Assembly (NCBI GenBank): GCA_005110385.1
Contig: DUDT01000013.1
Coordinates: 22,136 to 86,135 of the forward strand
DNA length: 64,000 bases
Direction: 5' to 3'
Source: Candidatus Melainabacteria bacterium
GTDB taxonomy: Bacteria; Cyanobacteriota; Vampirovibrionia; LMEP-6097
Shown: in pieces, positions 1 to 64,000 of the stretch
How positions within the stretch are numbered: the first letter of the stretch is position 1
Layout of the letters: every line of letters begins with the position of its first letter
Translations under genes and position numbers: made by a program
The notes under the pieces: generated by a model
Database searches by the model: none
The model's input: the letters and a program-made list of their open reading frames with translations, nothing else
Told to the model about the DNA's origin: nothing

Positions 1-1
1 T

Positions 2-211
2 TTAGCTGAGATAGCCATGGAATTAGAATCTGATAAAAAGCAGTACTTAACTCGCTTTAATGAAATAATTTCAGTTTTAAGAAAACAAAAATCAGAAATT
101 CTCAAACGTAAACTAGATAAAGAATTACAAGAAGCAGAAAAAAATAGAGACGAAGAAAATATCCAGAGACTACTTAGAGAAATTCAGCAGCTTTTAAAAG
201 AATCTTCCTAA
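2..211 (+). CDS. 3' end of a gene running in from the left edge; helical C-terminus, possibly DNA primase C-terminal domain
   Basis: Frame open from base 2; charged amphipathic helices; stop overlaps the convergent rplT stop. Identity is a guess. Confidence 0.35.
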
Positions 212-573
212 GCAGCAACTGCGATAATAGCAGCTTTAGCCTTCTCTACTAATTTAGCAAAAGCGATCTTATCATTAACAGCGATATCTGCAAGCATTTT
301 TCTATTAATAATGATGTTAGCTTTACTTAAACCATTAATAAGCTGACTATAAGAAATGCCTAGCTCTCTTGCAGCAGCATTAATCCTCTGAATCCAAAGT
401 CCTCTAAAATCTCTTTTTTTAAGCTTTCTACCGATGTAAGCCTTCTTAAGACCTTTCATCATAGACTGCATAGCAGCAACGAAGATCTTACTTCTGCTAC
501 CAGCATAACCTTTGGTAAGTTTTAATACCTTCTTATGTTTTTTTCTATTTACGTTACCTCTTGTGACTCTCAT
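208..573 (-). CDS. rplT: 50S ribosomal protein L20
   Basis: [44 protein letters not shown]. Confidence 0.98.
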
Positions 574-619
574 GACTTACCTCTTGAAAAATAAAATTCC
601 TAAATTCTTTTACATAAAA

Positions 620-832
620 CTATCTCGCGTACTTAGTATACGGGAACATAGACATAATTCTCTCCATTTGAGATTCATGCACTTCGCCCTCTGGCTTTCT
701 TAGACGTCTTTTATGTTTAGCAGACATACCTGTATTCAAATGGCTGATACCACCTTTCTTAAAAGTTAGCTTACCTGTGCCAGTTAACTTGAATCTTTTC
801 TTTGCCGATTTATTAGTCTTACGCTTTGACAT
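620..832 (-). CDS. rpmI: 50S ribosomal protein L35
   Basis: KTNKSAKKRFKLTGTGK; upstream of rplT. Confidence 0.96.
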   Translation of the reverse strand: MSKRKTNKSAKKRFKLTGTGKLTFKKGGISHLNTGMSAKHKRRLRKPEGEVHESQMERIMSMFPYTKYAR

Positions 833-947
833 ACTGAAAGTAAAATCTTAACAAGTTTTATAGAGAAAAGTCAGATAATTTATATTAAAACAATATTTAG
901 GTCATATATATAATTTATTATTCTCATATCAACTCGGTACTACATAG

Positions 948-1589
948 ATGCCTCAACCAACAATCATATTCAAACATTACTCTGATCTAGATTCCACTAT
1001 GAACGAAGCCAAAAGGCTTATCAAAGAAAGTTCTGAATATAAATCAGGTTCGATAATCTGCATAAGTGCAGATTATCAGTCACAGGGACGCGGTCAGCAT
1101 GGTAAAAGCTGGGCATCGCCACGTGAAGCTGGTCTCTATGTATCTTTAGTCAGCGATCTTAAAACTCCAGCAGAGAACTCATCGATATTGGCGACTGAAC
1201 TCTGTATTAGATCATTAGAAGAAGGTCTAAAGCGAGTTTCGCAGCAGTCTTTAAAAGAAAGCGCTGAAAAAGCGGTTATAGAAGTATCTCCAGAATTTAA
1301 ACTAAAACCACTTAACGACATATACGTTAATAACTGCAAGCTAGCTGGAATACTCCTAGAAAGATTTGTTTTTAAAGATACTGAATACCATACAGTAGGC
1401 ATAGGTATTAATCTTTATAAAAGTAGTTATCAGTTAAAAGAAAGTTCTCTTGAGATACCGAAGGCAATGCCTATCAGCCTAGAAGAGATTACTAGCATTA
1501 ACATCACTCAGAACTTAGCAAAATCCTTATTACATGACTTATCTGAAAACTTTTCAAAATACTTTTATTTATCCACACAAGAATATTAA
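948..1589 (+). CDS. birA: Biotin--acetyl-CoA-carboxylase ligase, catalytic domain only
   Basis: DSTM, ADYQSQGRGQHGKSW, KPLNDIY..KLAGIL, GIGIN motifs. Confidence 0.9.
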   Translation: MPQPTIIFKHYSDLDSTMNEAKRLIKESSEYKSGSIICISADYQSQGRGQHGKSWASPREAGLYVSLVSDLKTPAENSSILATELCIRSLEEGLKRVSQQSLKESAEKAVIEVSPEFKLKPLNDIYVNNCKLAGILLERFVFKDTEYHTVGIGINLYKSSYQLKESSLEIPKAMPISLEEITSINITQNLAKSLLHDLSENFSKYFYLSTQEY

Positions 1590-1656
1590 TGTTTCATTTA
1601 TAAAAAATACAAGAATTATTTTTGAAAGCATTTTATAATTTAAACTCGATCTGAGA

Positions 1657-1733
1657 CGGGACATGGCTCAGCTTGGTAGAGCGCTTCGCTTGGGACGAAG
1701 AGGTCGCAGGTTCAAATCCTGCTGTCCCGACCA
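1657..1733 (+). tRNA. tRNA-Pro(TGG)
   Basis: CGGGACA/TGTCCCG acceptor stem, anticodon loop CTTGGGA, GGTTCAAATCC T-arm, CCA end. Confidence 0.97.
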
Positions 1734-1754
1734 TTTTTATTAATTAAAACGAAC

Positions 1755-3098
1755 TCAGGCAGCAAACGACAGTTCAGCAAAGCGAATCTCTGGTGCAAAA
1801 AAGTCTCCTGAGTTAGATGACTTTATCTCAGAGCCAATAAGCATAATATCTTTCAGCATCTGATAAAAATTACCCTTTACCGTAGTCTCTTTAAAACTAA
1901 ACTGTTTAGCCCCATCCTCTAAAACATAGCCAGCGACACCGAAAGAGAAATCTCCCGAAATTAAATTAGCACCAGAATGAAGACCATCTAGTCTTGTGAT
2001 ATAGAGAAGTCGTCCTTTATAAAGCTCTGCAGGCAAGCTCAAACCAGCAGCGATTTCTGGCTGATGCAGCTGCACATCTAAAGATGACTTAGGACTTCTT
2101 TTAGCATGGCCAGAGCTTTTAGTTCCAAAAAAATTAGCCGTATATGAATTATAGATACCATCAATAAAATATCCATTTTCAATAAGAGTATGATTAGATG
2201 TAGCCACTCCCTCATCATCAATTAAAACACGCCCCAGTCCATAAGCAGCTCTAGGTCTATCGTAGACACTCAGTAAAGGTGAGGCTATCAAAGAATTTCG
2301 CTGTTTCCATAATGGATTAAGTTCTTTACGAGCAGCTTCTGAAGAAAAAATCACACTAAAAGTATGAAACATCTCTTCAAAAGTTTCAGGATTAAAAACC
2401 ACGTCATAGCGTCCATTACTTAATGGCCCAGCATCGAGCATAGCTAAACTTTCTTCATAAACTTTTTTAGCCATTTCACGAGGATTAATTTCATTTAAAT
2501 TCGGATAGCTATAACTAATATAATCAAAAGCCTGCTTATTTTCATGCTCAAGTAAACATGAACTAGTGGCTCTTACTTGCTTGCGCGATAGCTGAGATTT
2601 TACGCCTTTAGAATTCCTTATAAAAGTCCTTGCATTAGAAAATGCTAAACCATTATAGGGAACAGATTTTACTCGATCAGATAAACTAAAAACTTCATTT
2701 TCTAATTCTCTAGCTAAAGCTAATTTTTCTTCTATCGTAATACCTAATTCTTGATTGAATTCTACATTATCATCTATTACATTAATAGTTTCTAGAGCTA
2801 AAAGCTGCTTGGGATTAGGATTAGAAAACTTAAGAGTTAACATAGCCTGCTCACAGACAGCCTTTAAAGATTCCGAGTCTAGGGCTTCCGTATAGCTCAT
2901 TCCCACTTTTCCATCTAAAAATAATCTAAGCCCAAGTACTTGATTCTGAGTAACTTTCTGCTCTAAAACTTTTCCTTTATCGTGGGAATAAATTTCAGAA
3001 TTAGAATCTTTCATCAGCACTTCATAATCATTCACGCCAAGCTGCTTACAATTAGCAAGGATTTCTTCCAAAACTAAATCTACTTTTCTATCAGTCAT
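1755..3098 (-). CDS. tldE: TldE/PmbA family protein
   Basis: DDEGV, GLHSGANLISGDFS; coupled to tldD. Confidence 0.9.
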   Translation of the reverse strand: MTDRKVDLVLEEILANCKQLGVNDYEVLMKDSNSEIYSHDKGKVLEQKVTQNQVLGLRLFLDGKVGMSYTEALDSESLKAVCEQAMLTLKFSNPNPKQLLALETINVIDDNVEFNQELGITIEEKLALARELENEVFSLSDRVKSVPYNGLAFSNARTFIRNSKGVKSQLSRKQVRATSSCLLEHENKQAFDYISYSYPNLNEINPREMAKKVYEESLAMLDAGPLSNGRYDVVFNPETFEEMFHTFSVIFSSEAARKELNPLWKQRNSLIASPLLSVYDRPRAAYGLGRVLIDDEGVATSNHTLIENGYFIDGIYNSYTANFFGTKSSGHAKRSPKSSLDVQLHQPEIAAGLSLPAELYKGRLLYITRLDGLHSGANLISGDFSFGVAGYVLEDGAKQFSFKETTVKGNFYQMLKDIMLIGSEIKSSNSGDFFAPEIRFAELSFAA

Positions 3099-4486
3099 TA
3101 CGAAAGCTCCCCACCTACTAATATCTCATCAACTTTAAGAGGCGGCTGTCCTACAGTCACTGGAACAGAACCACTGACCGAACCGCACATTCCAGCTGCG
3201 AGTTCTAATTCTTTACCGACCATGGAAATTCTCTGTAATATTTCAGGGCCAGTACCGATTAAAGTCGCTCCCTTAACGGGCCTAGTCAGTTTACCATTTT
3301 CGATTAAATAACCACTATTCACAGCGAAATTAAACTCACCGGTACCAGGAATCACACTACCACCACCGAGACTCTCAGCGTAGAGACCATAATCTATAGA
3401 AGAAATTAATTCATCTCGAGAAAAATTACCTGGGCAAATAAAAGTATTACGCATGCGCGATGCTGGTGCATAACGATAGCTTTCACGTCTAGCAGAGGCA
3501 CTCAGTGGATACTGAGTTTTTAAATGCCCGACATAATCGACTAGAAAATTTTTTAAAACCCCATTTACAATTAAATCAGTACGCTTGGTTTGACGCCCCT
3601 CATCATCGATTCCAATGCTGCCCCACTTATCAGCAATGGTTCCATCATCTACCGCAGTAACTGCTGAATTTGCGATCTGCTGATTCATCTTATCCCAAAA
3701 AACACTAGAACGCCTTTGGACACTAGTAGTCTCTAAAAGATGCCCGCAGGCTTCATGAAAAATAACACCACCAAAAGCATTTTCTAAAATAACTGGCATT
3801 TTCCCAGCTGGGCAGGGTATCGCAGAAAGCTTTCTTAATGCTCTTGAAACGACTTTCTCTCCAAGACTCTTAGAATCTAACTGACGGATAAAATCCATAT
3901 CCATAGTAGCTCCAGGAGCTTCATAAGCATCCTCTCTTAAATTACCGTCCTCGGCGATAGCAGTTACGCTGAGGCGAATATAATTACGAGTATCAGAAAT
4001 ATTTAAACCTTCTGAATTATAAATCTGCACTTCCTGCCTGCTTTGTGCGAGATTTAAATTTACCTGAATAAGCTTCTCACTCAAAGAACGCATCTGCCTA
4101 TCCATACTTAATAAAAATTCGATTTTTTCTTGCCAGTCTTCATTCTTTAAACCAGAGCTTAAATCACTCCCCAAAAGGGTTTTAGTAAATGGCAATGCAA
4201 GCTTTTCTTTAGAGGGATTAGCAGTAGACTTAAGATTAGAAACTATTTTTAACAGCTCTAACTCATCTAAAGTACTTGCTGTACCGTAATAAACTTCAGA
4301 ACCATAAATCAGGCGTATACCTAAACCAAAATCTATACCAGAGTTAATCGAATCTAGCTGCTTAGAAGCCTGCTTAAAAGTTAAATGATTTTTTCTTTCT
4401 ATAAAAATATCACAGAAATCAGCTCCTTGCCTCAACGCATGGTTAATAAGATTCTCTGCGATTTTAGGATCTAAAAGAGGTTCCAT
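3098..4486 (-). CDS. tldD: TldD metalloprotease
   Basis: FHEACGHLLE, DDEG, SRMRNT, GMCG motifs. Confidence 0.95.
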   Translation of the reverse strand: MEPLLDPKIAENLINHALRQGADFCDIFIERKNHLTFKQASKQLDSINSGIDFGLGIRLIYGSEVYYGTASTLDELELLKIVSNLKSTANPSKEKLALPFTKTLLGSDLSSGLKNEDWQEKIEFLLSMDRQMRSLSEKLIQVNLNLAQSRQEVQIYNSEGLNISDTRNYIRLSVTAIAEDGNLREDAYEAPGATMDMDFIRQLDSKSLGEKVVSRALRKLSAIPCPAGKMPVILENAFGGVIFHEACGHLLETTSVQRRSSVFWDKMNQQIANSAVTAVDDGTIADKWGSIGIDDEGRQTKRTDLIVNGVLKNFLVDYVGHLKTQYPLSASARRESYRYAPASRMRNTFICPGNFSRDELISSIDYGLYAESLGGGSVIPGTGEFNFAVNSGYLIENGKLTRPVKGATLIGTGPEILQRISMVGKELELAAGMCGSVSGSVPVTVGQPPLKVDEILVGGELS

Positions 4487-4586
4487 AAGTCTTAATCATA
4501 TTATAGAACGCATCCCCTCCCTCCATTAATTGTATTGTGGCAAGCTCCCAAAATTAAGAAACAGCAGTTCCACTTTTATTCATGTT

Positions 4587-7487
4587 TTAAACTATCATTC
4601 CATGACGCATAGTGTTCTCAGTTACAGTCTTCTCTTCTAAAAACTGTAATAGATAATTTGAGCCACCTGCCTTGTAGCCGATGCTAGAAAGTTTAGTACC
4701 CCCAAAAGCCTGCCTGCTAACTATCGCCCCCGTGCAAGCTTGATTTATATATAGATTACCTACCTTAAAATGCTCTTTAGCATAATCAATATTTTCAGGG
4801 CTTCTTGAGAAAACAGCTCCAGTGAGACCATATTTAGAATCATTTGCAAGGTCAATGGCAGAGTTAAAATCATCCACGGCAAACAGACAAAGAATCGGTG
4901 CGAAAATTTCATCCTGAGCCAAAGCACTACGCGGAGAAACGTTTTCAACGATTACTGGAGAAGCTTTAAAAGAATCTCTATCCATCACGCAATTCCCAAA
5001 CAAAATCAAAGCCTCACGTTTAGCTAAATTGAAATATGTCTCAAATTTTTTAAAAGCCTTCTCATTGATCAAAGAGGTCATATCAGACTCAGCTAAATAA
5101 GCAGGTCCTACATTAATGGCTCCCACCGCAGCTACTAATCTCTCCTTGACTTTTTCATAAATACTACTAACTAAAACTAATCTCGAACAAGCCGAACACT
5201 TCTGACCTGAAAAAGAAAATGCAGATTTTAAAACAGCTGGAATTAACTGATCAAGATCAGCAGTTTCATCTGCAACGATAGCGTTTTTACCACCCATCTC
5301 AGCGATTAATTTTTTCTTTAAATGGGGATGCTCATTTAAACTCTTATTAATCTGCATACCTGTTTCACAAGACCCCGTAAAAGTAATAAGATTAATATCT
5401 TTATGGCGAGCAAGTTCTGCACCTATTTCAGTCCCCGAACCCAATAGCAACTGAGTCACAGATTCAGCGTATTTAGTATCTTTAAAAGGAAAAGAATCAC
5501 GAATAATCTTATTTAAATCGGTAACGAGTTTATATGCGATGGCTGGTGCTTCCTCAGAAGGCTTAATAATAACTGTATTCCCGGCAAGTAAAGCAGCTGA
5601 AGTCATCCCAAGTAATATAGCTAAAGGGAAATTCCAAGGAGAAATCACAGCAGTTACCCCTAAAGCCTTATAGAAATTAGTGTTCGCTTCACCAGGTAGA
5701 GACCTTAATTTATTCTCTGAAAATAAGCTCTCAGCTTGCTCCGCATAATAATATATAAAATCAATAGCCTCTGATAATTCGGCATTAGCCTCATCCCAAG
5801 TCTTAGCCACCTCTAAAACCAGGAGAGCCGCATAATCTTGCCGCTTTCGCTCCAAGAGCCTTGCAAAAGCTTTCATGATATTAATTCTTCTCTGCGCAGG
5901 TAAATGTGACCACCACATAAAAGCTTGTTTAGAACTATTAACTGCAAAATTCACATCACTAGTTTCAGCAGCATGAGCATAAGCCACCACTTGACTTTTC
6001 TGAGAAGGATTAATCGAAGTGAAAGTCTTTCTTAAAAGAATATCCTTCCCATTTATAATAGGATAAACCTCTAATGGACGCTGCTTTATCTGCTTTATAA
6101 GTTGCTCAACAGCAAACTGCATTTCAAAACGCGTGCGGAGCTTAGAAAAATCTAGGAGTGGCGAATTCGTAAATTCTTTACTAGTATATTCAGACAACTT
6201 ATTTAATGAAGCGTCCGTCAATACAGGCTTAGATATAAGCTTATCTAGATTATCATCACTGAAACTTTGAAACAAGAATGAATCATTTGCAGTATTCTCT
6301 AAAAGCCTTCTCACTAAATACGCCATGCCTTCTACCAAATCACCACAAGGAAGATAAACTCTCACGCCATAAGAACGCTCACTCAAGAATAATTTCATAT
6401 GATCTAGCATTCCATAAAGGAACTGAAACTCATATCTATCTTTATCTACTTTATATAGCTTCGCAAGCTCCATTGTTACAGCAATAGAGCGAATATTATG
6501 ACTAGCTACAGCAGGGAAAATATATTTATTATTTTTAAACAGTAATTCTAGTAAATCTTCATAGTTTTTATCAGTCTCTGCCTTTCTTTCATAAACTGGA
6601 ATATTCCAATTATTCTGAATTGCGACTGCTCTTTCATAGTCCCAATAGGCACCTTTAACCAATCTAATTTTTAAAGAAACTTTTCTCTTTTGCGAAAATT
6701 CTATAAAAGAAATTAAATCGCTTCTACTTTCCTTTAAATACGCTTGTATAACGACTCCCGCACCAGACCAGTTTTTAAATTCTTCAGTTAATAAAAGTTC
6801 TTTTACCGTATCAAAAAATAATGTTTTAGTATCGTAATGCTCGCTATCTATAGTTATTTCAGAGCCATTATCCAAAGCAGCGCGGAAAATTTTTGCTAAA
6901 TTATCTTTTAACGTTTTTTTGTTTAGCTCATAGGCACTAGCTTTCATCTGCGGGCAGAGACTTGATAGCTTAACAGACAAGGCAATACCCGGCTTGGTTT
7001 CAAGCAAGTCCAAGTATGTTTCTAAATATTTTTCTGACTCTTCTTGACTAATAGCAAGCTCGCCGAGAATATCTAAAGTACAATCAAGCCCAGAAAAGCG
7101 AAGCTCTTCTATTTTCTTAGATAATTGTTGCTCATCATTATCAACAATAAAATTCTTAGCGAGAGACTTAACGCCGAATCTAGTGAAATGATCTACCAGT
7201 GAAGCTCCTAGTGGCAAACGAGTCCCGAGATAAACCAAATCACCAAGAAATAAATCCTCTTCCCTCATGTATTCCAAAAGATACTTAGCTACCATTTCAG
7301 GTGTCTTCAAACTTGGGTATAAATCAACAAACTTAAATAACTGTTTTTGCAAACGTGGGTTTTTAGAAGAGAATATAAGAACCTGCTGACTCCACCAAGA
7401 TGAATCCAAGAGCTTGATTTTCTTAAGCTCTTCTTTATGAAATTCTAATAATTCTTTAGCTTTTAAATAAACTGGGTCCAAGTCCAC
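4587..7487 (-). CDS. putA: Bifunctional proline dehydrogenase / P5C dehydrogenase
   Basis: RLVKGAYWDYE, ASHN, YLVRRLLEN, then ALDH motifs ISPWNFP, EMGGKN, GQKCSA; GTG start. Confidence 0.96.
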   Translation of the reverse strand: MDLDPVYLKAKELLEFHKEELKKIKLLDSSWWSQQVLIFSSKNPRLQKQLFKFVDLYPSLKTPEMVAKYLLEYMREEDLFLGDLVYLGTRLPLGASLVDHFTRFGVKSLAKNFIVDNDEQQLSKKIEELRFSGLDCTLDILGELAISQEESEKYLETYLDLLETKPGIALSVKLSSLCPQMKASAYELNKKTLKDNLAKIFRAALDNGSEITIDSEHYDTKTLFFDTVKELLLTEEFKNWSGAGVVIQAYLKESRSDLISFIEFSQKRKVSLKIRLVKGAYWDYERAVAIQNNWNIPVYERKAETDKNYEDLLELLFKNNKYIFPAVASHNIRSIAVTMELAKLYKVDKDRYEFQFLYGMLDHMKLFLSERSYGVRVYLPCGDLVEGMAYLVRRLLENTANDSFLFQSFSDDNLDKLISKPVLTDASLNKLSEYTSKEFTNSPLLDFSKLRTRFEMQFAVEQLIKQIKQRPLEVYPIINGKDILLRKTFTSINPSQKSQVVAYAHAAETSDVNFAVNSSKQAFMWWSHLPAQRRINIMKAFARLLERKRQDYAALLVLEVAKTWDEANAELSEAIDFIYYYAEQAESLFSENKLRSLPGEANTNFYKALGVTAVISPWNFPLAILLGMTSAALLAGNTVIIKPSEEAPAIAYKLVTDLNKIIRDSFPFKDTKYAESVTQLLLGSGTEIGAELARHKDINLITFTGSCETGMQINKSLNEHPHLKKKLIAEMGGKNAIVADETADLDQLIPAVLKSAFSFSGQKCSACSRLVLVSSIYEKVKERLVAAVGAINVGPAYLAESDMTSLINEKAFKKFETYFNLAKREALILFGNCVMDRDSFKASPVIVENVSPRSALAQDEIFAPILCLFAVDDFNSAIDLANDSKYGLTGAVFSRSPENIDYAKEHFKVGNLYINQACTGAIVSRQAFGGTKLSSIGYKAGGSNYLLQFLEEKTVTENTMRHGMIV

Positions 7488-7505
7488 AACTGTATTATAA
7501 GCTGA

Positions 7506-8021
7506 CTATGCTATCAAATCAACCAGCATACCCTCAACTAAATCCAAAGATGCTGCAACCTTTAACTCGCCTGATTGATCTTTAAAATAATCTTTCGCCA
7601 TTTGATCCAATTCTTCATCCACGATTTTAATTCTTTCAAAAAAACCATCTTCCGAATTTTCCCCTTCATAAGCCTTATCTTTAATATCTGTTAAAAAAGA
7701 ATGTACGGCTGTCAGATAATCAGTCATAACTCCTGGTGTAAAATATTTTTTCACCGCCGAGCCTAGTTTTTTAATATCAGCAAGCTGATTTCTAAAATCT
7801 TCAGTTTTTAAATTCTTTAATTTATCTGCGTTTAATTGATGAGCTATAAACCCTTCAAAATTAACTTGTTGGGTATTGTTAATTAACTGAGTATTAATAG
7901 ATTTAGCATTAACTTTAGGACTACTAGGAGTACCTAATTTATCCGCTAAATTACCAAGGCCAGCCCTAATGCCTAAATCATTTCCCGCATTAGTAGAGCT
8001 TAGCGCATTCAAGACCATCAC
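7506..8021 (-). CDS. YaaR/DUF327-like protein
   Basis: C-terminal IVDEELDQMA..VEGMLVDL pattern resembles DUF327. Confidence 0.6.
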   Translation of the reverse strand: MMVLNALSSTNAGNDLGIRAGLGNLADKLGTPSSPKVNAKSINTQLINNTQQVNFEGFIAHQLNADKLKNLKTEDFRNQLADIKKLGSAVKKYFTPGVMTDYLTAVHSFLTDIKDKAYEGENSEDGFFERIKIVDEELDQMAKDYFKDQSGELKVAASLDLVEGMLVDLIA

Positions 8022-8106
8022 CTAAAATATCCCCCAAACTAACTAAAATTTACTAGATAAAAAAGACTATATTTTGCTATTATCTATAAGTTCAGGAAAT
8101 CAAGAC

Positions 8107-8688
8107 ATGGCTACAGAACTTAAAATTGAAAAGCGTAAAGAAAATAGTAAACCAAGAGCTCTTAGGAGAGAAGGCTTAATTCCAGCTACGATTTACGGGC
8201 CAGAATTAGAGAATGCTATTGACATCCAAGTAAACAGTAAGGATTTTAAAAAAGTAAGTTTTAAAGACTATAAACATTTAATCGAACTTAAAGATGATGA
8301 AACTTTATATGAAACTCTAATTCGTAATATACAGAAAGATTTCGTCACTGGTGAAATCTTAAATATTGAATTTTACAAAGTCAAGAGCGGTAATAAGCTT
8401 AATACGAAAGTAGCCTTAAGATTTGTTGGTGATTCACCCGCAGCTAAAATGGGTTGTGACATCGTGACTCAGTTCACTGAAATGAACGTCAGATGCTTAC
8501 CAAGAGACATTCCAGAAGATTTTGAAGTGGATATTTCTGTTTTAAAAAAACCTGCGGATATGATTAATTTTGGGGATCTAAATTTAGGTGATAAATTAGA
8601 ACTTTTAGACCCGATTGGTGAAATTATCGTTAAAGTTGTAGCGAAGAGAGGAGCTATAACTGAAGGTGCTACTGAAGCTCAAAAGTAA
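8107..8688 (+). CDS. rplY: 50S ribosomal protein L25/Ctc
   Basis: RALRREGLIPATIYG, CLPRDIP; ATG 8107 preceded by AGGA. Confidence 0.95.
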   Translation: MATELKIEKRKENSKPRALRREGLIPATIYGPELENAIDIQVNSKDFKKVSFKDYKHLIELKDDETLYETLIRNIQKDFVTGEILNIEFYKVKSGNKLNTKVALRFVGDSPAAKMGCDIVTQFTEMNVRCLPRDIPEDFEVDISVLKKPADMINFGDLNLGDKLELLDPIGEIIVKVVAKRGAITEGATEAQK

Positions 8689-8692
8689 TCAA

Positions 8693-8750
8693 GGGGCGTA
8701 TAGCGGAACTCCAATTTCTGCGTTTTCGTCGTCCACATGATCCTCATGTA
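8693..8750 (-). repeat. Half copy of the dispersed palindromic element
   Basis: Reverse complement TACATGAGGATCATGTGGACGACGAAAACGCAGAAATTGGAGTTCCGCTATACGCCCC matches the right half of the copies at 14810 and 47691; lies between convergent rplY and rluD. Confidence 0.92.
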
Positions 8751-8759
8751 AGCTTGCTA

Positions 8760-9725
8760 TTAGTGTAGATTTTCTTCGAGAAAGCTTAGGGAAGTTTTAA
8801 AATCTTCCGCGAGATCTATTTCAAATTTAAATCTTTCCTCTGTAATAGGATGAGTAAACTCTAACTTATATGAATGCAAAAGCGGTCTATATGCTTTTAG
8901 TTTATTTTTCTCTATACCGTAAACAGCATCACCAATAATGGGATGCTTTATATAATTCATATGAACACGAATCTGATGAGTTCTACCTGTGTCTAATTTA
9001 CATTCAAGCAGTGTAAAAGGATCTTGAGAAGCTTTATACCTATATCTCTTTAATAACTGCCAGTTGGTCTTCGCATATCTAGCGTGTTCTAACGTTTCAA
9101 AAGTCCGCATTCTTTTTCTATCATTAGGATCACGCCCAATGGGTTTAATCACCGAGCCGCTAGTTTCTTTTAAGTTTCCTAACACTAAAGCCTGATAATA
9201 TCTTTCTACTTCCCGACTCTTAATCTGTTCTGCTAAGCGCCTATGGGCTAAATCATTTTTACAAGCAAGCATCAAACCAGTGGTATCTTTATCAAGACGG
9301 TGTACTATACCAGGTCTTAAAACACCATTAATTTGGGATAGACTATCCTTGCAGTGGTACAAAAGAGCATTTACTAAAGTACCATTCACAGTATTAGCAG
9401 AGGGATGCACCACTAAACCAGCCTGCTTATTTAAAACTAAAAGATACTCATCTTCAAAGATAATATCCAAAGGAATAGCCTCTGGCAATATATCTAAAAT
9501 CCTTGGCGGTGGCAGATTAATAGATATCGCATCGCTGTTCTTAACTTTATGAGAAGCCTTTACGGACTTAGCGTTCAGTAAAATCTTTCCACCGTCAATT
9601 AAAGTCCCAATAAAGGATCTAGTTAAATTGAGCGATTCGAGCCCAGCTAAATAAACATCAAGCCTAACAGCTACAGATAATTCTGAAACTATTATATTTA
9701 TCTGATTATCAAGACTGTTAGACAT
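8760..9725 (-). CDS. rluD: RluA/RluD family pseudouridine synthase
   Basis: S4 domain, GIVHRLDKDTTG, TGRTHQIRVH. Confidence 0.93.
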   Translation of the reverse strand: MSNSLDNQINIIVSELSVAVRLDVYLAGLESLNLTRSFIGTLIDGGKILLNAKSVKASHKVKNSDAISINLPPPRILDILPEAIPLDIIFEDEYLLVLNKQAGLVVHPSANTVNGTLVNALLYHCKDSLSQINGVLRPGIVHRLDKDTTGLMLACKNDLAHRRLAEQIKSREVERYYQALVLGNLKETSGSVIKPIGRDPNDRKRMRTFETLEHARYAKTNWQLLKRYRYKASQDPFTLLECKLDTGRTHQIRVHMNYIKHPIIGDAVYGIEKNKLKAYRPLLHSYKLEFTHPITEERFKFEIDLAEDFKTSLSFLEENLH

Positions 9726-9824
9726 CCACTAGCAAGCTGATTCTAGCATTTCATATAAACCCAGCACTAACAAATCTTCACTTCACTCGAAGAATGATTA
9801 TCTCAATACTAAAATTTCTAAAAA

Positions 9825-10199
9825 TTATTTAGATCCTAATACACTTTCTAGATCGGAAATTAAATTATCAAAAGCCAAATATGCCGTCGAACTTTCCTCG
9901 TAATTCTGAGAGTGCCTTATGGAATCATATCCAGCAGAAGTAAGCATAGCGTTTAAGGACACATCTCGCTTAAACTTACTCATATCTCTTAGAGCTTTTA
10001 ACTCACTGCGCCTAGCCAACACCTCATCTTTATTCTCAGAACGAACAGCTTCACTAAAAAAATTAATCAATCGGTCTCTCTCCTCTCGAGATAAGCCTTC
10101 TCTAAAATCCTCAGTATTTATAAACCCGAACTCGTCTGACTCAGAATCATAAGGAATTCCTTGATATTGATTTATGGAAGAATTATAAACGTAAACCAT
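9825..10199 (-). CDS. Hypothetical protein
   Basis: 124-aa ORF filling the gap; no recognised motif. Confidence 0.6.
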   Translation of the reverse strand: MVYVYNSSINQYQGIPYDSESDEFGFINTEDFREGLSREERDRLINFFSEAVRSENKDEVLARRSELKALRDMSKFKRDVSLNAMLTSAGYDSIRHSQNYEESSTAYLAFDNLISDLESVLGSK

Positions 10200-10289
10200 A
10201 AGGAAACAGCTCTTAGGCTTATGGATATCAAAAAAAAATAAAGGCTAAGTTAAGAAAAAATCAGCAGATTATAAGTAAGTCAAGAAAAT

Positions 10290-10502
10290 CTATTGAGCGA
10301 CTTTTTTCTTTGCGTATTTCTTAGTAAATGTATCTATTCTACCAGCAGCATCTATAATCTTATTAGTACCTGCGTAAAAAGGATGACAGTTACTACAAAC
10401 TTCAACCCTTAGAGATGGTTCAGTAGACTCCACTAAAAACTCAGCACCACAGGTACAAGTAGCAACGATAACATGGGTCTCTGGGTGTATGTTTTGCTTC
10501 AT
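10290..10502 (-). CDS. rpmE: 50S ribosomal protein L31 (Zn-binding type)
   Basis: MKQNIHP..CTCG..CSNCHPFY. Confidence 0.97.
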   Translation of the reverse strand: MKQNIHPETHVIVATCTCGAEFLVESTEPSLRVEVCSNCHPFYAGTNKIIDAAGRIDTFTKKYAKKKVAQ

Positions 10503-10547
10503 AGGACTTTAGATTTTAACACGCAAATATACTAAACTCAATTAGTT

Positions 10548-10871
10548 TTATTTTTCATTAAGGAAGTTCTTGGCTAAAGATTTATATTTCTCTACCTGCT
10601 GTAAAAGCTTTTTATTTAAGTTTATAGAAGCTTCTGCTTCTTTATAAAGCTGATCTAACTCTAGCTCAAGATCTTTTATGCGATTGTGATTCTTCTCATT
10701 TTCAAACTGTAAATTCTTGACTGATATTTCAAGAAACTCAATATTTCTTGAATGTTTTGCAAAGCCGGGGTCATCTTTAAGCTCCGTAATGAATCTAGTC
10801 GTGTCTTCATAAGAAGAAGAAAAGAGGCCAGAAAAACCACTCAAGTCATCAAAATCATCACCAATTTTCAC
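10548..10871 (-). CDS. Hypothetical coiled-coil protein
   Basis: GTG start, heptad-rich; TGTTAAGAT extended -10 just upstream. Confidence 0.65.
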   Translation of the reverse strand: MKIGDDFDDLSGFSGLFSSSYEDTTRFITELKDDPGFAKHSRNIEFLEISVKNLQFENEKNHNRIKDLELELDQLYKEAEASINLNKKLLQQVEKYKSLAKNFLNEK

Positions 10872-10946
10872 TATTTCAGAATCTTAACAAATTTAAGCTA
10901 GTAGTTTTCTTGCTAAATATTAAGAGATCAATTAAAATTTCTGAGT

Positions 10947-11786
10947 ATGACTCTTGAAGATCACAACAGCAGCCAGCTTTATTTATCCAATGAAGCCCAA
11001 GAAAGTAAAGAAATATTCTCAAGCCTTTTGGGTGATATTAAATCGGAGCTTAAAGTTTTAGCCGAGAAACAGGAACATAAAGTTTCTCCGGAATTTAGTG
11101 CCTTAATGGATGGTTATGTTATCAAAGCCAATGAGAGTGAGACGTTAAGAGTTAAGTATCAACATGTGGAAAATCACTATGAAGAACTTAAACTAGAGCT
11201 AAAAACACAGAAAGCACAAAATCGCCAACTCGGTTCTGACCTCGATTCAGTGCGTGAAGCATTGAAACTGTCTGAATTAGAGCTATCTAAATTCAAAAGA
11301 GATTTCGATCACACTAGACAAGACTTTCAAGACAAATCTGATTCTTTACAAAATGAGAAAGAAGCCTTACTCAGAAAAATAAAAGATTTAATGACTTGGA
11401 AAGAGACAACTGAGCAACTTTGTAATGACATGAAAGCAGAGCTTGTTGAATATAATCACAAAATCAAGCAACTTCAACAAGAAAATTTAATCGAAAAACA
11501 GACAGCTGAAAGAAGCCTCAGAGAGGATCAAAAAATCATTCAAGAACTCAAAGAGCAGCTTGAACTCAGAGAGAGAGAAGCTAGTTACAAAAATGCACTT
11601 ATCGAACAGCTTGTTAGACAGACCGCCCAAGCTAATGGTCATAGCTCAATCAACGATATCAATAGTGTTTTAAAAGGGATGGGCAATTTCCCGTCCGCAA
11701 ATGCCAATCCAGAAAGCACTTATGGCAATAACGGTGACGATGACGAGACTACTAAAAAATTCAAATGGGGAGCTTTCAGGCTTTAA
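10947..11786 (+). CDS. Hypothetical coiled-coil protein
   Basis: Long heptad region; short KKFKWGAFRL tail could be a membrane-targeting helix. Confidence 0.75.
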   Translation: MTLEDHNSSQLYLSNEAQESKEIFSSLLGDIKSELKVLAEKQEHKVSPEFSALMDGYVIKANESETLRVKYQHVENHYEELKLELKTQKAQNRQLGSDLDSVREALKLSELELSKFKRDFDHTRQDFQDKSDSLQNEKEALLRKIKDLMTWKETTEQLCNDMKAELVEYNHKIKQLQQENLIEKQTAERSLREDQKIIQELKEQLELREREASYKNALIEQLVRQTAQANGHSSINDINSVLKGMGNFPSANANPESTYGNNGDDDETTKKFKWGAFRL

Positions 11787-11795
11787 ATTCATGGC

Positions 11796-12932
11796 TTGCC
11801 AATGCTAGTCTATCCTCCAGAAGGACATGATACTGATAGTAAGAGAATTTTTGTGCTTGGCTCTGCTAAGTCGTTTTGTTTAATAAACGATTCTAATATT
11901 AGGCTTGAAGGAAATGGTAATTTCTGCAAATTAATCCAACTTAAGCTTGGTGAAAATAAAATAAAAATCAATATAGACGGCAACTCCCTTACTCGCACTA
12001 TTTATGCTTTCCCTAATCCTAATAAAAATCCAAGCCCTATAGCTTATGCTCGCCCTTACCAAGCTTTTAGCAAAGGCATAAAGCTAGACAATATCTTACA
12101 GAGCATCTTAATAAGTAATAAAGATATTGCCATCCCATTGAACTCACTCCCAGACTACACACTAGAAAAAATTAACGCTTATAACTACAGATTGAATTTA
12201 AGTATTGTCGAACAAGATTTAGACTGGATTCACTATTCAGATTTAAATCCTGAAATAAAAATAGAAAAAATCTCAGATACGGTCTTTGATATTAGATTTC
12301 AAAAGCCCGTAAGCAAGTACAAAATTCTATTTAATAACCATGTTTTCAAGATATCTTTTACCTTTAAAGTAAAGCCTTTTCTCATTTGCATAGACCCTGG
12401 CCACGGCGGCTCTCAATTTGGAGCTATCTCCCCGAAAGGCATATTTGAAAAAGATTTAAATTTAAGCCTAGCTATAAAACTGGCAGCAGAATTAAATCAT
12501 CAAGGAGTAAAAACCATACTTACTCGGAATCATGATATGGAGAAGAGTTTAAGTGAACGTGTAAAGATCTCTAAGAAAAATAATTGCAATTTATTTATTT
12601 CCCTACACCATAACGCGCTGCCAGACGGCAGAGATCCAAATAAAGAAAGTGGTTTCTCCTGTCATTATTTCCATGAACATAGCTTTGAGCTCGCCAAGTT
12701 TATTTCCCTTAAACTAAAAGCCGCATCTTTACAGCATTTTGCTGGAATTTATAAACAAAATCTTCACGTACTTAGAGAAAACCCTGATACCCCAAGTGTT
12801 TTAATCGAGCTTGGGTATCTTATTCATCCACTAGAGTCAGATTTGCTCTGCAAAAAAAGCTTTCAAACTAAAACTGCTCGAATATTAGCTAAGGCGTTGT
12901 TAGAATTCCATAGAAGTCAAAATTTTCAATGA
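11796..12932 (+). CDS. N-acetylmuramoyl-L-alanine amidase (Amidase_3)
   Basis: IDPGHGG, EKDLNL, FISLHHNA, VLIELGY. Confidence 0.92.
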   Translation: MPMLVYPPEGHDTDSKRIFVLGSAKSFCLINDSNIRLEGNGNFCKLIQLKLGENKIKINIDGNSLTRTIYAFPNPNKNPSPIAYARPYQAFSKGIKLDNILQSILISNKDIAIPLNSLPDYTLEKINAYNYRLNLSIVEQDLDWIHYSDLNPEIKIEKISDTVFDIRFQKPVSKYKILFNNHVFKISFTFKVKPFLICIDPGHGGSQFGAISPKGIFEKDLNLSLAIKLAAELNHQGVKTILTRNHDMEKSLSERVKISKKNNCNLFISLHHNALPDGRDPNKESGFSCHYFHEHSFELAKFISLKLKAASLQHFAGIYKQNLHVLRENPDTPSVLIELGYLIHPLESDLLCKKSFQTKTARILAKALLEFHRSQNFQ

Positions 12933-13029
12933 ATCATCAATTAATGCTTTAAAAACATAAAATCTTCACTATTAAATAAAAAAACGTTTAAGTCACTAGC
13001 GTATTGTAAAATAGTAATAATATATCATC

Positions 13030-14538
13030 ATGTCAGCTTATTTCGATGCACTAATCATCGGTTCAGGTATTGCAGGGCTTAATCTTGCAAGGAAGCTTGC
13101 ACAAGCAGGGCAGACAGTTTTTGTATGCTCAAAAGAAGCAGTAACAGAGGGTTCTAGTAAATATGCACAAGGCGGTGTAGCTGTAGTTAGTCCTTGGAAC
13201 CCAGAAGATAAACTTGAAAGTCACATCCAAGATACTTTAAGTGCTGGAAAAGGTCTATGTGATTCTAAAATAGTGGAAGCTGTTCTAAGTAATGCTTGGG
13301 AGCGAGTAGAGGAATTTATTGGTTTAGGAGTTAAATTTGATAAAGATTTTTACCTAGAAGGATCTCACAGCTTTAAAAGGGTTTTACATGTAGCTGATGC
13401 CACTGGCAGGGCGTTATTAAAGCCATTATTAGATAATGTCTCTTGTAATCTTAATATAGCGATTTCCCAAGGAACTGAAGCTATTTCACTTTTAAAAAAC
13501 GGTGATGAAGTAGTCGGAGCTAGACTAAAGACTGTTTCTGGAGAACTTTTTGACATAAACGCAGCTCAAACTATTTTAGCCACTGGTGGCTTTGCCTCTC
13601 TATATAAAGATCACACTACGCCTCGTATTTTAACAGGAGACGGTCTTGCACTTGCTTATGCTGCCGGAGCAGCCCTAGAAAACCTAGAATTCATACAGTT
13701 TCACCCCACCGTTTTTTTTAATGGCTCTAAGCCATTTTTAATTTCAGAAGTCGTAAGAGGAGCTGGAGCTGTACTTAAAAACATTTTCAAACAGAGCTTT
13801 ATGGAAGCCTATGATATTAAAGCTGAACTGGCGACAAGGGACATAGTCAGTAGGGCAATAGCCGAAGAAATGAAAAAGACTGAAGCTGATTATGTCTATT
13901 TAGACATGACTTACTGGTCTAAAAAAGATTTAGAGGAGAAATTCCCAAATATTTACCATCACTGCGAGTTAAGTGGTTACGATCTTAGCCAAGACCTTCT
14001 GCCTGTACGCCCCGCAGCTCACTACTGCATCGGAGGTATCAAGACTGATATTCATGGCAGAACTAATGTAAAAGGCCTTTATGCTATCGGTGAATGTGCC
14101 TATACTGGCTTACATGGAGCTAATCGACTAGCGAGTAATTCATTACTCGAGTGCATAGTAATGCCAGAGTTTTTAGCTAATTCCATTCTAGGTACCGAAT
14201 TTACTAAATCTAATAGACCAGGAGAACCCTGCGAAGATGTAAATGCTGCGCTAAGCTACAGTGAAATCAATGCTGAAGAAGAAAACCTGAAAAATATTCA
14301 AAACATTATGACCAAAGGTCTTGGCATCGAAAGAAATGCAAATGAATTAAAAAGCTGCTTGAATGATCTAAAAAACTGCACTGAAGCAAGTAAAGCAAGA
14401 GTGGTCGCGGAATTAGCCTTCGAATCTGCTCTTAAGCGTGAAGAAAGTAGAGGCTGTCATTTTCGCAGTGATTTTCCTAAAGCTAATTCAAAATATATAA
14501 ACAATACCCTAATTCAGAAATCATTAAAAACCCACTGA
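13030..14538 (+). CDS. nadB: L-aspartate oxidase
   Basis: GSGIAG, YAQGG, EFIQFHPT, GLHGANRLASNSLLEC, REESRGCHFRSDFP. Confidence 0.95.
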   Translation: MSAYFDALIIGSGIAGLNLARKLAQAGQTVFVCSKEAVTEGSSKYAQGGVAVVSPWNPEDKLESHIQDTLSAGKGLCDSKIVEAVLSNAWERVEEFIGLGVKFDKDFYLEGSHSFKRVLHVADATGRALLKPLLDNVSCNLNIAISQGTEAISLLKNGDEVVGARLKTVSGELFDINAAQTILATGGFASLYKDHTTPRILTGDGLALAYAAGAALENLEFIQFHPTVFFNGSKPFLISEVVRGAGAVLKNIFKQSFMEAYDIKAELATRDIVSRAIAEEMKKTEADYVYLDMTYWSKKDLEEKFPNIYHHCELSGYDLSQDLLPVRPAAHYCIGGIKTDIHGRTNVKGLYAIGECAYTGLHGANRLASNSLLECIVMPEFLANSILGTEFTKSNRPGEPCEDVNAALSYSEINAEEENLKNIQNIMTKGLGIERNANELKSCLNDLKNCTEASKARVVAELAFESALKREESRGCHFRSDFPKANSKYINNTLIQKSLKTH

Positions 14539-14576
14539 TTATCAACTAGTTCACGCTAAAATATAACGCAGAGATT

Positions 14577-16190
14577 ATGCCCTTAAACGCCTTTCCTAAA
14601 GTAAAAACCAGAATAGCACCTAGCCCAACAGGTAATCTTCACTTAGGTACCGTCAGAACAGCTCTCTATAACGTGCTTTTCGCTAAAAAGCACCAAGGTG
14701 AATTTTTCTTTAGACTTGAAGATACTGATAGACAAAGAAGTGAAGAACAGTTTACTCAAGAAATCTTAGAAGGTTTTAAATGGTTAAATATCTCTTGGGA
14801 TAAGCCAGGAGGACGTGTAACCGAACGAACAAGTTCAAGGCTAAGGAGGACGAATGACCGCAGTGTACTGGGTGTACATGAGGATCATAAGGACGACGAA
14901 AACGCAGAAATTGGAGTTCCGTTACACGCCCCAGAAACTCTCATAGGCTTAGGTGAAGATGGGATAGTCAGACAATCCCTCAGAGAAGCTGTGCATAACA
15001 GTTATATAGAAAGATTAATTAACGAGGGTAAAGCTTATAGATGCTTTGCGACAGTAGAAGAATTAGACGCTATGCGTGAAGCTCAGAAAGCTCGTAAAGA
15101 GATAGAAAAATATGATAATCGCTCAAGAGCTATTTCCAAAGATGATTCAGAAAAATTATTTAGAGAAGGTAAACCATATGTTGTTAGATTAAATCTAGGT
15201 GAAGATCACGTGATCACTTGGCTGGATTTAATCAGGGGTGAAGTATCCATTAATACTAAAGATCTAGGTGGAGACCCAGTTATTCAGAAATCTACAGGGC
15301 AGGTTCTCTATAATTTTGCAGTAGTGATAGATGACTATGAAATGCAGATCTCACATATCCTGAGAGGAGAAGATCATATAAGTAACACAGCGAAACAGAT
15401 CGCTATTTATGAAGCTTTAGATTTTCCTATTCCCGAATTCGGTCACCTGCCTTTAATTTTCACGAAAGATAAACAGAAGCTCTCTAAACGTAAACATGGT
15501 GATATCGCTTCAGTTAAGACTTATCAAGCACAAGGCTATTTAGCAGAGGCACTAGTGAACTATCTTTTGGGCACTAGTTATAATTCAGCGAAATATGGTG
15601 AAATATTTACTATCCCTGAAGCTGCTGAAGATTTCGAAATAACTAGTGTTAGTAAAAGCCCGGCTATCTATGATATTCAAAAATTAAACTGGTATAACCG
15701 TGACTACATAAGTAAACTAAACTACCAAGAAATATTAACTTATGTTTCGAGATTTTCAAAATTCGATTTGGAAAATAGCTCTCTGTTCAATTCATCTCAA
15801 ATCCAGTCAATAATTGAATCTACTAAAGAAAGTCTTGATAAATTTGAACAGATAGATGAACATATTAACTATTTTTTTGAAGATTTTAAACTTAATGATA
15901 TTACTTTAGTTACGATCGCCGAAGAAGGTAAAGAAGTTATCCATGAATTCATATCCCTTATCGAAAGTGGTTCTCTAGATTTTACTGATCAAAATTCAAT
16001 TAAAAATGGTATTAATGCTATTGGTGCAAAATTAAACCTCAAAGGCAAAAAACTATTTTTCCCAATTCGTGTAGCCATTAGTGCAAAAACTAGTGGGCCT
16101 GAACTAGGATTTATCGCAGTACTTTTAGGTAAAGAGAAGATCGTCGAAAGATTAAATTTAGCCTTACTAGAAACCTCACACAGACACTAA
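14577..16190 (+). CDS. gltX: Glutamate--tRNA ligase with an in-frame palindromic insertion
   Basis: RIAPSPTGNLHLG, LEDTD, RGEDH, KLSKR; ~41 extra residues after ISWD. Confidence 0.97.
   Translation: MPLNAFPKVKTRIAPSPTGNLHLGTVRTALYNVLFAKKHQGEFFFRLEDTDRQRSEEQFTQEILEGFKWLNISWDKPGGRVTERTSSRLRRTNDRSVLGVHEDHKDDENAEIGVPLHAPETLIGLGEDGIVRQSLREAVHNSYIERLINEGKAYRCFATVEELDAMREAQKARKEIEKYDNRSRAISKDDSEKLFREGKPYVVRLNLGEDHVITWLDLIRGEVSINTKDLGGDPVIQKSTGQVLYNFAVVIDDYEMQISHILRGEDHISNTAKQIAIYEALDFPIPEFGHLPLIFTKDKQKLSKRKHGDIASVKTYQAQGYLAEALVNYLLGTSYNSAKYGEIFTIPEAAEDFEITSVSKSPAIYDIQKLNWYNRDYISKLNYQEILTYVSRFSKFDLENSSLFNSSQIQSIIESTKESLDKFEQIDEHINYFFEDFKLNDITLVTIAEEGKEVIHEFISLIESGSLDFTDQNSIKNGINAIGAKLNLKGKKLFFPIRVAISAKTSGPELGFIAVLLGKEKIVERLNLALLETSHRH
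14810..14932 (+). mobile_element. Full-length palindromic element (MITE/RPE-like) inserted in frame in gltX
   Basis: Terminal inverted repeat GGACGTGTAACCGAAC / GTTCCGTTACACGCCC; highly similar to the copy at 47691-47815. Confidence 0.88.
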
Positions 16191-16191
16191 T

Positions 16192-17214
16192 ATGAACAAT
16201 AAAAAATATAACGTAGCGATACTAGGAGCCACAGGTAATGTCGGTAGGCTTTTATTAGATATTTTAATCAAAAGAGATTTCCCTTTTAATCAGCTCAAAC
16301 TATTAGCTAGCGAAAGATCTGCTGGCACAGTCATTCAAGACCGCAATGGCATAGATTACACTGTTGAAGCCGTCAATTCCAATTCTTTTGCTGGAATCGA
16401 CATAGTACTTGCATCTGCTGGATCTTCTATTAGTAAGCAATTTTCAGAAGATATAGTAAAAGCTGGTGCTGTTTTAATAGATAATTCGAGTGCCTTTAGA
16501 ATGGATGAAAATGTGCCACTCGTAGTACCAGAAGTTAATCCTGAAGCTTTAAAACTACATCAAGGAATTATCGCTAATCCTAACTGTTCTACAGCTCCAC
16601 TGGTCTGTGTCTTAAAACCACTACAGGATTACTACGGCATCGAAAGAGTAGTAGTAAGTACTTATCAAAGCATCTCTGGTGCTGGAAAAGCAGCCATGGA
16701 AGAGTTGATAGAGACTACACAGAAGGCTATTAATAAAGAACCTTTTGAAAATATAACTATCAATCAAAAACTTGCCTTTAATTTAATTCCTCAAATAGAT
16801 GTTTTTTTAGATAACGGTTACACCAAAGAAGAAATGAAAGTGATCCTAGAGAGCAGAAAAATCCTAGAATTACCAGAACTTAAAATCACTTGCACCGCAG
16901 TCAGAGTCCCCGTTTTAATATGCCACAGCGAAAGCATTAATATAGAACTCAAGAAAAGCTCTGATACAAAGGAGTTTAAAGAAGTTATTTCTAAAAACCC
17001 TAATATAAAAGTCATTGATAGTCCTGATGAGAAAATTTATCCTATGCCGATATTAGCTCAGGGTAAAGATTCTACTTTTGTCGGTAGGATTAGAAAAGAC
17101 GAAAGTAGAGAAAATACTTTTAATATTTGGTTAGTCTCTGATAATTTACGTAAAGGTGCTGCCTTAAATACAGTACAAATCGCAGAATCCATGATAAAAC
17201 AAGGTATAATATAA
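16192..17214 (+). CDS. asd: Aspartate-semialdehyde dehydrogenase
   Basis: GATGNVG, DNSSAFRM, ANPNCST, DNLRKGAALN. Confidence 0.97.
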   Translation: MNNKKYNVAILGATGNVGRLLLDILIKRDFPFNQLKLLASERSAGTVIQDRNGIDYTVEAVNSNSFAGIDIVLASAGSSISKQFSEDIVKAGAVLIDNSSAFRMDENVPLVVPEVNPEALKLHQGIIANPNCSTAPLVCVLKPLQDYYGIERVVVSTYQSISGAGKAAMEELIETTQKAINKEPFENITINQKLAFNLIPQIDVFLDNGYTKEEMKVILESRKILELPELKITCTAVRVPVLICHSESINIELKKSSDTKEFKEVISKNPNIKVIDSPDEKIYPMPILAQGKDSTFVGRIRKDESRENTFNIWLVSDNLRKGAALNTVQIAESMIKQGII

Positions 17215-17246
17215 GAATTCAGGTTTTATAAAGTAGACTTAAGTTA

Positions 17247-18167
17247 ATGATTAATTTCGGCTCACTAATTACAGCAATGGTAACTCCCTTTAAGGAAGAT
17301 GATATTAATCGCATAGATTATATCGCTGCTGAAAACATAATCGCACACTTAGTAAAGACTGGTACTGATTCGATAATCATCTCTGGTACTACTGGTGAAA
17401 GACCGACGCTCACGCATCAAGAGGAAGAAGATTTTCTTGATTTCACTTTAAAAAAAGTAAAGGAACTTAATCAAGGCACTAGAGTTATCTTCGGAGCTGG
17501 TTCTAACTGTACAAGAACAGCTATTCACTCTGCTAAACGAGCAGAGGAGCTTGGCGCAGATGGCATACTACTCGTAGTACCTTATTACAATAAGCCTAAC
17601 CAAGAGGGTCTTATTAAACATTTTAACGAAATATCCTCTAGCACTTCTTTGCCCATTATTCTTTATAATGTTCCAGCAAGGTCAGTAGTGAGCCTCACCG
17701 CAGAATCAATTATTGAATTAGTTTCTAATAATCCTAATATCGTTGCACTGAAGGAAGCTAGCAGTAATTTCGATTTAATCAGCACTATAAGACAGAAGTT
17801 TTCTTCTAACGCTTTAAAGATTTATTCAGGTGAAGACACTTTAATTTTACCGATGATGAGCATAGGCGCAGATGGCATTATATCCGTCTGTTCGCATGTA
17901 GTCGGCAAGCAGATGAAAGATATGATACTAGCTTTCCAAAGCGGGAATAATGAACTAGCTAAGCGAATTCATTTAAGAATTTTCCCTGTAATGAAAGCGA
18001 TATTCTCAGATACTAATCCGATTGGCATTAAAGCTGCATTAGCTGGCATAGAGCTGTGTTCAGCAGAGTTAAGAAGCCCGATGGTTTCTTTACCTAAAGA
18101 AAAACAGCTCGAGTATAGTAAATTAATTAAAGAAGTTTTAGAAGTAGCAGAGGCAGATTTAGTCTGA
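17247..18167 (+). CDS. dapA: 4-hydroxy-tetrahydrodipicolinate synthase
   Basis: TAMVTPF, GTTGE, PYYNKP, LYNVP, KEAS. Confidence 0.96.
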   Translation: MINFGSLITAMVTPFKEDDINRIDYIAAENIIAHLVKTGTDSIIISGTTGERPTLTHQEEEDFLDFTLKKVKELNQGTRVIFGAGSNCTRTAIHSAKRAEELGADGILLVVPYYNKPNQEGLIKHFNEISSSTSLPIILYNVPARSVVSLTAESIIELVSNNPNIVALKEASSNFDLISTIRQKFSSNALKIYSGEDTLILPMMSIGADGIISVCSHVVGKQMKDMILAFQSGNNELAKRIHLRIFPVMKAIFSDTNPIGIKAALAGIELCSAELRSPMVSLPKEKQLEYSKLIKEVLEVAEADLV

Positions 18168-19996
18168 GTAAAATAACCAACCAAACAAGAAGAATTCTTA
18201 AATCTAGCAGCGGTGAAATCAAGACCGTTACTAAGACGATTAAGCACGACTCTAGTCAAATAACTTATGATCCAAGCAAAAAAGTAAAAGTAATTGCCCT
18301 TGGTGGTTTATTTGAAATCGGAAAAAATACTTGGATCTTTGAATGTGGTGACGATATTATGCTTGTCGATGCTGGACTCGCCTTCCCGACAGCAAGCATG
18401 ATAGGAGTAGATATAGTACTTCCTAAAATTAATTATTTAGTCGCTAACAAAGATCGCATCAGAGGCATGATAGTGACCCATGGTCATGAAGATCATATTG
18501 GCGGTATAGTACCGATGCTTAGGGAAATTAATATTCCGATTATTTATGCACCTGGTCTAGCTTATGCTTTAATTCAAAGTAAACTCAAAGAAGCGAATAT
18601 ACTACACCAAAAGATGGTCTGGACTAAAGCTAGAGATAGAGTACAGATTGGTCAACATTTTTCAGTTCAATATATAAGAAATAATCATAGTATCGCAGAT
18701 AGCTACTGCCTAATCATCGATACACCAGCAGGCAGAATCGTACATAGTGGTGATTTTAAATTCGACCACAGCCCAGTAGAGAACCAGTATTTCGACATTC
18801 GCAGCTTAGCTGCGGCTGGAGAGTCTGGCGTAGACCTGCTTATAAGCGATAGCACCAATGCAGAAAGAGCTGGCTATACACCATCAGAAAAAGCTGTTAT
18901 ACCTAAGCTTAAAGAAATGATCTTTAATTCTAAAAAGAAATTATTTATCACGACCTTTGCAAGCCAAGTAAGTCGTGTGAAAATCGTCTTACAGCTTGCT
19001 CTGCAAGCTAATAAGAAAGTAACCATATTTGGTAGATCGATGGTTAACCTCGCTAATATCTCTAAGGAACTGGGTTTCATTTCCATACCTGATAATTTCA
19101 TAATCAAGCAAGAAGAAGTTAATAAAATCCCTCCAGAAGATCTAGTTATCTTGACGACAGGCAGTCAGGGAGAGCAGTTCGCAGCCCTTTCTCGTATCGC
19201 CCGTAATGAGCATAAATACGTAAAAATACAAGCTGGAGATCAAGTGCTGATAAGTGCTTCACCCATACCAGGTAATGAAAAATCTGTTAACCATCTAATA
19301 GATAGTTTATTTGCTCGCGGTGCTGATGTTATCTATGGACTAGGCCAAACTATTCATGTCTCTGGCCACGCTAGCCAAGAAGAACAGAAAATGCTTTTAA
19401 ATCTCTGCAAACCAGTTAACTTTATGCCTTGTCACGGTGAATATCGAATGCTGCTTAAGCATGGTGAAACTGGGATGAAATGCGGAGTTAATCCAGACAA
19501 TATTTTCGTACTTGACAACGGCGATATTCTTGAGATGCAGGATGGTAAATGTTCTATTAAAGAGAGAGTCGATTCTGGTATAGTTCTGGTCGATAACGAC
19601 AATGTCGGCAGGCTGGATGAGGACATCATCCTAGAAAGAAAAATGATCTTAAGTGATGGTTTTATATTAATCGTTGTTAACATTAACGCTTACGGTCAGT
19701 ACAGCGCTGAGCCTAAATTAAATACCAAGGGTATACTGCTACCGCTTGGTTTTAATGAAAAAAGCTTTAAAAAAGAACTGATCAGCTTAACTCACGAAGC
19801 ACTTGAAAGCATTATAGATAAAGAAAAGCCATCTTCTATAGACAATTTAGATAAGTTTTCACTAAAACTACAGAGCATTATTTCTTCTAAAATTTATAAT
19901 TTCCTTGATAATAGAACTCGTAGATATCCACTGCTTGAAGTTGTGGTTTTAGGTAATCATGGTGCGGTAAAACCCGTAGTCGCTGGTTTAAACTAG
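18164..19996 (+). CDS. rnj: Ribonuclease J; start inferred at CTG 18164
   Basis: THGHEDHIG, HVSGH, PCHGEYR; conserved ALGGLFEIGKN lies in frame upstream of the ORF-track ATG at 18359. Confidence 0.93.
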   Translation: MSKITNQTRRILKSSSGEIKTVTKTIKHDSSQITYDPSKKVKVIALGGLFEIGKNTWIFECGDDIMLVDAGLAFPTASMIGVDIVLPKINYLVANKDRIRGMIVTHGHEDHIGGIVPMLREINIPIIYAPGLAYALIQSKLKEANILHQKMVWTKARDRVQIGQHFSVQYIRNNHSIADSYCLIIDTPAGRIVHSGDFKFDHSPVENQYFDIRSLAAAGESGVDLLISDSTNAERAGYTPSEKAVIPKLKEMIFNSKKKLFITTFASQVSRVKIVLQLALQANKKVTIFGRSMVNLANISKELGFISIPDNFIIKQEEVNKIPPEDLVILTTGSQGEQFAALSRIARNEHKYVKIQAGDQVLISASPIPGNEKSVNHLIDSLFARGADVIYGLGQTIHVSGHASQEEQKMLLNLCKPVNFMPCHGEYRMLLKHGETGMKCGVNPDNIFVLDNGDILEMQDGKCSIKERVDSGIVLVDNDNVGRLDEDIILERKMILSDGFILIVVNINAYGQYSAEPKLNTKGILLPLGFNEKSFKKELISLTHEALESIIDKEKPSSIDNLDKFSLKLQSIISSKIYNFLDNRTRRYPLLEVVVLGNHGAVKPVVAGLN

Positions 19997-20055
19997 GGGA
20001 CTGCCCGCAAACTCCAATTTCTGCGTTTTCCTTGTTCGTTTGTGAGCAGTCCCCT
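19995..20055 (-). repeat. Internally deleted element copy with a different terminal stem; likely rnj 3' hairpin
   Basis: AGGGGACTGCCCGCAAAC / GTTTGTGAGCAGTCCCCT enclosing TCCAATTTCTGCGTTTTC-CTTGTTC. Confidence 0.85.
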
Positions 20056-20058
20056 TCG

Positions 20059-20102
20059 GGTACTATTACCGAACTTCAATTTCTGCGTTCAGTCATAATA
20101 CC
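20059..20102 (-). repeat. Short degenerate element copy with another stem
   Basis: GGTACTATTACCGAAC-TTCAATTTCTGC-GTTCAGTCATAATACC; imperfect stem. Confidence 0.7.
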
Positions 20103-20135
20103 GTGCTAAAATTAGGCTTTTGAGGAGTAAAACTA

Positions 20136-21173
20136 ATGCCTGTAGCTAACTATAAACAATACGTTGAAATGCTCGATAGAGCTAAAAAAGATAAATACGC
20201 ATATCCTGCGGTAAATATAACTTCACTTGCCACTATCAGTGCGACTTTAAAAGCTTTTGCTGATGCTAAGTCTGATGGTATCATCCAAGTTTCCACTGGT
20301 GGAGCTGAATTCGCTTCAGGTCTAGCACAAAAAAATATGGTTTTAGGAGCAACAGTGCTTGCTGAAGCTATTCATACTTTAGCTGAAAAATATGATATTT
20401 TAGTCGCTATCCACACTGACCACTGTCAGCCAGGGAAAGTAGATTCTTTCTTAAAGCCACTTATCGCAAAAACAGCAGAGAGAAGGGCTAAAGGCTTACC
20501 TAATCTATTTAACTCTCATATGTTTGATGGTTCTGAACTTTCGACTAAAGAGAACATCGCTATCGCTAAAGAACTTATTAAACTCTGTAACGATAACGAA
20601 ATTATTTTAGAAGTAGAAACTGGTGTAGTCGGCGGCGAAGAAGATGGAGTGGATAACTCTGGTCATTCTAATGAAAAGCTTTATACGACACCAGAAGACA
20701 TGCTTTACGTTTGGGAAGAATTAAGCCCGATTAACGAAAGATTTATGCTAGCTGCTACTTTCGGAAACGTGCATGGTGTCTATAAACCAGGTAACGTAAA
20801 ACTTACACCTAGCATCCTTAAAGAAGGTCAGGCTGCGGTTAAAGCTAAATTTGGGAAAGAACACCTATTAGTATTTCATGGTGGCTCTGGTTCTGATTTA
20901 AGTGATATTCACGAAACTTTAGAATATGGCGTTATTAAAATGAACATAGACACTGATACTCAGTATGCTTTCACTAGACCTATAGTGGAGCATATGTTTA
21001 AAAACTATGATGGCGTTCTTAAAATCGAAGGCGAAGTAGGTAATAAAAAAGTTTATGATCCAAGATCTTACTTGAAGAAAGCTGAAGAAGGCATGGCTGC
21101 GAGAATTAGCCAAGCTTGTGCAGATCTTAAATCTTCTGGTAAATCAATTTATAAATCTTTAGTTACGGCTTAG
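20136..21173 (+). CDS. fbaA: Class II fructose-bisphosphate aldolase
   Basis: HTDHC, SHMFDGS, FGNVHGVYKPG, FHGGSG, NIDTD; GAGGAG RBS and TGCTAAAAT upstream. Confidence 0.97.
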   Translation: MPVANYKQYVEMLDRAKKDKYAYPAVNITSLATISATLKAFADAKSDGIIQVSTGGAEFASGLAQKNMVLGATVLAEAIHTLAEKYDILVAIHTDHCQPGKVDSFLKPLIAKTAERRAKGLPNLFNSHMFDGSELSTKENIAIAKELIKLCNDNEIILEVETGVVGGEEDGVDNSGHSNEKLYTTPEDMLYVWEELSPINERFMLAATFGNVHGVYKPGNVKLTPSILKEGQAAVKAKFGKEHLLVFHGGSGSDLSDIHETLEYGVIKMNIDTDTQYAFTRPIVEHMFKNYDGVLKIEGEVGNKKVYDPRSYLKKAEEGMAARISQACADLKSSGKSIYKSLVTA

Positions 21174-21198
21174 TTTTTAAATTATTAAAAAATAATAC

Positions 21199-21240
21199 AA
21201 AATCACCTTGAAATGTGTTAATATATTTTAAGGTGATTTT
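21199..21240 (+). terminator. Hairpin after fbaA that also covers the RBS of the next ORF
   Basis: AAAATCACCTT..AAGGTGATTTT inverted repeat, extendable with G-U pairs. Confidence 0.55.
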
Positions 21241-21243
21241 ATT

Positions 21244-21708
21244 ATGGGTTTCAATCCGCTCTTAGATATGGCAATGAAATTTTTAGGCAATACTGCTCCT
21301 CAGGGAGCAGCAACTGGACAGAGGACAGTGGCAGAACAAAAGCCAGAAACACCTCTTGAACAGGTTAATCTTGCCGTTCGTGGAACAAATCCACAAGAGC
21401 TAACTCAATTACATGCAGCAGAAAAGCAAGCAGTGACTACCCGAGCTATAACACCTGAAATTATAGACAATGGGGGAGCAGGACATTTAACGTTAAATAA
21501 ACAATCAAATCAAGATAGCCCCGCAATTAAACTAGAAATTTCTCACACAACTGTAGAGAATTTAAAGCCTATACTTTTGGCTTTCACAGATCTAGTTAAA
21601 AATCTTTTACCTGAATTAGTAGCCACCGCTAAGCCCGTGTTACAAGCTTTATCCCAAGCAAGTTCTAATCCAGCAAACACAGCAAGTACTGCTGCAAACA
21701 CAGCTTAG
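21244..21708 (+). CDS. Hypothetical Ala/Thr/Gln-rich protein
   Basis: AAGGTG SD upstream; low-complexity ends. Confidence 0.75.
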   Translation: MGFNPLLDMAMKFLGNTAPQGAATGQRTVAEQKPETPLEQVNLAVRGTNPQELTQLHAAEKQAVTTRAITPEIIDNGGAGHLTLNKQSNQDSPAIKLEISHTTVENLKPILLAFTDLVKNLLPELVATAKPVLQALSQASSNPANTASTAANTA

Positions 21709-21792
21709 TAAAGCGTTTGCTTTTAAGTTAAATAGGCAAAGTAAAATTAATCCAGAGCTCCATTTTCCTTCATTCTTGGTGACCATCTATCT

Positions 21793-22092
21793 TTGAAGAA
21801 AAATGACCCCTTAAAATTTCAGAAAAAATTCAGCATACTCATATTTGTGCCAGATTATAAAAAAGTCAATGAATATCGTATTGAAATTATTAAGTCACTA
21901 GGTTTCTGGCTTATAAGCCCGACTGGTTTAGTGGTTTATATGTTTTTATTTGATGATACTAAATTATTTCAAGAAATGAATTTAATAAAAGGCATGATAG
22001 CTTTACTGCTACTAGTTTCTGGGATAAAATGCTTAGATAAAGCTTATGAAATAAATAAAGAGCTTGATAAAGAGGAAAGCTACAATGTCTAA
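21793..22092 (+). CDS. Small two-TM membrane protein; start may be the internal GTG near 21847
   Basis: Two hydrophobic segments; 3' end overlaps the start of the 22085 ORF. Confidence 0.55.
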   Translation: MKKNDPLKFQKKFSILIFVPDYKKVNEYRIEIIKSLGFWLISPTGLVVYMFLFDDTKLFQEMNLIKGMIALLLLVSGIKCLDKAYEINKELDKEESYNV

Positions 22093-22225
22093 AACACTGC
22101 TCATAGAGATACAACAAGCGTCACTAGTACTTTTCAATGTTGCATGCCTCTACATTGGCATTCACTGGGTTCTTTTCAGAGATCGTTCCAAGGATAAAAA
22201 AACTAAAAAAATTACACAGTCATAA
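22085..22225 (+). CDS. 46-aa single-TM peptide MSKTLLIEIQQASLVLFNVACLYIGIHWVLFRDRSKDKKTKKITQS
   Basis: Translated by hand; GAGG RBS; TM segment plus basic tail; two decayed paralogs downstream. Confidence 0.55.
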   Translation: MSKTLLIEIQQASLVLFNVACLYIGIHWVLFRDRSKDKKTKKITQS

Positions 22226-22352
22226 TATTAAAAACTTTCTTGGAAAATCTTTTACGATAATAGGTCTAATCTTCGGGTTCTTATTTGCTTATGGAGGTTA
22301 CATAATGCTTTTAATGAGTTACCATAAAATAAGACGCTGGGAGGATTAGAAT

Positions 22353-22532
22353 ATGGCTTGGGATTATTTTTTTACTATGTCGGCTATTACAGTCCTATTT
22401 TTTCTTTTAATTTATCGCTTGCATTATGGGTTTTATAAAATTGATTTAGAATGTGGTGATAAAAATGCAGTAAAGCCCACATTAGCAGAGGTTTTTCTTG
22501 GGATTAGAAAAAAGAAGTCTGAGGAAAAATGA
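22353..22532 (+). CDS. 59-aa membrane peptide MAWDYFFTMSAITVLFFLLIYRLHYGFYKIDLECGDKNAVKPTLAEVFLGIRKKKSEEK
   Basis: Translated by hand; GGGAGGA RBS; the 5'-truncated duplicate at 23211-23359 differs at synonymous positions. Confidence 0.65.
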   Translation: MAWDYFFTMSAITVLFFLLIYRLHYGFYKIDLECGDKNAVKPTLAEVFLGIRKKKSEEK

Positions 22533-22937
22533 CCCCGTTTTTTATGTTCATTTATTGGAGAACAATCTGCTGTAGGTGATCAGAGAAGAACTGCAATGTC
22601 TAAAACACTACTCATAGAGCTACAACAAGCTTCACTGGTACTTTTCAACGTCGCATGCCTCTACACCCCCGCATTCACTGGGTTCTTTTCAGAGACCGCT
22701 CCAAGGAAAAAACTAAAAAACTTAAACAGCCTTAATACCATTCTGGAAAATTCTGTTGAGTCACTAAAACTCTGAACCAAGTTCAAGAACACGAATTCCG
22801 CACCATAGACTATAAAAGCTGCATTTTACTTAAAAAAATTATGAGCAAAAATTTTACATTTATTTCCACATTTGTTAATATTTTAAATATAAGTTAAGTA
22901 CACAAGTATAAATTAATTGAGGAGAAAATAGATTATG
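22384..22937 (+). repeat. Duplicated block, copy 1
   Basis: Aligns with 23211-23767 (offset ~827-830): near-identical over the first ~260 bp, diverged in the middle, conserved again at the promoter/RBS. Confidence 0.92.
22596..22740 (+). pseudogene. Frameshifted copy of the 22085 peptide gene
   Basis: ATGTCTAAAACACTACTC..; ACCCCCGCA replaces ATTGGCA and shifts the frame. Confidence 0.6.
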
Positions 22938-23174
22938 GCACCAAAGATACTTGGTCCAAGGGATCGACTTACGTACCTTAGAATGGGTGCTAATGAAGGT
23001 CATACTCCACAAATGGGTGCTAATGAAGGTCATACTCCACAAGCTGACTCAAATCAGCCCTGGAACTTTCGTCCACAAGCTTATATAGAAGAGAATGAAC
23101 CTAATGAGCAAGTGGGTTCATCAAGCAGACAATTAGGAGTAGCTTTAGCAACTAATCCAGAGCAACTTAGTTAA
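22935..23174 (+). CDS. 79-aa hydrophilic peptide with an internal MGANEGHTPQ x2 repeat
   Basis: GAGGAGA RBS; perfect 30-bp tandem duplication at 22982-23041. Confidence 0.7.
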   Translation: MAPKILGPRDRLTYLRMGANEGHTPQMGANEGHTPQADSNQPWNFRPQAYIEENEPNEQVGSSSRQLGVALATNPEQLS

Positions 23175-23210
23175 TTCTCAGCCCTATTTTTCTTCATTCT
23201 CGGCAGGCAT

Positions 23211-23767
23211 CTATTACAGTCCTATTTTTTCTTTTAATTTATCGCTTGCATTATGGATTTTATAAAATCGATTTAGAATGTGGCGATAAAAATGCAGTAA
23301 AGCCCACATTAGCAGAGGTTTTTCTTGGGATTAGGAAAAAGAAGTCTGAGGAAAAATGACTCCATTCTTTATGTTCATTTATTGGAGAACAATCTGTTGT
23401 AGGTGATCAGAGACGAAAGCTGCAATGTCTAAAACACTACTCATATAGATACAACAAGCTTCCCTAGCGCTTTTTAATGTCGCATACCTCTAAATCCCGA
23501 CATTCACTAGGTTCTTTTCCGAAATTAGGACTACACAAGGGATATGAAAAAATTTCCAGATCAAAATGGTATTTTGATATTAAGTCTGAAAACTCTAAAC
23601 CAAGTTCAGAAACATGAATTCTGCACTGTAAACGATAGCAGTTAAAATTTAATTGAAAAATATTTTTTTCGAACAAAAAAACTTTACTTATATTTTTATA
23701 TTTGTTAATATCTTAAATATAAGTTAAGTACGTAAGTACAAATCAATCAAGGAGAAAATAAATTATG
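23211..23767 (+). repeat. Duplicated block, copy 2
   Basis: Holds a 5'-truncated copy of the 22353 ORF and a 22085 paralog (ATG 23425) with TAG at codon 8. Confidence 0.92.
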
Positions 23768-23914
23768 GTATCATGTAGACCCGCATCATTCACAGCAGCT
23801 CCAGCAGCAGTAGCAGCAGCTCCAGTAGCAGCAGCTCCAGTAGCAGCAGCTCCAGTAGCAGCAGCTCCAGCTGTTGAAAATAGACCAGCAGCAGCAGCTT
23901 TAGCAGCTAAATAA
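23765..23914 (+). CDS. 49-aa Ala/Pro-rich peptide MVSCRPASFTAAPAA(VAAAP)4AVENRPAAAALAAK
   Basis: AAGGAGA RBS in the same context as 22935; GTAGCAGCAGCTCCA x4 at 23810-23869; strong hairpin downstream. Confidence 0.75.
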   Translation: MVSCRPASFTAAPAAVAAAPVAAAPVAAAPVAAAPAVENRPAAAALAAK

Positions 23915-23979
23915 TCGCAGAAATTTCTAATTCCCTGCAACGGTGCATAAAACAACTTAGTAACCCTAAGCTTAAATAA

Positions 23980-24024
23980 CTAGAAAGAGAAAACCCCGCC
24001 ACAAGCGGGGTTTTCTCTTTCTAG
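23980..24024. terminator. Long perfect hairpin, probably a bidirectional intrinsic terminator
   Basis: CTAGAAAGAGAAAACCCCGC-CACAA-GCGGGGTTTTCTCTTTCTAG. Confidence 0.85.
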
Positions 24025-24042
24025 TCTAAATCAGTAAAAAGC

Positions 24043-24106
24043 ACTGTTGCCGAACTTTAATTTCTGCATTTTCGCCCAGCCTTGAACTTGCATATTCGGC
24101 AACAGT
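24043..24106 (-). repeat. Internally deleted element copy with a fourth stem type
   Basis: Perfect 12-bp IR ACTGTTGCCGAA / TTCGGCAACAGT; interior reverse complement CAAGTTCAAGGCTGGGCGAAAATGCAGAAATTAAAG matches both ends of the element core. Confidence 0.85.
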
Positions 24107-24378
24107 AAAAATCCCCTAAAGTCTAAATCATGCTTCGCTAAATTTTAAGCTTAGAGCTGTGAGTCCCACAATTTTTAGATAATAAAAAATATTTACTAAA
24201 TTTTACTGAATACCCTTGGTTTAAAAATGCCTCAGGTGAAGAAATATTAAACGTTAAACTCTTAAACTCCCATCACCTTTACTAGGAATCCTTAGACATC
24301 GACCTAGAGCTGGATTTGATTAAAAACCCTGCTAGTTATCCACTTTCATTTAAGAATGTGGTTTAATATGCATCCAAT

Positions 24379-25197
24379 CTAGTACGTATCTATCATCGCC
24401 CCAGCAGCGATTAAAACCTGTCCGCTTACATAACTAGATAAATCTGAAGCGAAGAAAAGTGCTATGTTAGCGATATCCTGAGGCTTACCCATACCTTCTT
24501 TACGCTGAAGTCCAGTCTGAGAGTAAAGCACCTGAATCATCTGCATCTGCTGTTCTGGGATACCTAGCTTAGGATCATCTGAGGGAGCGGTAGTTAACCT
24601 AGTTTCAATAAAACCAGGTGCTATAGAATTACATCTGATATTAAACCTAGCCCATTCCTTAGCTACAGTGCGAGTTATACCATTAATACCAGCTTTAGCA
24701 GCAGCATAATTAATCTGCCCAGCGTTTCCTTTCACCCCAGAAGTAGATGAAATATTAATAATAGATCTAGTAGCGGCTACGCCTTCATCTTTAGCCTTAT
24801 CACGCATAGCTGGGACGCTTGCCTGAATCATGTTATAAGTGCCTTTAAGATTTACATCTATAACGAAGTTCCATTCATCAGCTGTCATCTTATGAATTAC
24901 CGCATCTCTAGTGATTCCAGCGATATTGGCTAAAATATCTACTCCACTTGGAGAAAATTCTAAAGCCTTGCTAAAGACATCTTTACAGTCACTCTCTTTG
25001 GTTATATTCGCCGTTTTATAAACAGCTTTGTAACCCTTTACTGTAAGCTCTTCTAAAACTTCTTTCAGCGGAGCCTCATCTATATCGACTAGAACTAAAT
25101 TCGCACCATGCTCAGCATACAGAAGTGCCGTGGCCTTACCGATACCCCTTCCGGCACCAGTTACTACTGCTGTCTTATTTTCTAAAAGCTTAGTCAT
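24379..25197 (-). CDS. SDR oxidoreductase, FabG-like
   Basis: TGAGRGIG, AGITRD, NYAAAK, IAPGFIET. Confidence 0.92.
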   Translation of the reverse strand: MTKLLENKTAVVTGAGRGIGKATALLYAEHGANLVLVDIDEAPLKEVLEELTVKGYKAVYKTANITKESDCKDVFSKALEFSPSGVDILANIAGITRDAVIHKMTADEWNFVIDVNLKGTYNMIQASVPAMRDKAKDEGVAATRSIINISSTSGVKGNAGQINYAAAKAGINGITRTVAKEWARFNIRCNSIAPGFIETRLTTAPSDDPKLGIPEQQMQMIQVLYSQTGLQRKEGMGKPQDIANIALFFASDLSSYVSGQVLIAAGAMIDTY

Positions 25198-25282
25198 AAT
25201 GACATAATACCCAGAAAAGCTGATATCTTCTACTAGCTTTAGACAATACTGTTAAAATGAAGACTGGGTAAAATTTTATTGT

Positions 25283-27031
25283 ATGTCTAAAGTAGATCAA
25301 AAAATTGTAGTAGTTGGTGGTGGACTCGGAGGCTTAGCTGCTGTACTAAATGCAGTGCAGAAAGGAGCTAGTGTGGATTTAATATCCATAGTCCCAGTAA
25401 AACGTTCTCACTCAGCATGTGCCCAAGGTGGTATCAATGCTGCTAAAAACATCAAAGGTGAAGGCGATAGCGTAGAGAAGCATGCTTTTGACACAGTTTA
25501 TGGTGGTGATTTCTTAGCGAATCAAGGTCCTATAGTGAGAATGTGTAAGGCTGCACCAAGTGTAATTGATCTGTTCGATAGATTCGGAGTAATGTTTAAC
25601 AGAACTCCAGAAGGACATTTAGATTTCAGAAGATTTGGTGGAACGCTTTATCACAGAACTGCTTTCGCTGGAGCTACTACTGGTCAGCAGCTACTTTATT
25701 CTCTAGATGAGCAAGTAAGAAGATTCGAAGCGCAAGGAAAAGTTACTAAATACGAAGGCTGGGAAATGCTTTCTAATATTATCGATGATAACGGTATCTG
25801 TAGGGGCATAGTCGCTCAAAACCTAGATACCATGGAGCTTAGGGCCTTTAAAGCGAACGCTGTTATTATAGCTACTGGTGGACCAGGGAACGTCTTCGGC
25901 AGATCGACTAACGGCACTATTAATAATGGTATTGCAGCTTCTACTTCATTTAAACAAGGCGTAAAATATGCGAACGGGGAGTTTATTCAAGTACACCCGA
26001 CTGCGATACCCGGCTCTGATAAAGATAGATTAATGTCAGAATCCGCTCGTGGTGAAGGTGGTAGAATTTGGACTTGGAAAAATGGTGAGAAATGGTATTT
26101 CCTTGAAGAAAAATATCCTAAATATGGGAACTTAGTCCCACGTGATATAGCGACTAGAGAAATTTTCGATGTAGTCCATAAACAAGGTCTAGGAGTACAT
26201 GGTAGACCATTTGTCTATTTAGACTTAACTCATAAAACGCGTGAAGAATTAGATAAGAAACTAGGCGGTATTCTAGAGATTTATGAGAAATTTAAAGGTG
26301 TCGATCCACGTGAAGTTCCGATGGAAGTTTTCCCTTCAGTGCATTACAGTATGGGCGGTCTGTGGGTAGATAATGAAAAACAGATGACTAATATACCCGG
26401 TCTTTTTGCTGCTGGAGAGTGTGAATATCAGTATCATGGAGCGAACAGGTTGGGAGCGAACAGCTTACTATCTTGTACCTTTGGTGGTCTGGAAGCTGGT
26501 CTTGCCGTATTAGATTACATTAACGGACTAGAAAAATCCTATACTGATATAGATGAAAGTATTTTTAATAGACAGTTAGAAGCAGAGCAGTCCTTAATTA
26601 ATAAATTAACGAATCAGTCTGGTAAAGAGAATGCAAGAGCAATTCATATTGATCTTGGAAACATGATGACTAAGCATGTAACCGTAGTAAGGTACGATAA
26701 AGATTTATCAGATACGCTAGAAGGCATTAAAGGCTTAAGAGATAAATTTAAACAGGTCCAAATCCCAGATACTAGTAAATGGGCAAACCAAAGTTTATTT
26801 TATATGAGAGAACTTCATCACATGTTTGATCTTGCTGAAGTTATCACTAAAAGTGCTCTTCTCAGAAAAGAATCTCGTGGAGCTCACTATAAGCCAGAAT
26901 ATCCTGATCGCAATGATAGTGATTGGTTAAAAACGACTATCGCTAGTTATAAAAATGGGGAAGTAGATATTTCTTATGAGCCAGTTGATACCTCGCATTT
27001 TGAGCCTATTTTAAGAAATTACTCTAAATAA
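25283..27031 (+). CDS. sdhA: Succinate dehydrogenase flavoprotein subunit (Bacillus-like type)
   Basis: RSHSACAQGGIN, FIQVHPT, SESARGEGG, HGANRLGANSL. Confidence 0.95.
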   Translation: MSKVDQKIVVVGGGLGGLAAVLNAVQKGASVDLISIVPVKRSHSACAQGGINAAKNIKGEGDSVEKHAFDTVYGGDFLANQGPIVRMCKAAPSVIDLFDRFGVMFNRTPEGHLDFRRFGGTLYHRTAFAGATTGQQLLYSLDEQVRRFEAQGKVTKYEGWEMLSNIIDDNGICRGIVAQNLDTMELRAFKANAVIIATGGPGNVFGRSTNGTINNGIAASTSFKQGVKYANGEFIQVHPTAIPGSDKDRLMSESARGEGGRIWTWKNGEKWYFLEEKYPKYGNLVPRDIATREIFDVVHKQGLGVHGRPFVYLDLTHKTREELDKKLGGILEIYEKFKGVDPREVPMEVFPSVHYSMGGLWVDNEKQMTNIPGLFAAGECEYQYHGANRLGANSLLSCTFGGLEAGLAVLDYINGLEKSYTDIDESIFNRQLEAEQSLINKLTNQSGKENARAIHIDLGNMMTKHVTVVRYDKDLSDTLEGIKGLRDKFKQVQIPDTSKWANQSLFYMRELHHMFDLAEVITKSALLRKESRGAHYKPEYPDRNDSDWLKTTIASYKNGEVDISYEPVDTSHFEPILRNYSK

Positions 27032-27082
27032 TTCACAGATTTAAATACAACTAAAACTCCATTTCACGAAAAGGCTATAATC

Positions 27083-27886
27083 ATGAAGGTGAACCGCGAA
27101 GAAGATAAGATCAGAGTTAACACCAGTTCAGTCCAGAAGGATAAATTTGCTGTGTTTCCAGCTATAGATATTCTTGAAGGTAACTGTGTAAGGCTTTATC
27201 AGGGTGATTTCAATGATGAGACTATTTATAATAAAGATCCTGCGTTCGTCGCAAGAAAATTAGAATCAGAGGGTGCGAAATATTTACACGTAGTAGACTT
27301 AGATGGTGCTAAATCTGGCATGCTGCGCAATCTAGCTTTAATTAAAAATTTAGTCTCTTCTGTTAATCTATATATTCAAGTAGGCGGTGGAATCCGTGAT
27401 CTAAATATCGCAGAACAAATTTTAAATGCTGGTGTAAATAGAATCATTATTGGCAGCGCTATAGTAAAAAATCCTCAAATGGTAAAAGATGCTCTTAAGC
27501 ATTTTGGTCCAGATAAAGTAGTAGTTGGTCTGGATTGTCGTGATGGTTATTTAGCTATTAATGGCTGGCAAGAAAACTCTAAAATTAAAGCTATAGACAT
27601 AGCTAAAGAATATAAAGAAACTTATGGTCTTAAGACTGTTATCTACACTGATATTCATAGGGATGGTACTCTTAGAGGTCCTAATATAACAGAATTAGTT
27701 GAATTCATGACTGCTACAGGAATTGACACGATTGCCAGTGGTGGAATTTCTGGTCTTGATGATATTAAATTATTAATTAATCACCTTAATGAGAATCAAC
27801 CACTAAGAGGTGTAGTAGTTGGTAAAGCCCTTTATGCAAAAAAAATCCAGCCAAGTGCATTGTTTAACTTGAATGTTGGTGCTTAA
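27083..27886 (+). CDS. hisA: ProFAR isomerase; true start may be GTG 27089
   Basis: PAIDILEGNCVRLYQG, HVVDLDGA, QVGGGIR, TDIHRDGTL, ASGG. Confidence 0.95.
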   Translation: MKVNREEDKIRVNTSSVQKDKFAVFPAIDILEGNCVRLYQGDFNDETIYNKDPAFVARKLESEGAKYLHVVDLDGAKSGMLRNLALIKNLVSSVNLYIQVGGGIRDLNIAEQILNAGVNRIIIGSAIVKNPQMVKDALKHFGPDKVVVGLDCRDGYLAINGWQENSKIKAIDIAKEYKETYGLKTVIYTDIHRDGTLRGPNITELVEFMTATGIDTIASGGISGLDDIKLLINHLNENQPLRGVVVGKALYAKKIQPSALFNLNVGA

Positions 27887-28903
27887 TTGAAACTATTTAA
27901 CTTAAAACATGATCAGGAATTTTCTTTTAAAGAAACAGAAATTCTACACAGCCCTCAGGAATTACTTTTCTCAGCTTCATCTGTAGCACTAGGGATATTT
28001 GATGGAGTACATCTTGGACATCAAAGCATTATCAAAGCAGCTCAGCAAGAAGCTTTAGACAGAGGTTTAAAGTCAGTGATTTTAACTTTTGAAAATCACC
28101 CTCGTTCACTCACTATAAACAACAGCCCAAGCCTAATTACTGATTTTCAGACTCGCTTAAAACTCTTCAAAGAACTTAGTATAGACTATGTTTTAGCAAT
28201 AAAATTCTCATTAGAGATTATGAACATGAGCCCAGATGAATATCTCAGAAACTACCTTCTAGCCATTCTAAACGCGAAAAGTGTTTCAGTAGGATATGAT
28301 CATCATTTTGGTAAAAATCGCAGCGGCAATGTAGAGTTTTTAAAAGAATTCTGTAAAGAGAATGATCTGTCTTTGACTATTAAAGAAGCTTTTAAAATAG
28401 ATGGTGATCTAGTGAGCAGCTCTAGGATTCGCGAACAGCTTATTGAAGGTAATATTCGAGAAGCTAATAAATTACTGGGCCGAAATTTTACATTAAGGGG
28501 CACTGTTATTCATGGAGATGGCAGAGGTAAAGAATTAGGCTTCCCTACTGCTAATTTAAAAATATTAGATGAATTAATTAAACCTAAACCTGGAGTGTAT
28601 TTAGCTACAGCTAAAGTAATATCAAAAAATAGATATCACTGCTTAATAAATATCGGCTATAGACCGACTTTCGGCGACAAACAAGAATTAAGTATCGAAG
28701 CTCATTTATTAGATTTCAGTGGGAATCTTTACAATACTGAATTAGAATTAGAATTTATAGATAAAATCCGTGACGAAAAGAAATTTTCATCGAAAGAAGA
28801 ATTAATTAAACAGATAAAAGAAGATATTAATTCTGCTAAAAAAATTTGGTACCCCCAAGGGAATTCGAATCCCTGTTGTTCGGATGAAAACCGAATGTCC
28901 TAG
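27887..28903 (+). CDS. ribF: Bifunctional riboflavin kinase / FAD synthetase
   Basis: GIFDGVHLGHQ, SSSRIR, GFPTAN, NIGYRPT, EAH, IRDEKKF. Confidence 0.96.
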   Translation: MKLFNLKHDQEFSFKETEILHSPQELLFSASSVALGIFDGVHLGHQSIIKAAQQEALDRGLKSVILTFENHPRSLTINNSPSLITDFQTRLKLFKELSIDYVLAIKFSLEIMNMSPDEYLRNYLLAILNAKSVSVGYDHHFGKNRSGNVEFLKEFCKENDLSLTIKEAFKIDGDLVSSSRIREQLIEGNIREANKLLGRNFTLRGTVIHGDGRGKELGFPTANLKILDELIKPKPGVYLATAKVISKNRYHCLINIGYRPTFGDKQELSIEAHLLDFSGNLYNTELELEFIDKIRDEKKFSSKEELIKQIKEDINSAKKIWYPQGNSNPCCSDENRMS

Positions 28904-28922
28904 GCCTCTAGACGATGGGGGC
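28847..28922 (-). tRNA. tRNA-Glu(TTC)
   Basis: Reverse complement GCCCCCATCGTCTAGAGGCCTAGGAC..TTTTCAT..GGGATTCGAATTCCCTTGGGGGTACCA. Confidence 0.96.
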
Positions 28923-29191
28923 ACATGAACTTAAATAATTTTAGTGTAAGGGACTTATTATTTGCAATAAGAATTTCTATTTTTTAATCTTAAATCAAGA
29001 ATTCAAGAGATAGATTTAAGCACAGAGCTTAAAAATTAAAGGCACTGAATCAACTCTGAAATAGACTAGCATAAAGGTCTTTACAAAAGTTTTAACAGTG
29101 CTAACACGGTACTTTGTGTTAAAATTTATCAGGAAATTCATGAAGGCTCTTAGAATTTTATATCTAGGAGTTACTGTGAAAAGGAGAAAAA

Positions 29192-29872
29192 ATGGATCAG
29201 AAAGAATTAGGACTACTAGGTAAGAAGCTTGGTATGACTCAGATATTCGACGACAAAGGTCTTGTCGTAGCGGTTACAGCTATACTAATCGCAGAAAATG
29301 TTATTACGGAAGTAAAAACTAAAGAAAAGCACGGCTACTCATCAGTTCAGTTAGCTGCTTTTAAAACTAAAGAGAAAGCTTTAAATAAGCCTACTTTAGG
29401 TCAATTTAAAACTAAAAATCTAGAGGCTTTTAGAAAATTAATCGAAGTTAGAACTTCGGAAGATGCTTCAGACCTTAAAGTGGGTGATGAAGTTAATGCT
29501 GAAGAGTTTTTTAAAGATTTAGAAAAAGTAGATATCACTGGAACATCTATCGGTAAAGGTTTCCAAGGTTTCGTTAAAGCTCATAATGGACGTATCGGAA
29601 GAAAGTCTCATGGTTCTAAATCTAAAAGACAGATAGGTTCCCTAGGTGCAGGTACTACTCCGGGTAGAGTTCTTCCTGGTAAGAGAATGCCTACTATGCT
29701 TGGTAATGAAACAGTTACTACTCAGAAAGTTAAAGTAGTTTCTTATTCACCAGAAACTAAAGTTCTTCTAGTTAAAGGACCAGTACCTGGTAAACCTGGC
29801 GCTCAGCTTAAAATTAAAGCTTATGGTATTAAAGCTTGGAACTTTAAAAATAAAGCATTAGCAGCTAAATAA
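29192..29872 (+). CDS. rplC: 50S ribosomal protein L3
   Basis: GKKLGMTQIF, GKGFQG, TTPGRVLPGKRM, VKGPVPG; AGGAG RBS. Confidence 0.97.
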   Translation: MDQKELGLLGKKLGMTQIFDDKGLVVAVTAILIAENVITEVKTKEKHGYSSVQLAAFKTKEKALNKPTLGQFKTKNLEAFRKLIEVRTSEDASDLKVGDEVNAEEFFKDLEKVDITGTSIGKGFQGFVKAHNGRIGRKSHGSKSKRQIGSLGAGTTPGRVLPGKRMPTMLGNETVTTQKVKVVSYSPETKVLLVKGPVPGKPGAQLKIKAYGIKAWNFKNKALAAK

Positions 29873-30795
29873 TGATGAGAGGACTAATTTCTAAAATCCT
29901 TACGATAAATCTCTTTATCGTTTTTATTCTAGTTAGTTCGTCCTGTAATATAAACAATCAAGCAAATAGCTCATCTGAAATCAGGATGGGCTATTTACTT
30001 AATATCACCCATGCAGTACCAATGGTACTTTTAGAAGAGTCTAGCTTTAAAGATAGAATAAAACCTTATCATTTTAGTGCAGGTGGTTATCTTTTAAATA
30101 ACCTCTTAACGAAGAATCTTGATTTAGCTTTTATCGGTCCCGGTCCTTATCTAACTGCTATAGATAAGGGTTTTAAACTAAAATTACTTGGAGCTTATGC
30201 CTATGGTGCAAATGTGTTCGTACTCAGCCAAGATATTCTCAACCAAAGCAAAGATCAAATTAAAAACCTTAAAATAGCAATTCCTCAATTTGGTAATACT
30301 CAAGATCTTCTGGCCAAGCTTTATTTGAAAGATTTAGCTCAAGATTTTTATGCTATCTCTCCAGCTGAGCTAGAGTTCGCTTTTCATAATAAATCTATAG
30401 ATGCCACACTAGTAACTGAACCCTGGGGTTCTATGTTATTAAATAAAGGTTATGTAGATGGTGCTAAAATTTTTCCCAATAAACTTAAACAAATTAATCA
30501 ATACCCCACCACGCTTTTAGTAGTACGTGAAGATTACTATGAGGCTAACAAAGAGCTAGTAGATGAGTTTACTAAAGAGTCTATAAATATTTTACGAAAA
30601 CTCTCTGCAACCAAAAATCATAAAAGCTTAGCTCCTTTAATTCAAAAGCATTTTAAAAATAAAGTAAAAAAAGATATTCCGCTAGAATCTATAGAAGCTA
30701 ATTTAAAGACTATCGTATTTAATGAAAATAACAATTTAGATTTTTTCTTAAAGCAGCTCGAACGAGCGGCTTATAAAGCTCATTATCTGAAATAA
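29872..30795 (+). CDS. ABC transporter substrate-binding lipoprotein (SsuA/NitT-like)
   Basis: Lipobox-like SSSC; NITHA, IGPGP, PQFGNTQD, EPW. Confidence 0.8.
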   Translation: MMRGLISKILTINLFIVFILVSSSCNINNQANSSSEIRMGYLLNITHAVPMVLLEESSFKDRIKPYHFSAGGYLLNNLLTKNLDLAFIGPGPYLTAIDKGFKLKLLGAYAYGANVFVLSQDILNQSKDQIKNLKIAIPQFGNTQDLLAKLYLKDLAQDFYAISPAELEFAFHNKSIDATLVTEPWGSMLLNKGYVDGAKIFPNKLKQINQYPTTLLVVREDYYEANKELVDEFTKESINILRKLSATKNHKSLAPLIQKHFKNKVKKDIPLESIEANLKTIVFNENNNLDFFLKQLERAAYKAHYLK

Positions 30796-30895
30796 GAATT
30801 AAAAAAGATACTAATTTTAGAATTTCATCAGATATTATTTTTGGGGAAAAATGACCCCTTAAAATTTCATATTCATAAAGAGCAAAATATCTTTT

Positions 30896-31417
30896 ATGGA
30901 TGCATACGTAGAAGAAGACGCCGTATATTTCGCCACTAGAGATAAAATAGCCTTCGCAAAATATTCACCCTTAATAAGAAACAGAATCGAAAGCGGCTGC
31001 ATAAAAGCTTCTCAACAGATAACACCCCCTAAGCAGAAAATTACAGCTTCACTAAAGAGATATCATGCAGCTGAGCATAAAGTCTATAACTGCTTTATGC
31101 GGAAAACGGCTAAATGCTCAGCTGATATTAGCAAAAAAGACCTACAGGATTTAATCCCAAATATGGCTGAAGCCAAGGCGAGCAGTAGCTTTTCACTTTT
31201 CTGCGGCAGCACTCAGGCTTACTTATTAATTATTAGTATGAGCTTACTCATAGTCTTAAATCTTTTCCTTAATAGCATTTTAAGTATTTGCCTAAGCTTG
31301 GGTTTAGGAATACTCAGCATATACTTCATTCAGAAAAATTTTTTTTTAGAAGAGCCTAGTGAAAAGGAGCTAAAACTTGCACTTAGAGCTTTAAACGAAT
31401 TATTAAAAGGAGAATAA
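30896..31417 (+). CDS. DUF1385-like membrane protein
   Basis: YHAAEHKVYNC, CGS, EPSEKELKLA pattern. Confidence 0.6.
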   Translation: MDAYVEEDAVYFATRDKIAFAKYSPLIRNRIESGCIKASQQITPPKQKITASLKRYHAAEHKVYNCFMRKTAKCSADISKKDLQDLIPNMAEAKASSSFSLFCGSTQAYLLIISMSLLIVLNLFLNSILSICLSLGLGILSIYFIQKNFFLEEPSEKELKLALRALNELLKGE

Positions 31418-31420
31418 ATC

Positions 31421-31873
31421 ATGCAAATCAGCACAATTAGTATTAGTACCATAAGCTACATCGGCATTCATTACCTGAGCCATAAACTCACTCATAGATA
31501 TTTTGATCGAATAAAAGTATTAAAAAGTCCGAGTATTAATATCATTTCAAACCCTATTTTTAAAGCAAAAGCTCACGACTATAGCATCTTAACTTCAGTC
31601 GGCACTACAGTTTTTGCGATATTTTTAATCCAAATATTACCTATGCTTTTTAAAATCATTAAAGATCTCGCTTCGGACTTTAATGTCTCAGTAGTTTTCT
31701 CAGACTCTTACCTAAACTCCGGTGTTTTAGATAGTTTCGAGCGTTTTTCAGCTCTTATAGCTCAGGCAGCTGAATTATTACAGCAAATATCACCCTTAAT
31801 AGCAATTTTCATCGGTGGCTATAACCTATTAAGTAACTTATCTCGCGGCATGGCTGCTATAAAGATCAAATAA
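31421..31873 (+). CDS. Hydrophobic membrane protein, possibly pilin/VirB2-like
   Basis: GGAG RBS; hydrophobic helices; position before the ATPase gene. Confidence 0.5.
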   Translation: MQISTISISTISYIGIHYLSHKLTHRYFDRIKVLKSPSINIISNPIFKAKAHDYSILTSVGTTVFAIFLIQILPMLFKIIKDLASDFNVSVVFSDSYLNSGVLDSFERFSALIAQAAELLQQISPLIAIFIGGYNLLSNLSRGMAAIKIK

Positions 31874-31900
31874 AATTCAGTAAATATCAAAATAATTCAG

Positions 31901-34051
31901 ATGATAAAAAAATACTTTGCTTTAAAAAAAGATATAGAAGTCTTTAGTGGACTAAGTTTAAAAGAAATTTCATTAGGAACTCTATTTCTAAGCTTATATC
32001 TTTATTTAATACAGCTACTTCAAATACAGATAGATAGTCCACTTGCTATATGGATTCTAAGTAGCTTTACTTTTATCTGGATTTGCTATCGCAGTACTAA
32101 ACTGAATCTTAGCGAAAGTCATTTCTTTATAAAATATATAAGCTATGCACTATTAGTTAAACCTAAAAACCAATCAGAATCTTGCTTAAACAGCATGCAT
32201 GAGAAAATCAATTACTTATTTAAAATTCCTAAAAAAGTAAAATCCTACAGTAAAAGCTACCGAATCAAAAAGTTAATTAATTACTCTACAGCAAGTAAAC
32301 TGGAAGCAGATCAATTAAAGCTTCTCTGGCAAAGGCTTCTAGAAAATACACTAACGTATCGAAATTCTAAAACTGAAATTAAATTCAGAATCTTTATCAA
32401 TGCAGAAGATGTCAAAGAGACTGATATGACCAAAAATAGGCATTCTCAAAATGAAGAGAAAATATTTCACCCATATAGATTTTTAGAAATCGAGGTAAAC
32501 AGTAATGCGAAGAAGACTTTAGAACAAGTAGAATATCATCTAGAACTCTTCAGTAGCGCAAACAACCTTGATCTAGAAATCATTTCAGATACTGAAAAAA
32601 CCAATAAAAATAACTTCAAAGAAAGAATTAATTATATTAAAAGTAATGAATATATTAAATGCCTTTCCCTAAAAGATCTTGAGCTTGAAAGTGCTAACTT
32701 CGAAGCATTAAATAATTTTCTAAAGAACCTAAACTGCACTAGTGAATTATGTATCATTTTATGGGAGCGAAATTTAAATCGAGAGAAATCTATAATTAGC
32801 CATAAGGTAAACTTTCTAGAAAGTTTTACTAAAGCAGCACTGAGCAATAAAAGCCACTTAAATTCCCTAAAATCACTCTACCAAGAGATCTATGATAATA
32901 GTTTCATTGCAGATTTACAAATCATACTCAAGTTATACAGCTCTAGTAAAGAAACTCTAGAAAAAAATATCCTAAAAATAGCTACTAGCCAGTCATTATT
33001 TAGTTTTAACGAAGCTAAATATTTACAGCGACAATTCTATACAGAAGAACTGACGAAACTCCCATTTTTAATAACATCTAAAGACTTAAGTCACTTAAAT
33101 CCATTTATAGAAGATAGAACATGTATGGAGAACGGAGCATTAATTGGCTATAAGCTAGATGATAAATCCTTAGTATATTTCACACCTGAAAATACTAAAT
33201 TCTGCAATAATAAGTCTATTAATTTCATAGGTGACTCTGGCTCGGGAAAGTCACTTGCTGTAAAGCTTTTAATTAAAAGATGCTTTAACCCTAAAGCTAA
33301 ATTTATTATTTTAGATAGTACTTTACTTGGCTGGGAATTTTTTACTGCTTATATGGGCGGGGAAATTTATAATTCCCCCGAATCATTTAATAACTTATTA
33401 CTGTTTAAAAAAAATATAAGCTTAGTTAATTTTCATAGCATTGAGAAGAATAAAGCTCAGACAAATATGTACCTAGAAAACATTTTCTTACAAATAGAAA
33501 ATGCAGTAGGGGAGCTAGATAGCACTATTTATTTAGTGATAGACGAAGCTTGGAAATTAATTTACGAAGAAGAGAACCTTATTAGTAAAAAGCTTATCAG
33601 CAAATTAGCACGCACTGGCAGAGCTATGAATTTAGGCTTATGGACCATATCTCAGAAGCCTTCAGATTTAACTCGTGATATACACTCCTCTGCTGCAAGT
33701 AGTTTCATTTTCCAATGTAAAGAAAATACTGATAAAGCAGAACTAAATAGCCACTTAAATCTTAATGAGCGGGAACTTAGGCTACTAGAGTCGCAGGAGA
33801 TTAAAGATAGAGGAACAGCTCTACTAAAAACCTCTAAATTCTCTGGTTTAATTAAATTTAAAGCAGATGAGGATGAACTATTTTTAACGAATTCTAGTGC
33901 AGAGGTAGTTAGGGAAAGGCAGTTAATCTTTAATGAAATTAAAGCAGCTAATCTAAAAAATTCTAACTACAAGGAAAATATAGAAGATATGAGTATCGCA
34001 AGATACACCCTGAAAAAAATGCAGGAAAAAATATATGGTACTAAAATATAA
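31901..34051 (+). CDS. VirB4/TraG-family ATPase with an N-terminal PrgI/VirB3-like membrane module
   Basis: Walker A GDSGSGKS, Walker B LVIDEAW, ARTGR..LWTISQ; N-terminal VFSGLSLKEI plus two TMs. Confidence 0.75.
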   Translation: MIKKYFALKKDIEVFSGLSLKEISLGTLFLSLYLYLIQLLQIQIDSPLAIWILSSFTFIWICYRSTKLNLSESHFFIKYISYALLVKPKNQSESCLNSMHEKINYLFKIPKKVKSYSKSYRIKKLINYSTASKLEADQLKLLWQRLLENTLTYRNSKTEIKFRIFINAEDVKETDMTKNRHSQNEEKIFHPYRFLEIEVNSNAKKTLEQVEYHLELFSSANNLDLEIISDTEKTNKNNFKERINYIKSNEYIKCLSLKDLELESANFEALNNFLKNLNCTSELCIILWERNLNREKSIISHKVNFLESFTKAALSNKSHLNSLKSLYQEIYDNSFIADLQIILKLYSSSKETLEKNILKIATSQSLFSFNEAKYLQRQFYTEELTKLPFLITSKDLSHLNPFIEDRTCMENGALIGYKLDDKSLVYFTPENTKFCNNKSINFIGDSGSGKSLAVKLLIKRCFNPKAKFIILDSTLLGWEFFTAYMGGEIYNSPESFNNLLLFKKNISLVNFHSIEKNKAQTNMYLENIFLQIENAVGELDSTIYLVIDEAWKLIYEEENLISKKLISKLARTGRAMNLGLWTISQKPSDLTRDIHSSAASSFIFQCKENTDKAELNSHLNLNERELRLLESQEIKDRGTALLKTSKFSGLIKFKADEDELFLTNSSAEVVRERQLIFNEIKAANLKNSNYKENIEDMSIARYTLKKMQEKIYGTKI

Positions 34052-34634
34052 CTCTTTAAAATATTTACTTAAAATACTTTACCTACCCTCGATAGTAAAA
34101 ATATTATTGACTGCAATCGCCTTTCTATTCATATCTCTAGCTTTAGCGACTTGTGAAATTTATCACTGCAAGAAGCTTTTAAATAGCAAGAATCGAGTTT
34201 TTATTGATAATAGTATTTTCAGAAACAACGAAAATTCTAAGAATACTACAGCTAAAGCAGCTCTAATGACTGGTGAAAATAATAATTTCAGTATAAAAAA
34301 CTTCACGCAAGTGTATCTATCTAAGCTGTTTTCAAAGGATATTAATGACAAGCAAGAACAATCTCAATGGTTAAAAGAAAATACTGAAGAGACTTTTTTC
34401 ACCCAATATTTAATGCAAGAAATAGATACTCGCAGTCAAAACAAGATTAAGAGCGAATTTCAAATAAATAAAATATACACAGAAAATATAGATAGTATTT
34501 TAGTAAAAGTTATCTGTTTCGGAAAAGAAACTTTCACTGATTTAGAAAGCTCTGCACGTAATTTAATCATAGAGATACTTATAAACACTGAAACTCACAG
34601 ATTAGAGAAAATCTTATCCATAAAAGAAAATTAA
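34035..34634 (+). CDS. Bitopic membrane protein, possibly VirB8/TraK-like
   Basis: Single N-terminal TM, then a mixed alpha/beta domain; context. Confidence 0.5.
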   Translation: MVLKYNSLKYLLKILYLPSIVKILLTAIAFLFISLALATCEIYHCKKLLNSKNRVFIDNSIFRNNENSKNTTAKAALMTGENNNFSIKNFTQVYLSKLFSKDINDKQEQSQWLKENTEETFFTQYLMQEIDTRSQNKIKSEFQINKIYTENIDSILVKVICFGKETFTDLESSARNLIIEILINTETHRLEKILSIKEN

Positions 34635-34635
34635 A

Positions 34636-35814
34636 ATGCGAATATTTCCCCTAGTTTTATTTTTACTTATAAGTACTCCCAGTCATGCCTTTAGGCTTGG
34701 TGATATTATCAGAATCGCTGATAGTCAAGCAAATAAATATCCAGAAATAGATAATCGTCGCATCTATTTTCATACAGGTAGCAGTCCCCTAGCACCCTTA
34801 GAGACGCCTGATGATTTTATTTTAAGATCTACCGAACTTAGTAAACAGACTATCGAGAGAACTTTTACCTTAGGTGCTGCAAATAAAATCATCGGTCTAG
34901 CTGATGGCATAATCAATGTCAAATATCAAGTACAAGATGGCGTTAATAACGCTCTCAAAGATACTTTCACTGGTTTTTTTGAATATCAAAGGCGTAAAAC
35001 TAGTGAGGAGATTTTAAATAGTAATTTACAGGCACATCTTGACTGTATAAATTTTCTAAATGAGGATTTAATGAATAGCTCAACTGATACTAATTTAATG
35101 ATAATTCTAGAGAAAATAATGAAAACACCACTTGCAGAGAACACTTTCTCATTTCTGCAAAAAATTATTCTTTTACTATTAATACTTTCAAGTATGTTTA
35201 AAATTCTAGATATAGCTTTTTTCAAAAGTAGCCCTAAAACAGCTCACCAAGAGACTAATGAATTTAAAAACCTTTTCAGCAGCTTATTTTTAACAATAAG
35301 CTTATTAATAATGCTAGATAGTATCTGGGACTTTATTTTCAAAGGTTTTAGCTTGATAAATAATGGATTTAACAGCCTACTTAATAATGAATCATTAAGT
35401 TTTTCTCTCTTTCATAATCATGAAACACTGCTAATTGAAAGCTGGACAGCGATATTAAATGATTATGGTTATTTCCCAGGTTTGATATTAGCTTTCATTG
35501 ACAGTATTTCACAATTTATATTCATCATAAGCCTTCTTGGCAGCATCATTTTAGTTATTTTCGCTAAAGTGTTTTCACCAGTATTTCTCCTAAATAACCT
35601 AGATAAGAATCCCTTTAGTATTTTCTCTTACAGCCTGAGAATTCTTTTAGGAATAAGCCTTTTACCATTTGGCTTTAACTTTCTCTATAAAATTCTCTCC
35701 GAATTTAGCTTTAATAATCTAAGTTATTTTATTTACGTATGTTTTTCTATACTCAGTTTACTTTTATTAAGTGTTATTCAGATATTTTTTATATTCAGGT
35801 TAAAAAAGCAGTAA
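34636..35814 (+). CDS. Polytopic membrane protein with signal peptide, possibly VirB6/TrbL-like
   Basis: Signal peptide (SHA-F), soluble region, then several TMs. Confidence 0.55.
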   Translation: MRIFPLVLFLLISTPSHAFRLGDIIRIADSQANKYPEIDNRRIYFHTGSSPLAPLETPDDFILRSTELSKQTIERTFTLGAANKIIGLADGIINVKYQVQDGVNNALKDTFTGFFEYQRRKTSEEILNSNLQAHLDCINFLNEDLMNSSTDTNLMIILEKIMKTPLAENTFSFLQKIILLLLILSSMFKILDIAFFKSSPKTAHQETNEFKNLFSSLFLTISLLIMLDSIWDFIFKGFSLINNGFNSLLNNESLSFSLFHNHETLLIESWTAILNDYGYFPGLILAFIDSISQFIFIISLLGSIILVIFAKVFSPVFLLNNLDKNPFSIFSYSLRILLGISLLPFGFNFLYKILSEFSFNNLSYFIYVCFSILSLLLLSVIQIFFIFRLKKQ

Positions 35815-35825
35815 AATCAAAAAAA

Positions 35826-37169
35826 ATGAAAGCTAAAAAACTTAACAAAGAACAGCTTCATAAGCTCCTTGTACTAACAAGTTCATATCTGCATGACTCA
35901 GCAAATCTATTCAGCTTAGCAAACAGTTCATTAAAAGATATTAGTAAAAAGCTCTCAAAAGAAGGAAAAGCTGTTCTTAGCAGCGAAGAGCTTAATGATT
36001 TAAACCATTTAATAAGCTTCTTAAAAGGCAGTGAGTATCATTTTAGAGAAATATTTACAGAGATACAGAATTCACAAAATAGTACTCAGACAGAGTTTCA
36101 TAATTATTCCAAATCAATTATAGACTTGAAAGATCTAATAGAGCTTGAATTGATGGAGATTTTCACTTTAAAAAGAGTTAAAACCGAAGATAATATATAC
36201 CAAAATAATGCCTTGATATACGGAAATTTTTCTTTAATAGCTAAAGCGGTTTTTAACTTAATAGAAAATGCTCTAAAACACAGTTCTGGACAAGTAAAAA
36301 TCAGCTTAGATGACTCTAAAGATTACTGGAAGCTGAAAATACTATCATTGGAAAACAGTTTTAACCTAGACCTAGAAAAATCATTTAAGAATCTAGATCC
36401 TAAAACCTCTGGGCATGGCTTAAAATCGGTATCCGAGATACTTAAATATAATGATATAGAACTTGATATAAGCTCCCTACTTAATCAAGGAACTGTGATC
36501 AGCTTATTTTTCCCTAAATATCAAGAGCCTAAAAAAGAAATAAACAACATCACTAAAATTCGGAGTAATATAAATCTTAAAAATTCACTTATTCTACTTA
36601 GTCTAATTATTCTGCTTTTTCTAACAAATATATTTAAGACTGAACTGGAAATTCAACAGCAAATAAATCAATCAGCAAGATCCAAACTCTCTCACAAAGA
36701 AGAAATATTACTAAAAAATTTTAAACATGTCATAGATAACAATTCTGATTATTTAGCTAACTATGAATCTCTAAATAAAATTATCCTCAACAACAAACAA
36801 CAACTAACTAGTAAAGAAGATTTAAACTCGGCAGCAGTATTACTGAAAAAAATTATCCTTAAAGAAAAATTTCTTAAATTTAATAATACCAAGCTAGAAG
36901 CATCTCAAATAGAAACTTTAAAAGAATTCAGCCATAATATAGACAATCTCTATGAATTAGATTATTTTTTAGCTGACCAATATAAAATATATGGCGATTT
37001 TAAAAATCAATGCCTACACGAATTCAAAGCTTTTTATAAACAGCTTCTGAGCTGGGCTGTACCAAACCTAGAGAGAAAGATTTTAGAAACTGGAGATATA
37101 GAATTAAGCTTGAGATTATTAATAATCAAGAAACTACCCCTGAAAGACTCTCCAAGCCAAGCACTTTAA
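35826..37169 (+). CDS. Histidine kinase-like protein with an N-terminal kinase core, then a TM and C-terminal domain
   Basis: H-box YLHDSAN, N-box FNLIENALKHS, G-box SGHGL; TM after the kinase core. Confidence 0.7.
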   Translation: MKAKKLNKEQLHKLLVLTSSYLHDSANLFSLANSSLKDISKKLSKEGKAVLSSEELNDLNHLISFLKGSEYHFREIFTEIQNSQNSTQTEFHNYSKSIIDLKDLIELELMEIFTLKRVKTEDNIYQNNALIYGNFSLIAKAVFNLIENALKHSSGQVKISLDDSKDYWKLKILSLENSFNLDLEKSFKNLDPKTSGHGLKSVSEILKYNDIELDISSLLNQGTVISLFFPKYQEPKKEINNITKIRSNINLKNSLILLSLIILLFLTNIFKTELEIQQQINQSARSKLSHKEEILLKNFKHVIDNNSDYLANYESLNKIILNNKQQLTSKEDLNSAAVLLKKIILKEKFLKFNNTKLEASQIETLKEFSHNIDNLYELDYFLADQYKIYGDFKNQCLHEFKAFYKQLLSWAVPNLERKILETGDIELSLRLLIIKKLPLKDSPSQAL

Positions 37170-38223
37170 TAATTTCAGCAGCATCAGCGGGATAAGTCTC
37201 ATTTTCATCCATATCTACTTCTTTAATCGCCGTAGAAGGGTCTTTCAAGCCATTACCAGTGAGTATACAGACCACAGTCGAATTCTCTTGTACTAGCCCT
37301 TGCTTAGCAGCTTTTAAAAGACCAGCGACTCCAGTCGCAGAAGAGGGCTCGCAGGCTATACCATCCATTTGATGCAAGAGTTTATAAGCATCTAATATCT
37401 CACGATCTGTAACCGAATCAATATGACCATTAGACTCACTTAAAGCCCTATTAGCCTGCTCCCAGCTCGCTGGATTACCAATACGAATAGCGGTAGCTAT
37501 AGTTTCTGGTTTATCAAAAACTCGTTTATTTACTATAGGTGAAGCCCCTTCTGCCTGAAAGCCATACATATGAGGTGTTTTCTGATTCTCTGGAACATAC
37601 TCTTGAAAACCTTTCCAGTATGCTGTTATATTACCCGCATTACCTACAGGCAAAAAAAGATAGTCCGGACTTTCGCCAAGCTCATCTACTATCTCAAAAG
37701 CTCCAGTCTTCTGCCCCTCAATACGATAAGGGTTTAATGAATTAACAAGTTCAATAGGATAATTCTCAGATAGAGATTTTACTATATTTAAAGCATCATC
37801 AAAATTACCCCTAACTTGAATAACCTTAGAACCATAGATCATCGCCTGTGAGAGCTTTCCAAGTGCAACATAGCCTGCTGGAATAATGACAAAAGATTCC
37901 ATTTCATAGCCCATAGCTCTTACTCTTGAAGCATAGGCAGCAGCAGCAGCACTAGTGTTACCAGTACTTGCACAGATAATTTTTTTAGCCCCTTTCTCTA
38001 CAGCCTTCGATACAGCCATAGTCATACCTCTATCCTTGAAAGATCCAGATGGATTAAGTCCCTCTATTTTACAAAAAACTTTTAAACCCTTAACGCCTGT
38101 AAGCTTAGCGACATTCATCGCTTCCACAAGTGGCGTACGCCCCTCACAGAGACTAACGATCGGCGTAGCATCCGTCACTGGTAAATATTTTTTATATCTA
38201 TGAATAATCCCTTGATAATGCAT
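37126..38223 (-). CDS. thrC: Threonine synthase
   Basis: NPSGSFKDRG, CASTGNTS, PVGNAGN, LTGNGLKD. Confidence 0.96.
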   Translation of the reverse strand: MHYQGIIHRYKKYLPVTDATPIVSLCEGRTPLVEAMNVAKLTGVKGLKVFCKIEGLNPSGSFKDRGMTMAVSKAVEKGAKKIICASTGNTSAAAAAYASRVRAMGYEMESFVIIPAGYVALGKLSQAMIYGSKVIQVRGNFDDALNIVKSLSENYPIELVNSLNPYRIEGQKTGAFEIVDELGESPDYLFLPVGNAGNITAYWKGFQEYVPENQKTPHMYGFQAEGASPIVNKRVFDKPETIATAIRIGNPASWEQANRALSESNGHIDSVTDREILDAYKLLHQMDGIACEPSSATGVAGLLKAAKQGLVQENSTVVCILTGNGLKDPSTAIKEVDMDENETYPADAAEIIKVLGLESLSGVVS

Positions 38224-38267
38224 AATTTAGTGATTCAAAGTATAAATCTTATCATTAATAAAAAGAC

Positions 38268-39461
38268 TTAAAAATTCACTAAATTATATTGAGTATCTCT
38301 CTGTGCAGCCTTGCGTCCGCAAGCTTCAATAAAATATTCCATTTGCTGAACTGAGGTTCTATATGTCGTATTAGCAGCAGAGACGACATTCTCCTCCATC
38401 ATATTTCCACCTAAATCATTACAGCCAAAATTTAAAGAAAGCTGACCGATTTCATGACCTTGCGTCACCCAGCTAGCTTGGAAATTCTTAAAATTATCTA
38501 AAAATATCCGAGAAACAGCAAGCGAACGCAAATATTCTTCACCAGATGAATCTTTATTATATTTAGGTAATTTCCCGTCACGCTCATAAGCATTCATTAT
38601 CTTCCCAAGTGGTGTATCTCCACGCTGAAAATTCCAAAGTACAAAGGCTGTAAAACCATTAGTCCTGTCTTGTAAATCACGTAAGGCTTTTAAATGTTCA
38701 ACTCTGTCTTCATAAGTCTCCACATGACCATACATCATAGTCGCAGATGATTTAAAACCTATACTATGAGCGACTTCCATTATATCTAGCCAACGCTGTG
38801 AATTAATCTTTTTAGGAGCAATAATCAACCTCACTCTCTCCGTAAGGATTTCAGCACCAGCGCCTGGTAAAGAGTCCATTCCAGCCTCCTTTAAAGCTAA
38901 AAGAACTATCTTAATTTCTTCTAAACTAGGTTCTTTAATATCAGCAATTTTAGTGCCATCCCCGTAAGCAAAAACAGAAGTGAAGTATTTCTCTGCAATA
39001 TGATTAATCTCTGATGGACTCAGAGCATGCAATGTTACAGAAGGAAAATCCCTTTTAATATTAATAAACAGCTCTTGATAATAATCCAAACCTAGTTCTG
39101 GATTATGACCTCCCTGCAAAAGGATCTCCGTACCATTTATAGCAACAAGTTCTGCAATCTTAGGTTTTATTTGTGTCTCATAATCTAATGTATAAGCTGG
39201 ATTAGATTTATCATCGACACCAGGATAAGTATAAAATGCACAAAAGCTACAACTCGCTGTGCAAACATTACTGTAATTAATATTACGCTGCACTACATAA
39301 GTCACAGCTTCATTATCAGGGTGAAGCTTTCGGCGTTTTTCATTAGCTACGTAAGCCAATTCCAAGAGATCAGCATTCTCAAAAAGCTCAAGAGCTTCTT
39401 CTGAAGTGACTCGCTGCCCTTTTAGAGCTTTATTTAATATAGGGTTTGACGTTAAAAGCAT
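38268..39461 (-). CDS. mqnC: Cyclic dehypoxanthine futalosine synthase (radical SAM, CofH/MqnC family)
   Basis: RNINYSNVCTASCSFCAF, LLQGGHNP, SWVTQG, MEENVVSAA. Confidence 0.88.
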   Translation of the reverse strand: MLLTSNPILNKALKGQRVTSEEALELFENADLLELAYVANEKRRKLHPDNEAVTYVVQRNINYSNVCTASCSFCAFYTYPGVDDKSNPAYTLDYETQIKPKIAELVAINGTEILLQGGHNPELGLDYYQELFINIKRDFPSVTLHALSPSEINHIAEKYFTSVFAYGDGTKIADIKEPSLEEIKIVLLALKEAGMDSLPGAGAEILTERVRLIIAPKKINSQRWLDIMEVAHSIGFKSSATMMYGHVETYEDRVEHLKALRDLQDRTNGFTAFVLWNFQRGDTPLGKIMNAYERDGKLPKYNKDSSGEEYLRSLAVSRIFLDNFKNFQASWVTQGHEIGQLSLNFGCNDLGGNMMEENVVSAANTTYRTSVQQMEYFIEACGRKAAQRDTQYNLVNF

Positions 39462-39475
39462 GAGCTAATTACATT

Positions 39476-40354
39476 TTAGCTCAGTTTAGCAGCCTTATCC
39501 TTCTGTGCCTGAAGATACATGGAATATAATAAATTACCAGTCTCAGAAATAGTCGCAGAAAGGTTACCGGTTAAATTCCGTGCATCATCGTTCCCCTCTA
39601 ACCATGGCGAGAATGAATTCACCAAACTATCCAAGAAAAATGCGGCACCCATCTTCTTAATAAATTTATCCTTACCATTAATAACTTTATCCGCATCAGC
39701 TACCATACCTACGACAGACCTAGACCAGCGAATTAATTTATGTATGAATAAATTAAGCTTTTCACCTCTACCAAAAACCATGCCATAAAAGAATGGCAAA
39801 GAAAACCCTGGAACCACAGTTAATCTTGAAAAATGCTTAAATTTATCTTTACCAGCCTGAATCTCCCTTAAAGAGTGCTTCATCATAGTTTTCATATTCT
39901 TAAAAATAGAAGACAAATGATCCATTCGATTCCGAGACTGTGTTTTATGCTCCTCTACGTCAGGATTCTCTTGAAAAAACTCACGAGTCTGCTTATCAAG
40001 AGAATTATAAGCAGCTAAAAGTCCAGTAAAAAAAGGTAAATTAGAGACGTGTCCAGCAAGCATCTTCATCATTGGACTTAGCTCTGCTATTCCACGCCAA
40101 AAATTCTCTGGTTCTGCCAGCTTTTTAATTGCATTTAAAGCTAGAGGTATTGGACTTAGATATTTAGAATAAGTACTCGCTATATTTACGACCAAATCCT
40201 TATGAATACTAAGCATTGGGATATCTCTACCTGAAAGCCCAGAACCAGATGCAGTCGCAGCAGCTATATGCGACGTCGCTCCAAAAGCTGCAAGCCCAAA
40301 TTTGGCTTTATTAATAAACGGTTCCGCCGCCGATAGTGTAGCGCTGAGTTTCAT
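39476..40354 (-). CDS. Hypothetical helical membrane-associated protein
   Basis: 292-aa ORF; weak resemblance to the ORF at the right edge. Confidence 0.7.
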   Translation of the reverse strand: MKLSATLSAAEPFINKAKFGLAAFGATSHIAAATASGSGLSGRDIPMLSIHKDLVVNIASTYSKYLSPIPLALNAIKKLAEPENFWRGIAELSPMMKMLAGHVSNLPFFTGLLAAYNSLDKQTREFFQENPDVEEHKTQSRNRMDHLSSIFKNMKTMMKHSLREIQAGKDKFKHFSRLTVVPGFSLPFFYGMVFGRGEKLNLFIHKLIRWSRSVVGMVADADKVINGKDKFIKKMGAAFFLDSLVNSFSPWLEGNDDARNLTGNLSATISETGNLLYSMYLQAQKDKAAKLS

Positions 40355-40478
40355 TAATTTAAGACATTATTCGCCCATTATGTCTTAACATTTTAGCAAA
40401 TTGGTATTACACTTAACATAAAATCTAATAACTAATTAACTCTTAAGCCATAAGTTATATACTAAGCATACTGAACAC

Positions 40479-42368
40479 ATGCTCAACAGAATATCTCATA
40501 TCAGCTTATTTTTATTACCCTTAGTCATACTACTCTCAAATAGCTGCTCACGAATTAATAAAGCTCCTGTAGATAGCTTAAATATTGGCAGTTTTGGTAA
40601 TGACCAAAAATTGGTCGCAGCTTTATCTAAAAGTTTTCAAATCCAAAATAAAACAAAGATCAATTTATTAGCAATTCATCCTAAACAGGCAGAAGAATTT
40701 CTTAAAAAAAACAAAGTTGACTTGTATATTGGCACTATAGATAAATACTCTTCAGACATTTTTGAACAACAATTAATTGCGAAGTCAGTCCTTGCACCTG
40801 TAGTTAACAATCAAAACATTATTGAAACTATTTCAAAAGAAAATCTAAAACAAATATTTCAAAAACAGCTAACTAACTGGCAAACTTTAAATGGTTCTGA
40901 GAAAAAAATTCTCTCCATCCGCAATGATGATTTCTATACCAAGTCTTCTTTAATGAATGAATTTAAAGTCTCACAGATTAAAGCTTATTCCAATGCAGCT
41001 AAAGATCTTGATATTTTAAAATCAATCGAAAAACATCCAAATGCACTGGGCATAATAGATTTTCAAAATTCTAATAATAAAACTAAGATCATCAAAATTG
41101 ATAATATCGATTTTAATCAAGAAAACTTCAATATAGGTTACATCTCTTTAAAAAGAAATATTTATGTATACAACGTCAAAGACAGTCAAAATCACTGGAA
41201 TCAAAGCATAAAAAGTTTCAAAGATTTTTCAGTGAGTAAAACTGCCCAAAATCTAATCTCTCGCTTAAAGCTAGCTCCACTAAGTGCAGCCGAATTGCAA
41301 CTTATAAAAAAAGAAATTCAATCTATTAAGATAGGAGTTGGTTTACCCTTGAGCAGTGTTAGTAACGAACTATACTTATCACACCTAAATTCCATTCAGT
41401 CTGTAGCCAATAAATTTAACAGAAATCGTGGTAAAAATGATCCCAAGATCGAATTAATAGTCTGTGACGATAAGGGAGAAATTTCCTCGGGCATAGAATG
41501 TGCCAAACTTTTTGTCAAAGAAGAAGTTAAAGCCGTTATCGGCCACATCAATTCAGAACTCAGTATAGAAAACTCTAAAATCTATCTTAAGAACAACATT
41601 ATTCAAATATCCCCCTGCACAACACATCCATGGTTTACAAAACGAGCAGAAAATAATGGAACTCTTTTCAGAATTATGTCAATTGATAAACTTCAAGCTG
41701 AAGTCATCGCAGAGGCAGTTTCTAAATTAAGTCACACTAAAAATTCCATAAAAATACTCTTACTCGACAATGGCAGACTATTTAGTAGCAATTTGGTATC
41801 CCAAATCAAAGCAAATATACTAGAGCTTAGTCAAGACAAAAAAATTAAAATCGAACAGCAGTCACTCGAAGAAGCTAAAGCAGATGATTTCAAATTTCCA
41901 GTAAATAAAAAATATGATTTCTTGATTTTTGTTGGTGGCTATAGGCAGGCAGCCAAAATAATTGATGAACTTAATAGAACTAAACAGGACCAAATCATTT
42001 TCATTGGCTCAGATGGCAGTAATTCAAAATTAGTAACAAAAAAGAAATCCATCTTCGATACTTATCTAATCGGAGCTAATGTAGATCTAAATTCTCCAGA
42101 GTTTAAAAATTACCAAAAGAAATTTAAGCAAGATCAATCGGAAATTTTCACCAACGAAATCTATGGCTATGACGCAGCCACTGTCTTATTTAAGGCACTA
42201 GAAGCCTGCGAGGAAGGATTATTTAAGAATATTCCAGAAGCTCTACATTCCATGGAGTTTCATAGCCTAGGGCGTAAAATACGCTTCGATAAATATGGTG
42301 ATCCCATTGACTCTACCTATGCAGTTTATCGAGTACGAAATGGGGAATTTAAGAAACTCAATATTTAG
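40479..42368 (+). CDS. Lipoprotein fusing a PstS-like domain to a LivJ-like substrate-binding domain
   Basis: Lipobox SNSC; LKQIF..TNWQTLNG; then VCDDKG, VIGHINS, QISP, LFR, YGYDA, FDKYGD. Confidence 0.75.
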   Translation: MLNRISHISLFLLPLVILLSNSCSRINKAPVDSLNIGSFGNDQKLVAALSKSFQIQNKTKINLLAIHPKQAEEFLKKNKVDLYIGTIDKYSSDIFEQQLIAKSVLAPVVNNQNIIETISKENLKQIFQKQLTNWQTLNGSEKKILSIRNDDFYTKSSLMNEFKVSQIKAYSNAAKDLDILKSIEKHPNALGIIDFQNSNNKTKIIKIDNIDFNQENFNIGYISLKRNIYVYNVKDSQNHWNQSIKSFKDFSVSKTAQNLISRLKLAPLSAAELQLIKKEIQSIKIGVGLPLSSVSNELYLSHLNSIQSVANKFNRNRGKNDPKIELIVCDDKGEISSGIECAKLFVKEEVKAVIGHINSELSIENSKIYLKNNIIQISPCTTHPWFTKRAENNGTLFRIMSIDKLQAEVIAEAVSKLSHTKNSIKILLLDNGRLFSSNLVSQIKANILELSQDKKIKIEQQSLEEAKADDFKFPVNKKYDFLIFVGGYRQAAKIIDELNRTKQDQIIFIGSDGSNSKLVTKKKSIFDTYLIGANVDLNSPEFKNYQKKFKQDQSEIFTNEIYGYDAATVLFKALEACEEGLFKNIPEALHSMEFHSLGRKIRFDKYGDPIDSTYAVYRVRNGEFKKLNI

Positions 42369-42421
42369 TGAATCGCCTGAAAGTAATTTTTTGACTATAT
42401 GCAAATGATAAAATTAGTTTT

Positions 42422-42793
42422 ATGAATCATAAAGCTAAAAACGTGCTTGGTGGAGAATTAAAACCATGCTGTTACGAACCAATGACGGGTTACTTCAGAG
42501 ACGGGTTTTGCCATACCGATAATAGTGATTATGGTAATCATACTGTCTGCGTTATCGTTAGTGATGAATTTTTAACTTACAGTAAAGCTATGGGTAATGA
42601 CCTCAGTACGCCTTTTCCTGAATATAATTTCCCTGGACTGAAACAAGGTGATAAATGGTGCCTATGCGCGGCTCGCTGGCAACAGGCTTTTTTAGACGGC
42701 TTCGCTCCAGATGTGGTTCTTGAAGCTACCCACGAGAATTGTTTAGAAAACATAATGCTCGAAGATCTAAAATCCCACAGCTATGTCTCATGA
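42422..42793 (+). CDS. DUF2237 family protein
   Basis: NVLGGEL..PMTGYFRDGFC..GNDLSTP..GDKWCLCAARW. Confidence 0.92.
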   Translation: MNHKAKNVLGGELKPCCYEPMTGYFRDGFCHTDNSDYGNHTVCVIVSDEFLTYSKAMGNDLSTPFPEYNFPGLKQGDKWCLCAARWQQAFLDGFAPDVVLEATHENCLENIMLEDLKSHSYVS

Positions 42794-44136
42794 AGATATT
42801 ACACACCTCTGATTGGCATATCGGACGCACACTTTATGACAGAAAAAGATATGACGAGTTTGAAAATTTTTTCATTTGGTTATTAAACACTCTTGATTCT
42901 GAGAATATAGACGTCTTATTAATCGCTGGTGATATTTTTGATACGGGAACTCCTAGTAATAAAGCACAGGAATTATATTATAAATTTCTTTGTAATGTCA
43001 ACAAAACGAAGTGCCAGCACATAGTCATCATAGGTGGAAACCATGACTCAGCTTCATTTTTAAATGCTCCACAAAGCATCTTGAAATCCCTAGATGTACA
43101 CGTAGTGGGAGCTATCTCAGATAACCTAGAAGACGAGATTATTATTTTAGATATTTTAAAAACGCCAAATACAGATCTAGAGAGAATTACAAATAATATA
43201 CCAAGTTCAGAAATTTCAAAATTAATAATATGTGCTGTTCCCTATCTTAGAGATAAGGATATTAGAACAGTAAGTGCGGGCGAGAGTCTAGAAGATAAAG
43301 CCCAGAACTTAATTCAAGGTATTAAAAAACATTACTCTGCGGTAGCTGAACTAGCTTTAAAAAAACGAAACGAAATTTATAAAGAGTGTATGGGTAAAAA
43401 ACCAGCATATATTCCAATAATTGGCACAGGCCACCTTTTTGCAGCTGGCGGTATCGCTGGAGATGGAGTTAGAGATCTTTACGTAGGTTCTCTTGCTTAT
43501 GTAAATATCGAAGCCTTCCCGAAATGCTTTGACTATGTAGCACTAGGTCACTTACACATAGCTCAATCGCTAGGAGGCACTGAACATATACGCTACAGCG
43601 GCTCCCCTATTCCCATGGGTTTTGGAGAGGCTAAACAGATAAAAAAGCTGATAACGATAGATTTTCCAGAAAATAAACCTGAGAATCACATTCACCAAGA
43701 GCCATGCCTAGCTGGCTCTCCAGTAAAACCTTCTATTAATGAAGTGAGTATTCCGAATTTTCAAATGCTAGAAAGAATTAGTGGTAATTTAGATCATATA
43801 ACTCAAAAAATAAAAGAGCTAAAGACAAATCATAGTAATGCTTGGCTTGAAATAGAATACACGGGTTTAGAAATAATTCCAGATCTAAAAATTAGACTAG
43901 ATGAAGCTATCCTAGAATCAAATTTAGAAGTTAGAAGAATAAAAAATAAAAGAATTAGTGAAAACATTATAAAGCCTTACTTTAGTCAAGAGAATCTCAA
44001 AGATCTAAATCCAAATGAAGTTTTCGACAAATGTCTTGAAATAAACAAAGTAGAGGAAGCTGATAGGATCTTACTTAAAGCTAGCTATCAAGAAATTTTA
44101 AACTCAATCCTAGAGGAAGATTTACGGGCATCTTAA
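42790..44136 (+). CDS. sbcD: Exonuclease SbcCD subunit D
   Basis: MKILHTSDWHIG, AGDIFD, GNHDS, ALGHLH, YSGSP; ATGA overlap with the upstream gene. Confidence 0.95.
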   Translation: MKILHTSDWHIGRTLYDRKRYDEFENFFIWLLNTLDSENIDVLLIAGDIFDTGTPSNKAQELYYKFLCNVNKTKCQHIVIIGGNHDSASFLNAPQSILKSLDVHVVGAISDNLEDEIIILDILKTPNTDLERITNNIPSSEISKLIICAVPYLRDKDIRTVSAGESLEDKAQNLIQGIKKHYSAVAELALKKRNEIYKECMGKKPAYIPIIGTGHLFAAGGIAGDGVRDLYVGSLAYVNIEAFPKCFDYVALGHLHIAQSLGGTEHIRYSGSPIPMGFGEAKQIKKLITIDFPENKPENHIHQEPCLAGSPVKPSINEVSIPNFQMLERISGNLDHITQKIKELKTNHSNAWLEIEYTGLEIIPDLKIRLDEAILESNLEVRRIKNKRISENIIKPYFSQENLKDLNPNEVFDKCLEINKVEEADRILLKASYQEILNSILEEDLRAS

Positions 44137-44139
44137 TTC

Positions 44140-47100
44140 ATGAAAATATTAGAATTACGATTTAAAAATCTTAATTCATTAGTCGGTGAATGGCTAATAG
44201 ATTTTAATGCCCCAGAATATATTAGTGATGGGATATTTGCTATCACTGGTGCTACGGGAGTTGGTAAAACTACCATTCTAGACGCTATCTGCCTTGCGTT
44301 ATATGGGGAGACACCAAGATTAGGAAAAATCACCAAATCCTCAAATGAAATAATATCGAGACAAACCGCTGAATGCTTTGCTGAGATTTGCTTTGAGACC
44401 AAAGAAGGTCAATTTCGCTGTATCTGGAGTCAGCACCGATCTCGTAAAAAAGCTGATGGTGACTTGCAAGCACCTAAACATGAAATATCTAATGCTACTA
44501 CTGGTCAAATCCTAGAATCTAAAATCAAAGACGTAGACAGTATCATAAGAACCAAAATAGGCATGGACTTTAAACAGTTCACGCGCTCCATTTTACTAGC
44601 TCAAGGTGGCTTTGCAGCTTTCCTTCACGCTAAAACAAATGAGCGCGCCTCTATCCTAGAGCAGATTACAGGTACAGAAATTTACACGAATATCTCAATG
44701 CGCATTCATGAAAGGCGTAGCAGTGAACTAAGAAAACTAGAACTCTTGAAAAGTGAACTATCTAGTATAGAACTTCTAAGTGAAGAAGCCTTTATTGAAA
44801 AGGAACTAGCATTAAATAAAAGCGAAGAAACAGAAAAAACTTTAAATAAAGAGATTGATGTTTTAGAAGAATTTATTGATAGATTTAAAAAAATAGCGAC
44901 CCTAAAAGAATCCTTAACCCAGTCAGAGAAAAGGCTTAGCGAGCATAACGCTGCATTAGAAAAAAATCAAGCAGAGGAACTTAGAAATATTACAGAAAGA
45001 ATATTCTCAAGAAAAAAAGAATTAGAAGCTAATAAGGAGAAGCTTTTCAAGCTTAATATTAGTCTAATAAATGCAGTAGAATATTTAGAAAAAAATAAGC
45101 AAGATGAAATATTAATCTCTGAGTTAAGTGCTATCAAAGACTCTTTCTTGCATTATCAAGAACTATCCAAGACCAAAGAAGAAAAAAATAAATATCTTGT
45201 AAAACTAGATCACGAACTAAGTAGTCATAGAACGCTTTACACGCAAGCATCTCAATCCAGGGATGAGAAAAATAAATTAAAAGATAAGCTAGTAGAAGCT
45301 TTACCTAAAATCAAAGAAAATCAATTTAGACTACTAAATATTAAAAAGTCACTATTGGAGACGCAAATCAAGAATGAAAAAAACAACTTAGAATCTCTCA
45401 CAGAAAAGCTTAAAATAGCTGAAGAACAAAAAAATATTTTAAATGATCTAATAGAGAATTTAGAATTAGAAAGGATATTATTAAATAAAATTTCTGACTT
45501 AGAAGCAGAGCGACAAAAACTAGAAGAAGCAAAACCTTGTCCTCTCTGTGGTTCCACTAATCACCCCTATGCAAAAGGCGACTTACCCCTTTTAAATAAA
45601 GAGTTCGAGCAAAAATTCACAGAAGCTAAAAATAAATTTCAAAATGCAGGGCTAAATATCATAAGCCTAGAGAAGGAGAAAATAAGTCTAGAAAAGGATT
45701 TAGAATACTCCTCAAAAGAATTAAACTCATGTCTTTTACTAATACAAACAGAAAAAGATAAATTCGAATATCAAAGCAAAGATTTCATTAGCTACACTAG
45801 TGATAACATAAACCCTGAAAACAGCTCTATATCTAGTTTAGACAAAACCTCTAAAGATTTAGAAAATTTAAAAATAGAAGAAGAAAATTTATTAAATACT
45901 AAGAATAAATTAATTAGCGAGATAGAAATAGAGAATAATAAACTTAATAAACTTAAAGACGAAGGCCTGAAAATGAGTAGTGAACTTAAGCTTGGTCAAG
46001 AAAGGGTTTCAGAAATAGAAAAACAAATCCTCTCAATGAAAGGATTGTTAGCACTAAGACTCGAACCATTTAAATTAAGTTTATTCAACACTTCCAAAGA
46101 GACTGAGGATAAGGAAAACGTAGAAATTGAAGCTTGCGAGCAGCCTCTAGAGGAGACTGATATAGAACAAATATTACACAAGCTAGAAGATAAATTAAAT
46201 AATTACAATCAAGAGTTACGAATCAAGAATGAATCAGAGTCTCTGATTATCAAAATAAATGACGAGAATGAAAATATTCATACGAAGATTAAAACTATTT
46301 ATGAAGAACACCTTGAACTTAAAACTTCTATCGAAGAAAAACTAAAAAACTTAGAAAGCAAGCAAGCTTCTACAGAATTTTTAATGCAAAAAAACTTAGA
46401 GGAATTAGAACAGGAATACAAACAAATAATCCGTACAAAACAAAACTTAGAAAAAGACAAATACAGCACAGAAGTAAACATCAATACTCTAAATCAAGAT
46501 TTACAAAAATTACTTCAAACTGTGCAGCAGCCTCTAGAAGAAGGGACTACAGTAAATGAAAATCAATTTAATGAATTAATCTCTGAGAAGAATTTATTAA
46601 CAGAGCAAAAAAGAAATCTCCTCGAAGAAATCGGTAGCTTAAAAAGAGAATTAAAACATAATCTAGAAGCCAAAGATAAATATCTTGAAAAAACTAATTC
46701 TATAGAAGCTCAGCAAAAAGAATATGCACGCTTTGATAAATTACATAGCTTAATCGGTCACTCTGAAGGAAAGAAATATAGAGAATTTGTACAAGCACTT
46801 AGCTTTGAGATGGTTATACATCATGCTAATAAACAATTAGAGAGTATGTTTGATCGTTATTTATTAATCATGGACAAGGATATGCCCTTAGAGCTTAATG
46901 TCATAGATAACTATCAAGCTGGCGAGATACGCAGTACTAAAAATCTTTCAGGCGGTGAAAGCTTTATCATAAGCCTTGCTCTTGCCCTAGGCTTATCTAA
47001 AATAGTGAGTTCCAAGGTAAATGTAGACTCACTCTTTTTAGATGAAGGCTTCGGCACTCTAGATTCAGAAGCTCTAGAAATAGCTTTAGAAACTCTATCC

Positions 47101-47250
47101 AATTTAAAACAAACTGGCAAGCTTATCGGCATCATCTCCCACATGGAAGCTCTCAAGGAAAGGATTCCTACTCAAATTAAGGTGGAGAGTGTATCTGGAG
47201 GTAGAAGTGTGCTTAGTGGTGCTGGGGTGAAAAATATTAGGGGTATGTAG
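44140..47250 (+). CDS. sbcC: Exonuclease SbcCD subunit C
   Basis: GATGVGKT, CPLCGS zinc hook, LSGGE, FLDEGFG. Confidence 0.96.
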   Translation: MKILELRFKNLNSLVGEWLIDFNAPEYISDGIFAITGATGVGKTTILDAICLALYGETPRLGKITKSSNEIISRQTAECFAEICFETKEGQFRCIWSQHRSRKKADGDLQAPKHEISNATTGQILESKIKDVDSIIRTKIGMDFKQFTRSILLAQGGFAAFLHAKTNERASILEQITGTEIYTNISMRIHERRSSELRKLELLKSELSSIELLSEEAFIEKELALNKSEETEKTLNKEIDVLEEFIDRFKKIATLKESLTQSEKRLSEHNAALEKNQAEELRNITERIFSRKKELEANKEKLFKLNISLINAVEYLEKNKQDEILISELSAIKDSFLHYQELSKTKEEKNKYLVKLDHELSSHRTLYTQASQSRDEKNKLKDKLVEALPKIKENQFRLLNIKKSLLETQIKNEKNNLESLTEKLKIAEEQKNILNDLIENLELERILLNKISDLEAERQKLEEAKPCPLCGSTNHPYAKGDLPLLNKEFEQKFTEAKNKFQNAGLNIISLEKEKISLEKDLEYSSKELNSCLLLIQTEKDKFEYQSKDFISYTSDNINPENSSISSLDKTSKDLENLKIEEENLLNTKNKLISEIEIENNKLNKLKDEGLKMSSELKLGQERVSEIEKQILSMKGLLALRLEPFKLSLFNTSKETEDKENVEIEACEQPLEETDIEQILHKLEDKLNNYNQELRIKNESESLIIKINDENENIHTKIKTIYEEHLELKTSIEEKLKNLESKQASTEFLMQKNLEELEQEYKQIIRTKQNLEKDKYSTEVNINTLNQDLQKLLQTVQQPLEEGTTVNENQFNELISEKNLLTEQKRNLLEEIGSLKRELKHNLEAKDKYLEKTNSIEAQQKEYARFDKLHSLIGHSEGKKYREFVQALSFEMVIHHANKQLESMFDRYLLIMDKDMPLELNVIDNYQAGEIRSTKNLSGGESFIISLALALGLSKIVSSKVNVDSLFLDEGFGTLDSEALEIALETLSNLKQTGKLIGIISHMEALKERIPTQIKVESVSGGRSVLSGAGVKNIRGM

Positions 47251-47263
47251 AGGCTACACACCC
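47241..47263. repeat. Stem-only hairpin resembling the element's terminal repeat; contains the sbcC stop codon
   Basis: GGGTATGTAG-AGG-CTACACACCC versus GGGCGTGTAGC..GCTACACGCCC. Confidence 0.45.
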
Positions 47264-47265
47264 TC

Positions 47266-47655
47266 TTATCCTCGACTAACATAAAACCATTTAGCATCTA
47301 TCTTTTTAAAATAACTCCTTTCCTGCATAAAACTCTTTCTCTTAGCCTTTTTGAAAAAAGCCTTGAATTCGACAAAGCCATCATCGTCAGACTCTAAACC
47401 TCGTTCTTTATCTATAATTTCTAGAGATAGCCATTCTAAATCTTTTTCAAAATTTAAAAACTTGGGTCTAAAATCTTCGTGCCAAGTTTTTAGAAGATAG
47501 TCTCTGAACTTAAAGACATAAGCCGAATAGCGCGAACGCATTAAAGCTTCTGCAGTAGGAGCTTTTAAGAGGCCATCGTGTAAAAACTTACAGCAAAAAA
47601 CATATCTCTTACTAGAACCGCAGGGACAAGTGTTTTCAGCACAGTCTTCGCTCAT
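47266..47655 (-). CDS. ychJ: YchJ family (SEC-C / UPF0225) protein
   Basis: CPCGS..CC..TAEALMRSRYSAY..ERSYF..WFY. Confidence 0.92.
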   Translation of the reverse strand: MSEDCAENTCPCGSSKRYVFCCKFLHDGLLKAPTAEALMRSRYSAYVFKFRDYLLKTWHEDFRPKFLNFEKDLEWLSLEIIDKERGLESDDDGFVEFKAFFKKAKRKSFMQERSYFKKIDAKWFYVSRG

Positions 47656-47690
47656 ATCAAGAATAATACCAGAAAAATTATCCTTCTAAT

Positions 47691-47815
47691 TTGGGCGTGT
47701 AGCCAAGCGAACAAGTTCAAGGCTGAGGAGGGTGAATGACCGCAGTGCACTAGGTGTGCATGAGGATCATGAGGACGACGAAAACGCAGAAATTGGAGTT
47801 TCGCTACACGCCCAA
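47691..47815 (+). mobile_element. Full-length palindromic element; supplies the last codons and stop of the 47804 gene
   Basis: Perfect 13-bp TIR TTGGGCGTGTAGC / GCTACACGCCCAA; core highly similar to the gltX insertion. Confidence 0.88.
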
Positions 47816-49165
47816 TTTTACTGGCTTAAGCGTAACTAAATACTCAGCTAAAGCCTCAACTTCTTTATCAGTTCCGACTAAAGGTGGCATGATATTTAGA
47901 TAGCTATTCTTTTCTGGATCAGTCTCACGCATCATTAACAAGAAAGTTTTAATACCCTCTAAATCACGTTCGCCCAGTAGCTTTTTCATACTGCGGTAGC
48001 CATCGGTAGTATGGCAAATCATACACTGCTGCCTAAACATAGAAACACCTATATTATCTGGATCTTCCCACTTACTAAAAGCGGCAAAGCTATCTTTGTT
48101 TATGGTCTCTAAATCAGCCTTTCTGATGCCATTAGAATACATATAGTTATAAATAACATAAGGCTTTCTAAGCATCTCCCTTGACCATTCAGACACAGAA
48201 GTCACTCCTAGACCGCAGACTAAAAAAGCTATAGCAGAAGCAAAAGAAAAACTTCTAGGGTTTAAATAAGGACCCACTAAGGCGAAAACCAGTACAGTAC
48301 CTGAAAGTATAAGGCTTAGATAAATAGATCTAGCTAAAATAGAAAAATTACCTACTCCAGAACTCTGAATCCCCGTAAATATATTAGTTATTACCGCTTG
48401 AGGGACTTGTGAGAAAAACCAAAAACCAACAATCGGTCCAATTAAAAATACTGGGATAAACCATTTAGAAGAATACTTCAGCATATAGGCTCTGAAATTA
48501 GCGATATCTTCACTCTCAGAAGCTTTCAATTGTGCAGAGGTAATCAAAGAATACATACCAGCAATGGCTAGCATCACTAGCAGTCTGAGAATTAGAGATG
48601 GCCAATATGTAGGATTAAAGAAACCTTCATACCAAGCCTTAGATTCAATCCAGCCACCTGGTGTCAGCATAAAGCTTAAAATGCCGTTAATGGTGATAAG
48701 TGTAAACACCGATAAAACTGCATACCACTGTGCAAGAACCAAATGTAACTCTTTAGAAACCTTATCCCATGTATAAAAATAAACTAAAACTGTAGCAATC
48801 TCAGCTACAAAGAATAAATACTCAGTAGCCCAGCCCAAAGAATATATCTGTATCAAAGAAGCCGTGCCATCTGGACTAACTAAACTGATAGAAAACCAAA
48901 TCCCTACTCCAGTTACACTACCAGCAACAGTCGTAACCATCATAAAAAATTTAGAATGCTTTCTTAAATAGGCATAGAGCATTTCTGAGTTATGTCTTAA
49001 AGTCAGATCATTAGATTCGCTTCTCTTTAATGCCAAATATTCTGTAACAGCAAAGAAAATGCCACCACCCACAGCGAAGTGTGAAATAAAGACATGGATT
49101 ACAGATATCAAGCCCACTGCCCATGAGCCACCTAAACCAGGTATAGACCAAAGTGGATAATTCAT
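47804..49165 (-). CDS. Cytochrome bd subunit I-like protein fused to cytochrome c
   Basis: HVFISHFAVGGG, TGVGIW, WATEY.FF..E, EWSREMLRKPY; C-terminal CMICH. Confidence 0.8.
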   Translation of the reverse strand: MNYPLWSIPGLGGSWAVGLISVIHVFISHFAVGGGIFFAVTEYLALKRSESNDLTLRHNSEMLYAYLRKHSKFFMMVTTVAGSVTGVGIWFSISLVSPDGTASLIQIYSLGWATEYLFFVAEIATVLVYFYTWDKVSKELHLVLAQWYAVLSVFTLITINGILSFMLTPGGWIESKAWYEGFFNPTYWPSLILRLLVMLAIAGMYSLITSAQLKASESEDIANFRAYMLKYSSKWFIPVFLIGPIVGFWFFSQVPQAVITNIFTGIQSSGVGNFSILARSIYLSLILSGTVLVFALVGPYLNPRSFSFASAIAFLVCGLGVTSVSEWSREMLRKPYVIYNYMYSNGIRKADLETINKDSFAAFSKWEDPDNIGVSMFRQQCMICHTTDGYRSMKKLLGERDLEGIKTFLLMMRETDPEKNSYLNIMPPLVGTDKEVEALAEYLVTLKPVKLGV

Positions 49166-49217
49166 GCTAAGTACCCCCCAAGGACTTTAATAAAATCCTT
49201 ACGAGTTAAATTAAGCA

Positions 49218-50393
49218 TTAATTTAAAACATCCTTATCAAAAGCCTTATGTACAACTTTTACAAGCCAGCCAAGATAAACAATCAGCAAGACTGCAAGTA
49301 CAGCAAATATAAAGAGCCAATCCCACTGAATCTTCACTGAAACTTTAGCTGGATCAATATAGTTAATAGTCTCAACAACTCTCAGATAGTGCCTCATAAA
49401 GACCATGCCAAGAATAGTAAGTAAAGCATTTACCAAGGTCACAACAAAAGCAAACTTAGAACCTTTAAGCACTGCAAAAAGAGCCATGATTAAAGATACA
49501 ATCGCAGTAAAGAAAGATAAACCAAAGCTAATAGTCGCTGGTAAATGTTTCCCCATATAAATAAGCATCACTTCTCTAGGTAAACTTAATAAAAACCAAA
49601 CACCAGAAAGGAACTGAATAAAAGTAAGCACTAAATAAATCGTCGAACCAAACTTAATTAGCCAAGTAGAATAGGATTCAGGATTATCTGATCCAGTAAC
49701 TAAAGGATCATTAAGCTCCAGAGTAGCTTCTGGAGCGTTCTTTCGAGTTTTTAAATATAGACCAAAACAGCCAATAGCAAGACCAGTAACAGCGATAGAG
49801 CCAATAATAGTATGCAACAATCTTGGTAAGACCTGAGGCTCGGCATGACTCAAAGCAAGTCCGGATGTTGATTTAGATAGCTCAAGCCATTTTTCCGGCT
49901 GCAGCATTAATGTCATATTATTAGTAAAAATATAAGCTATCACTAAAAAAAGAAAACTAGCTGCGATTAAAAGCCAAGGCGCAAACGCACCTAATTTTTT
50001 AAAATTAAATTTATAGATATACAGCAGGTAATAGGCAATTATAAGAATAAATACTATAGATATCCAATAAGAACCCATCAAAATAGAAGATGTATAGAAC
50101 AGTGGTCCATAGAGCAATTGGATAAAGAGTAAAGGTACTATACCTTGAGTAATGGCAAAAGAAGTGAATATAGGTAAAGAGAAAGCTAACTGTTTACCAA
50201 TCCTAGAATAAAAAGAATCAGCATTTTCACCACCTATAAATAAACAAATCGCTGAAACAAAGCCACCCACTAAACTAATGTTCATCGGGATCAAATGTAA
50301 AAAGAATCCCAAAATTAAAAGAACTTCAAGTACAAGAAATGGTGCGGGAAATGGAATAGGTTGATAACTAGGTATACTTACTATTTCATTCAT
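49218..50393 (-). CDS. Polytopic membrane partner (CydA'-like)
   Basis: Many TMs; LHLIPMN, GIVPLLFIQLLYG, RLLH; same strand, upstream of the CydA-like gene. Confidence 0.65.
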   Translation of the reverse strand: MNEIVSIPSYQPIPFPAPFLVLEVLLILGFFLHLIPMNISLVGGFVSAICLFIGGENADSFYSRIGKQLAFSLPIFTSFAITQGIVPLLFIQLLYGPLFYTSSILMGSYWISIVFILIIAYYLLYIYKFNFKKLGAFAPWLLIAASFLFLVIAYIFTNNMTLMLQPEKWLELSKSTSGLALSHAEPQVLPRLLHTIIGSIAVTGLAIGCFGLYLKTRKNAPEATLELNDPLVTGSDNPESYSTWLIKFGSTIYLVLTFIQFLSGVWFLLSLPREVMLIYMGKHLPATISFGLSFFTAIVSLIMALFAVLKGSKFAFVVTLVNALLTILGMVFMRHYLRVVETINYIDPAKVSVKIQWDWLFIFAVLAVLLIVYLGWLVKVVHKAFDKDVLN

Positions 50394-50522
50394 AAAGACT
50401 TCTCTCCTTTTATATTATCCAATCCCAGAGATATTTTGATACATCTTTACTAAATTTAAGAAATATAAAATCTTTGCAAATGATTAAATTCTCATTATCA
50501 GACTAGCTAAAATTGATATTGA

Positions 50523-51509
50523 ATGAAAATTGCTTTTTTCAGTACCCAAAAATATGACAAAGATTTTTTCTTAAAAGAAAACAAGAAGTTTAATTTCGAT
50601 TTGATTTTTTTCGAAGTACATTTAAAGCCAGATACACTAGAACTCGCAAAGGGCTATCAAGTTATCTGCACCTTTGTCAATGACAAGATAGATCAAGCAA
50701 TGCTAAAAGAATTACAACAAAATGGCACAAAGTTAATAGCTTTAAGATGCGCCGGTTTTAATAATATAGATATAAAAGCGGCAAAAGAACTCGGCATTCA
50801 GGTAGTCCGAGTACCAGCTTATTCACCTTATGCGGTAGCAGAACACACACTAGCTTTAATACTCACACTTAATCGCAAAATTCATAAAGCCTACAATCGA
50901 GTTAAAGAATCAAATTTTAGCTTAGATGGACTTTTAGGTTTTGACTTATATGGAAAAAAAGCTGGAATTATTGGCACAGGAAAAATAGGTAAACTCGTAG
51001 CTAAAATACTTTCAGGATTTGGATGCGAGATTTTACTATACGATCCTTTCCCAGACGCTCATCTAGAATATGGTAAATATTATGACCTAAAAACGCTACT
51101 AAATGATTCGGATATAATCAGCATACACTGCCCCCTCAATGATAAAACCAAGCATCTAATTAATAAAGAATCCATAGCCTTAATGCAAGAAGGTGTAATG
51201 ATAATCAATACAAGCAGAGGAGCCATCATTAACACTAAAGATGTCATAAAAGGATTAAAATCTAGCAAAATAGGCTATCTAGGACTCGATGTCTACGAGG
51301 AAGAAGAGGAATTATTTTTTGAGGACCATTCTGAGACAATAGTTCAAGATGATGTATTAATGAGGCTTATCAGCTTTCCCAATGTTATAGTTACCTCTCA
51401 TCAAGCCTTTTTCACGCACAATGCCATGAGAAACATCGCCGTCACTACACTTAAAAACATTAAGGACTTTGAAGAAAATAAAGAATTAAGTAATTTAGTT
51501 CTCCCCTAA
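50523..51509 (+). CDS. ldhA: D-lactate dehydrogenase (D-2-hydroxyacid dehydrogenase)
   Basis: LRCAGFNN, RVPAYSPYAVAEH, GTGKIG, NTSRG, LDVYEEE, HQAF. Confidence 0.93.
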   Translation: MKIAFFSTQKYDKDFFLKENKKFNFDLIFFEVHLKPDTLELAKGYQVICTFVNDKIDQAMLKELQQNGTKLIALRCAGFNNIDIKAAKELGIQVVRVPAYSPYAVAEHTLALILTLNRKIHKAYNRVKESNFSLDGLLGFDLYGKKAGIIGTGKIGKLVAKILSGFGCEILLYDPFPDAHLEYGKYYDLKTLLNDSDIISIHCPLNDKTKHLINKESIALMQEGVMIINTSRGAIINTKDVIKGLKSSKIGYLGLDVYEEEEELFFEDHSETIVQDDVLMRLISFPNVIVTSHQAFFTHNAMRNIAVTTLKNIKDFEENKELSNLVLP

Positions 51510-51517
51510 GAAAAAAA

Positions 51518-51541
51518 ACTCCCACCCTTTCAGGTGGGAGT
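51518..51541 (-). terminator. Intrinsic terminator between convergent ldhA and the RRM gene
   Basis: ACTCCCACC / GGTGGGAGT stem preceded by an A-run (U-run on the minus strand). Confidence 0.8.
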
Positions 51542-51583
51542 ATAGTAGACCATAATTTAGGATTTAAAATTCTTAATTAAAAT

Positions 51584-51895
51584 TTAGTATCTTTTTGGAC
51601 CACGGCTTCCGCCACCGCTACCACCAGCAAAAGATTTTCTTGGTTTACGATCATTATTATCAAGCGCGAAATCTACTTTAAGATTTCTACCTTTTAATTC
51701 ATAACCATTCAAGGCTTCCTTAGCTTCGCTAGCTTTCTCATCACTCTCAAAAGTTACAAAAGCAATCCCTTTTCCTTCAATGAGCTTACATTCAGTGATA
51801 GCCCAGTTTTGGCTGATTAAATCAGACAACTCTGAAGAGGTTACTCCATAATTTAGATTCCCGATAAATAATTTATTTCTTTGCGACATTAACAT
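51584..51895 (-). CDS. RRM RNA-binding protein with Gly-rich tail
   Basis: RNP2 LFIGNL, RNP1-like KGIAFVTF, LNGYELKGRNLKV. Confidence 0.92.
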   Translation of the reverse strand: MLMSQRNKLFIGNLNYGVTSSELSDLISQNWAITECKLIEGKGIAFVTFESDEKASEAKEALNGYELKGRNLKVDFALDNNDRKPRKSFAGGSGGGSRGPKRY

Positions 51896-52170
51896 TAACT
51901 CCTACGTAATAGAATTCACTTAAAGTAAGAGGTGAAGACAACCCTTAACTTAAATTACTTCTGACTTGCTTATTCTAGCAAAATATACCCAATAATCAAC
52001 TAGTCATTATTAATGATCTTCTAAAAAGCGTGTAAATAATCTCTTAGTAAAAACAAATAATCAAATAGACCTAGCTCAGGTAATGAATAAGTCATCCAAA
52101 AGGACTAAACAAAAACTCATAAAAATTTTTATAAAGTTTTTTTAATAGAGTACATAAATGAGAAATTTAG

Positions 52171-52246
52171 TGGTGGTCAGACCCGGGATTGAACCGGGGA
52201 CACAAGGATTTTCAGTCCTTTGCTCTACCAGCTGAGCTATCTGACC
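52171..52246 (-). tRNA. tRNA-Phe(GAA)
   Basis: Reverse complement GGTCAGATAGCTCAGCTGGTAGAGC..CTGAAAA..GGTTCAATCCC..CCA. Confidence 0.97.
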
Positions 52247-52365
52247 AGAAAGTGTGAGGAAAATCACGAAAAAAATAATAGCATAAGTTTTTCTGAATTA
52301 AATCAAATGAATTATTTTGTTTAGAATTGAATAATTTAGCGCAGTAGTATATATTTTCATATGAT

Positions 52366-53868
52366 ATGGAACTTTTTTCAGAGCATTCGCTTAGTCTACA
52401 ATTAACTATTCTTTTGATATCGGGCTTATTTATAGCTTTGACCCCTCTCTCAGAGAGAGGATCTCGAATCACAGCTTTAGCTGGAAGCATCGCAGTATTA
52501 GGCATAGCTACTTATCAATATTTCGAATTATTAGATTTCTCGAAGCCTACAATGCAGTTAGTGGAGACCTATCCATGGATTAGCGATATTAAATTTTCAC
52601 TAGGAGTCGATGGTTTATCCTTTTCGATGGTACTGCTAACAGCAATTCTAATGCCCTGTGCCATTATCGCAAGTAAGCCTATCGCCTTAAAACAAAAACC
52701 TAGACTCTATTACTCATTAATCATTTTCCTTTGCCTCTCTGTCTTAGCAGTTTTCATGGCTAAAGATATTTTCTTATTCTTCCTAGCTTGGGAATTAGAA
52801 TTAGTGCCAATGTATTTTCTTATTGCTATTTGGGGTAGTAAAAATCGCAATTATGCTTCAATGAAATTCTTAATTTACACATTTGCTGCGGGTGCCTGTT
52901 TACTAGTCGGACTATTTACCTTACTTGCTTTCAGCGGTTTCTCTAGTTTTGACATAGTGGAGTTAGCTGGTATCACGAGAACTTTCTCTCTACCTATTCA
53001 AGCGCTATTATTTGTCTTAATTGGCACTTGCTTCTTAGTGAAACTTCCGAGCGTACCCTTCCACACTTGGTTACCAGACGCCCATGTAGAAGCGCCAACC
53101 CCTGTTTCAATGCTACTCGCTGGAATTTTACTAAAAATGGGTTGCTATGGATTACTTAGATTCTCCCTCGACTTTTTCCCAGAAGTTCTGCAAGTCTTTG
53201 CCCCAGCTCTTGCTATTTTAGGTACAGTGAATATAATTTTTGGGGCTTATTCAGCCCTTATACAGACTGATTTCAAAAAAATCATCGCCTATTCCAGTAT
53301 TTCTCATATGGGCTTTATTCTTCTAGGGCTCTCTGGATTAAATACTGCTGGCTACAGCGGAGCTGTGTTCCAAATGTTCTCGCACGGCTTAATATCAGCT
53401 GCTCTATTCATGCTTGTTGGCATGATTTATGAAAGAACTCACACTAGAGAATTAGATAATTTCGGTGGTCTTGCTAAGGTTATGCCTAGAACCTTCTTTA
53501 TCTTTAAACTCGCTGCTATGGCTAATTTAGGCTTACCTGGATTATCTGGTTTCGTTGGCGAATCTTTAGTGTTTTACGGTTCCTTTACTAGTGCCTACGT
53601 AGGAGCTGGACTAAATATAATTAAGCTTTCTGCTGCAGTAGCCTCAGTTTCATTAATTCTTACTGCTGCTTATATGCTCTGGACTAATCAGAGAGTGTTT
53701 TACGGAGAGACAAAACAGATTAATCTCAGTCTCCAAGATGCTCGCAAGTCTGAGCTCTTAGTATTAGGTATTCTTTTAGCTTTAGCAATAATCTATGGTA
53801 TCTATCCTAATTTCGTAAATGATATCTATGAACCTCAATTAAATTCATTAGTAAATAGTCTTCATTAA
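52366..53868 (+). CDS. ndhD: NADH-quinone oxidoreductase chain 4 (NdhD/NuoM)
   Basis: WELELVPMY, PFHTWLPDAHVEAP, LLKMG, AYSSISHMG, LPGLSGFVGE. Confidence 0.9.
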   Translation: MELFSEHSLSLQLTILLISGLFIALTPLSERGSRITALAGSIAVLGIATYQYFELLDFSKPTMQLVETYPWISDIKFSLGVDGLSFSMVLLTAILMPCAIIASKPIALKQKPRLYYSLIIFLCLSVLAVFMAKDIFLFFLAWELELVPMYFLIAIWGSKNRNYASMKFLIYTFAAGACLLVGLFTLLAFSGFSSFDIVELAGITRTFSLPIQALLFVLIGTCFLVKLPSVPFHTWLPDAHVEAPTPVSMLLAGILLKMGCYGLLRFSLDFFPEVLQVFAPALAILGTVNIIFGAYSALIQTDFKKIIAYSSISHMGFILLGLSGLNTAGYSGAVFQMFSHGLISAALFMLVGMIYERTHTRELDNFGGLAKVMPRTFFIFKLAAMANLGLPGLSGFVGESLVFYGSFTSAYVGAGLNIIKLSAAVASVSLILTAAYMLWTNQRVFYGETKQINLSLQDARKSELLVLGILLALAIIYGIYPNFVNDIYEPQLNSLVNSLH

Positions 53869-54764
53869 TGGTCTCTATTGATAAAAACATAATAAAAGTA
53901 GCCCACAGTCCGGATTCCGATGATGCATTTATGTTCTTTGCTTTAGCTGAGAAAAAGATAGATTTAGAAGGATTGGATTATTATTTCGGTAGCTCTGAAA
54001 TAGAAAACCTTAATCAGCTTGCTTTGAAAAGCTCTCTTGATCCAATTTATGACGTTTTTGCTGTTTCATTTCATGCTTATAGTTACTTACACAATCGCTT
54101 TCAAATTTTAAAGTCTGGAGCATCTATGGGTTCAAAGAATCATGGGCCTAAATTAATAGTTAATAAAATTGGTTTAGAGAGCTTTAATAAAAATAAATCT
54201 CTAAATGATTTATATATAGCAATACCAGGGATTTTAACATCTGCAAATCTCAGCCTTAGCATTTATGCTGCCGAAAAAGGACAGATCATTAATCCCCTAT
54301 ACTGCTCTTTTAATGAAGTTTTTAAATTATTAGAGGAAGGAGTAGTCTGTGCAGCTCTGTTAATCCATGAATCTCAGCTTCAATACGAAGAACACGGCTA
54401 TAAATTAATTCTTGATCTTGGTGCTTGGTGGGACGATTACAGTGGTGGCCTAAACTTGCCATTAGGTACTAATGTTATTAATCGTGATTTAAATGAAGAT
54501 CTAAGATCAAAAATATCTAATCAATTAGGAGCTTCGATTAGATACGGGTTAGAGAATTTTCAAATGACCTTAAGTTACGCTAGAAGCTTCTCAGAGAATG
54601 GGCTTGACGATACTAAAGCTAAAAAATATATTGATATGTATGTTAATAGCAGTACAAAAGAGCTCTCAGAGAATGATATTAAATCAATAAAATTATTCTA
54701 CAGTACTGCACAAAAATATAATCTTATCGAAACTCAAGGAGAAATTCCTTTAGACATAATCTAA
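53868..54764 (+). CDS. mqnD: 1,4-dihydroxy-6-naphthoate synthase
   Basis: VAHSPDSDDAFMF, LLIHE, LPLG, YIDMYVN. Confidence 0.9.
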   Translation: MVSIDKNIIKVAHSPDSDDAFMFFALAEKKIDLEGLDYYFGSSEIENLNQLALKSSLDPIYDVFAVSFHAYSYLHNRFQILKSGASMGSKNHGPKLIVNKIGLESFNKNKSLNDLYIAIPGILTSANLSLSIYAAEKGQIINPLYCSFNEVFKLLEEGVVCAALLIHESQLQYEEHGYKLILDLGAWWDDYSGGLNLPLGTNVINRDLNEDLRSKISNQLGASIRYGLENFQMTLSYARSFSENGLDDTKAKKYIDMYVNSSTKELSENDIKSIKLFYSTAQKYNLIETQGEIPLDII

Positions 54765-54853
54765 TACCTTAATCATTTTTTTAATTTGTCATCATAACTT
54801 TGCATGAATGCAAATGTTATAATCATTATCTCGATTATCCAAGGAGCCTCAAA

Positions 54854-55426
54854 TTGGTTACAAAAAACGACAAAGTCACTATTATTAAAGAACTAAGCGA
54901 AAATTTCGCTAGTGCATCTGCTGTATTCACCACCGATCAACTAGGTTTAACTGTAAGCCAAATCAGCACTCTTAGAAATAGGCTCAGAGAGCATGGTGCC
55001 AAATACAAAATTGCTAAAAATACTTTGATTAAAAAAGCTGCCGAAGGCTCTAAATTCCAAGACCTCGCAACTAAGCTAGAAGGTCCAAGTGCAGTGCTTT
55101 TCTGCTTTAATAATAAAGATATTGAGCCTGCTTCGGCTATAAAATCCTTTGCCAAAGAGAATGAAGAGAAAGTAGTATTTAAAGGTGCTTTCTTGGATGG
55201 TAATACATTGAATGCAGAAGAGGCAAAGCAAGTAGCTGGTCTTCCAAGCAAAGATGTTTTACTAAGTCAAATCGCTGGCTTACTTGTCAATATTCCTTCA
55301 TCTATAGCTTACATATTTGATGAATTGTCCAAGAAGGACGCTGATCAGAGCAAACTTGTAAAAGAGTTTATCATTAAATCTGCTGAGCCAGCTTCTGTTG
55401 AAGAGAATAAAGGCGAAGAAGAATAG
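54854..55426 (+). CDS. rplJ: 50S ribosomal protein L10; TTG start
   Basis: GLTVSQI..LR..KNTL..LPSK; AAGGAG upstream of TTG 54854. Confidence 0.95.
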   Translation: MVTKNDKVTIIKELSENFASASAVFTTDQLGLTVSQISTLRNRLREHGAKYKIAKNTLIKKAAEGSKFQDLATKLEGPSAVLFCFNNKDIEPASAIKSFAKENEEKVVFKGAFLDGNTLNAEEAKQVAGLPSKDVLLSQIAGLLVNIPSSIAYIFDELSKKDADQSKLVKEFIIKSAEPASVEENKGEEE

Positions 55427-55460
55427 AAACCAGAGAGTTTAAATAAAAGGGTAGTAAATT

Positions 55461-55832
55461 ATGAGTACAAAAGTAGAAGTAGTATTAGAAAAAATAAGCG
55501 AGCTTACAATTCTTGAAGCAGCTGAATTAAAAACAGCAATGGAAGAGAAGTTTGGTATCGTGGCAGCATCTGGAGCAGCTGTAGCCGCAGGTGGTGGTGA
55601 TGCAGCAGCAGTTGAGGAAAAAACTGATTTTGATGTAGAGCTAACAGCTGCTGGTGCTTCTAAAATAAATGTTATTAAAGTGGTAAGAGCCATTACTGGT
55701 CTTGGTCTTAAAGAAGCTAAAGATTTAGTAGAAGGTGCACCTAAAGTAGTTAAAGAAGCCGTTTCTAAAGATGAAGCTGAAAAAATCAAAGCTGAACTTG
55801 AAGCTTCTGGTGCTACTGTAACCTTGAAATAA
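55461..55832 (+). CDS. rplL: 50S ribosomal protein L7/L12
   Basis: [30 protein letters not shown]. Confidence 0.98.
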
Positions 55833-55859
55833 TTGGGAGTTTTGATAGACTCTTAGTAT

Positions 55860-56081
55860 ATGGGATCCAGAGGAATGAATTTAGGGTCAGACATAGATAA
55901 TGTGTCTGCCGCGAGCGAAGAGGAGCTAGATTCGGTTCTTAAGAAATTCACACTTACGAAAAACTGCAAACCTGATACAGCACTTAAATGGGCTTTACAG
56001 AGAGCAATGGATGAAGCAACTAGAGCAAAAATAAAGGCTAAGCTTCAATCATATTACGATAAGGGTGAAGGGCTGATTTAG
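55860..56081 (+). CDS. Small hypothetical protein
   Basis: Fills the rplL-metG gap; TGATAGACT -10-like box upstream. Confidence 0.6.
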   Translation: MGSRGMNLGSDIDNVSAASEEELDSVLKKFTLTKNCKPDTALKWALQRAMDEATRAKIKAKLQSYYDKGEGLI

Positions 56082-56093
56082 GCGTGAGACTTA

Positions 56094-57713
56094 GTGAAGT
56101 ATTTTATAACTACCCCACTTTACTACGTTAATGATAATCCACACATTGGTAGTGCTTATCCGACTATAGCTTGTGATTTTTTAGCTGGGCATTTTGTGCA
56201 AACAGGTGCCCAGCTTTCTTTTTTAACTGGCACTGATGAGCATGGACAAAAAATAGAGAAAGCAGCAAAAGCACGAGGGCTGTCTCCAAAAACTCACTGC
56301 GATGAAATAGTCAGTGAATTTAAAAGGCTTTGGGAAGTCTTAGAAATTAATAACACTCACTTCATCAGAACTTCAGAGGATCAGCATAAAAGTTTTGTCG
56401 CAGAATTTTTTCAGCAAGTTAAAAATAATGGTTATATCTATAAAGGTGATTATAAAGGGCTTTACTGTGTAAGCTGTGAAGATTTTAAACTAGAGAAAGA
56501 TTTAGAAGAAAACCCTGAAGGTAAATTACAGTGTCCTGTTCATAAGCAACCTGTAGAAGAATACTCTCAAGAAAACTATTTTTTTGCATTATCAAAATTT
56601 GAAAAGCGTCTCAAAGATTATATTTCATCTAATCCAGATTTTATTAGTCCGAATTATCGTAAAAATGAAGTACTGAGTTGGCTTGATGAAGGACTTAGAG
56701 ACTTCCCTATTTCTAGAGTGGGCTTAGAATGGGGAATAGATATCCCGGGCGATGCTTCTCAAAAAATATATGTTTGGTTCGATGCTTTACTTGGATATAT
56801 ATCTGCTCTAGCTAATGATAAAGAAGCCTTCTGGCAAGATGATCTTGAACACAGCATTATTCATATTATCGGCAAAGATATATTACGCTTTCATGCAATT
56901 TATTGGCCTGCAATGTTAATGGCAGCTGGTTACCCTCTGCCAAAAAAAGTTTTCGGTCACGGCTTCCTTACTAAAGATGGGATGAAAATGGGGAAAACTA
57001 TTGGGAACATTGTTGATCCATTTGAGTTAGTAGAAGAATTCGGGGCAGATGCTGTTAAATTCTTCTTCCTGAGAGAATTTCCATTTGGGCGAGATGGCGA
57101 TTATTCTCGATTGGCGATGATAAATCGATTAAACAGTGATTTAGCAAACAATTTAGGTAATTTACTAAACAGATCGACGAATCTTCTAAGAAAATATTTC
57201 TCTAATGAAAACCCGCGAAATGAATTCGGTGAAGAGGCTTTCACACAGCTTACTATTAATAATGAAATAGTCCAAGGTATAAATCACTATTTCATAGATT
57301 TCAAAGCAGAGGTAGCTGACATAGATTTCTTTAGTGCATTTAATTCAGTATTTGCAGCCTTAAACGAAATGAACCTTTCTATGAGTAACATCGCCCCTTG
57401 GACTTTACTTAAAGAGGGCTCGCCTGAAAATCGCAAAAAAGCATTCTCCTGTCTATATGCTTCCCTAGAAGGCTGTCGTAAAGCTGCTATCTGCTTAGCT
57501 GCACTCACTCCGAATCTATCTAAAAATATTTTCATTCAACTCGGTATTATTAGTAATGATTACGATATCAGCAATAGAACTCTTTCTCTTAGTAATGAAT
57601 TCTCTTTCAAAAGCTTTACTGAAAAGCCTCTTAATCTCGACAATATCGAGAATATTATAGAAGGTGAATCTAAACCAATCTTTGAAAGGATTTCAGAAAA
57701 AGAACCCGCATGA
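56094..57713 (+). CDS. metG: Methionine--tRNA ligase
   Basis: TTPLYYVN..HIGS, GTDEHG, YVWFDAL, GKDILRFH, KMGKT. Confidence 0.97.
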   Translation: MKYFITTPLYYVNDNPHIGSAYPTIACDFLAGHFVQTGAQLSFLTGTDEHGQKIEKAAKARGLSPKTHCDEIVSEFKRLWEVLEINNTHFIRTSEDQHKSFVAEFFQQVKNNGYIYKGDYKGLYCVSCEDFKLEKDLEENPEGKLQCPVHKQPVEEYSQENYFFALSKFEKRLKDYISSNPDFISPNYRKNEVLSWLDEGLRDFPISRVGLEWGIDIPGDASQKIYVWFDALLGYISALANDKEAFWQDDLEHSIIHIIGKDILRFHAIYWPAMLMAAGYPLPKKVFGHGFLTKDGMKMGKTIGNIVDPFELVEEFGADAVKFFFLREFPFGRDGDYSRLAMINRLNSDLANNLGNLLNRSTNLLRKYFSNENPRNEFGEEAFTQLTINNEIVQGINHYFIDFKAEVADIDFFSAFNSVFAALNEMNLSMSNIAPWTLLKEGSPENRKKAFSCLYASLEGCRKAAICLAALTPNLSKNIFIQLGIISNDYDISNRTLSLSNEFSFKSFTEKPLNLDNIENIIEGESKPIFERISEKEPA

Positions 57714-59032
57714 TTAGCATTTTTTTCTTTTTCTATGAACTAGTTTGGATAATATTAATTCCCATACTATATATCCTTTCTCGAACTAGTATTCCTAAAT
57801 GGCGCAATGGTTTTAAACAAAGAATGGGATTAGATCTTGGCAGTTTCCCAAGCAAGCCACTTTGGTTTCATGCAGTATCAGTAGGAGAATTAAATGCACT
57901 AATTCCTTTACTCGCTTTTTTTGATGGCTTTAATATAGTCGTTAGTACAACAACAGAGAGTTCACAAGAATTAGCTAAAAAAAAACTGGCTCATAAAATA
58001 GATGATGGGCGCATGAAGCTTATATACATGCCCTTCGATAGCCCTAGTACTATAGAAAAAACATTTATGGTGATGAAGCCAGAAGCCTTAATTATTATGG
58101 AAACAGAGATTTGGCCATCTTTAATTTATACAGCATATAAAAAACAAATACCAATCGCAATCATCAATGCTCGGCTCGCAGATAAATCTTTTAATAACTA
58201 TAAAAAAGCCTATTTTTTCTTTCACTGGATATTTAGCAAAATTTCATTAGTATTAGCCCAAACTCCTGAAGATTCTCGAAAGTTCTTAAGCCTGAATGTA
58301 AGCTCTGAAAAGGTTTTTATGACAGGAAATATTAAATTTGCAGTACTGCCAAGTAGTAAAAAAGATCAGAACCCTGATCTGAAACGCAGTATGGGGTTTA
58401 ATTATGGTGACTTAGTAATTATTGCAGCTAGCACCCATGCAGGTGAAGAAACAGCTATACTCAGCATGTATCAAGAACTTAAATTAAAACATCCTCATTT
58501 AAGATTAGCAATAGCTCCTCGTCACCCTGACAGGTTTCCGATAGTCGAAGAATTAATACTTTCCGCCGCTAAATTAAAAGTAGTAAGGTACAGTAAAACT
58601 CCTTTCAAGAAAAGAAGTGAAGATAACGAGCTACTGAAGAGTGAGGATATACTACTCATAGATACCATAGGTGACCTTATGAACTTCTTTGCTATTAGTG
58701 ACGTGGCTTTTGTTGGAGGAACATTAATTGATGGTATTGGTGGTCATAATGTATTAGAGCCAGCAGCTTTCGCCTTACCAGTAGTCGTTGGACCCTTTTA
58801 TTATAAAAATACTGACATAGTTGAGCAAATGGAAAAGGCTGGGGCTTTAGAAGTAGTCGAATCTAAACTAGAGTTAAAAGAGTTCATGGAATTACTACTA
58901 GAGAGTAAAGAAAGAAGAGTTATAATGGGTTCACAAGCTTACAAAATCGTAACTGAAAATAGAAAGATTCTTAAAACCATTGCAGATAAATTAAATGAAT
59001 TTATCATTAAGGAATCTAATGTCGTCATTTAA
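57710..59032 (+). CDS. waaA: Kdo transferase
   Basis: WFHAVSVGE, ETEIWP, NAR, ASTH.GEE, APRHP, GGHNVLEP. Confidence 0.95.
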   Translation: MISIFFFFYELVWIILIPILYILSRTSIPKWRNGFKQRMGLDLGSFPSKPLWFHAVSVGELNALIPLLAFFDGFNIVVSTTTESSQELAKKKLAHKIDDGRMKLIYMPFDSPSTIEKTFMVMKPEALIIMETEIWPSLIYTAYKKQIPIAIINARLADKSFNNYKKAYFFFHWIFSKISLVLAQTPEDSRKFLSLNVSSEKVFMTGNIKFAVLPSSKKDQNPDLKRSMGFNYGDLVIIAASTHAGEETAILSMYQELKLKHPHLRLAIAPRHPDRFPIVEELILSAAKLKVVRYSKTPFKKRSEDNELLKSEDILLIDTIGDLMNFFAISDVAFVGGTLIDGIGGHNVLEPAAFALPVVVGPFYYKNTDIVEQMEKAGALEVVESKLELKEFMELLLESKERRVIMGSQAYKIVTENRKILKTIADKLNEFIIKESNVVI

Positions 59033-60026
59033 AGCTAAATTCAAAAAAATAATCTCAGCTCCTTATCAAGTGGCACATGAATTACATAAACTCCTCTATA
59101 AGAAAGGGTTTCTTAAACCTAAAAAGCTTAAACTTCCAGTTATATCGATAGGCAATATATCCTTCGGTGGAACTGGTAAAACCCCTTTTACTATTTATCT
59201 AGCAGAAAAGCTTTCAGAAACTTGCGATAAAAAAATATGCATTTTAACAAGAGCCTATAAGTCGAGGATTCCTCAAAGCTCTCTACCAATTATTATTAAC
59301 AATTCCAATATTAAACAATTCCGAGACAGTGAATACGTACAAGGGGTAAGAGAAACAGAGCATGTCTTCATAGGTGATGAAGCGACTTTAATGCTTGAGA
59401 TAATTCAAAAAAATTCCAAAATTAGCATGGCTATAGACTCCAATAGATACGCTGCGGGCAAAAAAGCTATTCAGGAAATTAATCCAAATTTATTCATACT
59501 CGATGATGCTCAGCAACATTTAAAATTGGAAAAAGATTTTAAAATTATTCTAATTAATATCAATGAAAGTGGTTACTACAGAGAATTTTCAAATATTCTT
59601 AAAGACGCGGACTGTCTGATCTATTCTAAAGTAGATAATCACTGGTTATTACAGGAAGAGAATAAAAATAAAATAGCAATAGTATACAATATTAAACTTT
59701 CCAAAGAAATAGATAAGAATAAATCAGTGACAGCCTTTGCTGGGTTAGCTGACAATGACTATTTTTTTAAAATTTTAGAAAATAATTTAAAGAATCAATA
59801 TTTTTATAAAAACTTTAATACAATCAAATTCCCAGACCATCATGGCTATTCAATAGATGAAATAGAAGCATTAATCAGTCTAAATGAAAACCTTATCTGC
59901 ACGGAAAAAGACTTAGTTAAGATTCCATCTGAATATCAGAAATCCTTTATAGTAGCGAAACTTGAATTAAAGATCATTAATGAAGATATTTTAATTAATA
60001 AAATTAAAAAGATTTTAGAAGCTTAA
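59019..60026 (+). CDS. lpxK: Tetraacyldisaccharide 4'-kinase
   Basis: GNISFGGTGKTP, GDE, LDDAQQH, FPDHH, TEKD; ATG 59019 has an AAGGA RBS. Confidence 0.93.
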   Translation: MSSFKAKFKKIISAPYQVAHELHKLLYKKGFLKPKKLKLPVISIGNISFGGTGKTPFTIYLAEKLSETCDKKICILTRAYKSRIPQSSLPIIINNSNIKQFRDSEYVQGVRETEHVFIGDEATLMLEIIQKNSKISMAIDSNRYAAGKKAIQEINPNLFILDDAQQHLKLEKDFKIILININESGYYREFSNILKDADCLIYSKVDNHWLLQEENKNKIAIVYNIKLSKEIDKNKSVTAFAGLADNDYFFKILENNLKNQYFYKNFNTIKFPDHHGYSIDEIEALISLNENLICTEKDLVKIPSEYQKSFIVAKLELKIINEDILINKIKKILEA

Positions 60027-60037
60027 TTTTTACTTCC

Positions 60038-60574
60038 TTAAAAACCCCCTTTGGTACTTAAATAAAAAAGTCCGCAGATGGTTTTAGCATCACGGATGTG
60101 ACCAGTATTAACCATCTCAAAAGCTTTAGAAATCTTCATGATTTCTATTTCCAAAATTTCACCTTCGTCTGGATTATCATTCCCCGCAGCTAAATCCTCA
60201 GCTTGATATAAATAAAGCTTCTCAGTACAGTATCCAGGACTAGGATATATAAATCCCTTGTCCAACCACGTTTGAGCAGTAAAACCAGTTTCCTCTTTAA
60301 GTTCACGTACTGCTGTTTCTAAAGGTGCCTCACCTTTATCACGTTTACCTGCTGGGAATTCATAAATAACTTCCCCTATTGGTGTCCTGAATTGACGCAC
60401 CATGATTATATAATCTTTATCAAGTATAGGGATAACACAAACACCACCAGGATGAGTAAAATACTGTCTAGGAGCTACTATTCCACCAGAGTTTTCTATC
60501 TCCACTTGATCTTCAATAAAATCTAAAAAGCGACCCTTATGTAAAATTTTAGAAGAAAGCTGTTTTTCTATCAT
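60038..60574 (-). CDS. nudF: NUDIX hydrolase, ADP-ribose pyrophosphatase-like
   Basis: EFPAG..GE..AVRELKEETG; SPG; IRDAKT. Confidence 0.88.
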   Translation of the reverse strand: MIEKQLSSKILHKGRFLDFIEDQVEIENSGGIVAPRQYFTHPGGVCVIPILDKDYIIMVRQFRTPIGEVIYEFPAGKRDKGEAPLETAVRELKEETGFTAQTWLDKGFIYPSPGYCTEKLYLYQAEDLAAGNDNPDEGEILEIEIMKISKAFEMVNTGHIRDAKTICGLFYLSTKGGF

Positions 60575-60612
60575 CTCTTAAATTTTACCCTTGAAAGCAG
60601 GTTTTTGATAAA

Positions 60613-62379
60613 TTATGCAAAAATTTTCCGTAAACGATCTAAGTTTTCTTTAGGTAAATGATTTTCATATTCTTTACGCAAAGCCTTAAATTCATCAATA
60701 AATACTTTAATATATTTACCAGCTCTAGGATTAAGTATATAAGCTTTCCAACTAGGAATTTCATAAGAATAGTCACCATACTGTGACCAAGCTGCACAAG
60801 CTACAAAATCAACATTTGGGATATCTGGACTTTTATGCATTTTCCAATATTTATAAAATCCACTGATAAATTCATTAATTTCCTTAGAACTTTCTTGAAA
60901 CTCTGCATCAAATTTTTCTTTTTCAATTAAGATCTCTGCATTAGTAACAAAACTTGGATAAGGTCTAAAAAGACAAGTGAAACCGAGATTTTCATTAACC
61001 ACAGCAACATTTCTCATTTCATGAAACTTATCTTTGATCACCTCAGTAAACTGTAAACCTGCTCCCAATAGGGTTTGATAGCCTTCAATACCAAGACTTT
61101 TCAAGGCAAGAGAAGTCGCAAAAACACCTGAAGCACTTCTAGTACACTCCAAAGAATACTGGACTGGAGATATCTGAAATTCAGCTGGATTAAAATACTT
61201 AAAATCACCAGAGTCCCACATTAATGTATTAAAATCATCCTTATTTTTAACGATAAAGAAACTCGAACTATAAGGTGCAAAACCTGTTTTATGGACATCA
61301 ATCGTAATAGAATCCGCTAGGTAAAAGCTTCTACATACTTCCTGAATACTGAACATCTTTTCTATTACTGATTTACGAAAAAATAACTTATTCTCTTCTA
61401 AATCATAATTATTATAAAAGCTGAACGCCCAGCCTATAGCAGCATCTACATGCAAATGAGGTCTATGCATTTCAGGATATTTAGCAGAGAGCTCATCAAT
61501 AACAGCACTTATCTTATTAATATCATCTAAAGAACAAGCATCTGTAGTACCAATAGTAATTAAAACAGTAGGCACTACAATTCCAGAGCTGAAGCACTCT
61601 TCTAAAGTATCTTTGAAATATTTGACATTAATAACATTCCTCTCATCTGCGGGAATACGCAGAGCGTTACGCCTGCCCACACCAATTGCTGCAAGAGTAG
61701 TGAAATTAGAAAAATGGCCTGTTTGAGAATTTATAAACTTAAACTCTTGCTTAACACCCATTAACCCATCTTCACGAATATTAGGGAAAGCTTTATTTAA
61801 ACCTAAGAGATACCCATACATGTTCCCCTTAGTGCCACCTTCAATAGAAAGACCACCCACCTTACTAATATCTTTATAACCTAAAATTTTAGCTAGTGAC
61901 TTAATTACCCTTACTTCTAGCTCGTTAGCACGTTTACCATACTTACTTGTAACTAAATTTGGGTTAATAACTATAGCACCCATAGCCCCAAGCACTGCTG
62001 GTAATAGAGTTATAGGAATTACATTTCGCCAATCCTTTCCAGATCTACTGTCATAAGAATTATAGTAAGGGAGTATAGATTCAATAGCATCCTTTTCAAT
62101 ACCAAGCTCTTCTTGAACTTGTATACCATAATCAAGAAAATCCATATCTAAGGTCTTATTAGGCTTCCTAGAATACTCTAAAGCTTTATAAAGAAAATCC
62201 TTAATATTAGGGAAAAAGGCCTCAAAATGCTCAGTAGTATCAAGCATCTCACCATTTAAAGCACCGATCTCTATTACTTCAAGCTTTTCAAGATATCGAT
62301 GATCTAAGTCGAGCTCCCTAAGAGCTTTTACATCAAATTCTTGAAAACCTAAATCTTCATTGATCGTGGTTTTATCCAT
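60613..62379 (-). CDS. Group II PLP-dependent decarboxylase, substrate unknown
   Basis: GGTKGN, GTT, HVDAA, DSITIDVHK. Confidence 0.85.
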   Translation of the reverse strand: MDKTTINEDLGFQEFDVKALRELDLDHRYLEKLEVIEIGALNGEMLDTTEHFEAFFPNIKDFLYKALEYSRKPNKTLDMDFLDYGIQVQEELGIEKDAIESILPYYNSYDSRSGKDWRNVIPITLLPAVLGAMGAIVINPNLVTSKYGKRANELEVRVIKSLAKILGYKDISKVGGLSIEGGTKGNMYGYLLGLNKAFPNIREDGLMGVKQEFKFINSQTGHFSNFTTLAAIGVGRRNALRIPADERNVINVKYFKDTLEECFSSGIVVPTVLITIGTTDACSLDDINKISAVIDELSAKYPEMHRPHLHVDAAIGWAFSFYNNYDLEENKLFFRKSVIEKMFSIQEVCRSFYLADSITIDVHKTGFAPYSSSFFIVKNKDDFNTLMWDSGDFKYFNPAEFQISPVQYSLECTRSASGVFATSLALKSLGIEGYQTLLGAGLQFTEVIKDKFHEMRNVAVVNENLGFTCLFRPYPSFVTNAEILIEKEKFDAEFQESSKEINEFISGFYKYWKMHKSPDIPNVDFVACAAWSQYGDYSYEIPSWKAYILNPRAGKYIKVFIDEFKALRKEYENHLPKENLDRLRKIFA

Positions 62380-62381
62380 TT

Positions 62382-63062
62382 TTAGAATATATCGTAAGAA
62401 TCGAAATCCAAGTATTTACCTTCAGAACTAATACTTTTCAAGCTGAACGGCTCTTCTACACCAATAACTACACCGTCTACAAGACCTTTAGTACCGCCAG
62501 TAAATAGACCACTTACAGCCCCACCTATAAAGCCAACTGGTGCACCTATAGCAGTTCCCCAGACACCACCGCCTAAAGCATCATAAAGATCTTTAGAATG
62601 ATCTACAGACTTAGAAGCAGTACCACGAAGAGCTCCTAAAACTAGACCTACGGGTGCCGTAAAGAATGGACCAATAAATTCCTCTAATTCAACATCAGCT
62701 CTTTTTTCATTTTCAGCGATCAAGCCTACTACCTTAGTATTTAAAGAATTAACATCAGACTGGACATTAGTACCCTGCGCTCTAAGTCCTTCAATATTCT
62801 GCTTTAATGCAGCGATCTGCCTTTCTAAATCTTGTCTTAAAGAAGTAGATTCACTAGAAGTAGCTTTTAACCTAGTATCTAAATCATCAATTTGAGCTTG
62901 CAAGTCAGTGATGCTAGTGTCACTAACAGAACTAACGTTACTTAAAGTCGTGTAAGAACGCTGAGCTGGCTTAAGAGCAGGGTAATAAGCATCGGCTAAA
63001 ACTGCTGTAGCATTTACCATAGAAGCTGCAATTAAACTAGAAACTAAAATCTTTCTGATCAT
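62382..63062 (-). CDS. Exported protein with a coiled coil and a glycine-zipper-like C-terminus
   Basis: Signal peptide (VLA-D), heptads, GxxxG-rich hydrophobic tail. Confidence 0.75.
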   Translation of the reverse strand: MIRKILVSSLIAASMVNATAVLADAYYPALKPAQRSYTTLSNVSSVSDTSITDLQAQIDDLDTRLKATSSESTSLRQDLERQIAALKQNIEGLRAQGTNVQSDVNSLNTKVVGLIAENEKRADVELEEFIGPFFTAPVGLVLGALRGTASKSVDHSKDLYDALGGGVWGTAIGAPVGFIGGAVSGLFTGGTKGLVDGVVIGVEEPFSLKSISSEGKYLDFDSYDIF

Positions 63063-63243
63063 AGATATATTTATAACATGGAAAGTAAATGCTGAACCGT
63101 TCTGAAAATTAAAAACCTAATATGACAATATGTATTATAATATTTACTACCAACTAATTTATTAGCCATAAATATCTTAAAAGCATAAAGCCTAATGACT
63201 GCAAGCTTAATCGCAACAACTATAAATAATCCCCAACTTTTAG

Positions 63244-64000
63244 AAAATACTAGCAGCTCTAAGGACTGGCCCTGTTCAAGAAATAGCAGCCCACACATCT
63301 AAACCCCAGCAAGAGAATATCTTAGATCAAACTGAAAAATCTCAAGAATATGTAGATGCTCGCAATCTTGCGATGCCCGCCAAAATAACTAAATACTTGA
63401 GTAAAGTTGCCAATAATCAAGATTCAGATATATTACCAAAAATCAATGCAGCGGTTATTCTTGGATATTTATCAACACCTTTTTTAGAAGGCGTGCCTCA
63501 CATAAATAAAATTATTAATCAAACACCAAGGCTGGGATTAATCTCTAAAGCATTTGAAAAAATAATAAAATCCATTCAAAGAAATGATTCTTTGCGAATT
63601 GCTGCTGCTGTTAAAGACATTTTTAACTCTTTAACTAAACCAGTTGAAGATTTATATCTAAATAGAAATATTGTAGTAGCTGCGACTAATACAGCTGAGG
63701 CGATTGAGGAAATATTACAGTTAAAAGATGCAACTTATGAAAACTTAGCTGATGGTCCTAAACAGGCTCTTCAAATGTTTAAAAAAGTTTTCAATAATCT
63801 TAAAAATATTCAAAAAGAGGATTTAAATATAGAATACCTTAGAAAAAGTGGTGTTTTTACAGTCGGTACCGTTTTAGCTGGTGGAATTTCATATATTGGA
63901 ACCTTAATGAAAAATAATCCTCTAGCGATTATTGGAAGATTTTTTCAAAATTATCTCTCTGATTTCGATAAATTTATTAGTAATAACCCTGATAGAAACT
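63244..64000 (+). CDS. Hypothetical protein running off the right edge; start uncertain, possible frameshift from ATG 63195
   Basis: Frame open from 63244 to the end (translated by hand); first in-frame ATG at 63373. Confidence 0.65.

Follow-up and report, generated by a model that had tools for sequence, protein, structure and literature searches.

A 121-base miniature transposon with a conserved core and co-varying terminal repeats in a member of the Vampirovibrionia

The short palindromic sequence recurring across the 64,000-nucleotide stretch of Candidatus Melainabacteria bacterium analysed herein ("the window"; its genome is designated G000) is a 121-base non-autonomous transposon of the MITE type, resident in a non-photosynthetic cyanobacterial relative, and the six loci listed for it in the initial annotation are copies and worn remnants of this element. 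A full element comprises a 16-bp terminal stem around an 89-nt core, with terminal repeats of the form G-N12-AAC ... GTT-N12-C; of 106 distinct full copies, 103 are 121 bp long, and approximately 206 pieces of the family make up 0.7% of the DNA of the genome. We consider it likely that the stems are 16-bp terminal inverted repeats, that the element is moved in trans by an insertion sequence (IS), and that conversion among cores, together with upkeep of the arms, would explain a near-constant interior between changing but complementary ends.

In the window, the 21-mer GAAAACGCAGAAATTGGAGTT has six matches at ≤3 mismatches (0 of 100 shuffles gave any match), four of them exact (8707, 14898, 20010, and 47780) and two with 3 mismatches each (24053 and 46114); matches to an 18-mer from the 5′ core are confined to the two full copies. 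A profile made from 53 copies and run over the window gave eight matches at seven loci, i.e., two full copies and five remnants (plus strand: 14813-14930, 47694-47812, and 46104-46144; minus strand: 8695-8753, 19998-20035, 20060-20089, and 24041-24075 with 24077-24106). All six loci listed initially were refound, along with one unlisted decayed remnant at 46104, and the enclosing stems are as first written, namely GGGCGTGTA(R)C at 8693, 14810, and 47691, AGGGGACTGC..GCAGTCCCCT at 19995, an imperfect GGTACTATTACC..GTCATAATACC at 20059, and ACTGTTGCCGAA..TTCGGCAACAGT at 24043. The seven loci are as follows.

8695..8753, minus strand: 3′ half-copy between convergent genes, spanning profile positions 62-120 and bearing one A-type arm; its inner end, AAGCTTACATGAGG, matches the junction typically found in the long-variant sequences compared
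14811..14931, plus strand: full 121-bp copy with A-type stem GGACGTGTAACCGAAC / GTTCCGTTACACGCCC, in frame within gltX (ORF 14577..16190; TIGR00464, 495 bits); 5-bp target duplication CAGGA (14806-14810) and CAGAA (14932-14936)
19995..20055, minus strand: internal-deletion derivative of ~60 nt with both B-type arms (GGGACTGCTCACAAAC / GTTTGCGGGCAGTCCC); AACGAACAAGG is fused straight onto AAAACGCAGAAATTGGAGTT
20059..20102, minus strand: 44-nt derivative with 3 mismatches between its arms and GCAGAAATTGAAGTT as its sole core piece
24041..24106, minus strand: internal-deletion derivative of ~65 nt retaining C-type arms ACTGTTGCCGAA / TTCGGCAACAGT as well as the two ends of the core (two profile matches, positions 4-33 and 86-120)
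46104..46144, plus strand: decayed 3′ remnant (profile positions 78-118, E 5e-4), in frame (ENVEIEA) in a 1036-aa ORF (44140..47250)
47693..47813, plus strand: full 121-bp copy with A-type stem GGGCGTGTAGCCAAGC / GTTTCGCTACACGCCC and a minus-strand gene on either side; exact 5-bp target duplication AATTT (47688-47692 and 47814-47818)

Only 14811..14931 and 47693..47813 are complete in the window, and the orthologue of the latter in another MAG (L029) has the same sequence across the whole element. The derivatives at 19995, 20059, and 24043 arose by internal deletion with both arms retained, and across the genus the same insert is found in gltX orthologues in full, internally deleted, or reduced to the 3′ arm.

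Six sites that are empty in G000 are occupied in other MAGs by an insert exactly 121 nt long; in G000, each holds a single pentamer (AAGAT, TAGAA, AAAAT, CTAAA, AATAT, and ATGTA) that is doubled around the insert elsewhere. Among 53 full G000 copies, 11 are flanked by an exact 5-bp duplication and 11 by one with a single mismatch, i.e., 22 of 53 versus ~5% at ≤1 mismatch in controls (1.2% exact, 3.9% with one mismatch). Insertion brings in both arms together and duplicates 5 AT-rich target bases; the initial suggestion that one arm might be pre-existing target DNA is thus contradicted by the empty orthologous sites, which lack both arms and hold one pentamer. Target duplications fixed at 5 bp are indicative of a staggered cut of the DDE type, not of an HUH/RAYT nuclease. 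Small size, terminal inverted repeats, a duplication of fixed length relative to empty sites, the lack of a transposase gene, and a candidate autonomous element with like repeats and equal duplication length all conform to a MITE; the window, as noted initially, contains no mobiliser gene. Two other classes were considered and rejected. Tn3-derived miniature elements (TIMEs) use a Tn3-family transposase and have 38-bp GGGG.. repeats and a 5-bp duplication, the last of which fits; PF01526 was found in 0 of 7 genomes, and arm complementarity stops after 16-17 nt. Single-strand transposition of the IS200/IS605 type was set aside given the 5-bp duplications flanking the inserts, which neither IS200/IS605-type nor REPIN/RAYT insertion is known to generate.

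The proposal that the interior is conserved and that the termini hold pairing far better than sequence is borne out across the genome. Over 54 full copies, own arms form 14.1 of 16 Watson-Crick pairs versus 9.5 for arms from different copies. Over 53 copies, pairing in the 16-bp outer helix stands at 90.4%, with changes on both sides at 12 of the 16 pairs; covariation this strong arose in 0 of 500 shuffles, and pairing falls to 22-54% once the partner is shifted by 1-3 columns, placing arm complementarity well above chance. A set of 103 distinct copies likewise shows co-variation at 12 of 16 stem pairs, and 1447 of its 1648 arm positions are Watson-Crick paired. Position 1 (G:C) is little variable (87/103) and positions 14-16 (AAC/GTT) are near-invariant; positions 2-13 display 2-4 pair types each, including GC/CG and TA/AT exchanges. 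Inside stem types, compensated cells number 70 versus ~4 expected and distinct compensated variants 32 versus 6 uncompensated doubles, with single-sided changes in 130 cells. Since compensated variants are common to copies at several loci, they must have existed in active copies; the D-type A:T at position 7 is found in 4 G000 copies at different loci. Mismatches are also inherited (C.C at position 12 in 31 copies, A.C at position 11 in 10 and at position 13 in 8), and their spectrum is symmetric between strands (58 G:T versus 47 A:C).

These mismatches count against two earlier suggestions: a stem rebuilt at each insertion is at odds with the C.C inherited by 31 copies and the A.C inherited by 10 and 8, and recognition as an RNA stem would have left a strand bias that the G:T and A:C counts lack. 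The machinery suggested at the time, an HUH/RAYT nuclease (or a reverse transcriptase) acting on a hairpin of single-stranded DNA or RNA whose stem is regenerated or target-derived, would fit the strong stem co-variation, a sense-strand G.T pair that closes the apical hairpin of 48 of 53 copies, and the excess of 3′ over 5′ remnants (113 versus 29), which superficially resembles 5′ truncation. We nonetheless find it scarcely credible, as PF01797 (RAYT/Y1) was detected in 0 of 7 genomes of the genus (54-93% complete; control genomes positive), RVT_1 in 1 of 5, and a TnpB-type domain, weakly, in 1 of 5; Rfam yielded no match to the element, there is no G:T excess over A:C, and deletion from full ancestral insertions produced the 3′ remnants within gltX and the L198 gene. 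The fixed duplications, the armless empty sites, and the inheritance of mismatches weigh in the same direction.

The element is probably mobilised by a DDE transposase supplied in trans from an IS5/IS1182-like IS, judging from the repeat design of this IS, the near-identity of its repeat to one stem type, and an equal duplication length; both candidate and element display G-N12-AAC repeats and a 5-bp AT-rich duplication. The only IS copy found in G000 (88.5% complete) is a decayed one of 1149 bp on contig C12, with DUF772 and DDE_Tnp_1 ORFs and the ends GGAGACTGTTGCCAATC.. and ..GCAACAGTGCC. In the sister genomes G001, G003, and G006, the IS is multi-copy and lies at many contig ends (left repeat GGGACTGTTGCCAATC, right repeat GGCACTGTTGC(C/T)..); on G006 contig C198 it is alike at 15 of 16 positions to the C-type arm GGCACTGTTGCCAAAC, and this contig and C160 are the two sides of one insertion, with duplication ATAAT, at a site that is empty on contig C10 of G000. 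An intact relative of ~1.2 kb in another genus (G013) encodes a 328-aa transposase and has a perfect 16-bp repeat (GGGACTGTCGCACAAC/GTTGTGCGACAGTCCC) with duplication TTAAA. For the A type, the relative is only a fragment, in another genus: a decayed copy in G038 ending ..CTGCGACACGCCCC, followed by TTAAG, matches the arm at 13 of 16 positions. The IS transposase exceeds the Pfam cut-offs for DUF772 and DDE_Tnp_1 and scores below the curated cut-off of every IS model of NCBIfam (IS1182, 162 bits versus a cut-off of 270; IS5_4, 115 versus 140). Beyond the 16-bp repeat, IS ends have no similarity to the element core (p 0.37-0.97 against shuffles), so the IS does not account for core conservation; in this genus its two repeats are imperfect, so its transposase makes no demand for matched ends. 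The unrelated core, the imperfect repeats, the fragmentary A-type relative, and the presence of only a decayed IS copy in G000 tell against the reading we prefer.

The initial annotation had named as its own counter-case a set of few fixed stem subfamilies, each tied to an IS transposase, and this describes about half of what is seen. Three of the four stem types resemble terminal repeats of variants of one IS5/IS1182-like family, and the four take in 69 of 103 copies of this genus at ≤3 of 32 arm positions; what does not fit are the 87 distinct arm pairs in those 103 copies, the surplus of compensated cells, and the sister genus (G018, G037, and G038), where stems are nearly unique to each copy and, for the most part, dissimilar to all IS repeats. 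There, 17 of 26 stems score at least 13, and an exact 5-bp duplication is present at 1 of 26 with boundaries as set here, which is also awkward for IS-driven movement. Stem diversity is thus two-layered, with a few repeat classes that parallel those of IS variants and compensated drift within each class.

Pairing might instead be the signal itself, with the element mobilised as a fold-back hairpin or cruciform by that DDE transposase or another enzyme; the sequence read would be the terminal G, the inner AAC/GTT, and the core, leaving positions 2-13 as free as those of an RNA stem. Little-varying position 1 and near-invariant positions 14-16 beside variable 2-13, compensated variants common to several loci and far exceeding uncompensated doubles, sister-genus stems that are unique yet well paired, and the folding of the whole element into one long imperfect hairpin all suit this idea. 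It appears unlikely to us, given that the repeats of the partner IS are imperfect, that single mismatches are inherited and tolerated, that compensated changes at fixed orthologous copies (see below) are beyond selection through transposition, and that the likeness of stem types in this genus to IS repeats argues for sequence reading; moreover, we know of no DDE transposase that needs end-to-end pairing. We hold as doubtful, too, the wider proposition that the ends are constrained to pair and not to keep their sequence, with the element handled as a fold-back hairpin while moving or persisting. If true, the terminal repeats would follow the evolutionary pattern of an RNA stem, to the extent that almost each copy in the sister genus has a stem of its own, and the core, unrelated to the partner IS, would be the part read as sequence.

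Orthologous copies show what happens after insertion. The gltX copy differs between G000 and G001 by 3 compensated pairs, two of them adjacent, and the copies on G018 contig C8 and G037 contig C1 differ by 4 that arose after insertion, with two internal mismatches common to both. Such changes imply that fit to a transposase is insufficient as the sole explanation. Across 10 orthologous pairs, identity is 96.9% (688/710) for the core, excluding the 21-mer, versus 93.2% for flanks (1829/1962; Fisher p 2e-4), and the arms, at 94.7%, are flank-like; for G018/G037, the core differs by ~6% (counted on the alignment) versus 19% over 2.7 kb of flank. Two gltX pairs, chosen without the 21-mer, have cores of 90-92% versus flanks of 93-94%, such that conservation of the core in place rests partly on ascertained pairs. 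Between orthologues, the apical hairpin was swapped at L039 and the core variant switched with D-type arms retained at L074, and both swapped variants are present in other copies.

In the IS-driven reading, such mosaics would reflect ectopic gene conversion, whereby copies overwrite one another's interiors with copy-specific arms out of reach, and core uniformity may stem partly from this process; arm complementarity would arise because both ends fit one transposase, and/or through arm-to-arm template switching that repairs palindrome mismatches. A serious possibility, albeit not the one we expect, is that mutation bias, not selection, maintains pairing in place: template switching or repair of extruded hairpins would copy arm to arm, ectopic conversion among ~200 copies would keep cores alike, and the pattern would be a palindrome by-product on an ordinary MITE. 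Published accounts, so far as drawn on here, describe template switching as creating and maintaining hairpins and homogenising inverted-repeat arms (PMC8794818, PMC8604942, PMC5941160). The compensated pairs at gltX and G018/G037, the strand-symmetric mismatches, the mosaic swaps, and cores above flanks with flank-like arms are all consistent with it; conversely, the C.C and A.C mismatches were left uncorrected, single-sided cells outnumber compensated ones, the arms are ~89 nt apart, the gltX cores fall below their flanks, and hot-spot reinsertion of different copies could mimic in-place change. Template switching, initially invoked for regenerating the stem at each insertion, fails in that role and is live as an explanation for pairing upkeep thereafter.

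Copies are found within genes, amid convergent genes, and at gene ends, and their presence or absence differs among close species. Of 201 matches to the 21-mer, 94 lie in long open frames, all 94 in sense frame 0, with 0 in the other five frames (random positions, ~13% each); likewise, all 18 of 54 full copies in long open frames are in frame 0. Intragenic copies thus survive only in the sense frame reading ..EDHEDDENAEIGV.., the sole open frame of the element, which yields a 40-aa read-through peptide, and each insertion adds 121 + 5 = 126 bp, or 42 codons. Two translated copies (40 aa each) matched 0 NCBIfam families, including the RPE1 domain, at E up to 1, and one matched 0 Pfam families. 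Survival of one frame looks like tolerance rather than function. That, the indiscriminate placement and patchy presence of copies, and decay to remnants by deletion make it very improbable that core and stem form a functional host module selected per locus, e.g., a protein-binding or transcript-stabilising hairpin, even though cores exceed flanks in most orthologous pairs (G018/G037 included) and old copies still have stems.

Rickettsia palindromic elements (RPEs) lie in frame in many housekeeping genes (Ogata et al. 2000, 2002, as related in the MITE review PMC10969869). Like them, the present element is short, palindromic, and devoid of a transposase gene; it adds a peptide in frame to unrelated housekeeping genes and also occurs between genes. 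It differs in its Vampirovibrionia host, the lack of an NCBIfam RPE1 match (E up to 1) in translated copies, its clear 5-bp duplications, and its candidate partner IS. For RPEs, no mobiliser has to our knowledge been named, and loss of palindromy is reported where stems are kept here. With IS-linked MITEs it shares a 121-bp size, 16-bp repeats resembling those of a resident IS, a fixed duplication, no transposase gene, and hundreds of copies; its interior, in contrast, is unrelated to the IS and better conserved than the repeats, which co-vary like an RNA stem, and 5-bp duplications are not known as the usual kind for IS5 subgroups. ERIC sequences of enterobacteria are imperfect palindromes of ~127 bp that are intergenic, transcribed, flanked by a TA duplication, and not known from gene interiors; Wilson and Sharp reportedly described compensatory substitutions between orthologous ERIC copies in 2006. 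Similar size, imperfect palindromy, and compensated orthologue changes are common ground, whereas the present element is also intragenic and duplicates 5 bp. In the part of the account by Bertels and Rainey (2011, PMC3116915) used here, REPINs are RAYT-mobilised, compensatory hairpin changes are common, and singlets are doublet remnants. REPINs so described are likewise palindromic non-autonomous repeats forming a long hairpin with compensatory changes; their ends (REP) are conserved and their spacer variable, the reverse of the conserved middle and variable ends seen here, and they accompany a RAYT, present in 0 of 7 genomes of this genus.

Terminal repeats of transposons are textbook examples of sequence kept for reading by a protein. 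Co-varying repeats around a conserved interior offer a naturally occurring test of the requirements that a DDE transposase or a replication fork places on short palindromes, for which this family provides natural 'mutants' in their hundreds along with dated orthologous copies and a candidate partner transposase that can be named. It also represents a second clear lineage, after Rickettsia, with selfish DNA inside housekeeping proteins, here with the mechanics of insertion visible. For annotation, its inserts of 40-126 nt and donated stop codons account for Vampirovibrionia proteins with odd insertions and altered C-termini.

The complementary stems in this window, which differ from copy to copy, are the terminal repeats of a 121-bp non-autonomous mini-transposon (MITE). 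In each complete copy, a 16-nt 5′ arm (G-N12-AAC) and a 16-nt 3′ arm (GTT-N12-C) enclose an 89-nt core that contains an apical hairpin of variable loop (GTGTAC-loop-GTACAT); the complete element is predicted to fold as a single long imperfect hairpin. A 21-mer from the conserved 3′ part of the core, used as a search probe, matches the window six times at up to three mismatches (none in 100 shuffles), and a profile built from 53 copies recovers the following seven loci, the sixth being absent from the initial annotation, whose stem sequences otherwise agree with the window as written.

Loci of the element in the window
8695–8753: 3′ half of the element (long variant, see below)
14811–14931: complete copy, in gltX
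19995–20055: internal-deletion derivative, both arms retained
20059–20102: internal-deletion derivative, both arms retained
24041–24106: internal-deletion derivative, both arms retained
46104–46144: decayed in-frame remnant
47693–47813: complete copy

The genome holding the window (G000; 1.91 Mb in 25 contigs, G+C about 36%; the window spans positions 22136–86135 of contig C13) contains 201 matches to the 21-mer at up to three mismatches, 43 of them exact, and 206 profile matches amounting to 0.71% of the genome; by part, these are full (57), 3′ only (113), 5′ only (29), or internal (7). Once 114 loci from five other metagenome-assembled genomes (MAGs) of the genus are added, 103 of 106 distinct full copies measure 121 bp, and the stem counts below omit the three of other length. 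The exact 21-mer is also present in genomes recorded as Vampirovibrionia, Candidatus Caenarcaniphilales, and Cyanobacteria MAGs, as well as in one labelled Proteobacteria. No description of the family was found in the literature searched.

Across the 103 copies, 1447 of 1648 stem positions form Watson-Crick pairs; a copy's own arms make 14.1 pairs out of 16, versus 9.5 for arms taken from different copies. This pairing is held by highly diverse sequences (59 distinct 5′ arms, 87 distinct arm pairs): each of stem positions 2 to 13 displays two to four pair types, including exchanges between GC and CG and between TA and AT, while position 1 varies little (G:C in 87/103) and positions 14 to 16 (AAC/GTT) are almost invariant. 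In a tool-made alignment of 53 copies, two-sided change affects 12 of the 16 outer and 2 of the 6 apical pairs; covariation this strong was not reached in any of 500 shuffles, and sliding the stem partners lowers pairing to 22–54%. The arms fall into four sequence classes, i.e., types A (36 copies), B (20), C (30), and D (17), with 69 of the 103 copies differing from their own type at no more than 3 of 32 arm positions. Compensation extends within these types, where 70 compensated cells (32 distinct variants) compare with about 4 predicted under independence; doubles without compensation number 7, and changes confined to one side 130. Certain compensated variants recur in copies at separate loci and were therefore borne by copies that transposed.

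The mismatches bear on how the arms are passed on. At stem position 12, 31 copies have a C.C mismatch in common, and A.C mismatches occupy position 11 in 10 copies and position 13 in 8; such shared defects imply that arms are inherited unchanged rather than regenerated from each other per insertion, contradicting the initial proposal that the stem is rebuilt each time the element inserts. Recognition of the stem as RNA, also proposed there, finds no echo in the mismatch spectrum, as G:T (58) shows no excess over A:C (47), nor in an Rfam scan, in which no family matched the element and the sole match was a sub-threshold snoRNA adjoining it.

Insertion could be followed directly at sites polymorphic within the genus. 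From the 114 loci of the other MAGs, 85 map onto G000; at six of these, G000 has an empty site and the insertion is clean, exactly 121 nt long, and flanked by a duplicated pentamer (AAGAT, TAGAA, AAAAT, CTAAA, AATAT, or ATGTA). The empty sites hold neither arm, which rules out the capture of arms from target DNA. Among 53 full copies of G000, 11 are bordered by an exact 5-bp duplication and 11 by one with a single mismatch (controls, 1.2% and 3.9%, respectively). Integron attC sites are read by structure and carry AAC/GTT boxes; the invariant AAC..GTT prompted us to consider this identity, with which the dispersed copies and target duplications do not agree.

Several arrangements of copies were also observed. 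Tandem arrays with a period of 126 bp (121 bp plus the 5-bp duplication) lie at contig ends of G000 outside the window. Many full copies have, within about 10 nt upstream, a 3′ remnant (a copy keeping only its 3′ part) that shares their rare arm variant, a pattern suggestive of new copies landing in a neighbour's duplicated pentamer. In a long variant, the apical loop is replaced by some 85–95 extra nt with small palindromes of their own; this form could have preceded the 121-bp one, or a second element may be nested in it.

Locations of arrays and long variants
Tandem arrays: G000 contig C13, about 105,980–106,204; C18, 1–260; contig ends of C12 and C14
Long variant: G000 C24:12134, C6:56157, and C11:52579; loci L014, L023, L055, and L111; window 8695–8753

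With regard to the mobiliser, the RAYT-type nuclease suggested in the initial annotation is disfavoured, there being no Y1/RAYT gene in the seven genomes of the genus; these genomes also lack a Tn3 transposase. A reverse-transcriptase domain is found in only one of five genomes searched, G004 (RVT_1, 51 bits, in a 512-aa open frame; L134, G004:C131:2533–3093), and a weak TnpB-type domain in G001 alone. Two kinds of insertion sequence (IS) were set aside because their ends carry neither element arms nor cores: rve-type IS copies, present in 4/5 genomes, and an unrelated 1272-bp DDE_Tnp_1 IS whose repeat is AGGGCTGTCTCATTCTAAAA and whose open frame encodes 410 aa (L127, G001:C50; L128, G006:C72). 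A long autonomous form of the element was sought in G000, where five pairs of 5′ and 3′ cores lie 0.3–6 kb apart, none with both matching arms and an intervening gene.

A different IS carries repeats of the same kind as the element. Contig C12 of G000 holds a decayed 1149-bp copy with DUF772 and DDE_Tnp_1 reading frames and the termini GGAGACTGTTGCCAATC.. and ..GCAACAGTGCC; the same IS recurs at the ends of many contigs in G001, G003, and G006, an indication that it is multi-copy in these genomes. One IS copy end, GGCACTGTTGCCAATC, shares 15 of 16 positions with the C-type arm. Two G006 contigs represent both sides of a single IS insertion, with the duplication ATAAT, at a site empty in G000 contig C10 (a C11 site was left out of this pairing of IS ends as a multi-copy region). 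G013, which belongs to another genus, has an intact relative that encodes a 328-aa transposase, is flanked by the duplication TTAAA, and ends in perfect 16-bp repeats, GGGACTGTCGCACAAC/GTTGTGCGACAGTCCC, of G-N12-AAC design, sharing 12 of 16 positions with the D type; in G038, from the sister genus, a decayed relative has a terminal repeat that shares 13 of 16 positions with the A type. The transposase resembles IS5/IS1182, yet reaches no curated cut-off in NCBIfam. Outside the repeats, no similarity was found between the IS and the element core, ruling out the IS interior as the origin of the core.

In the sister genus (G018, G037, and G038), the element has diverged, but its core can still be recognised. 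Its arms are essentially one-per-copy but complementary nonetheless (stem score of at least 13 in 17/26 copies); with the element boundaries used, 1/26 has an exact 5-bp duplication. Within the sister-genus core, two further blocks vary jointly (loci L189–L218; e.g., GCTGAGG with GACGACGAAAAC versus GCTTTCG with GACGAGAATAAC), for which no simple helix was found to fit. Orthologous copies have themselves changed: between G001 and G000, the gltX copy differs on both sides at three stem pairs and on one side at one position, while G018:C8 and G037:C1 copies, read from the alignment, have two internal mismatches in common and four differing pairs, all compensated. Over 10 orthologous pairs of the genus (omitting L039, shifted in register by an indel, and L113, whose flanks are not orthologous), identity is 96.9% for the core without the 21-mer, 94.7% for arms, and 93.2% for flanks; in two gltX pairs selected without the 21-mer, the core is no better conserved than its flanks, which leaves core-over-flank conservation as a result of moderate strength only. 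In some orthologues the apical hairpin has been exchanged, and in others the core is of a different variant while the arms are unchanged; both forms also occur in other copies, as would be expected if ectopic gene conversion acted on the interior.

Residence in genes is strictly oriented. Long open frames contain 94 of the 201 matches to the 21-mer, all in the sense frame reading ENAEIGV, with none in the other five frames versus about 13% each for random positions; they also hold 18 of 54 full copies, in the same frame every time. This sense frame is open in 91/103 copies, and a matching antisense frame, starting at the element's last base, in 74/103; no antisense copies were seen inside genes, so the bias is not due to stop codons alone. 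Element plus duplication (121 + 5 = 126 bp) amounts to 42 codons. In-frame residence in genes is likewise attributed to RPEs in the part of PMC10969869 consulted; the translated element has no match to the NCBIfam RPE1 domain. At 47693–47813, the insertion replaced the last codons of a 453-aa minus-strand gene (ORF 47804..49165) and donates its stop (TAG at 47804–47806, inside the 3′ arm, GCTAC read backwards).

The copy at 14811 in gltX (TIGR00464, 495 bits) is full in G000, G004, and G001, lacks 93 internal nt in G005 and G006, and survives only as the 3′ arm in G003. Remnants thus form by in-frame deletion of full inserts, of which a second case was found in the sister genus. A separately mobile 3′ mini-element is unsupported, as remnants are deleted full inserts wherever orthologues exist; the polymorphic remnant sites L040, L093, and L112 likewise show no clean insertion. 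In G000, 3′ remnants (113) are about four times commoner than 5′ remnants (29), and most are reduced to the 21-mer plus arm; better tolerance of the acidic 3′ peptide than of the basic 5′ peptide may contribute to this excess.

Compensatory hairpin changes are also described for REPINs, which, unlike this element, are conserved at their ends, vary in the middle, and are partnered by a RAYT, according to the portion of PMC3116915 consulted. On the identity of its repeats and the length of its duplication, the MITE would most likely be moved by an IS5/IS1182-like transposase. Part of the stem diversity mirrors the repeats of different IS variants, the kind of outcome that the initial annotation had named as refuting its own idea. 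The compensated variation within types, the orthologue changes, and the sister-genus stems peculiar to single copies call for a further explanation. This remainder could be accounted for by arm-to-arm template switching in the palindrome, a process treated in PMC8794818, PMC8604942, and PMC5941160, or, as another possibility, by a need for the two ends to pair with each other during movement.

What the first reader, a model, noticed from the sequence alone, without database searches (positions are those of the whole stretch)
14810..14932. Palindromic element inserted in frame into glutamyl-tRNA synthetase
Seen: GltX has ~41 extra residues (GRVTERTSSRLRRTNDRSVLGVHEDHKDDENAEIGVPLHAP) right after ISWD. 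The DNA for them is bounded by a ~16-bp inverted repeat, and a closely similar copy lies at 47691-47815, almost wholly outside coding sequence. The HIGH-like (HLGT) and KMSKS-like (KLSKR) motifs are intact. Established: Rickettsia palindromic elements (RPEs) insert in frame into housekeeping genes. Inference: this is an RPE-like family that adds new peptide sequence to proteins, in a lineage where I do not know of one. It is either translated as a surface loop or removed at the RNA level.
Basis: partly seen in the sequence, partly recalled or inferred. Interest (0 to 1): 0.85.

Follow-up and report, generated by a model that had tools for sequence, protein, structure and literature searches.

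The report
Mobile hairpin repeat inserted in-frame in genes
A 121-base hairpin-shaped mobile repeat has landed in frame inside the glutamyl-tRNA synthetase gene, and some twenty other genes, of a non-photosynthetic cyanobacterial relative, adding a 42-residue loop much as the palindromic elements of Rickettsia do, and its fold is conserved across a whole bacterial order.

Summary
GltX (14577..16190) carries a 121-nt imperfect palindrome (14811-14931) flanked by a 5-bp target-site duplication (CAGGA/CAGAA). That adds 126 nt, or 42 codons, in a variable loop after WD.

- **Family size:** 57 near-full copies and about 110 fragments in this 1.9-Mb Caenarcaniphilales (Melainabacteria) MAG.
- **Mobility:** related genomes have clean empty sites, so the element is mobile and MITE-like.
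- **In-gene copies:** 23 of the 57 near-full copies lie in real genes (GlyS, ValS, TrmD, LexA, AcrB and others), all in one frame. Remnant deletions in gltX orthologues are multiples of 3, so read-through translation is likely and RNA removal unlikely. AlphaFold models the insert as a low-confidence loop.

**Beyond it:**
- A covariance model finds the family in 30 of 31 genomes of the order and more weakly beyond.
- Helices covary strongly around conserved asymmetric loops, with G-U in excess over A-C. This looks like a constraint on a folded single strand, not on a plain transposase-binding inverted repeat.
- There is no Rfam match.
- No cognate transposase, RAYT or reverse transcriptase was found.

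**Verdict:** a new variant of a known kind. The mobilising enzyme is unknown.

The parts
14577..16190 (+). gltX (glutamyl-tRNA synthetase) ORF, 537 aa, host of the in-frame copy
   Evidence: ORF. Orthologues found in 31 of 31 relatives. HLGT and KLSKR are invariant columns. The AlphaFold model has mean pLDDT 87 and pTM 0.81.
14811..14931 (+). 121-nt hairpin element copy (subfamily A arms), read in its stop-free sense frame as part of GltX
   Evidence: The covariance model R1 scores it at 139 bits. It corresponds to GltX residues about 79-119, where pLDDT is below 50 (residues 81-119).
14806..14810 (.). Left copy of the 5-bp target-site duplication (CAGGA; CAGAA in sister species)
14932..14936 (.). 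Right copy of the 5-bp target-site duplication (CAGAA)
14811..14826 (+). Left arm of the outer stem P1 (16 nt); its sequence varies between subfamilies but stays complementary to the right arm
14916..14931 (+). Right arm of the outer stem P1
14858..14884 (+). Most deeply conserved core: CC, GCAG, apical hairpin UGUAC-loop-GUACA (14864-14878), UGAGG
   Evidence: Conserved from this genus out to GC-rich members of the phylum sample.
47693..47813 (+). Second full copy (121 nt, 89% identical), essentially intergenic
47688..47692 (.). Target-site duplication of the second copy, left (AATTT)
47814..47818 (.). Target-site duplication of the second copy, right (AATTT)
8693..8753 (-). Right-half fragment of an element copy (model positions about 62-119), between convergent ORFs
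19997..20042 (-). Short right-end fragment of an element copy, just after the stop of ORF 18359..19996

Best explanation
The segment is one copy of a non-autonomous mobile DNA element: 121 bp, a rod-like imperfect palindrome, with no coding capacity for a transposase.

- **Insertion (shown).** The element inserts by a staggered cut that duplicates 5 bp of target. Because 121+5 = 126 nt = 42 codons, and one sense frame has no stop, an insertion in that phase leaves the host gene open.
- **The gltX copy (shown).** It landed in a naturally variable loop after the WD motif, before the species of this genus diverged.
- **Fate in the protein (inferred).** It has since been kept, or trimmed in frame, and is translated as a charged, probably disordered loop that leaves the catalytic core intact.
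- **Scale (shown).** The same family has colonised at least 21 other ORFs of this genome in the same frame.
- **Mobilisation (inferred).** Mobility, or whatever keeps the family alive, depends on the fold of one strand (RNA or single-stranded DNA) rather than on the sequence of the termini. Helices covary freely, while asymmetric purine-rich internal loops are conserved across the order.
- **Enzyme.** The enzyme that moves it acts in trans and was not identified.
For: **Anatomy.**
- 144 of 152 distinct full copies in genus loci are exactly 121 nt.
- 118 of the 152 have at least 14 of the outer 16 positions paired.

**Target-site duplication.**
- The flanking 5-mers are identical in 32 of 152 copies and match at 4 of 5 positions in 37 more. 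With the right 5-mer shifted, the counts are at most 2 and at most 6.
- 90 full copies in relatives had enough flank to test, and 78 mapped with both flanks on one G000 contig. Of these, 18 sites are filled in G000.
- At least 9 sites are clean empties, where the whole hairpin is missing and the 5-mer occurs once.

**In-frame insertion.**
- Only one frame per strand of the consensus is open.
- In G000, 23 of 57 near-full copies lie in ORFs of 160 aa or more in sense orientation, all at frame offset 0, against 1 in antisense.
- In relatives' loci, 48 of 103 copies lie in ORFs of 200 aa or more at offset 0, against 1 in antisense.
- Hosts are real genes: 20 of 20 ORFs scanned match Pfam families. 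These include AcrB, GlyS-beta, ValS, TrmD, LexA, Sua5, PBP transpeptidase, M17 peptidase, photolyase and PhoX.

**gltX history.**
- The insert is absent from all 23 GltX outside the genus.
- It is full length in G000, G004 and G001.
- G005 and G006 carry a 93-nt internal deletion and G003 a 105-nt deletion, both in frame.

**Structure prediction.** GltX is modelled at mean pLDDT 87 and pTM 0.81, with residues 81-119 below 50.

**Conserved fold.**
- Model R1 finds the family in 30 of 31 genomes and 13 of 14 genera of the order.
- On 27 distinct diverged copies, 90.7% of cells pair, against 60.7% when shuffled (0 of 500 shuffles reach it) and 31-42% when partners are slid. 37 of 42 pairs change on both sides.
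- This includes pairs that were not in the model (32-103, 33-102, 34-101, 42-94, 43-93).

**Strand asymmetry.**
- G-U 47 against A-C 13 in that set.
- A closing G-T pair is kept in 125 of 140 genus copies.
Against: - Translation of the insert is inferred, not shown. The one metatranscriptome run gave no contig bridging a gltX/element junction.
- No autonomous partner was found.
  - G000 has no long pairs of the element's ends, and relatives' loci have none flanking a transposase gene.
  - The near-closed genome G064 has no split halves.
  - DDE_Tnp_1 copies in the genus have unrelated ends.
  - Tn3 transposase was not found in G000, and RVT_1 was found in 1 of 7 genus genomes.
  - Y1_Tnp was found in 0 of 7 genus genomes.
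  - All these genomes are incomplete MAGs (54-93% complete).
- A fixed 5-bp duplication is typical of DDE transposases or integrases acting on double-stranded ends (recalled). That sits awkwardly with a single-strand substrate.
- Within the genus the G-U excess is small: 100 against 72.
- Alignment A3 was fitted to a model that already held part of the structure, so pair counts lean towards it.
- The strong sense/antisense bias in genes (23:1 and 48:1) is not explained by stop codons alone.
Confidence: 0.8

Rival explanations
1. It is an ordinary MITE moved by a DDE transposase that binds double-stranded terminal inverted repeats. On this view the apparent RNA-like covariation has two possible sources. 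The two ends may co-evolve to fit the same protein. Or hairpin-templated repair or template switching may keep the arms of a palindrome complementary. The fold itself would then have no role.
For: - There is a constant 5-bp target-site duplication and there are clean empty sites.
- DDE_Tnp_1 genes occur in 5 of 7 genus genomes.
- Insertion sequences are often lost from MAG assemblies.
- Within the genus, G-U against A-C is only 100 to 72.
- A paper seen only in a search listing proposes that template switching can create and maintain hairpins (PMC8794818).
Against: - The most conserved positions are the asymmetric internal loops (CAAGGC, GAG/CGA, CCGSAG/UGAGG, AACGCAG). These are not mirror images of each other.
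- The termini and helices vary freely, even in the first bases: GG, GA, AG, AA, AT. That is the reverse of what a protein reading both ends alike would give.
- The deep set shows G-U 47 against A-C 13, and there is a conserved G-T pair.
- The DDE copies seen have ends CCAGGGC...CATTCTAA, unlike the element.
Confidence: 0.3
2. The element is removed from the gltX transcript (intron-like excision at the base of the hairpin, followed by ligation), so the protein never carries the 42 residues.
For: - The outer stem brings the two ends and the duplicated 5-mers together. Cutting out 126 nt would restore the ancestral reading frame exactly.
- The fold is conserved far beyond what a passive insert needs.
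Against: - If copies were spliced out, sense copies in the two frames with stops should survive in genes. Instead 23 of 23 sense in-gene copies in G000 and 48 of 48 in relatives are in the one open frame.
- The gltX remnants in G003, G005 and G006 have lost most of the fold, yet they are exact multiples of 3 and keep the ORF open.
- Both the short and the long variants are 3n once the duplication is added.
- No self-splicing or ribozyme family matches.
Confidence: 0.05
3. The repeat is chiefly a host-useful structured RNA module, for example a protein-binding or RNase-processing hairpin or a transcript-end stabiliser. It spreads by transposition and is retained for that function, and the in-gene copies are side products.
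For: - The fold is conserved across the order and possibly the phylum, with conserved loops.
- Many copies lie just downstream of genes or between convergent genes: 15 of 37 not-in-gene copies lie between convergent ORFs.
- GC is 50% in a 36% GC genome.
Against: - Among intergenic copies between co-oriented genes, orientation is only 11 sense to 6 antisense.
- Copy number swings from 2 to more than 100 between genera, and sites are polymorphic between species. That fits a selfish element better.
- No expression data could be obtained.
Confidence: 0.12
4. The insertion in gltX is an assembly artefact of a repeat-rich MAG.
For: Contigs of short-read assemblies break inside the repeat core, and no single public contig spans the whole element.
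Against: - X9 contigs cover 14577-14850 and 14895-15266 with 0 differences. An X15 contig covers 14577-14870.
- Independent assemblies of G004 and G001 carry the insert at the same codon. G003, G005 and G006 carry remnants of it there.
Confidence: 0.01

Closest known systems
Rickettsia palindromic elements (RPE; Ogata et al. 2000, as summarised in passages of the review PMC10969869)
   Same: - A palindromic repeat of about 100-150 bp.
- Dozens of copies in a small genome.
- A large share lies inside unrelated housekeeping ORFs, always in a frame that encodes a conserved peptide. In this genome 23 of 57 near-full copies do so; the review gives 'nearly half' for RPE.
- The host proteins stay intact.
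   Different: - The lineage is unrelated: Melainabacteria, order Caenarcaniphilales.
- Sequence similarity to RPE was not tested, because no RPE library was at hand.
- Here a 5-bp target-site duplication and clean empty sites are shown.
- Length plus duplication is exactly 3n.
- The fold covaries across a whole order around conserved asymmetric loops.
Bacterial MITEs in general (Correia, ERIC, RUP, QMITE1/2, cyanobacterial Nezha). QMITE data come from the abstract of PMC5896051; the others from review passages or recall.
   Same: - Small, non-coding and multi-copy.
- Terminal inverted repeats and a target-site duplication.
- Insertion polymorphism between relatives.
- Occasional in-frame fusions with ORFs.
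   Different: - No parent insertion sequence with the same ends was found.
- The termini are the least conserved part and the internal loops the most conserved.
- The family is recognisable by structure in 13 of 14 genera of the order, although blastn sees it in only 2 genera.
REPINs mobilised by RAYT (Bertels and Rainey 2011, PMC3116915; seen only as a search listing and abstract start, the rest recalled)
   Same: - A hairpin of about 100 nt whose arms keep pairing through compensatory change.
- Long persistence within a lineage.
- Mobilisation in trans by an enzyme encoded elsewhere.
- Tandem clusters.
   Different: - Y1_Tnp (the RAYT/IS200 fold) was found in 0 of 7 genomes of this genus, although it occurs in 19 of 31 genomes of the order.
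- A 5-bp target-site duplication is present, which IS200/IS605-type transposition does not make (recalled).
- Here the conserved parts are internal loops, not terminal REP boxes.
Structured non-coding RNAs linked to mobile elements (retron msr/msd, group II intron domains, omega/bridge RNAs), from recall
   Same: Conserved loops with covarying helices, strand specificity, and G-U tolerance.
   Different: - Those RNAs lie next to their protein gene and are single or few in copy number. This element is dispersed, 121 nt, and flanked by target duplications.
- RVT_1 was found in 1 of 7 genus genomes and the TnpB zinc-ribbon domain in 1 of 7.
- No Rfam family matches.

Membership tests
MITE (miniature inverted-repeat transposable element) | Short (under about 600 bp) and without a transposase gene | tested here: met
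   The element is 121 nt in 144 of 152 distinct copies. The only open frames are about 40 codons long.
MITE (miniature inverted-repeat transposable element) | Terminal inverted repeats | tested here: met
   At least 14 of the outer 16 positions are complementary in 118 of 152 copies. The gltX copy folds with z = -4.17.
MITE (miniature inverted-repeat transposable element) | Target-site duplication of fixed length | tested here: met
   A 5-bp duplication matches at 4 or more of 5 positions in 69 of 152 copies, against at most 8 of 152 in shifted controls. The 5-mer occurs once at 9 empty sites.
MITE (miniature inverted-repeat transposable element) | Dispersed, multi-copy, with presence/absence differences between relatives | tested here: met
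   G000 has 169 nhmmer hits, 57 of them near-full. Among 78 mapped sites, 18 are filled and at least 9 are clean empties.
MITE (miniature inverted-repeat transposable element) | A related autonomous insertion sequence with the same ends | tested here: inconclusive
   None was found. The genus genomes are MAGs of 54-93% completeness, in which insertion sequences are often missing.
Rickettsia palindromic elements (RPE) | Membership of one of the RPE sequence families of Rickettsia | not tested
   No RPE sequences or models were available in the tools. The host is a Melainabacterium (record titles), so homology is not expected.
Rickettsia palindromic elements (RPE) | In-frame insertion in many unrelated ORFs, encoding one conserved peptide | tested here: met
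   23 sense copies at frame offset 0 lie in 21 ORFs of G000. 48 of 103 copies in relatives do the same. Host genes are shown by Pfam.
Rickettsia palindromic elements (RPE) | Insert tolerated at the protein surface, outside the catalytic core | tested here: inconclusive
   The insert lies in a loop of variable length and is modelled with pLDDT below 50, while the rest of GltX is confident. There is no experimental structure or activity data.
REPIN/RAYT system | A RAYT (Y1 HUH transposase) gene in genomes that hold the repeat | tested here: not met
   PF01797 was found in 0 of 7 genus genomes, each of which holds 6 to more than 100 copies.
REPIN/RAYT system | Hairpin made of two inverted REP boxes, whose pairing is maintained | tested here: inconclusive
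   Pairing is maintained, but the conserved blocks are internal loops rather than terminal REP boxes.
Any described RNA family (Rfam 15) | Match to a curated covariance model | tested here: not met
   The gathering-threshold scan of the window found only 3 tRNAs. E-value scans of the element and of six diverged copies found nothing credible.
Self-splicing or excised intervening sequence | Absent from the mature RNA | not testable with these tools
   The only RNA run gave no contig bridging a junction. Indirect evidence from frames and in-frame deletions argues against excision.

The most novel reading that the evidence does not exclude
The repeat may represent an undescribed class of mobile element in Cyanobacteriota, whose identity is a rod-like folded strand.
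- The fold has conserved purine-rich, G-A-type internal loops and a CCGSAG / apical hairpin / UGAGG core, while the helices and even the termini vary freely.
- It would be moved by an enzyme outside the usual DDE, RAYT and reverse-transcriptase families, one that recognises structure and makes a 5-bp staggered cut.
- One genus has evolved 3n-length versions (126, 204 and 207 nt including the duplication), which lets it live inside essential genes.
Probability: 0.3. Interest if true: 0.9.

Novelty: new variant of a known kind. Interest (0 to 1): 0.72.

Why it matters
**A second clear case of massive in-frame colonisation of genes.**
- After Rickettsia, this is a second case of a palindromic mobile repeat colonising housekeeping genes in frame on a large scale, in an unrelated, free-living freshwater lineage.
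- It comes with features the Rickettsia case lacks: a defined target-site duplication, empty sites, and an exact 3n design.
- That makes "selfish DNA as a source of new protein loops" testable by comparison. The element sits in five aminoacyl-tRNA, tRNA and translation-related genes here: GltX, GlyS, ValS, TrmD and Sua5.

**An open mechanistic question.**
- The fold is conserved across an order while the termini drift, and no known mobilising enzyme is present.
- What recognises and moves such an element?
- The answer could be a structure-specific transposition or integration system.

**A practical point.** These repeats break MAG assemblies and inflate protein lengths in annotation. One MAG that holds the repeat is labelled Proteobacteria.

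Tried and rejected
**Retroposition with 5' truncation.**
- Right-end fragments outnumber left-end ones about 4 to 1.
- A 5-bp repeat flanks them in 0-4 of 80 cases, no more than in the controls (0-5).
- RVT_1 was found in 0 of 1 (own genome) and 1 of 7 genus genomes.
- I read the fragments as deletion remnants, as in gltX of G003. The right-end bias itself stays unexplained.

**Core inserted into pre-existing short hairpins.**
- G005 and G006 gltX keep only the arms, which suggested this.
- It is rejected because the empty sites lack the whole hairpin, arms included.

**Search for an autonomous partner.**
- Long inverted repeats of 400-6000 bp in G000 gave only pairs of small copies.
- Left and right halves 0.3-6 kb apart in loci turned out to flank ordinary genes: RNR, RecR, aldolase.
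- G064 core motifs are all compact.
- The G000 DDE_Tnp_1 locus is a degenerate IS5-like remnant without matching ends.
- The IS ends in relatives are unlike the element's.
- Tn3 transposase: none in G000. rve: one 88-aa fragment. TnpB zinc ribbon: 1 of 7 genus genomes. Y1_Tnp: 0 of 7 genus genomes.

**Genes next to the long variants.** The only similarity they share is the element-encoded peptide itself.

**Sequencing runs.**
- RNA run X20 holds element-like contigs, but none bridges a gltX junction.
- Its element-to-flank depth ratio is not above that of the DNA runs.
- This gives no verdict on expression, retention or removal.
- No public contig spans the whole element.

**Target-site duplication outside the genus.** A free scan of boundaries is over-fitted. 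In family f5 the hairpins extend beyond the ends set by the model. I make no claim there, beyond single clean examples such as L201 (TTTTT/TTTTT).

**Scripts that went wrong.**
- First attempts at boundaries mis-set the ends. They were replaced by fixed anchors.
- The pair tally used wrong P2 indices. It is discarded and was redone.

**Tools and papers unavailable.**
- Paper PMC3393498, on Synechococcus MITEs, is not held. Its elements could be related to the GC-rich hits, and I could not check this.
- Supplementary files of papers were not consulted.
Full report
**What is there**

The ORF 14577..16190 (+) encodes a 537-aa glutamyl-tRNA synthetase. Its HLGT and KLSKR motifs are invariant columns in an alignment of 26 orthologues.

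After ISWDKPG it carries extra residues encoded by an imperfect palindrome. That stretch folds as one long hairpin: -42.7 kcal/mol, z = -4.17, and 0 of 200 shuffles fold as well.

A second copy lies at 47693-47813, 121 nt long and 89% identical. A right-half fragment lies at 8693-8753 (-) and a right-end fragment at about 19997-20042 (-). Both are intergenic.

**Organism**

All were in MAGs titled Vampirovibrionia, Candidatus Caenarcaniphilales or 'Cyanobacteria bacterium REEB446', in an unnamed 'bacterium', or in one MAG labelled Proteobacteria.

The window's genome is a 1.91-Mb, 25-contig MAG with 35.8% GC. The element has 50% GC.

**The insertion in gltX**

GltX of 30 genomes was aligned.
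- The 23 genomes outside the genus have no such segment. At that site they have a loop of variable length: from WDG-EM to WDEGPDVGGPYGPY.
- Within the genus, G000, G004 and G001 have the full insert.
- G005 and G006 keep only the left arm and 9 nt of the right arm, 93 nt less.
- G003 keeps only the last 17 nt, 105 nt less.
- Both deletions are multiples of 3 and the ORFs stay open.

The insertion therefore predates the split of these species, and the segment has been under selection to stay in frame.

Contigs of run X9 cover both junctions with no differences, and a contig of X15 covers the left one. Neither run is flagged as a possible source. A misassembly is excluded.

**A mobile family with a 5-bp target duplication**

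nhmmer finds 169 hits in G000: 57 near-full, 22 medium and 90 short.

With boundaries fixed from two conserved anchors, 144 of 152 distinct full copies (G000 plus loci of relatives) are exactly 121 nt. The 5 nt on either side are identical in 32 copies and match at 4 of 5 positions in 37 more. With the right 5-mer shifted, the counts are at most 2 and at most 6.

I mapped the flanks of copies from relatives onto G000.
- 90 copies had enough flank to test, and 78 mapped with both flanks on one contig.
- 18 sites are filled in G000.
- At least 9 sites are clean empties.
- At the empties the entire hairpin is missing and the 5-mer occurs once (TAGAA, AAGAT, CTAAA, CTCAG and others).

The duplicated 5-mers follow a weak A-W-G-A-T preference.

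For gltX the duplication is CAGGA/CAGAA, and CAGAA/CAGAA or near it in sister species. The ancestral sequence therefore read ...CCAGAAACT... (P-E-T). The event added 121+5 = 126 nt = 42 codons.

**In-frame life inside genes**

One frame on each strand of the consensus is free of stops. In G000, 23 near-full copies lie in sense orientation in ORFs of 160 aa or more, and all 23 are in that one frame. One copy is antisense, near an N-terminus.

All 20 host ORFs scanned match Pfam families:
- **Transport and cell wall:** AcrB-type transporter, PBP transpeptidase.
- **Translation and tRNA:** GlyS beta, ValS (two tandem copies at contig ends), TrmD, Sua5/TsaC, a CCA/poly(A) polymerase head domain, a GTPase.
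- **DNA repair and regulation:** LexA, photolyase (two tandem copies).
- **Metabolism:** M17 aminopeptidase, HPPK-GNAT, PhoX, an SDR, a GlpD-like oxidase, a SIS-domain protein, a GHMP kinase.
- **Other:** an AAA_14/DUF4143 protein, a DUF3748/PD40 protein.

In loci from relatives, 48 of 103 distinct copies sit in ORFs of 200 aa or more in the same frame, and 1 in antisense. Many of these are orthologous, so the counts are not independent.

A longer variant has an extra apical domain. It is 202 nt in 3 copies and 199 nt in 1 copy. With the duplication that gives 207 or 204 nt, again 3n. Three of these four copies lie in long ORFs.

About 90% of the genome is coding by a crude ORF call. The 40% in-gene share is therefore what purifying selection has left.

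AlphaFold2, run on the 26-sequence alignment, models GltX at mean pLDDT 87 and pTM 0.81. Residues 81-119 fall below 50. That is compatible with a flexible loop but proves nothing.

**Translated or removed?**

If the hairpin were cut out of the RNA, sense copies in the two frames with stops should also persist in genes, and none does. Remnants that have lost the fold are still in frame. I therefore favour translation. No RNA or protein evidence could be obtained.

**The unexpected part: a conserved fold**

Within the genus, copies share a core of about 85 nt at more than 90% identity. Their outer 16-20 bp fall into at least four subfamilies, in the order left arm then right arm:
- GGGCGTGTAGCC... 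with ...GGCTACACGCCC
- GGCACTGTTGCC... with ...GGCAACAGTGCC
- GGGACTGCTCGC... with ...GCGAGCAGTCCC
- GAGACCGCTGCA... with ...TGCAGCGGTCTC

The arms differ between subfamilies but are always complementary within a copy.

blastn sees the family only in this genus and in one other, 8 of 31 relatives. A covariance model built from 70 copies sees much more.
- **Order:** 30 of 31 genomes and 13 of 14 genera, with E from 1e-11 to 1e-38.
- **Class:** 35 of 151 sampled genomes (G000 included). These are all families of the order plus 5 of 17 genomes of family f5. None was found in the other families sampled.
- **Phylum:** 4 further genomes of 150 sampled, weakly, with E from 1e-7 to 1e-10.
- Two GC-rich members still read GGGCCGCAG-CGUAC-loop-GUACG-UGAGGACCC.

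**Covariation in the diverged copies**

The diverged copies show that the 'internal loops' of the genus copies are helices elsewhere.
- After CAAGGC: AUGC/GCAU, UUGC/GCG, AGUU/AACU, GCAA/UUGC.
- Next helix: UCC/GGA, UCCC/GGGA, UCUC/GAGA, GCUAC/GUAGC.
- Next helix: AUGA/UCAU, AAAA/UUUU, GCCA/UGGC, UUGAGU/ACUCAA.
- In this genus some of these positions are tandem G-A/A-G juxtapositions instead.

On 27 distinct sequences and 42 pairs:
- 90.7% of cells pair, against 60.7% after shuffling (0 of 500 shuffles reach it) and 31-42% with slid partners.
- 37 pairs change on both sides.
- Several of these pairs were not in the search model.
- The alignment was fitted to a model containing the other pairs, which favours them.

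G-U outnumbers A-C 47 to 13 in this set. Among 140 distinct genus copies the count is 100 to 72, plus a G-T closing pair kept in 125 of 140.

The conserved positions are asymmetric: CAAGGC, GAG opposite CGA, CCGSAG opposite UGAGG, and AACGCAG. They are not mirror images. Even the first bases of the element differ between genera.

This is the pattern of a functional folded strand. It is the reverse of what is expected from inverted repeats that bind one protein at both ends. No Rfam family matches the element or six diverged copies.

**What moves it**

This is unknown.
- No long element with the same ends exists in G000, nor in about 0.7 Mb of loci from relatives.
- In the three-contig genome G064, all 17 left core motifs lie about 20 nt from a right motif.
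- G000 has one degenerate IS5-like gene and one rve fragment. It has no Tn3 transposase and no RVT_1.
- In the genus, DDE_Tnp_1 occurs in 5 of 7 genomes, but with ends CCAGGGC...CATTCTAA.
- RVT_1 occurs in 1 of 7 genus genomes, the TnpB zinc ribbon in 1 of 7, and Y1_Tnp (RAYT/IS200) in 0 of 7, although Y1_Tnp is in 19 of 31 genomes of the order.
- These are MAGs of 54-93% completeness, so absence is not proven.
- Right-end fragments are not flanked by 5-bp repeats. That argues against 5'-truncated retroposition.
- Intergenic copies show no strong orientation bias relative to neighbouring genes, 11 to 6.

**Comparison with what is known**

The 2024 review of prokaryotic MITEs (PMC10969869, passages read) calls in-frame fusions by MITEs 'not unusual'. 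It singles out RPEs as the extreme case. The present family matches that behaviour in an unrelated lineage.
- It meets the operational definition of a MITE, except for a known parent insertion sequence.
- It resembles REPINs in being a maintained hairpin moved in trans. It fails the RAYT test in this genus and makes a target duplication.
- Full-text searches for Melainabacteria with 'miniature inverted-repeat' (1 paper, a general IS survey) and for Caenarcaniphilales with 'repeat' (10 papers) gave no title or abstract start that concerns such a repeat. I read none of these papers.
- I could not read the Synechococcus MITE paper or any supplementary files.

**Verdict**

The element is a new variant of a known kind, an RPE-like MITE. 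It has three added features that deserve follow-up:
- a fixed 5-bp duplication with an exact 3n design;
- a fold that is conserved from order to phylum level and covaries;
- no recognisable mobilising enzyme.

Noticed in passing
G000 genome-wide; window examples 8693-8753 and 19997-20042: Right-end fragments of the element outnumber left-end fragments about 4 to 1. They often lie 5-15 nt upstream of a full copy in the same orientation, for example C13:12692-12741 before C13:12757-12876. They are not flanked by 5-bp repeats. The bias is unexplained.
   Followed up: partly
G000:C12:213145-213387, C18:111039-111284, C14:105378-105623, C13:1-207; L216 (G031) 1368-1888: There are tandem pairs or arrays of the element, with a period of 126 nt in this genus and 133 nt (four copies) in G031. 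In ValS and photolyase they encode in-frame repeats of 42 residues. Contigs C13 and C18 end inside such arrays within valS.
   Followed up: partly
G000:C14:263377-263577, C12:86415-86615, C24:12119-12314, C11:52566-52766: A long variant (202 or 199 nt) has an extra apical domain. That domain contains a GTAA-capped stem whose sequence and length covary between copies, and an AAGCTTGAT-loop-ATCAAGCTT hairpin. About 20 more such variants are seen in loci of relatives.
   Followed up: partly
window 22071-23773: A unit of about 830 bp is duplicated in tandem (families D2-D6, 76-96% identical). It includes a putative start region (GGAGAAAATAGATTATGG).
   Followed up: no
window 23778-23900: A 15-nt tandem repeat (CAGTAGCAGCAGCTC-like) lies next to the duplicated 830-bp unit of window 22071-23773.
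   Followed up: no
window 22982-23041: An exact 30-nt tandem duplication lies within the first copy of the duplicated 830-bp unit.
   Followed up: no
G000:C20:30422-30884 (outside the window): A 19-nt word (AGAGACCAATTCATAACTT in reverse complement) recurs every 66 nt at least 8 times. This is a CRISPR-like periodic array.
   Followed up: no
L075, L080, L085 and other loci of record RFQS01: A public MAG titled 'Proteobacteria bacterium WB4_1_1465' carries many copies of this Melainabacteria-specific repeat. It behaves as a member of the same genus, so its label is probably wrong.
   Followed up: no
L257, L258, L261, L262 (G001, G006): An IS with a DDE_Tnp_1 transposase (ORFs of 344-410 aa) and ends CCAGGGC...CATTCTAA sits at contig ends in sister species. 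In G000 only a frameshifted IS5-like remnant is left, at C12:103411-104377.
   Followed up: partly
G064: In this three-contig genome the copies are strongly strand-biased by contig. C1 has mostly minus copies, C2 mostly plus, and C3 only minus. This hints at a link with replication or gene orientation.
   Followed up: no
L033 (G001 gltX) against L036 (G005 gltX): G001 and G005 share the left-arm variant GGGCACGTAGCC. In G001 the right arm carries the exact compensating changes (GCTACGTGCCC). G005, which lost the core, has the uncompensated CACACGCCCC. This may be arm-to-arm correction or replacement of the copy.
   Followed up: no
window 21788-21821 and 30836-30869: A 34-nt repeat (TAT-TTTG--GAAAAATGACCCCTTAAAATTTCA, 91% identical) occurs twice in the window. 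A similar GGGGAAAAATGACC follows the element copy at G000:C12:225867-225986. It may belong to another small repeat family or to a terminator.
   Followed up: no
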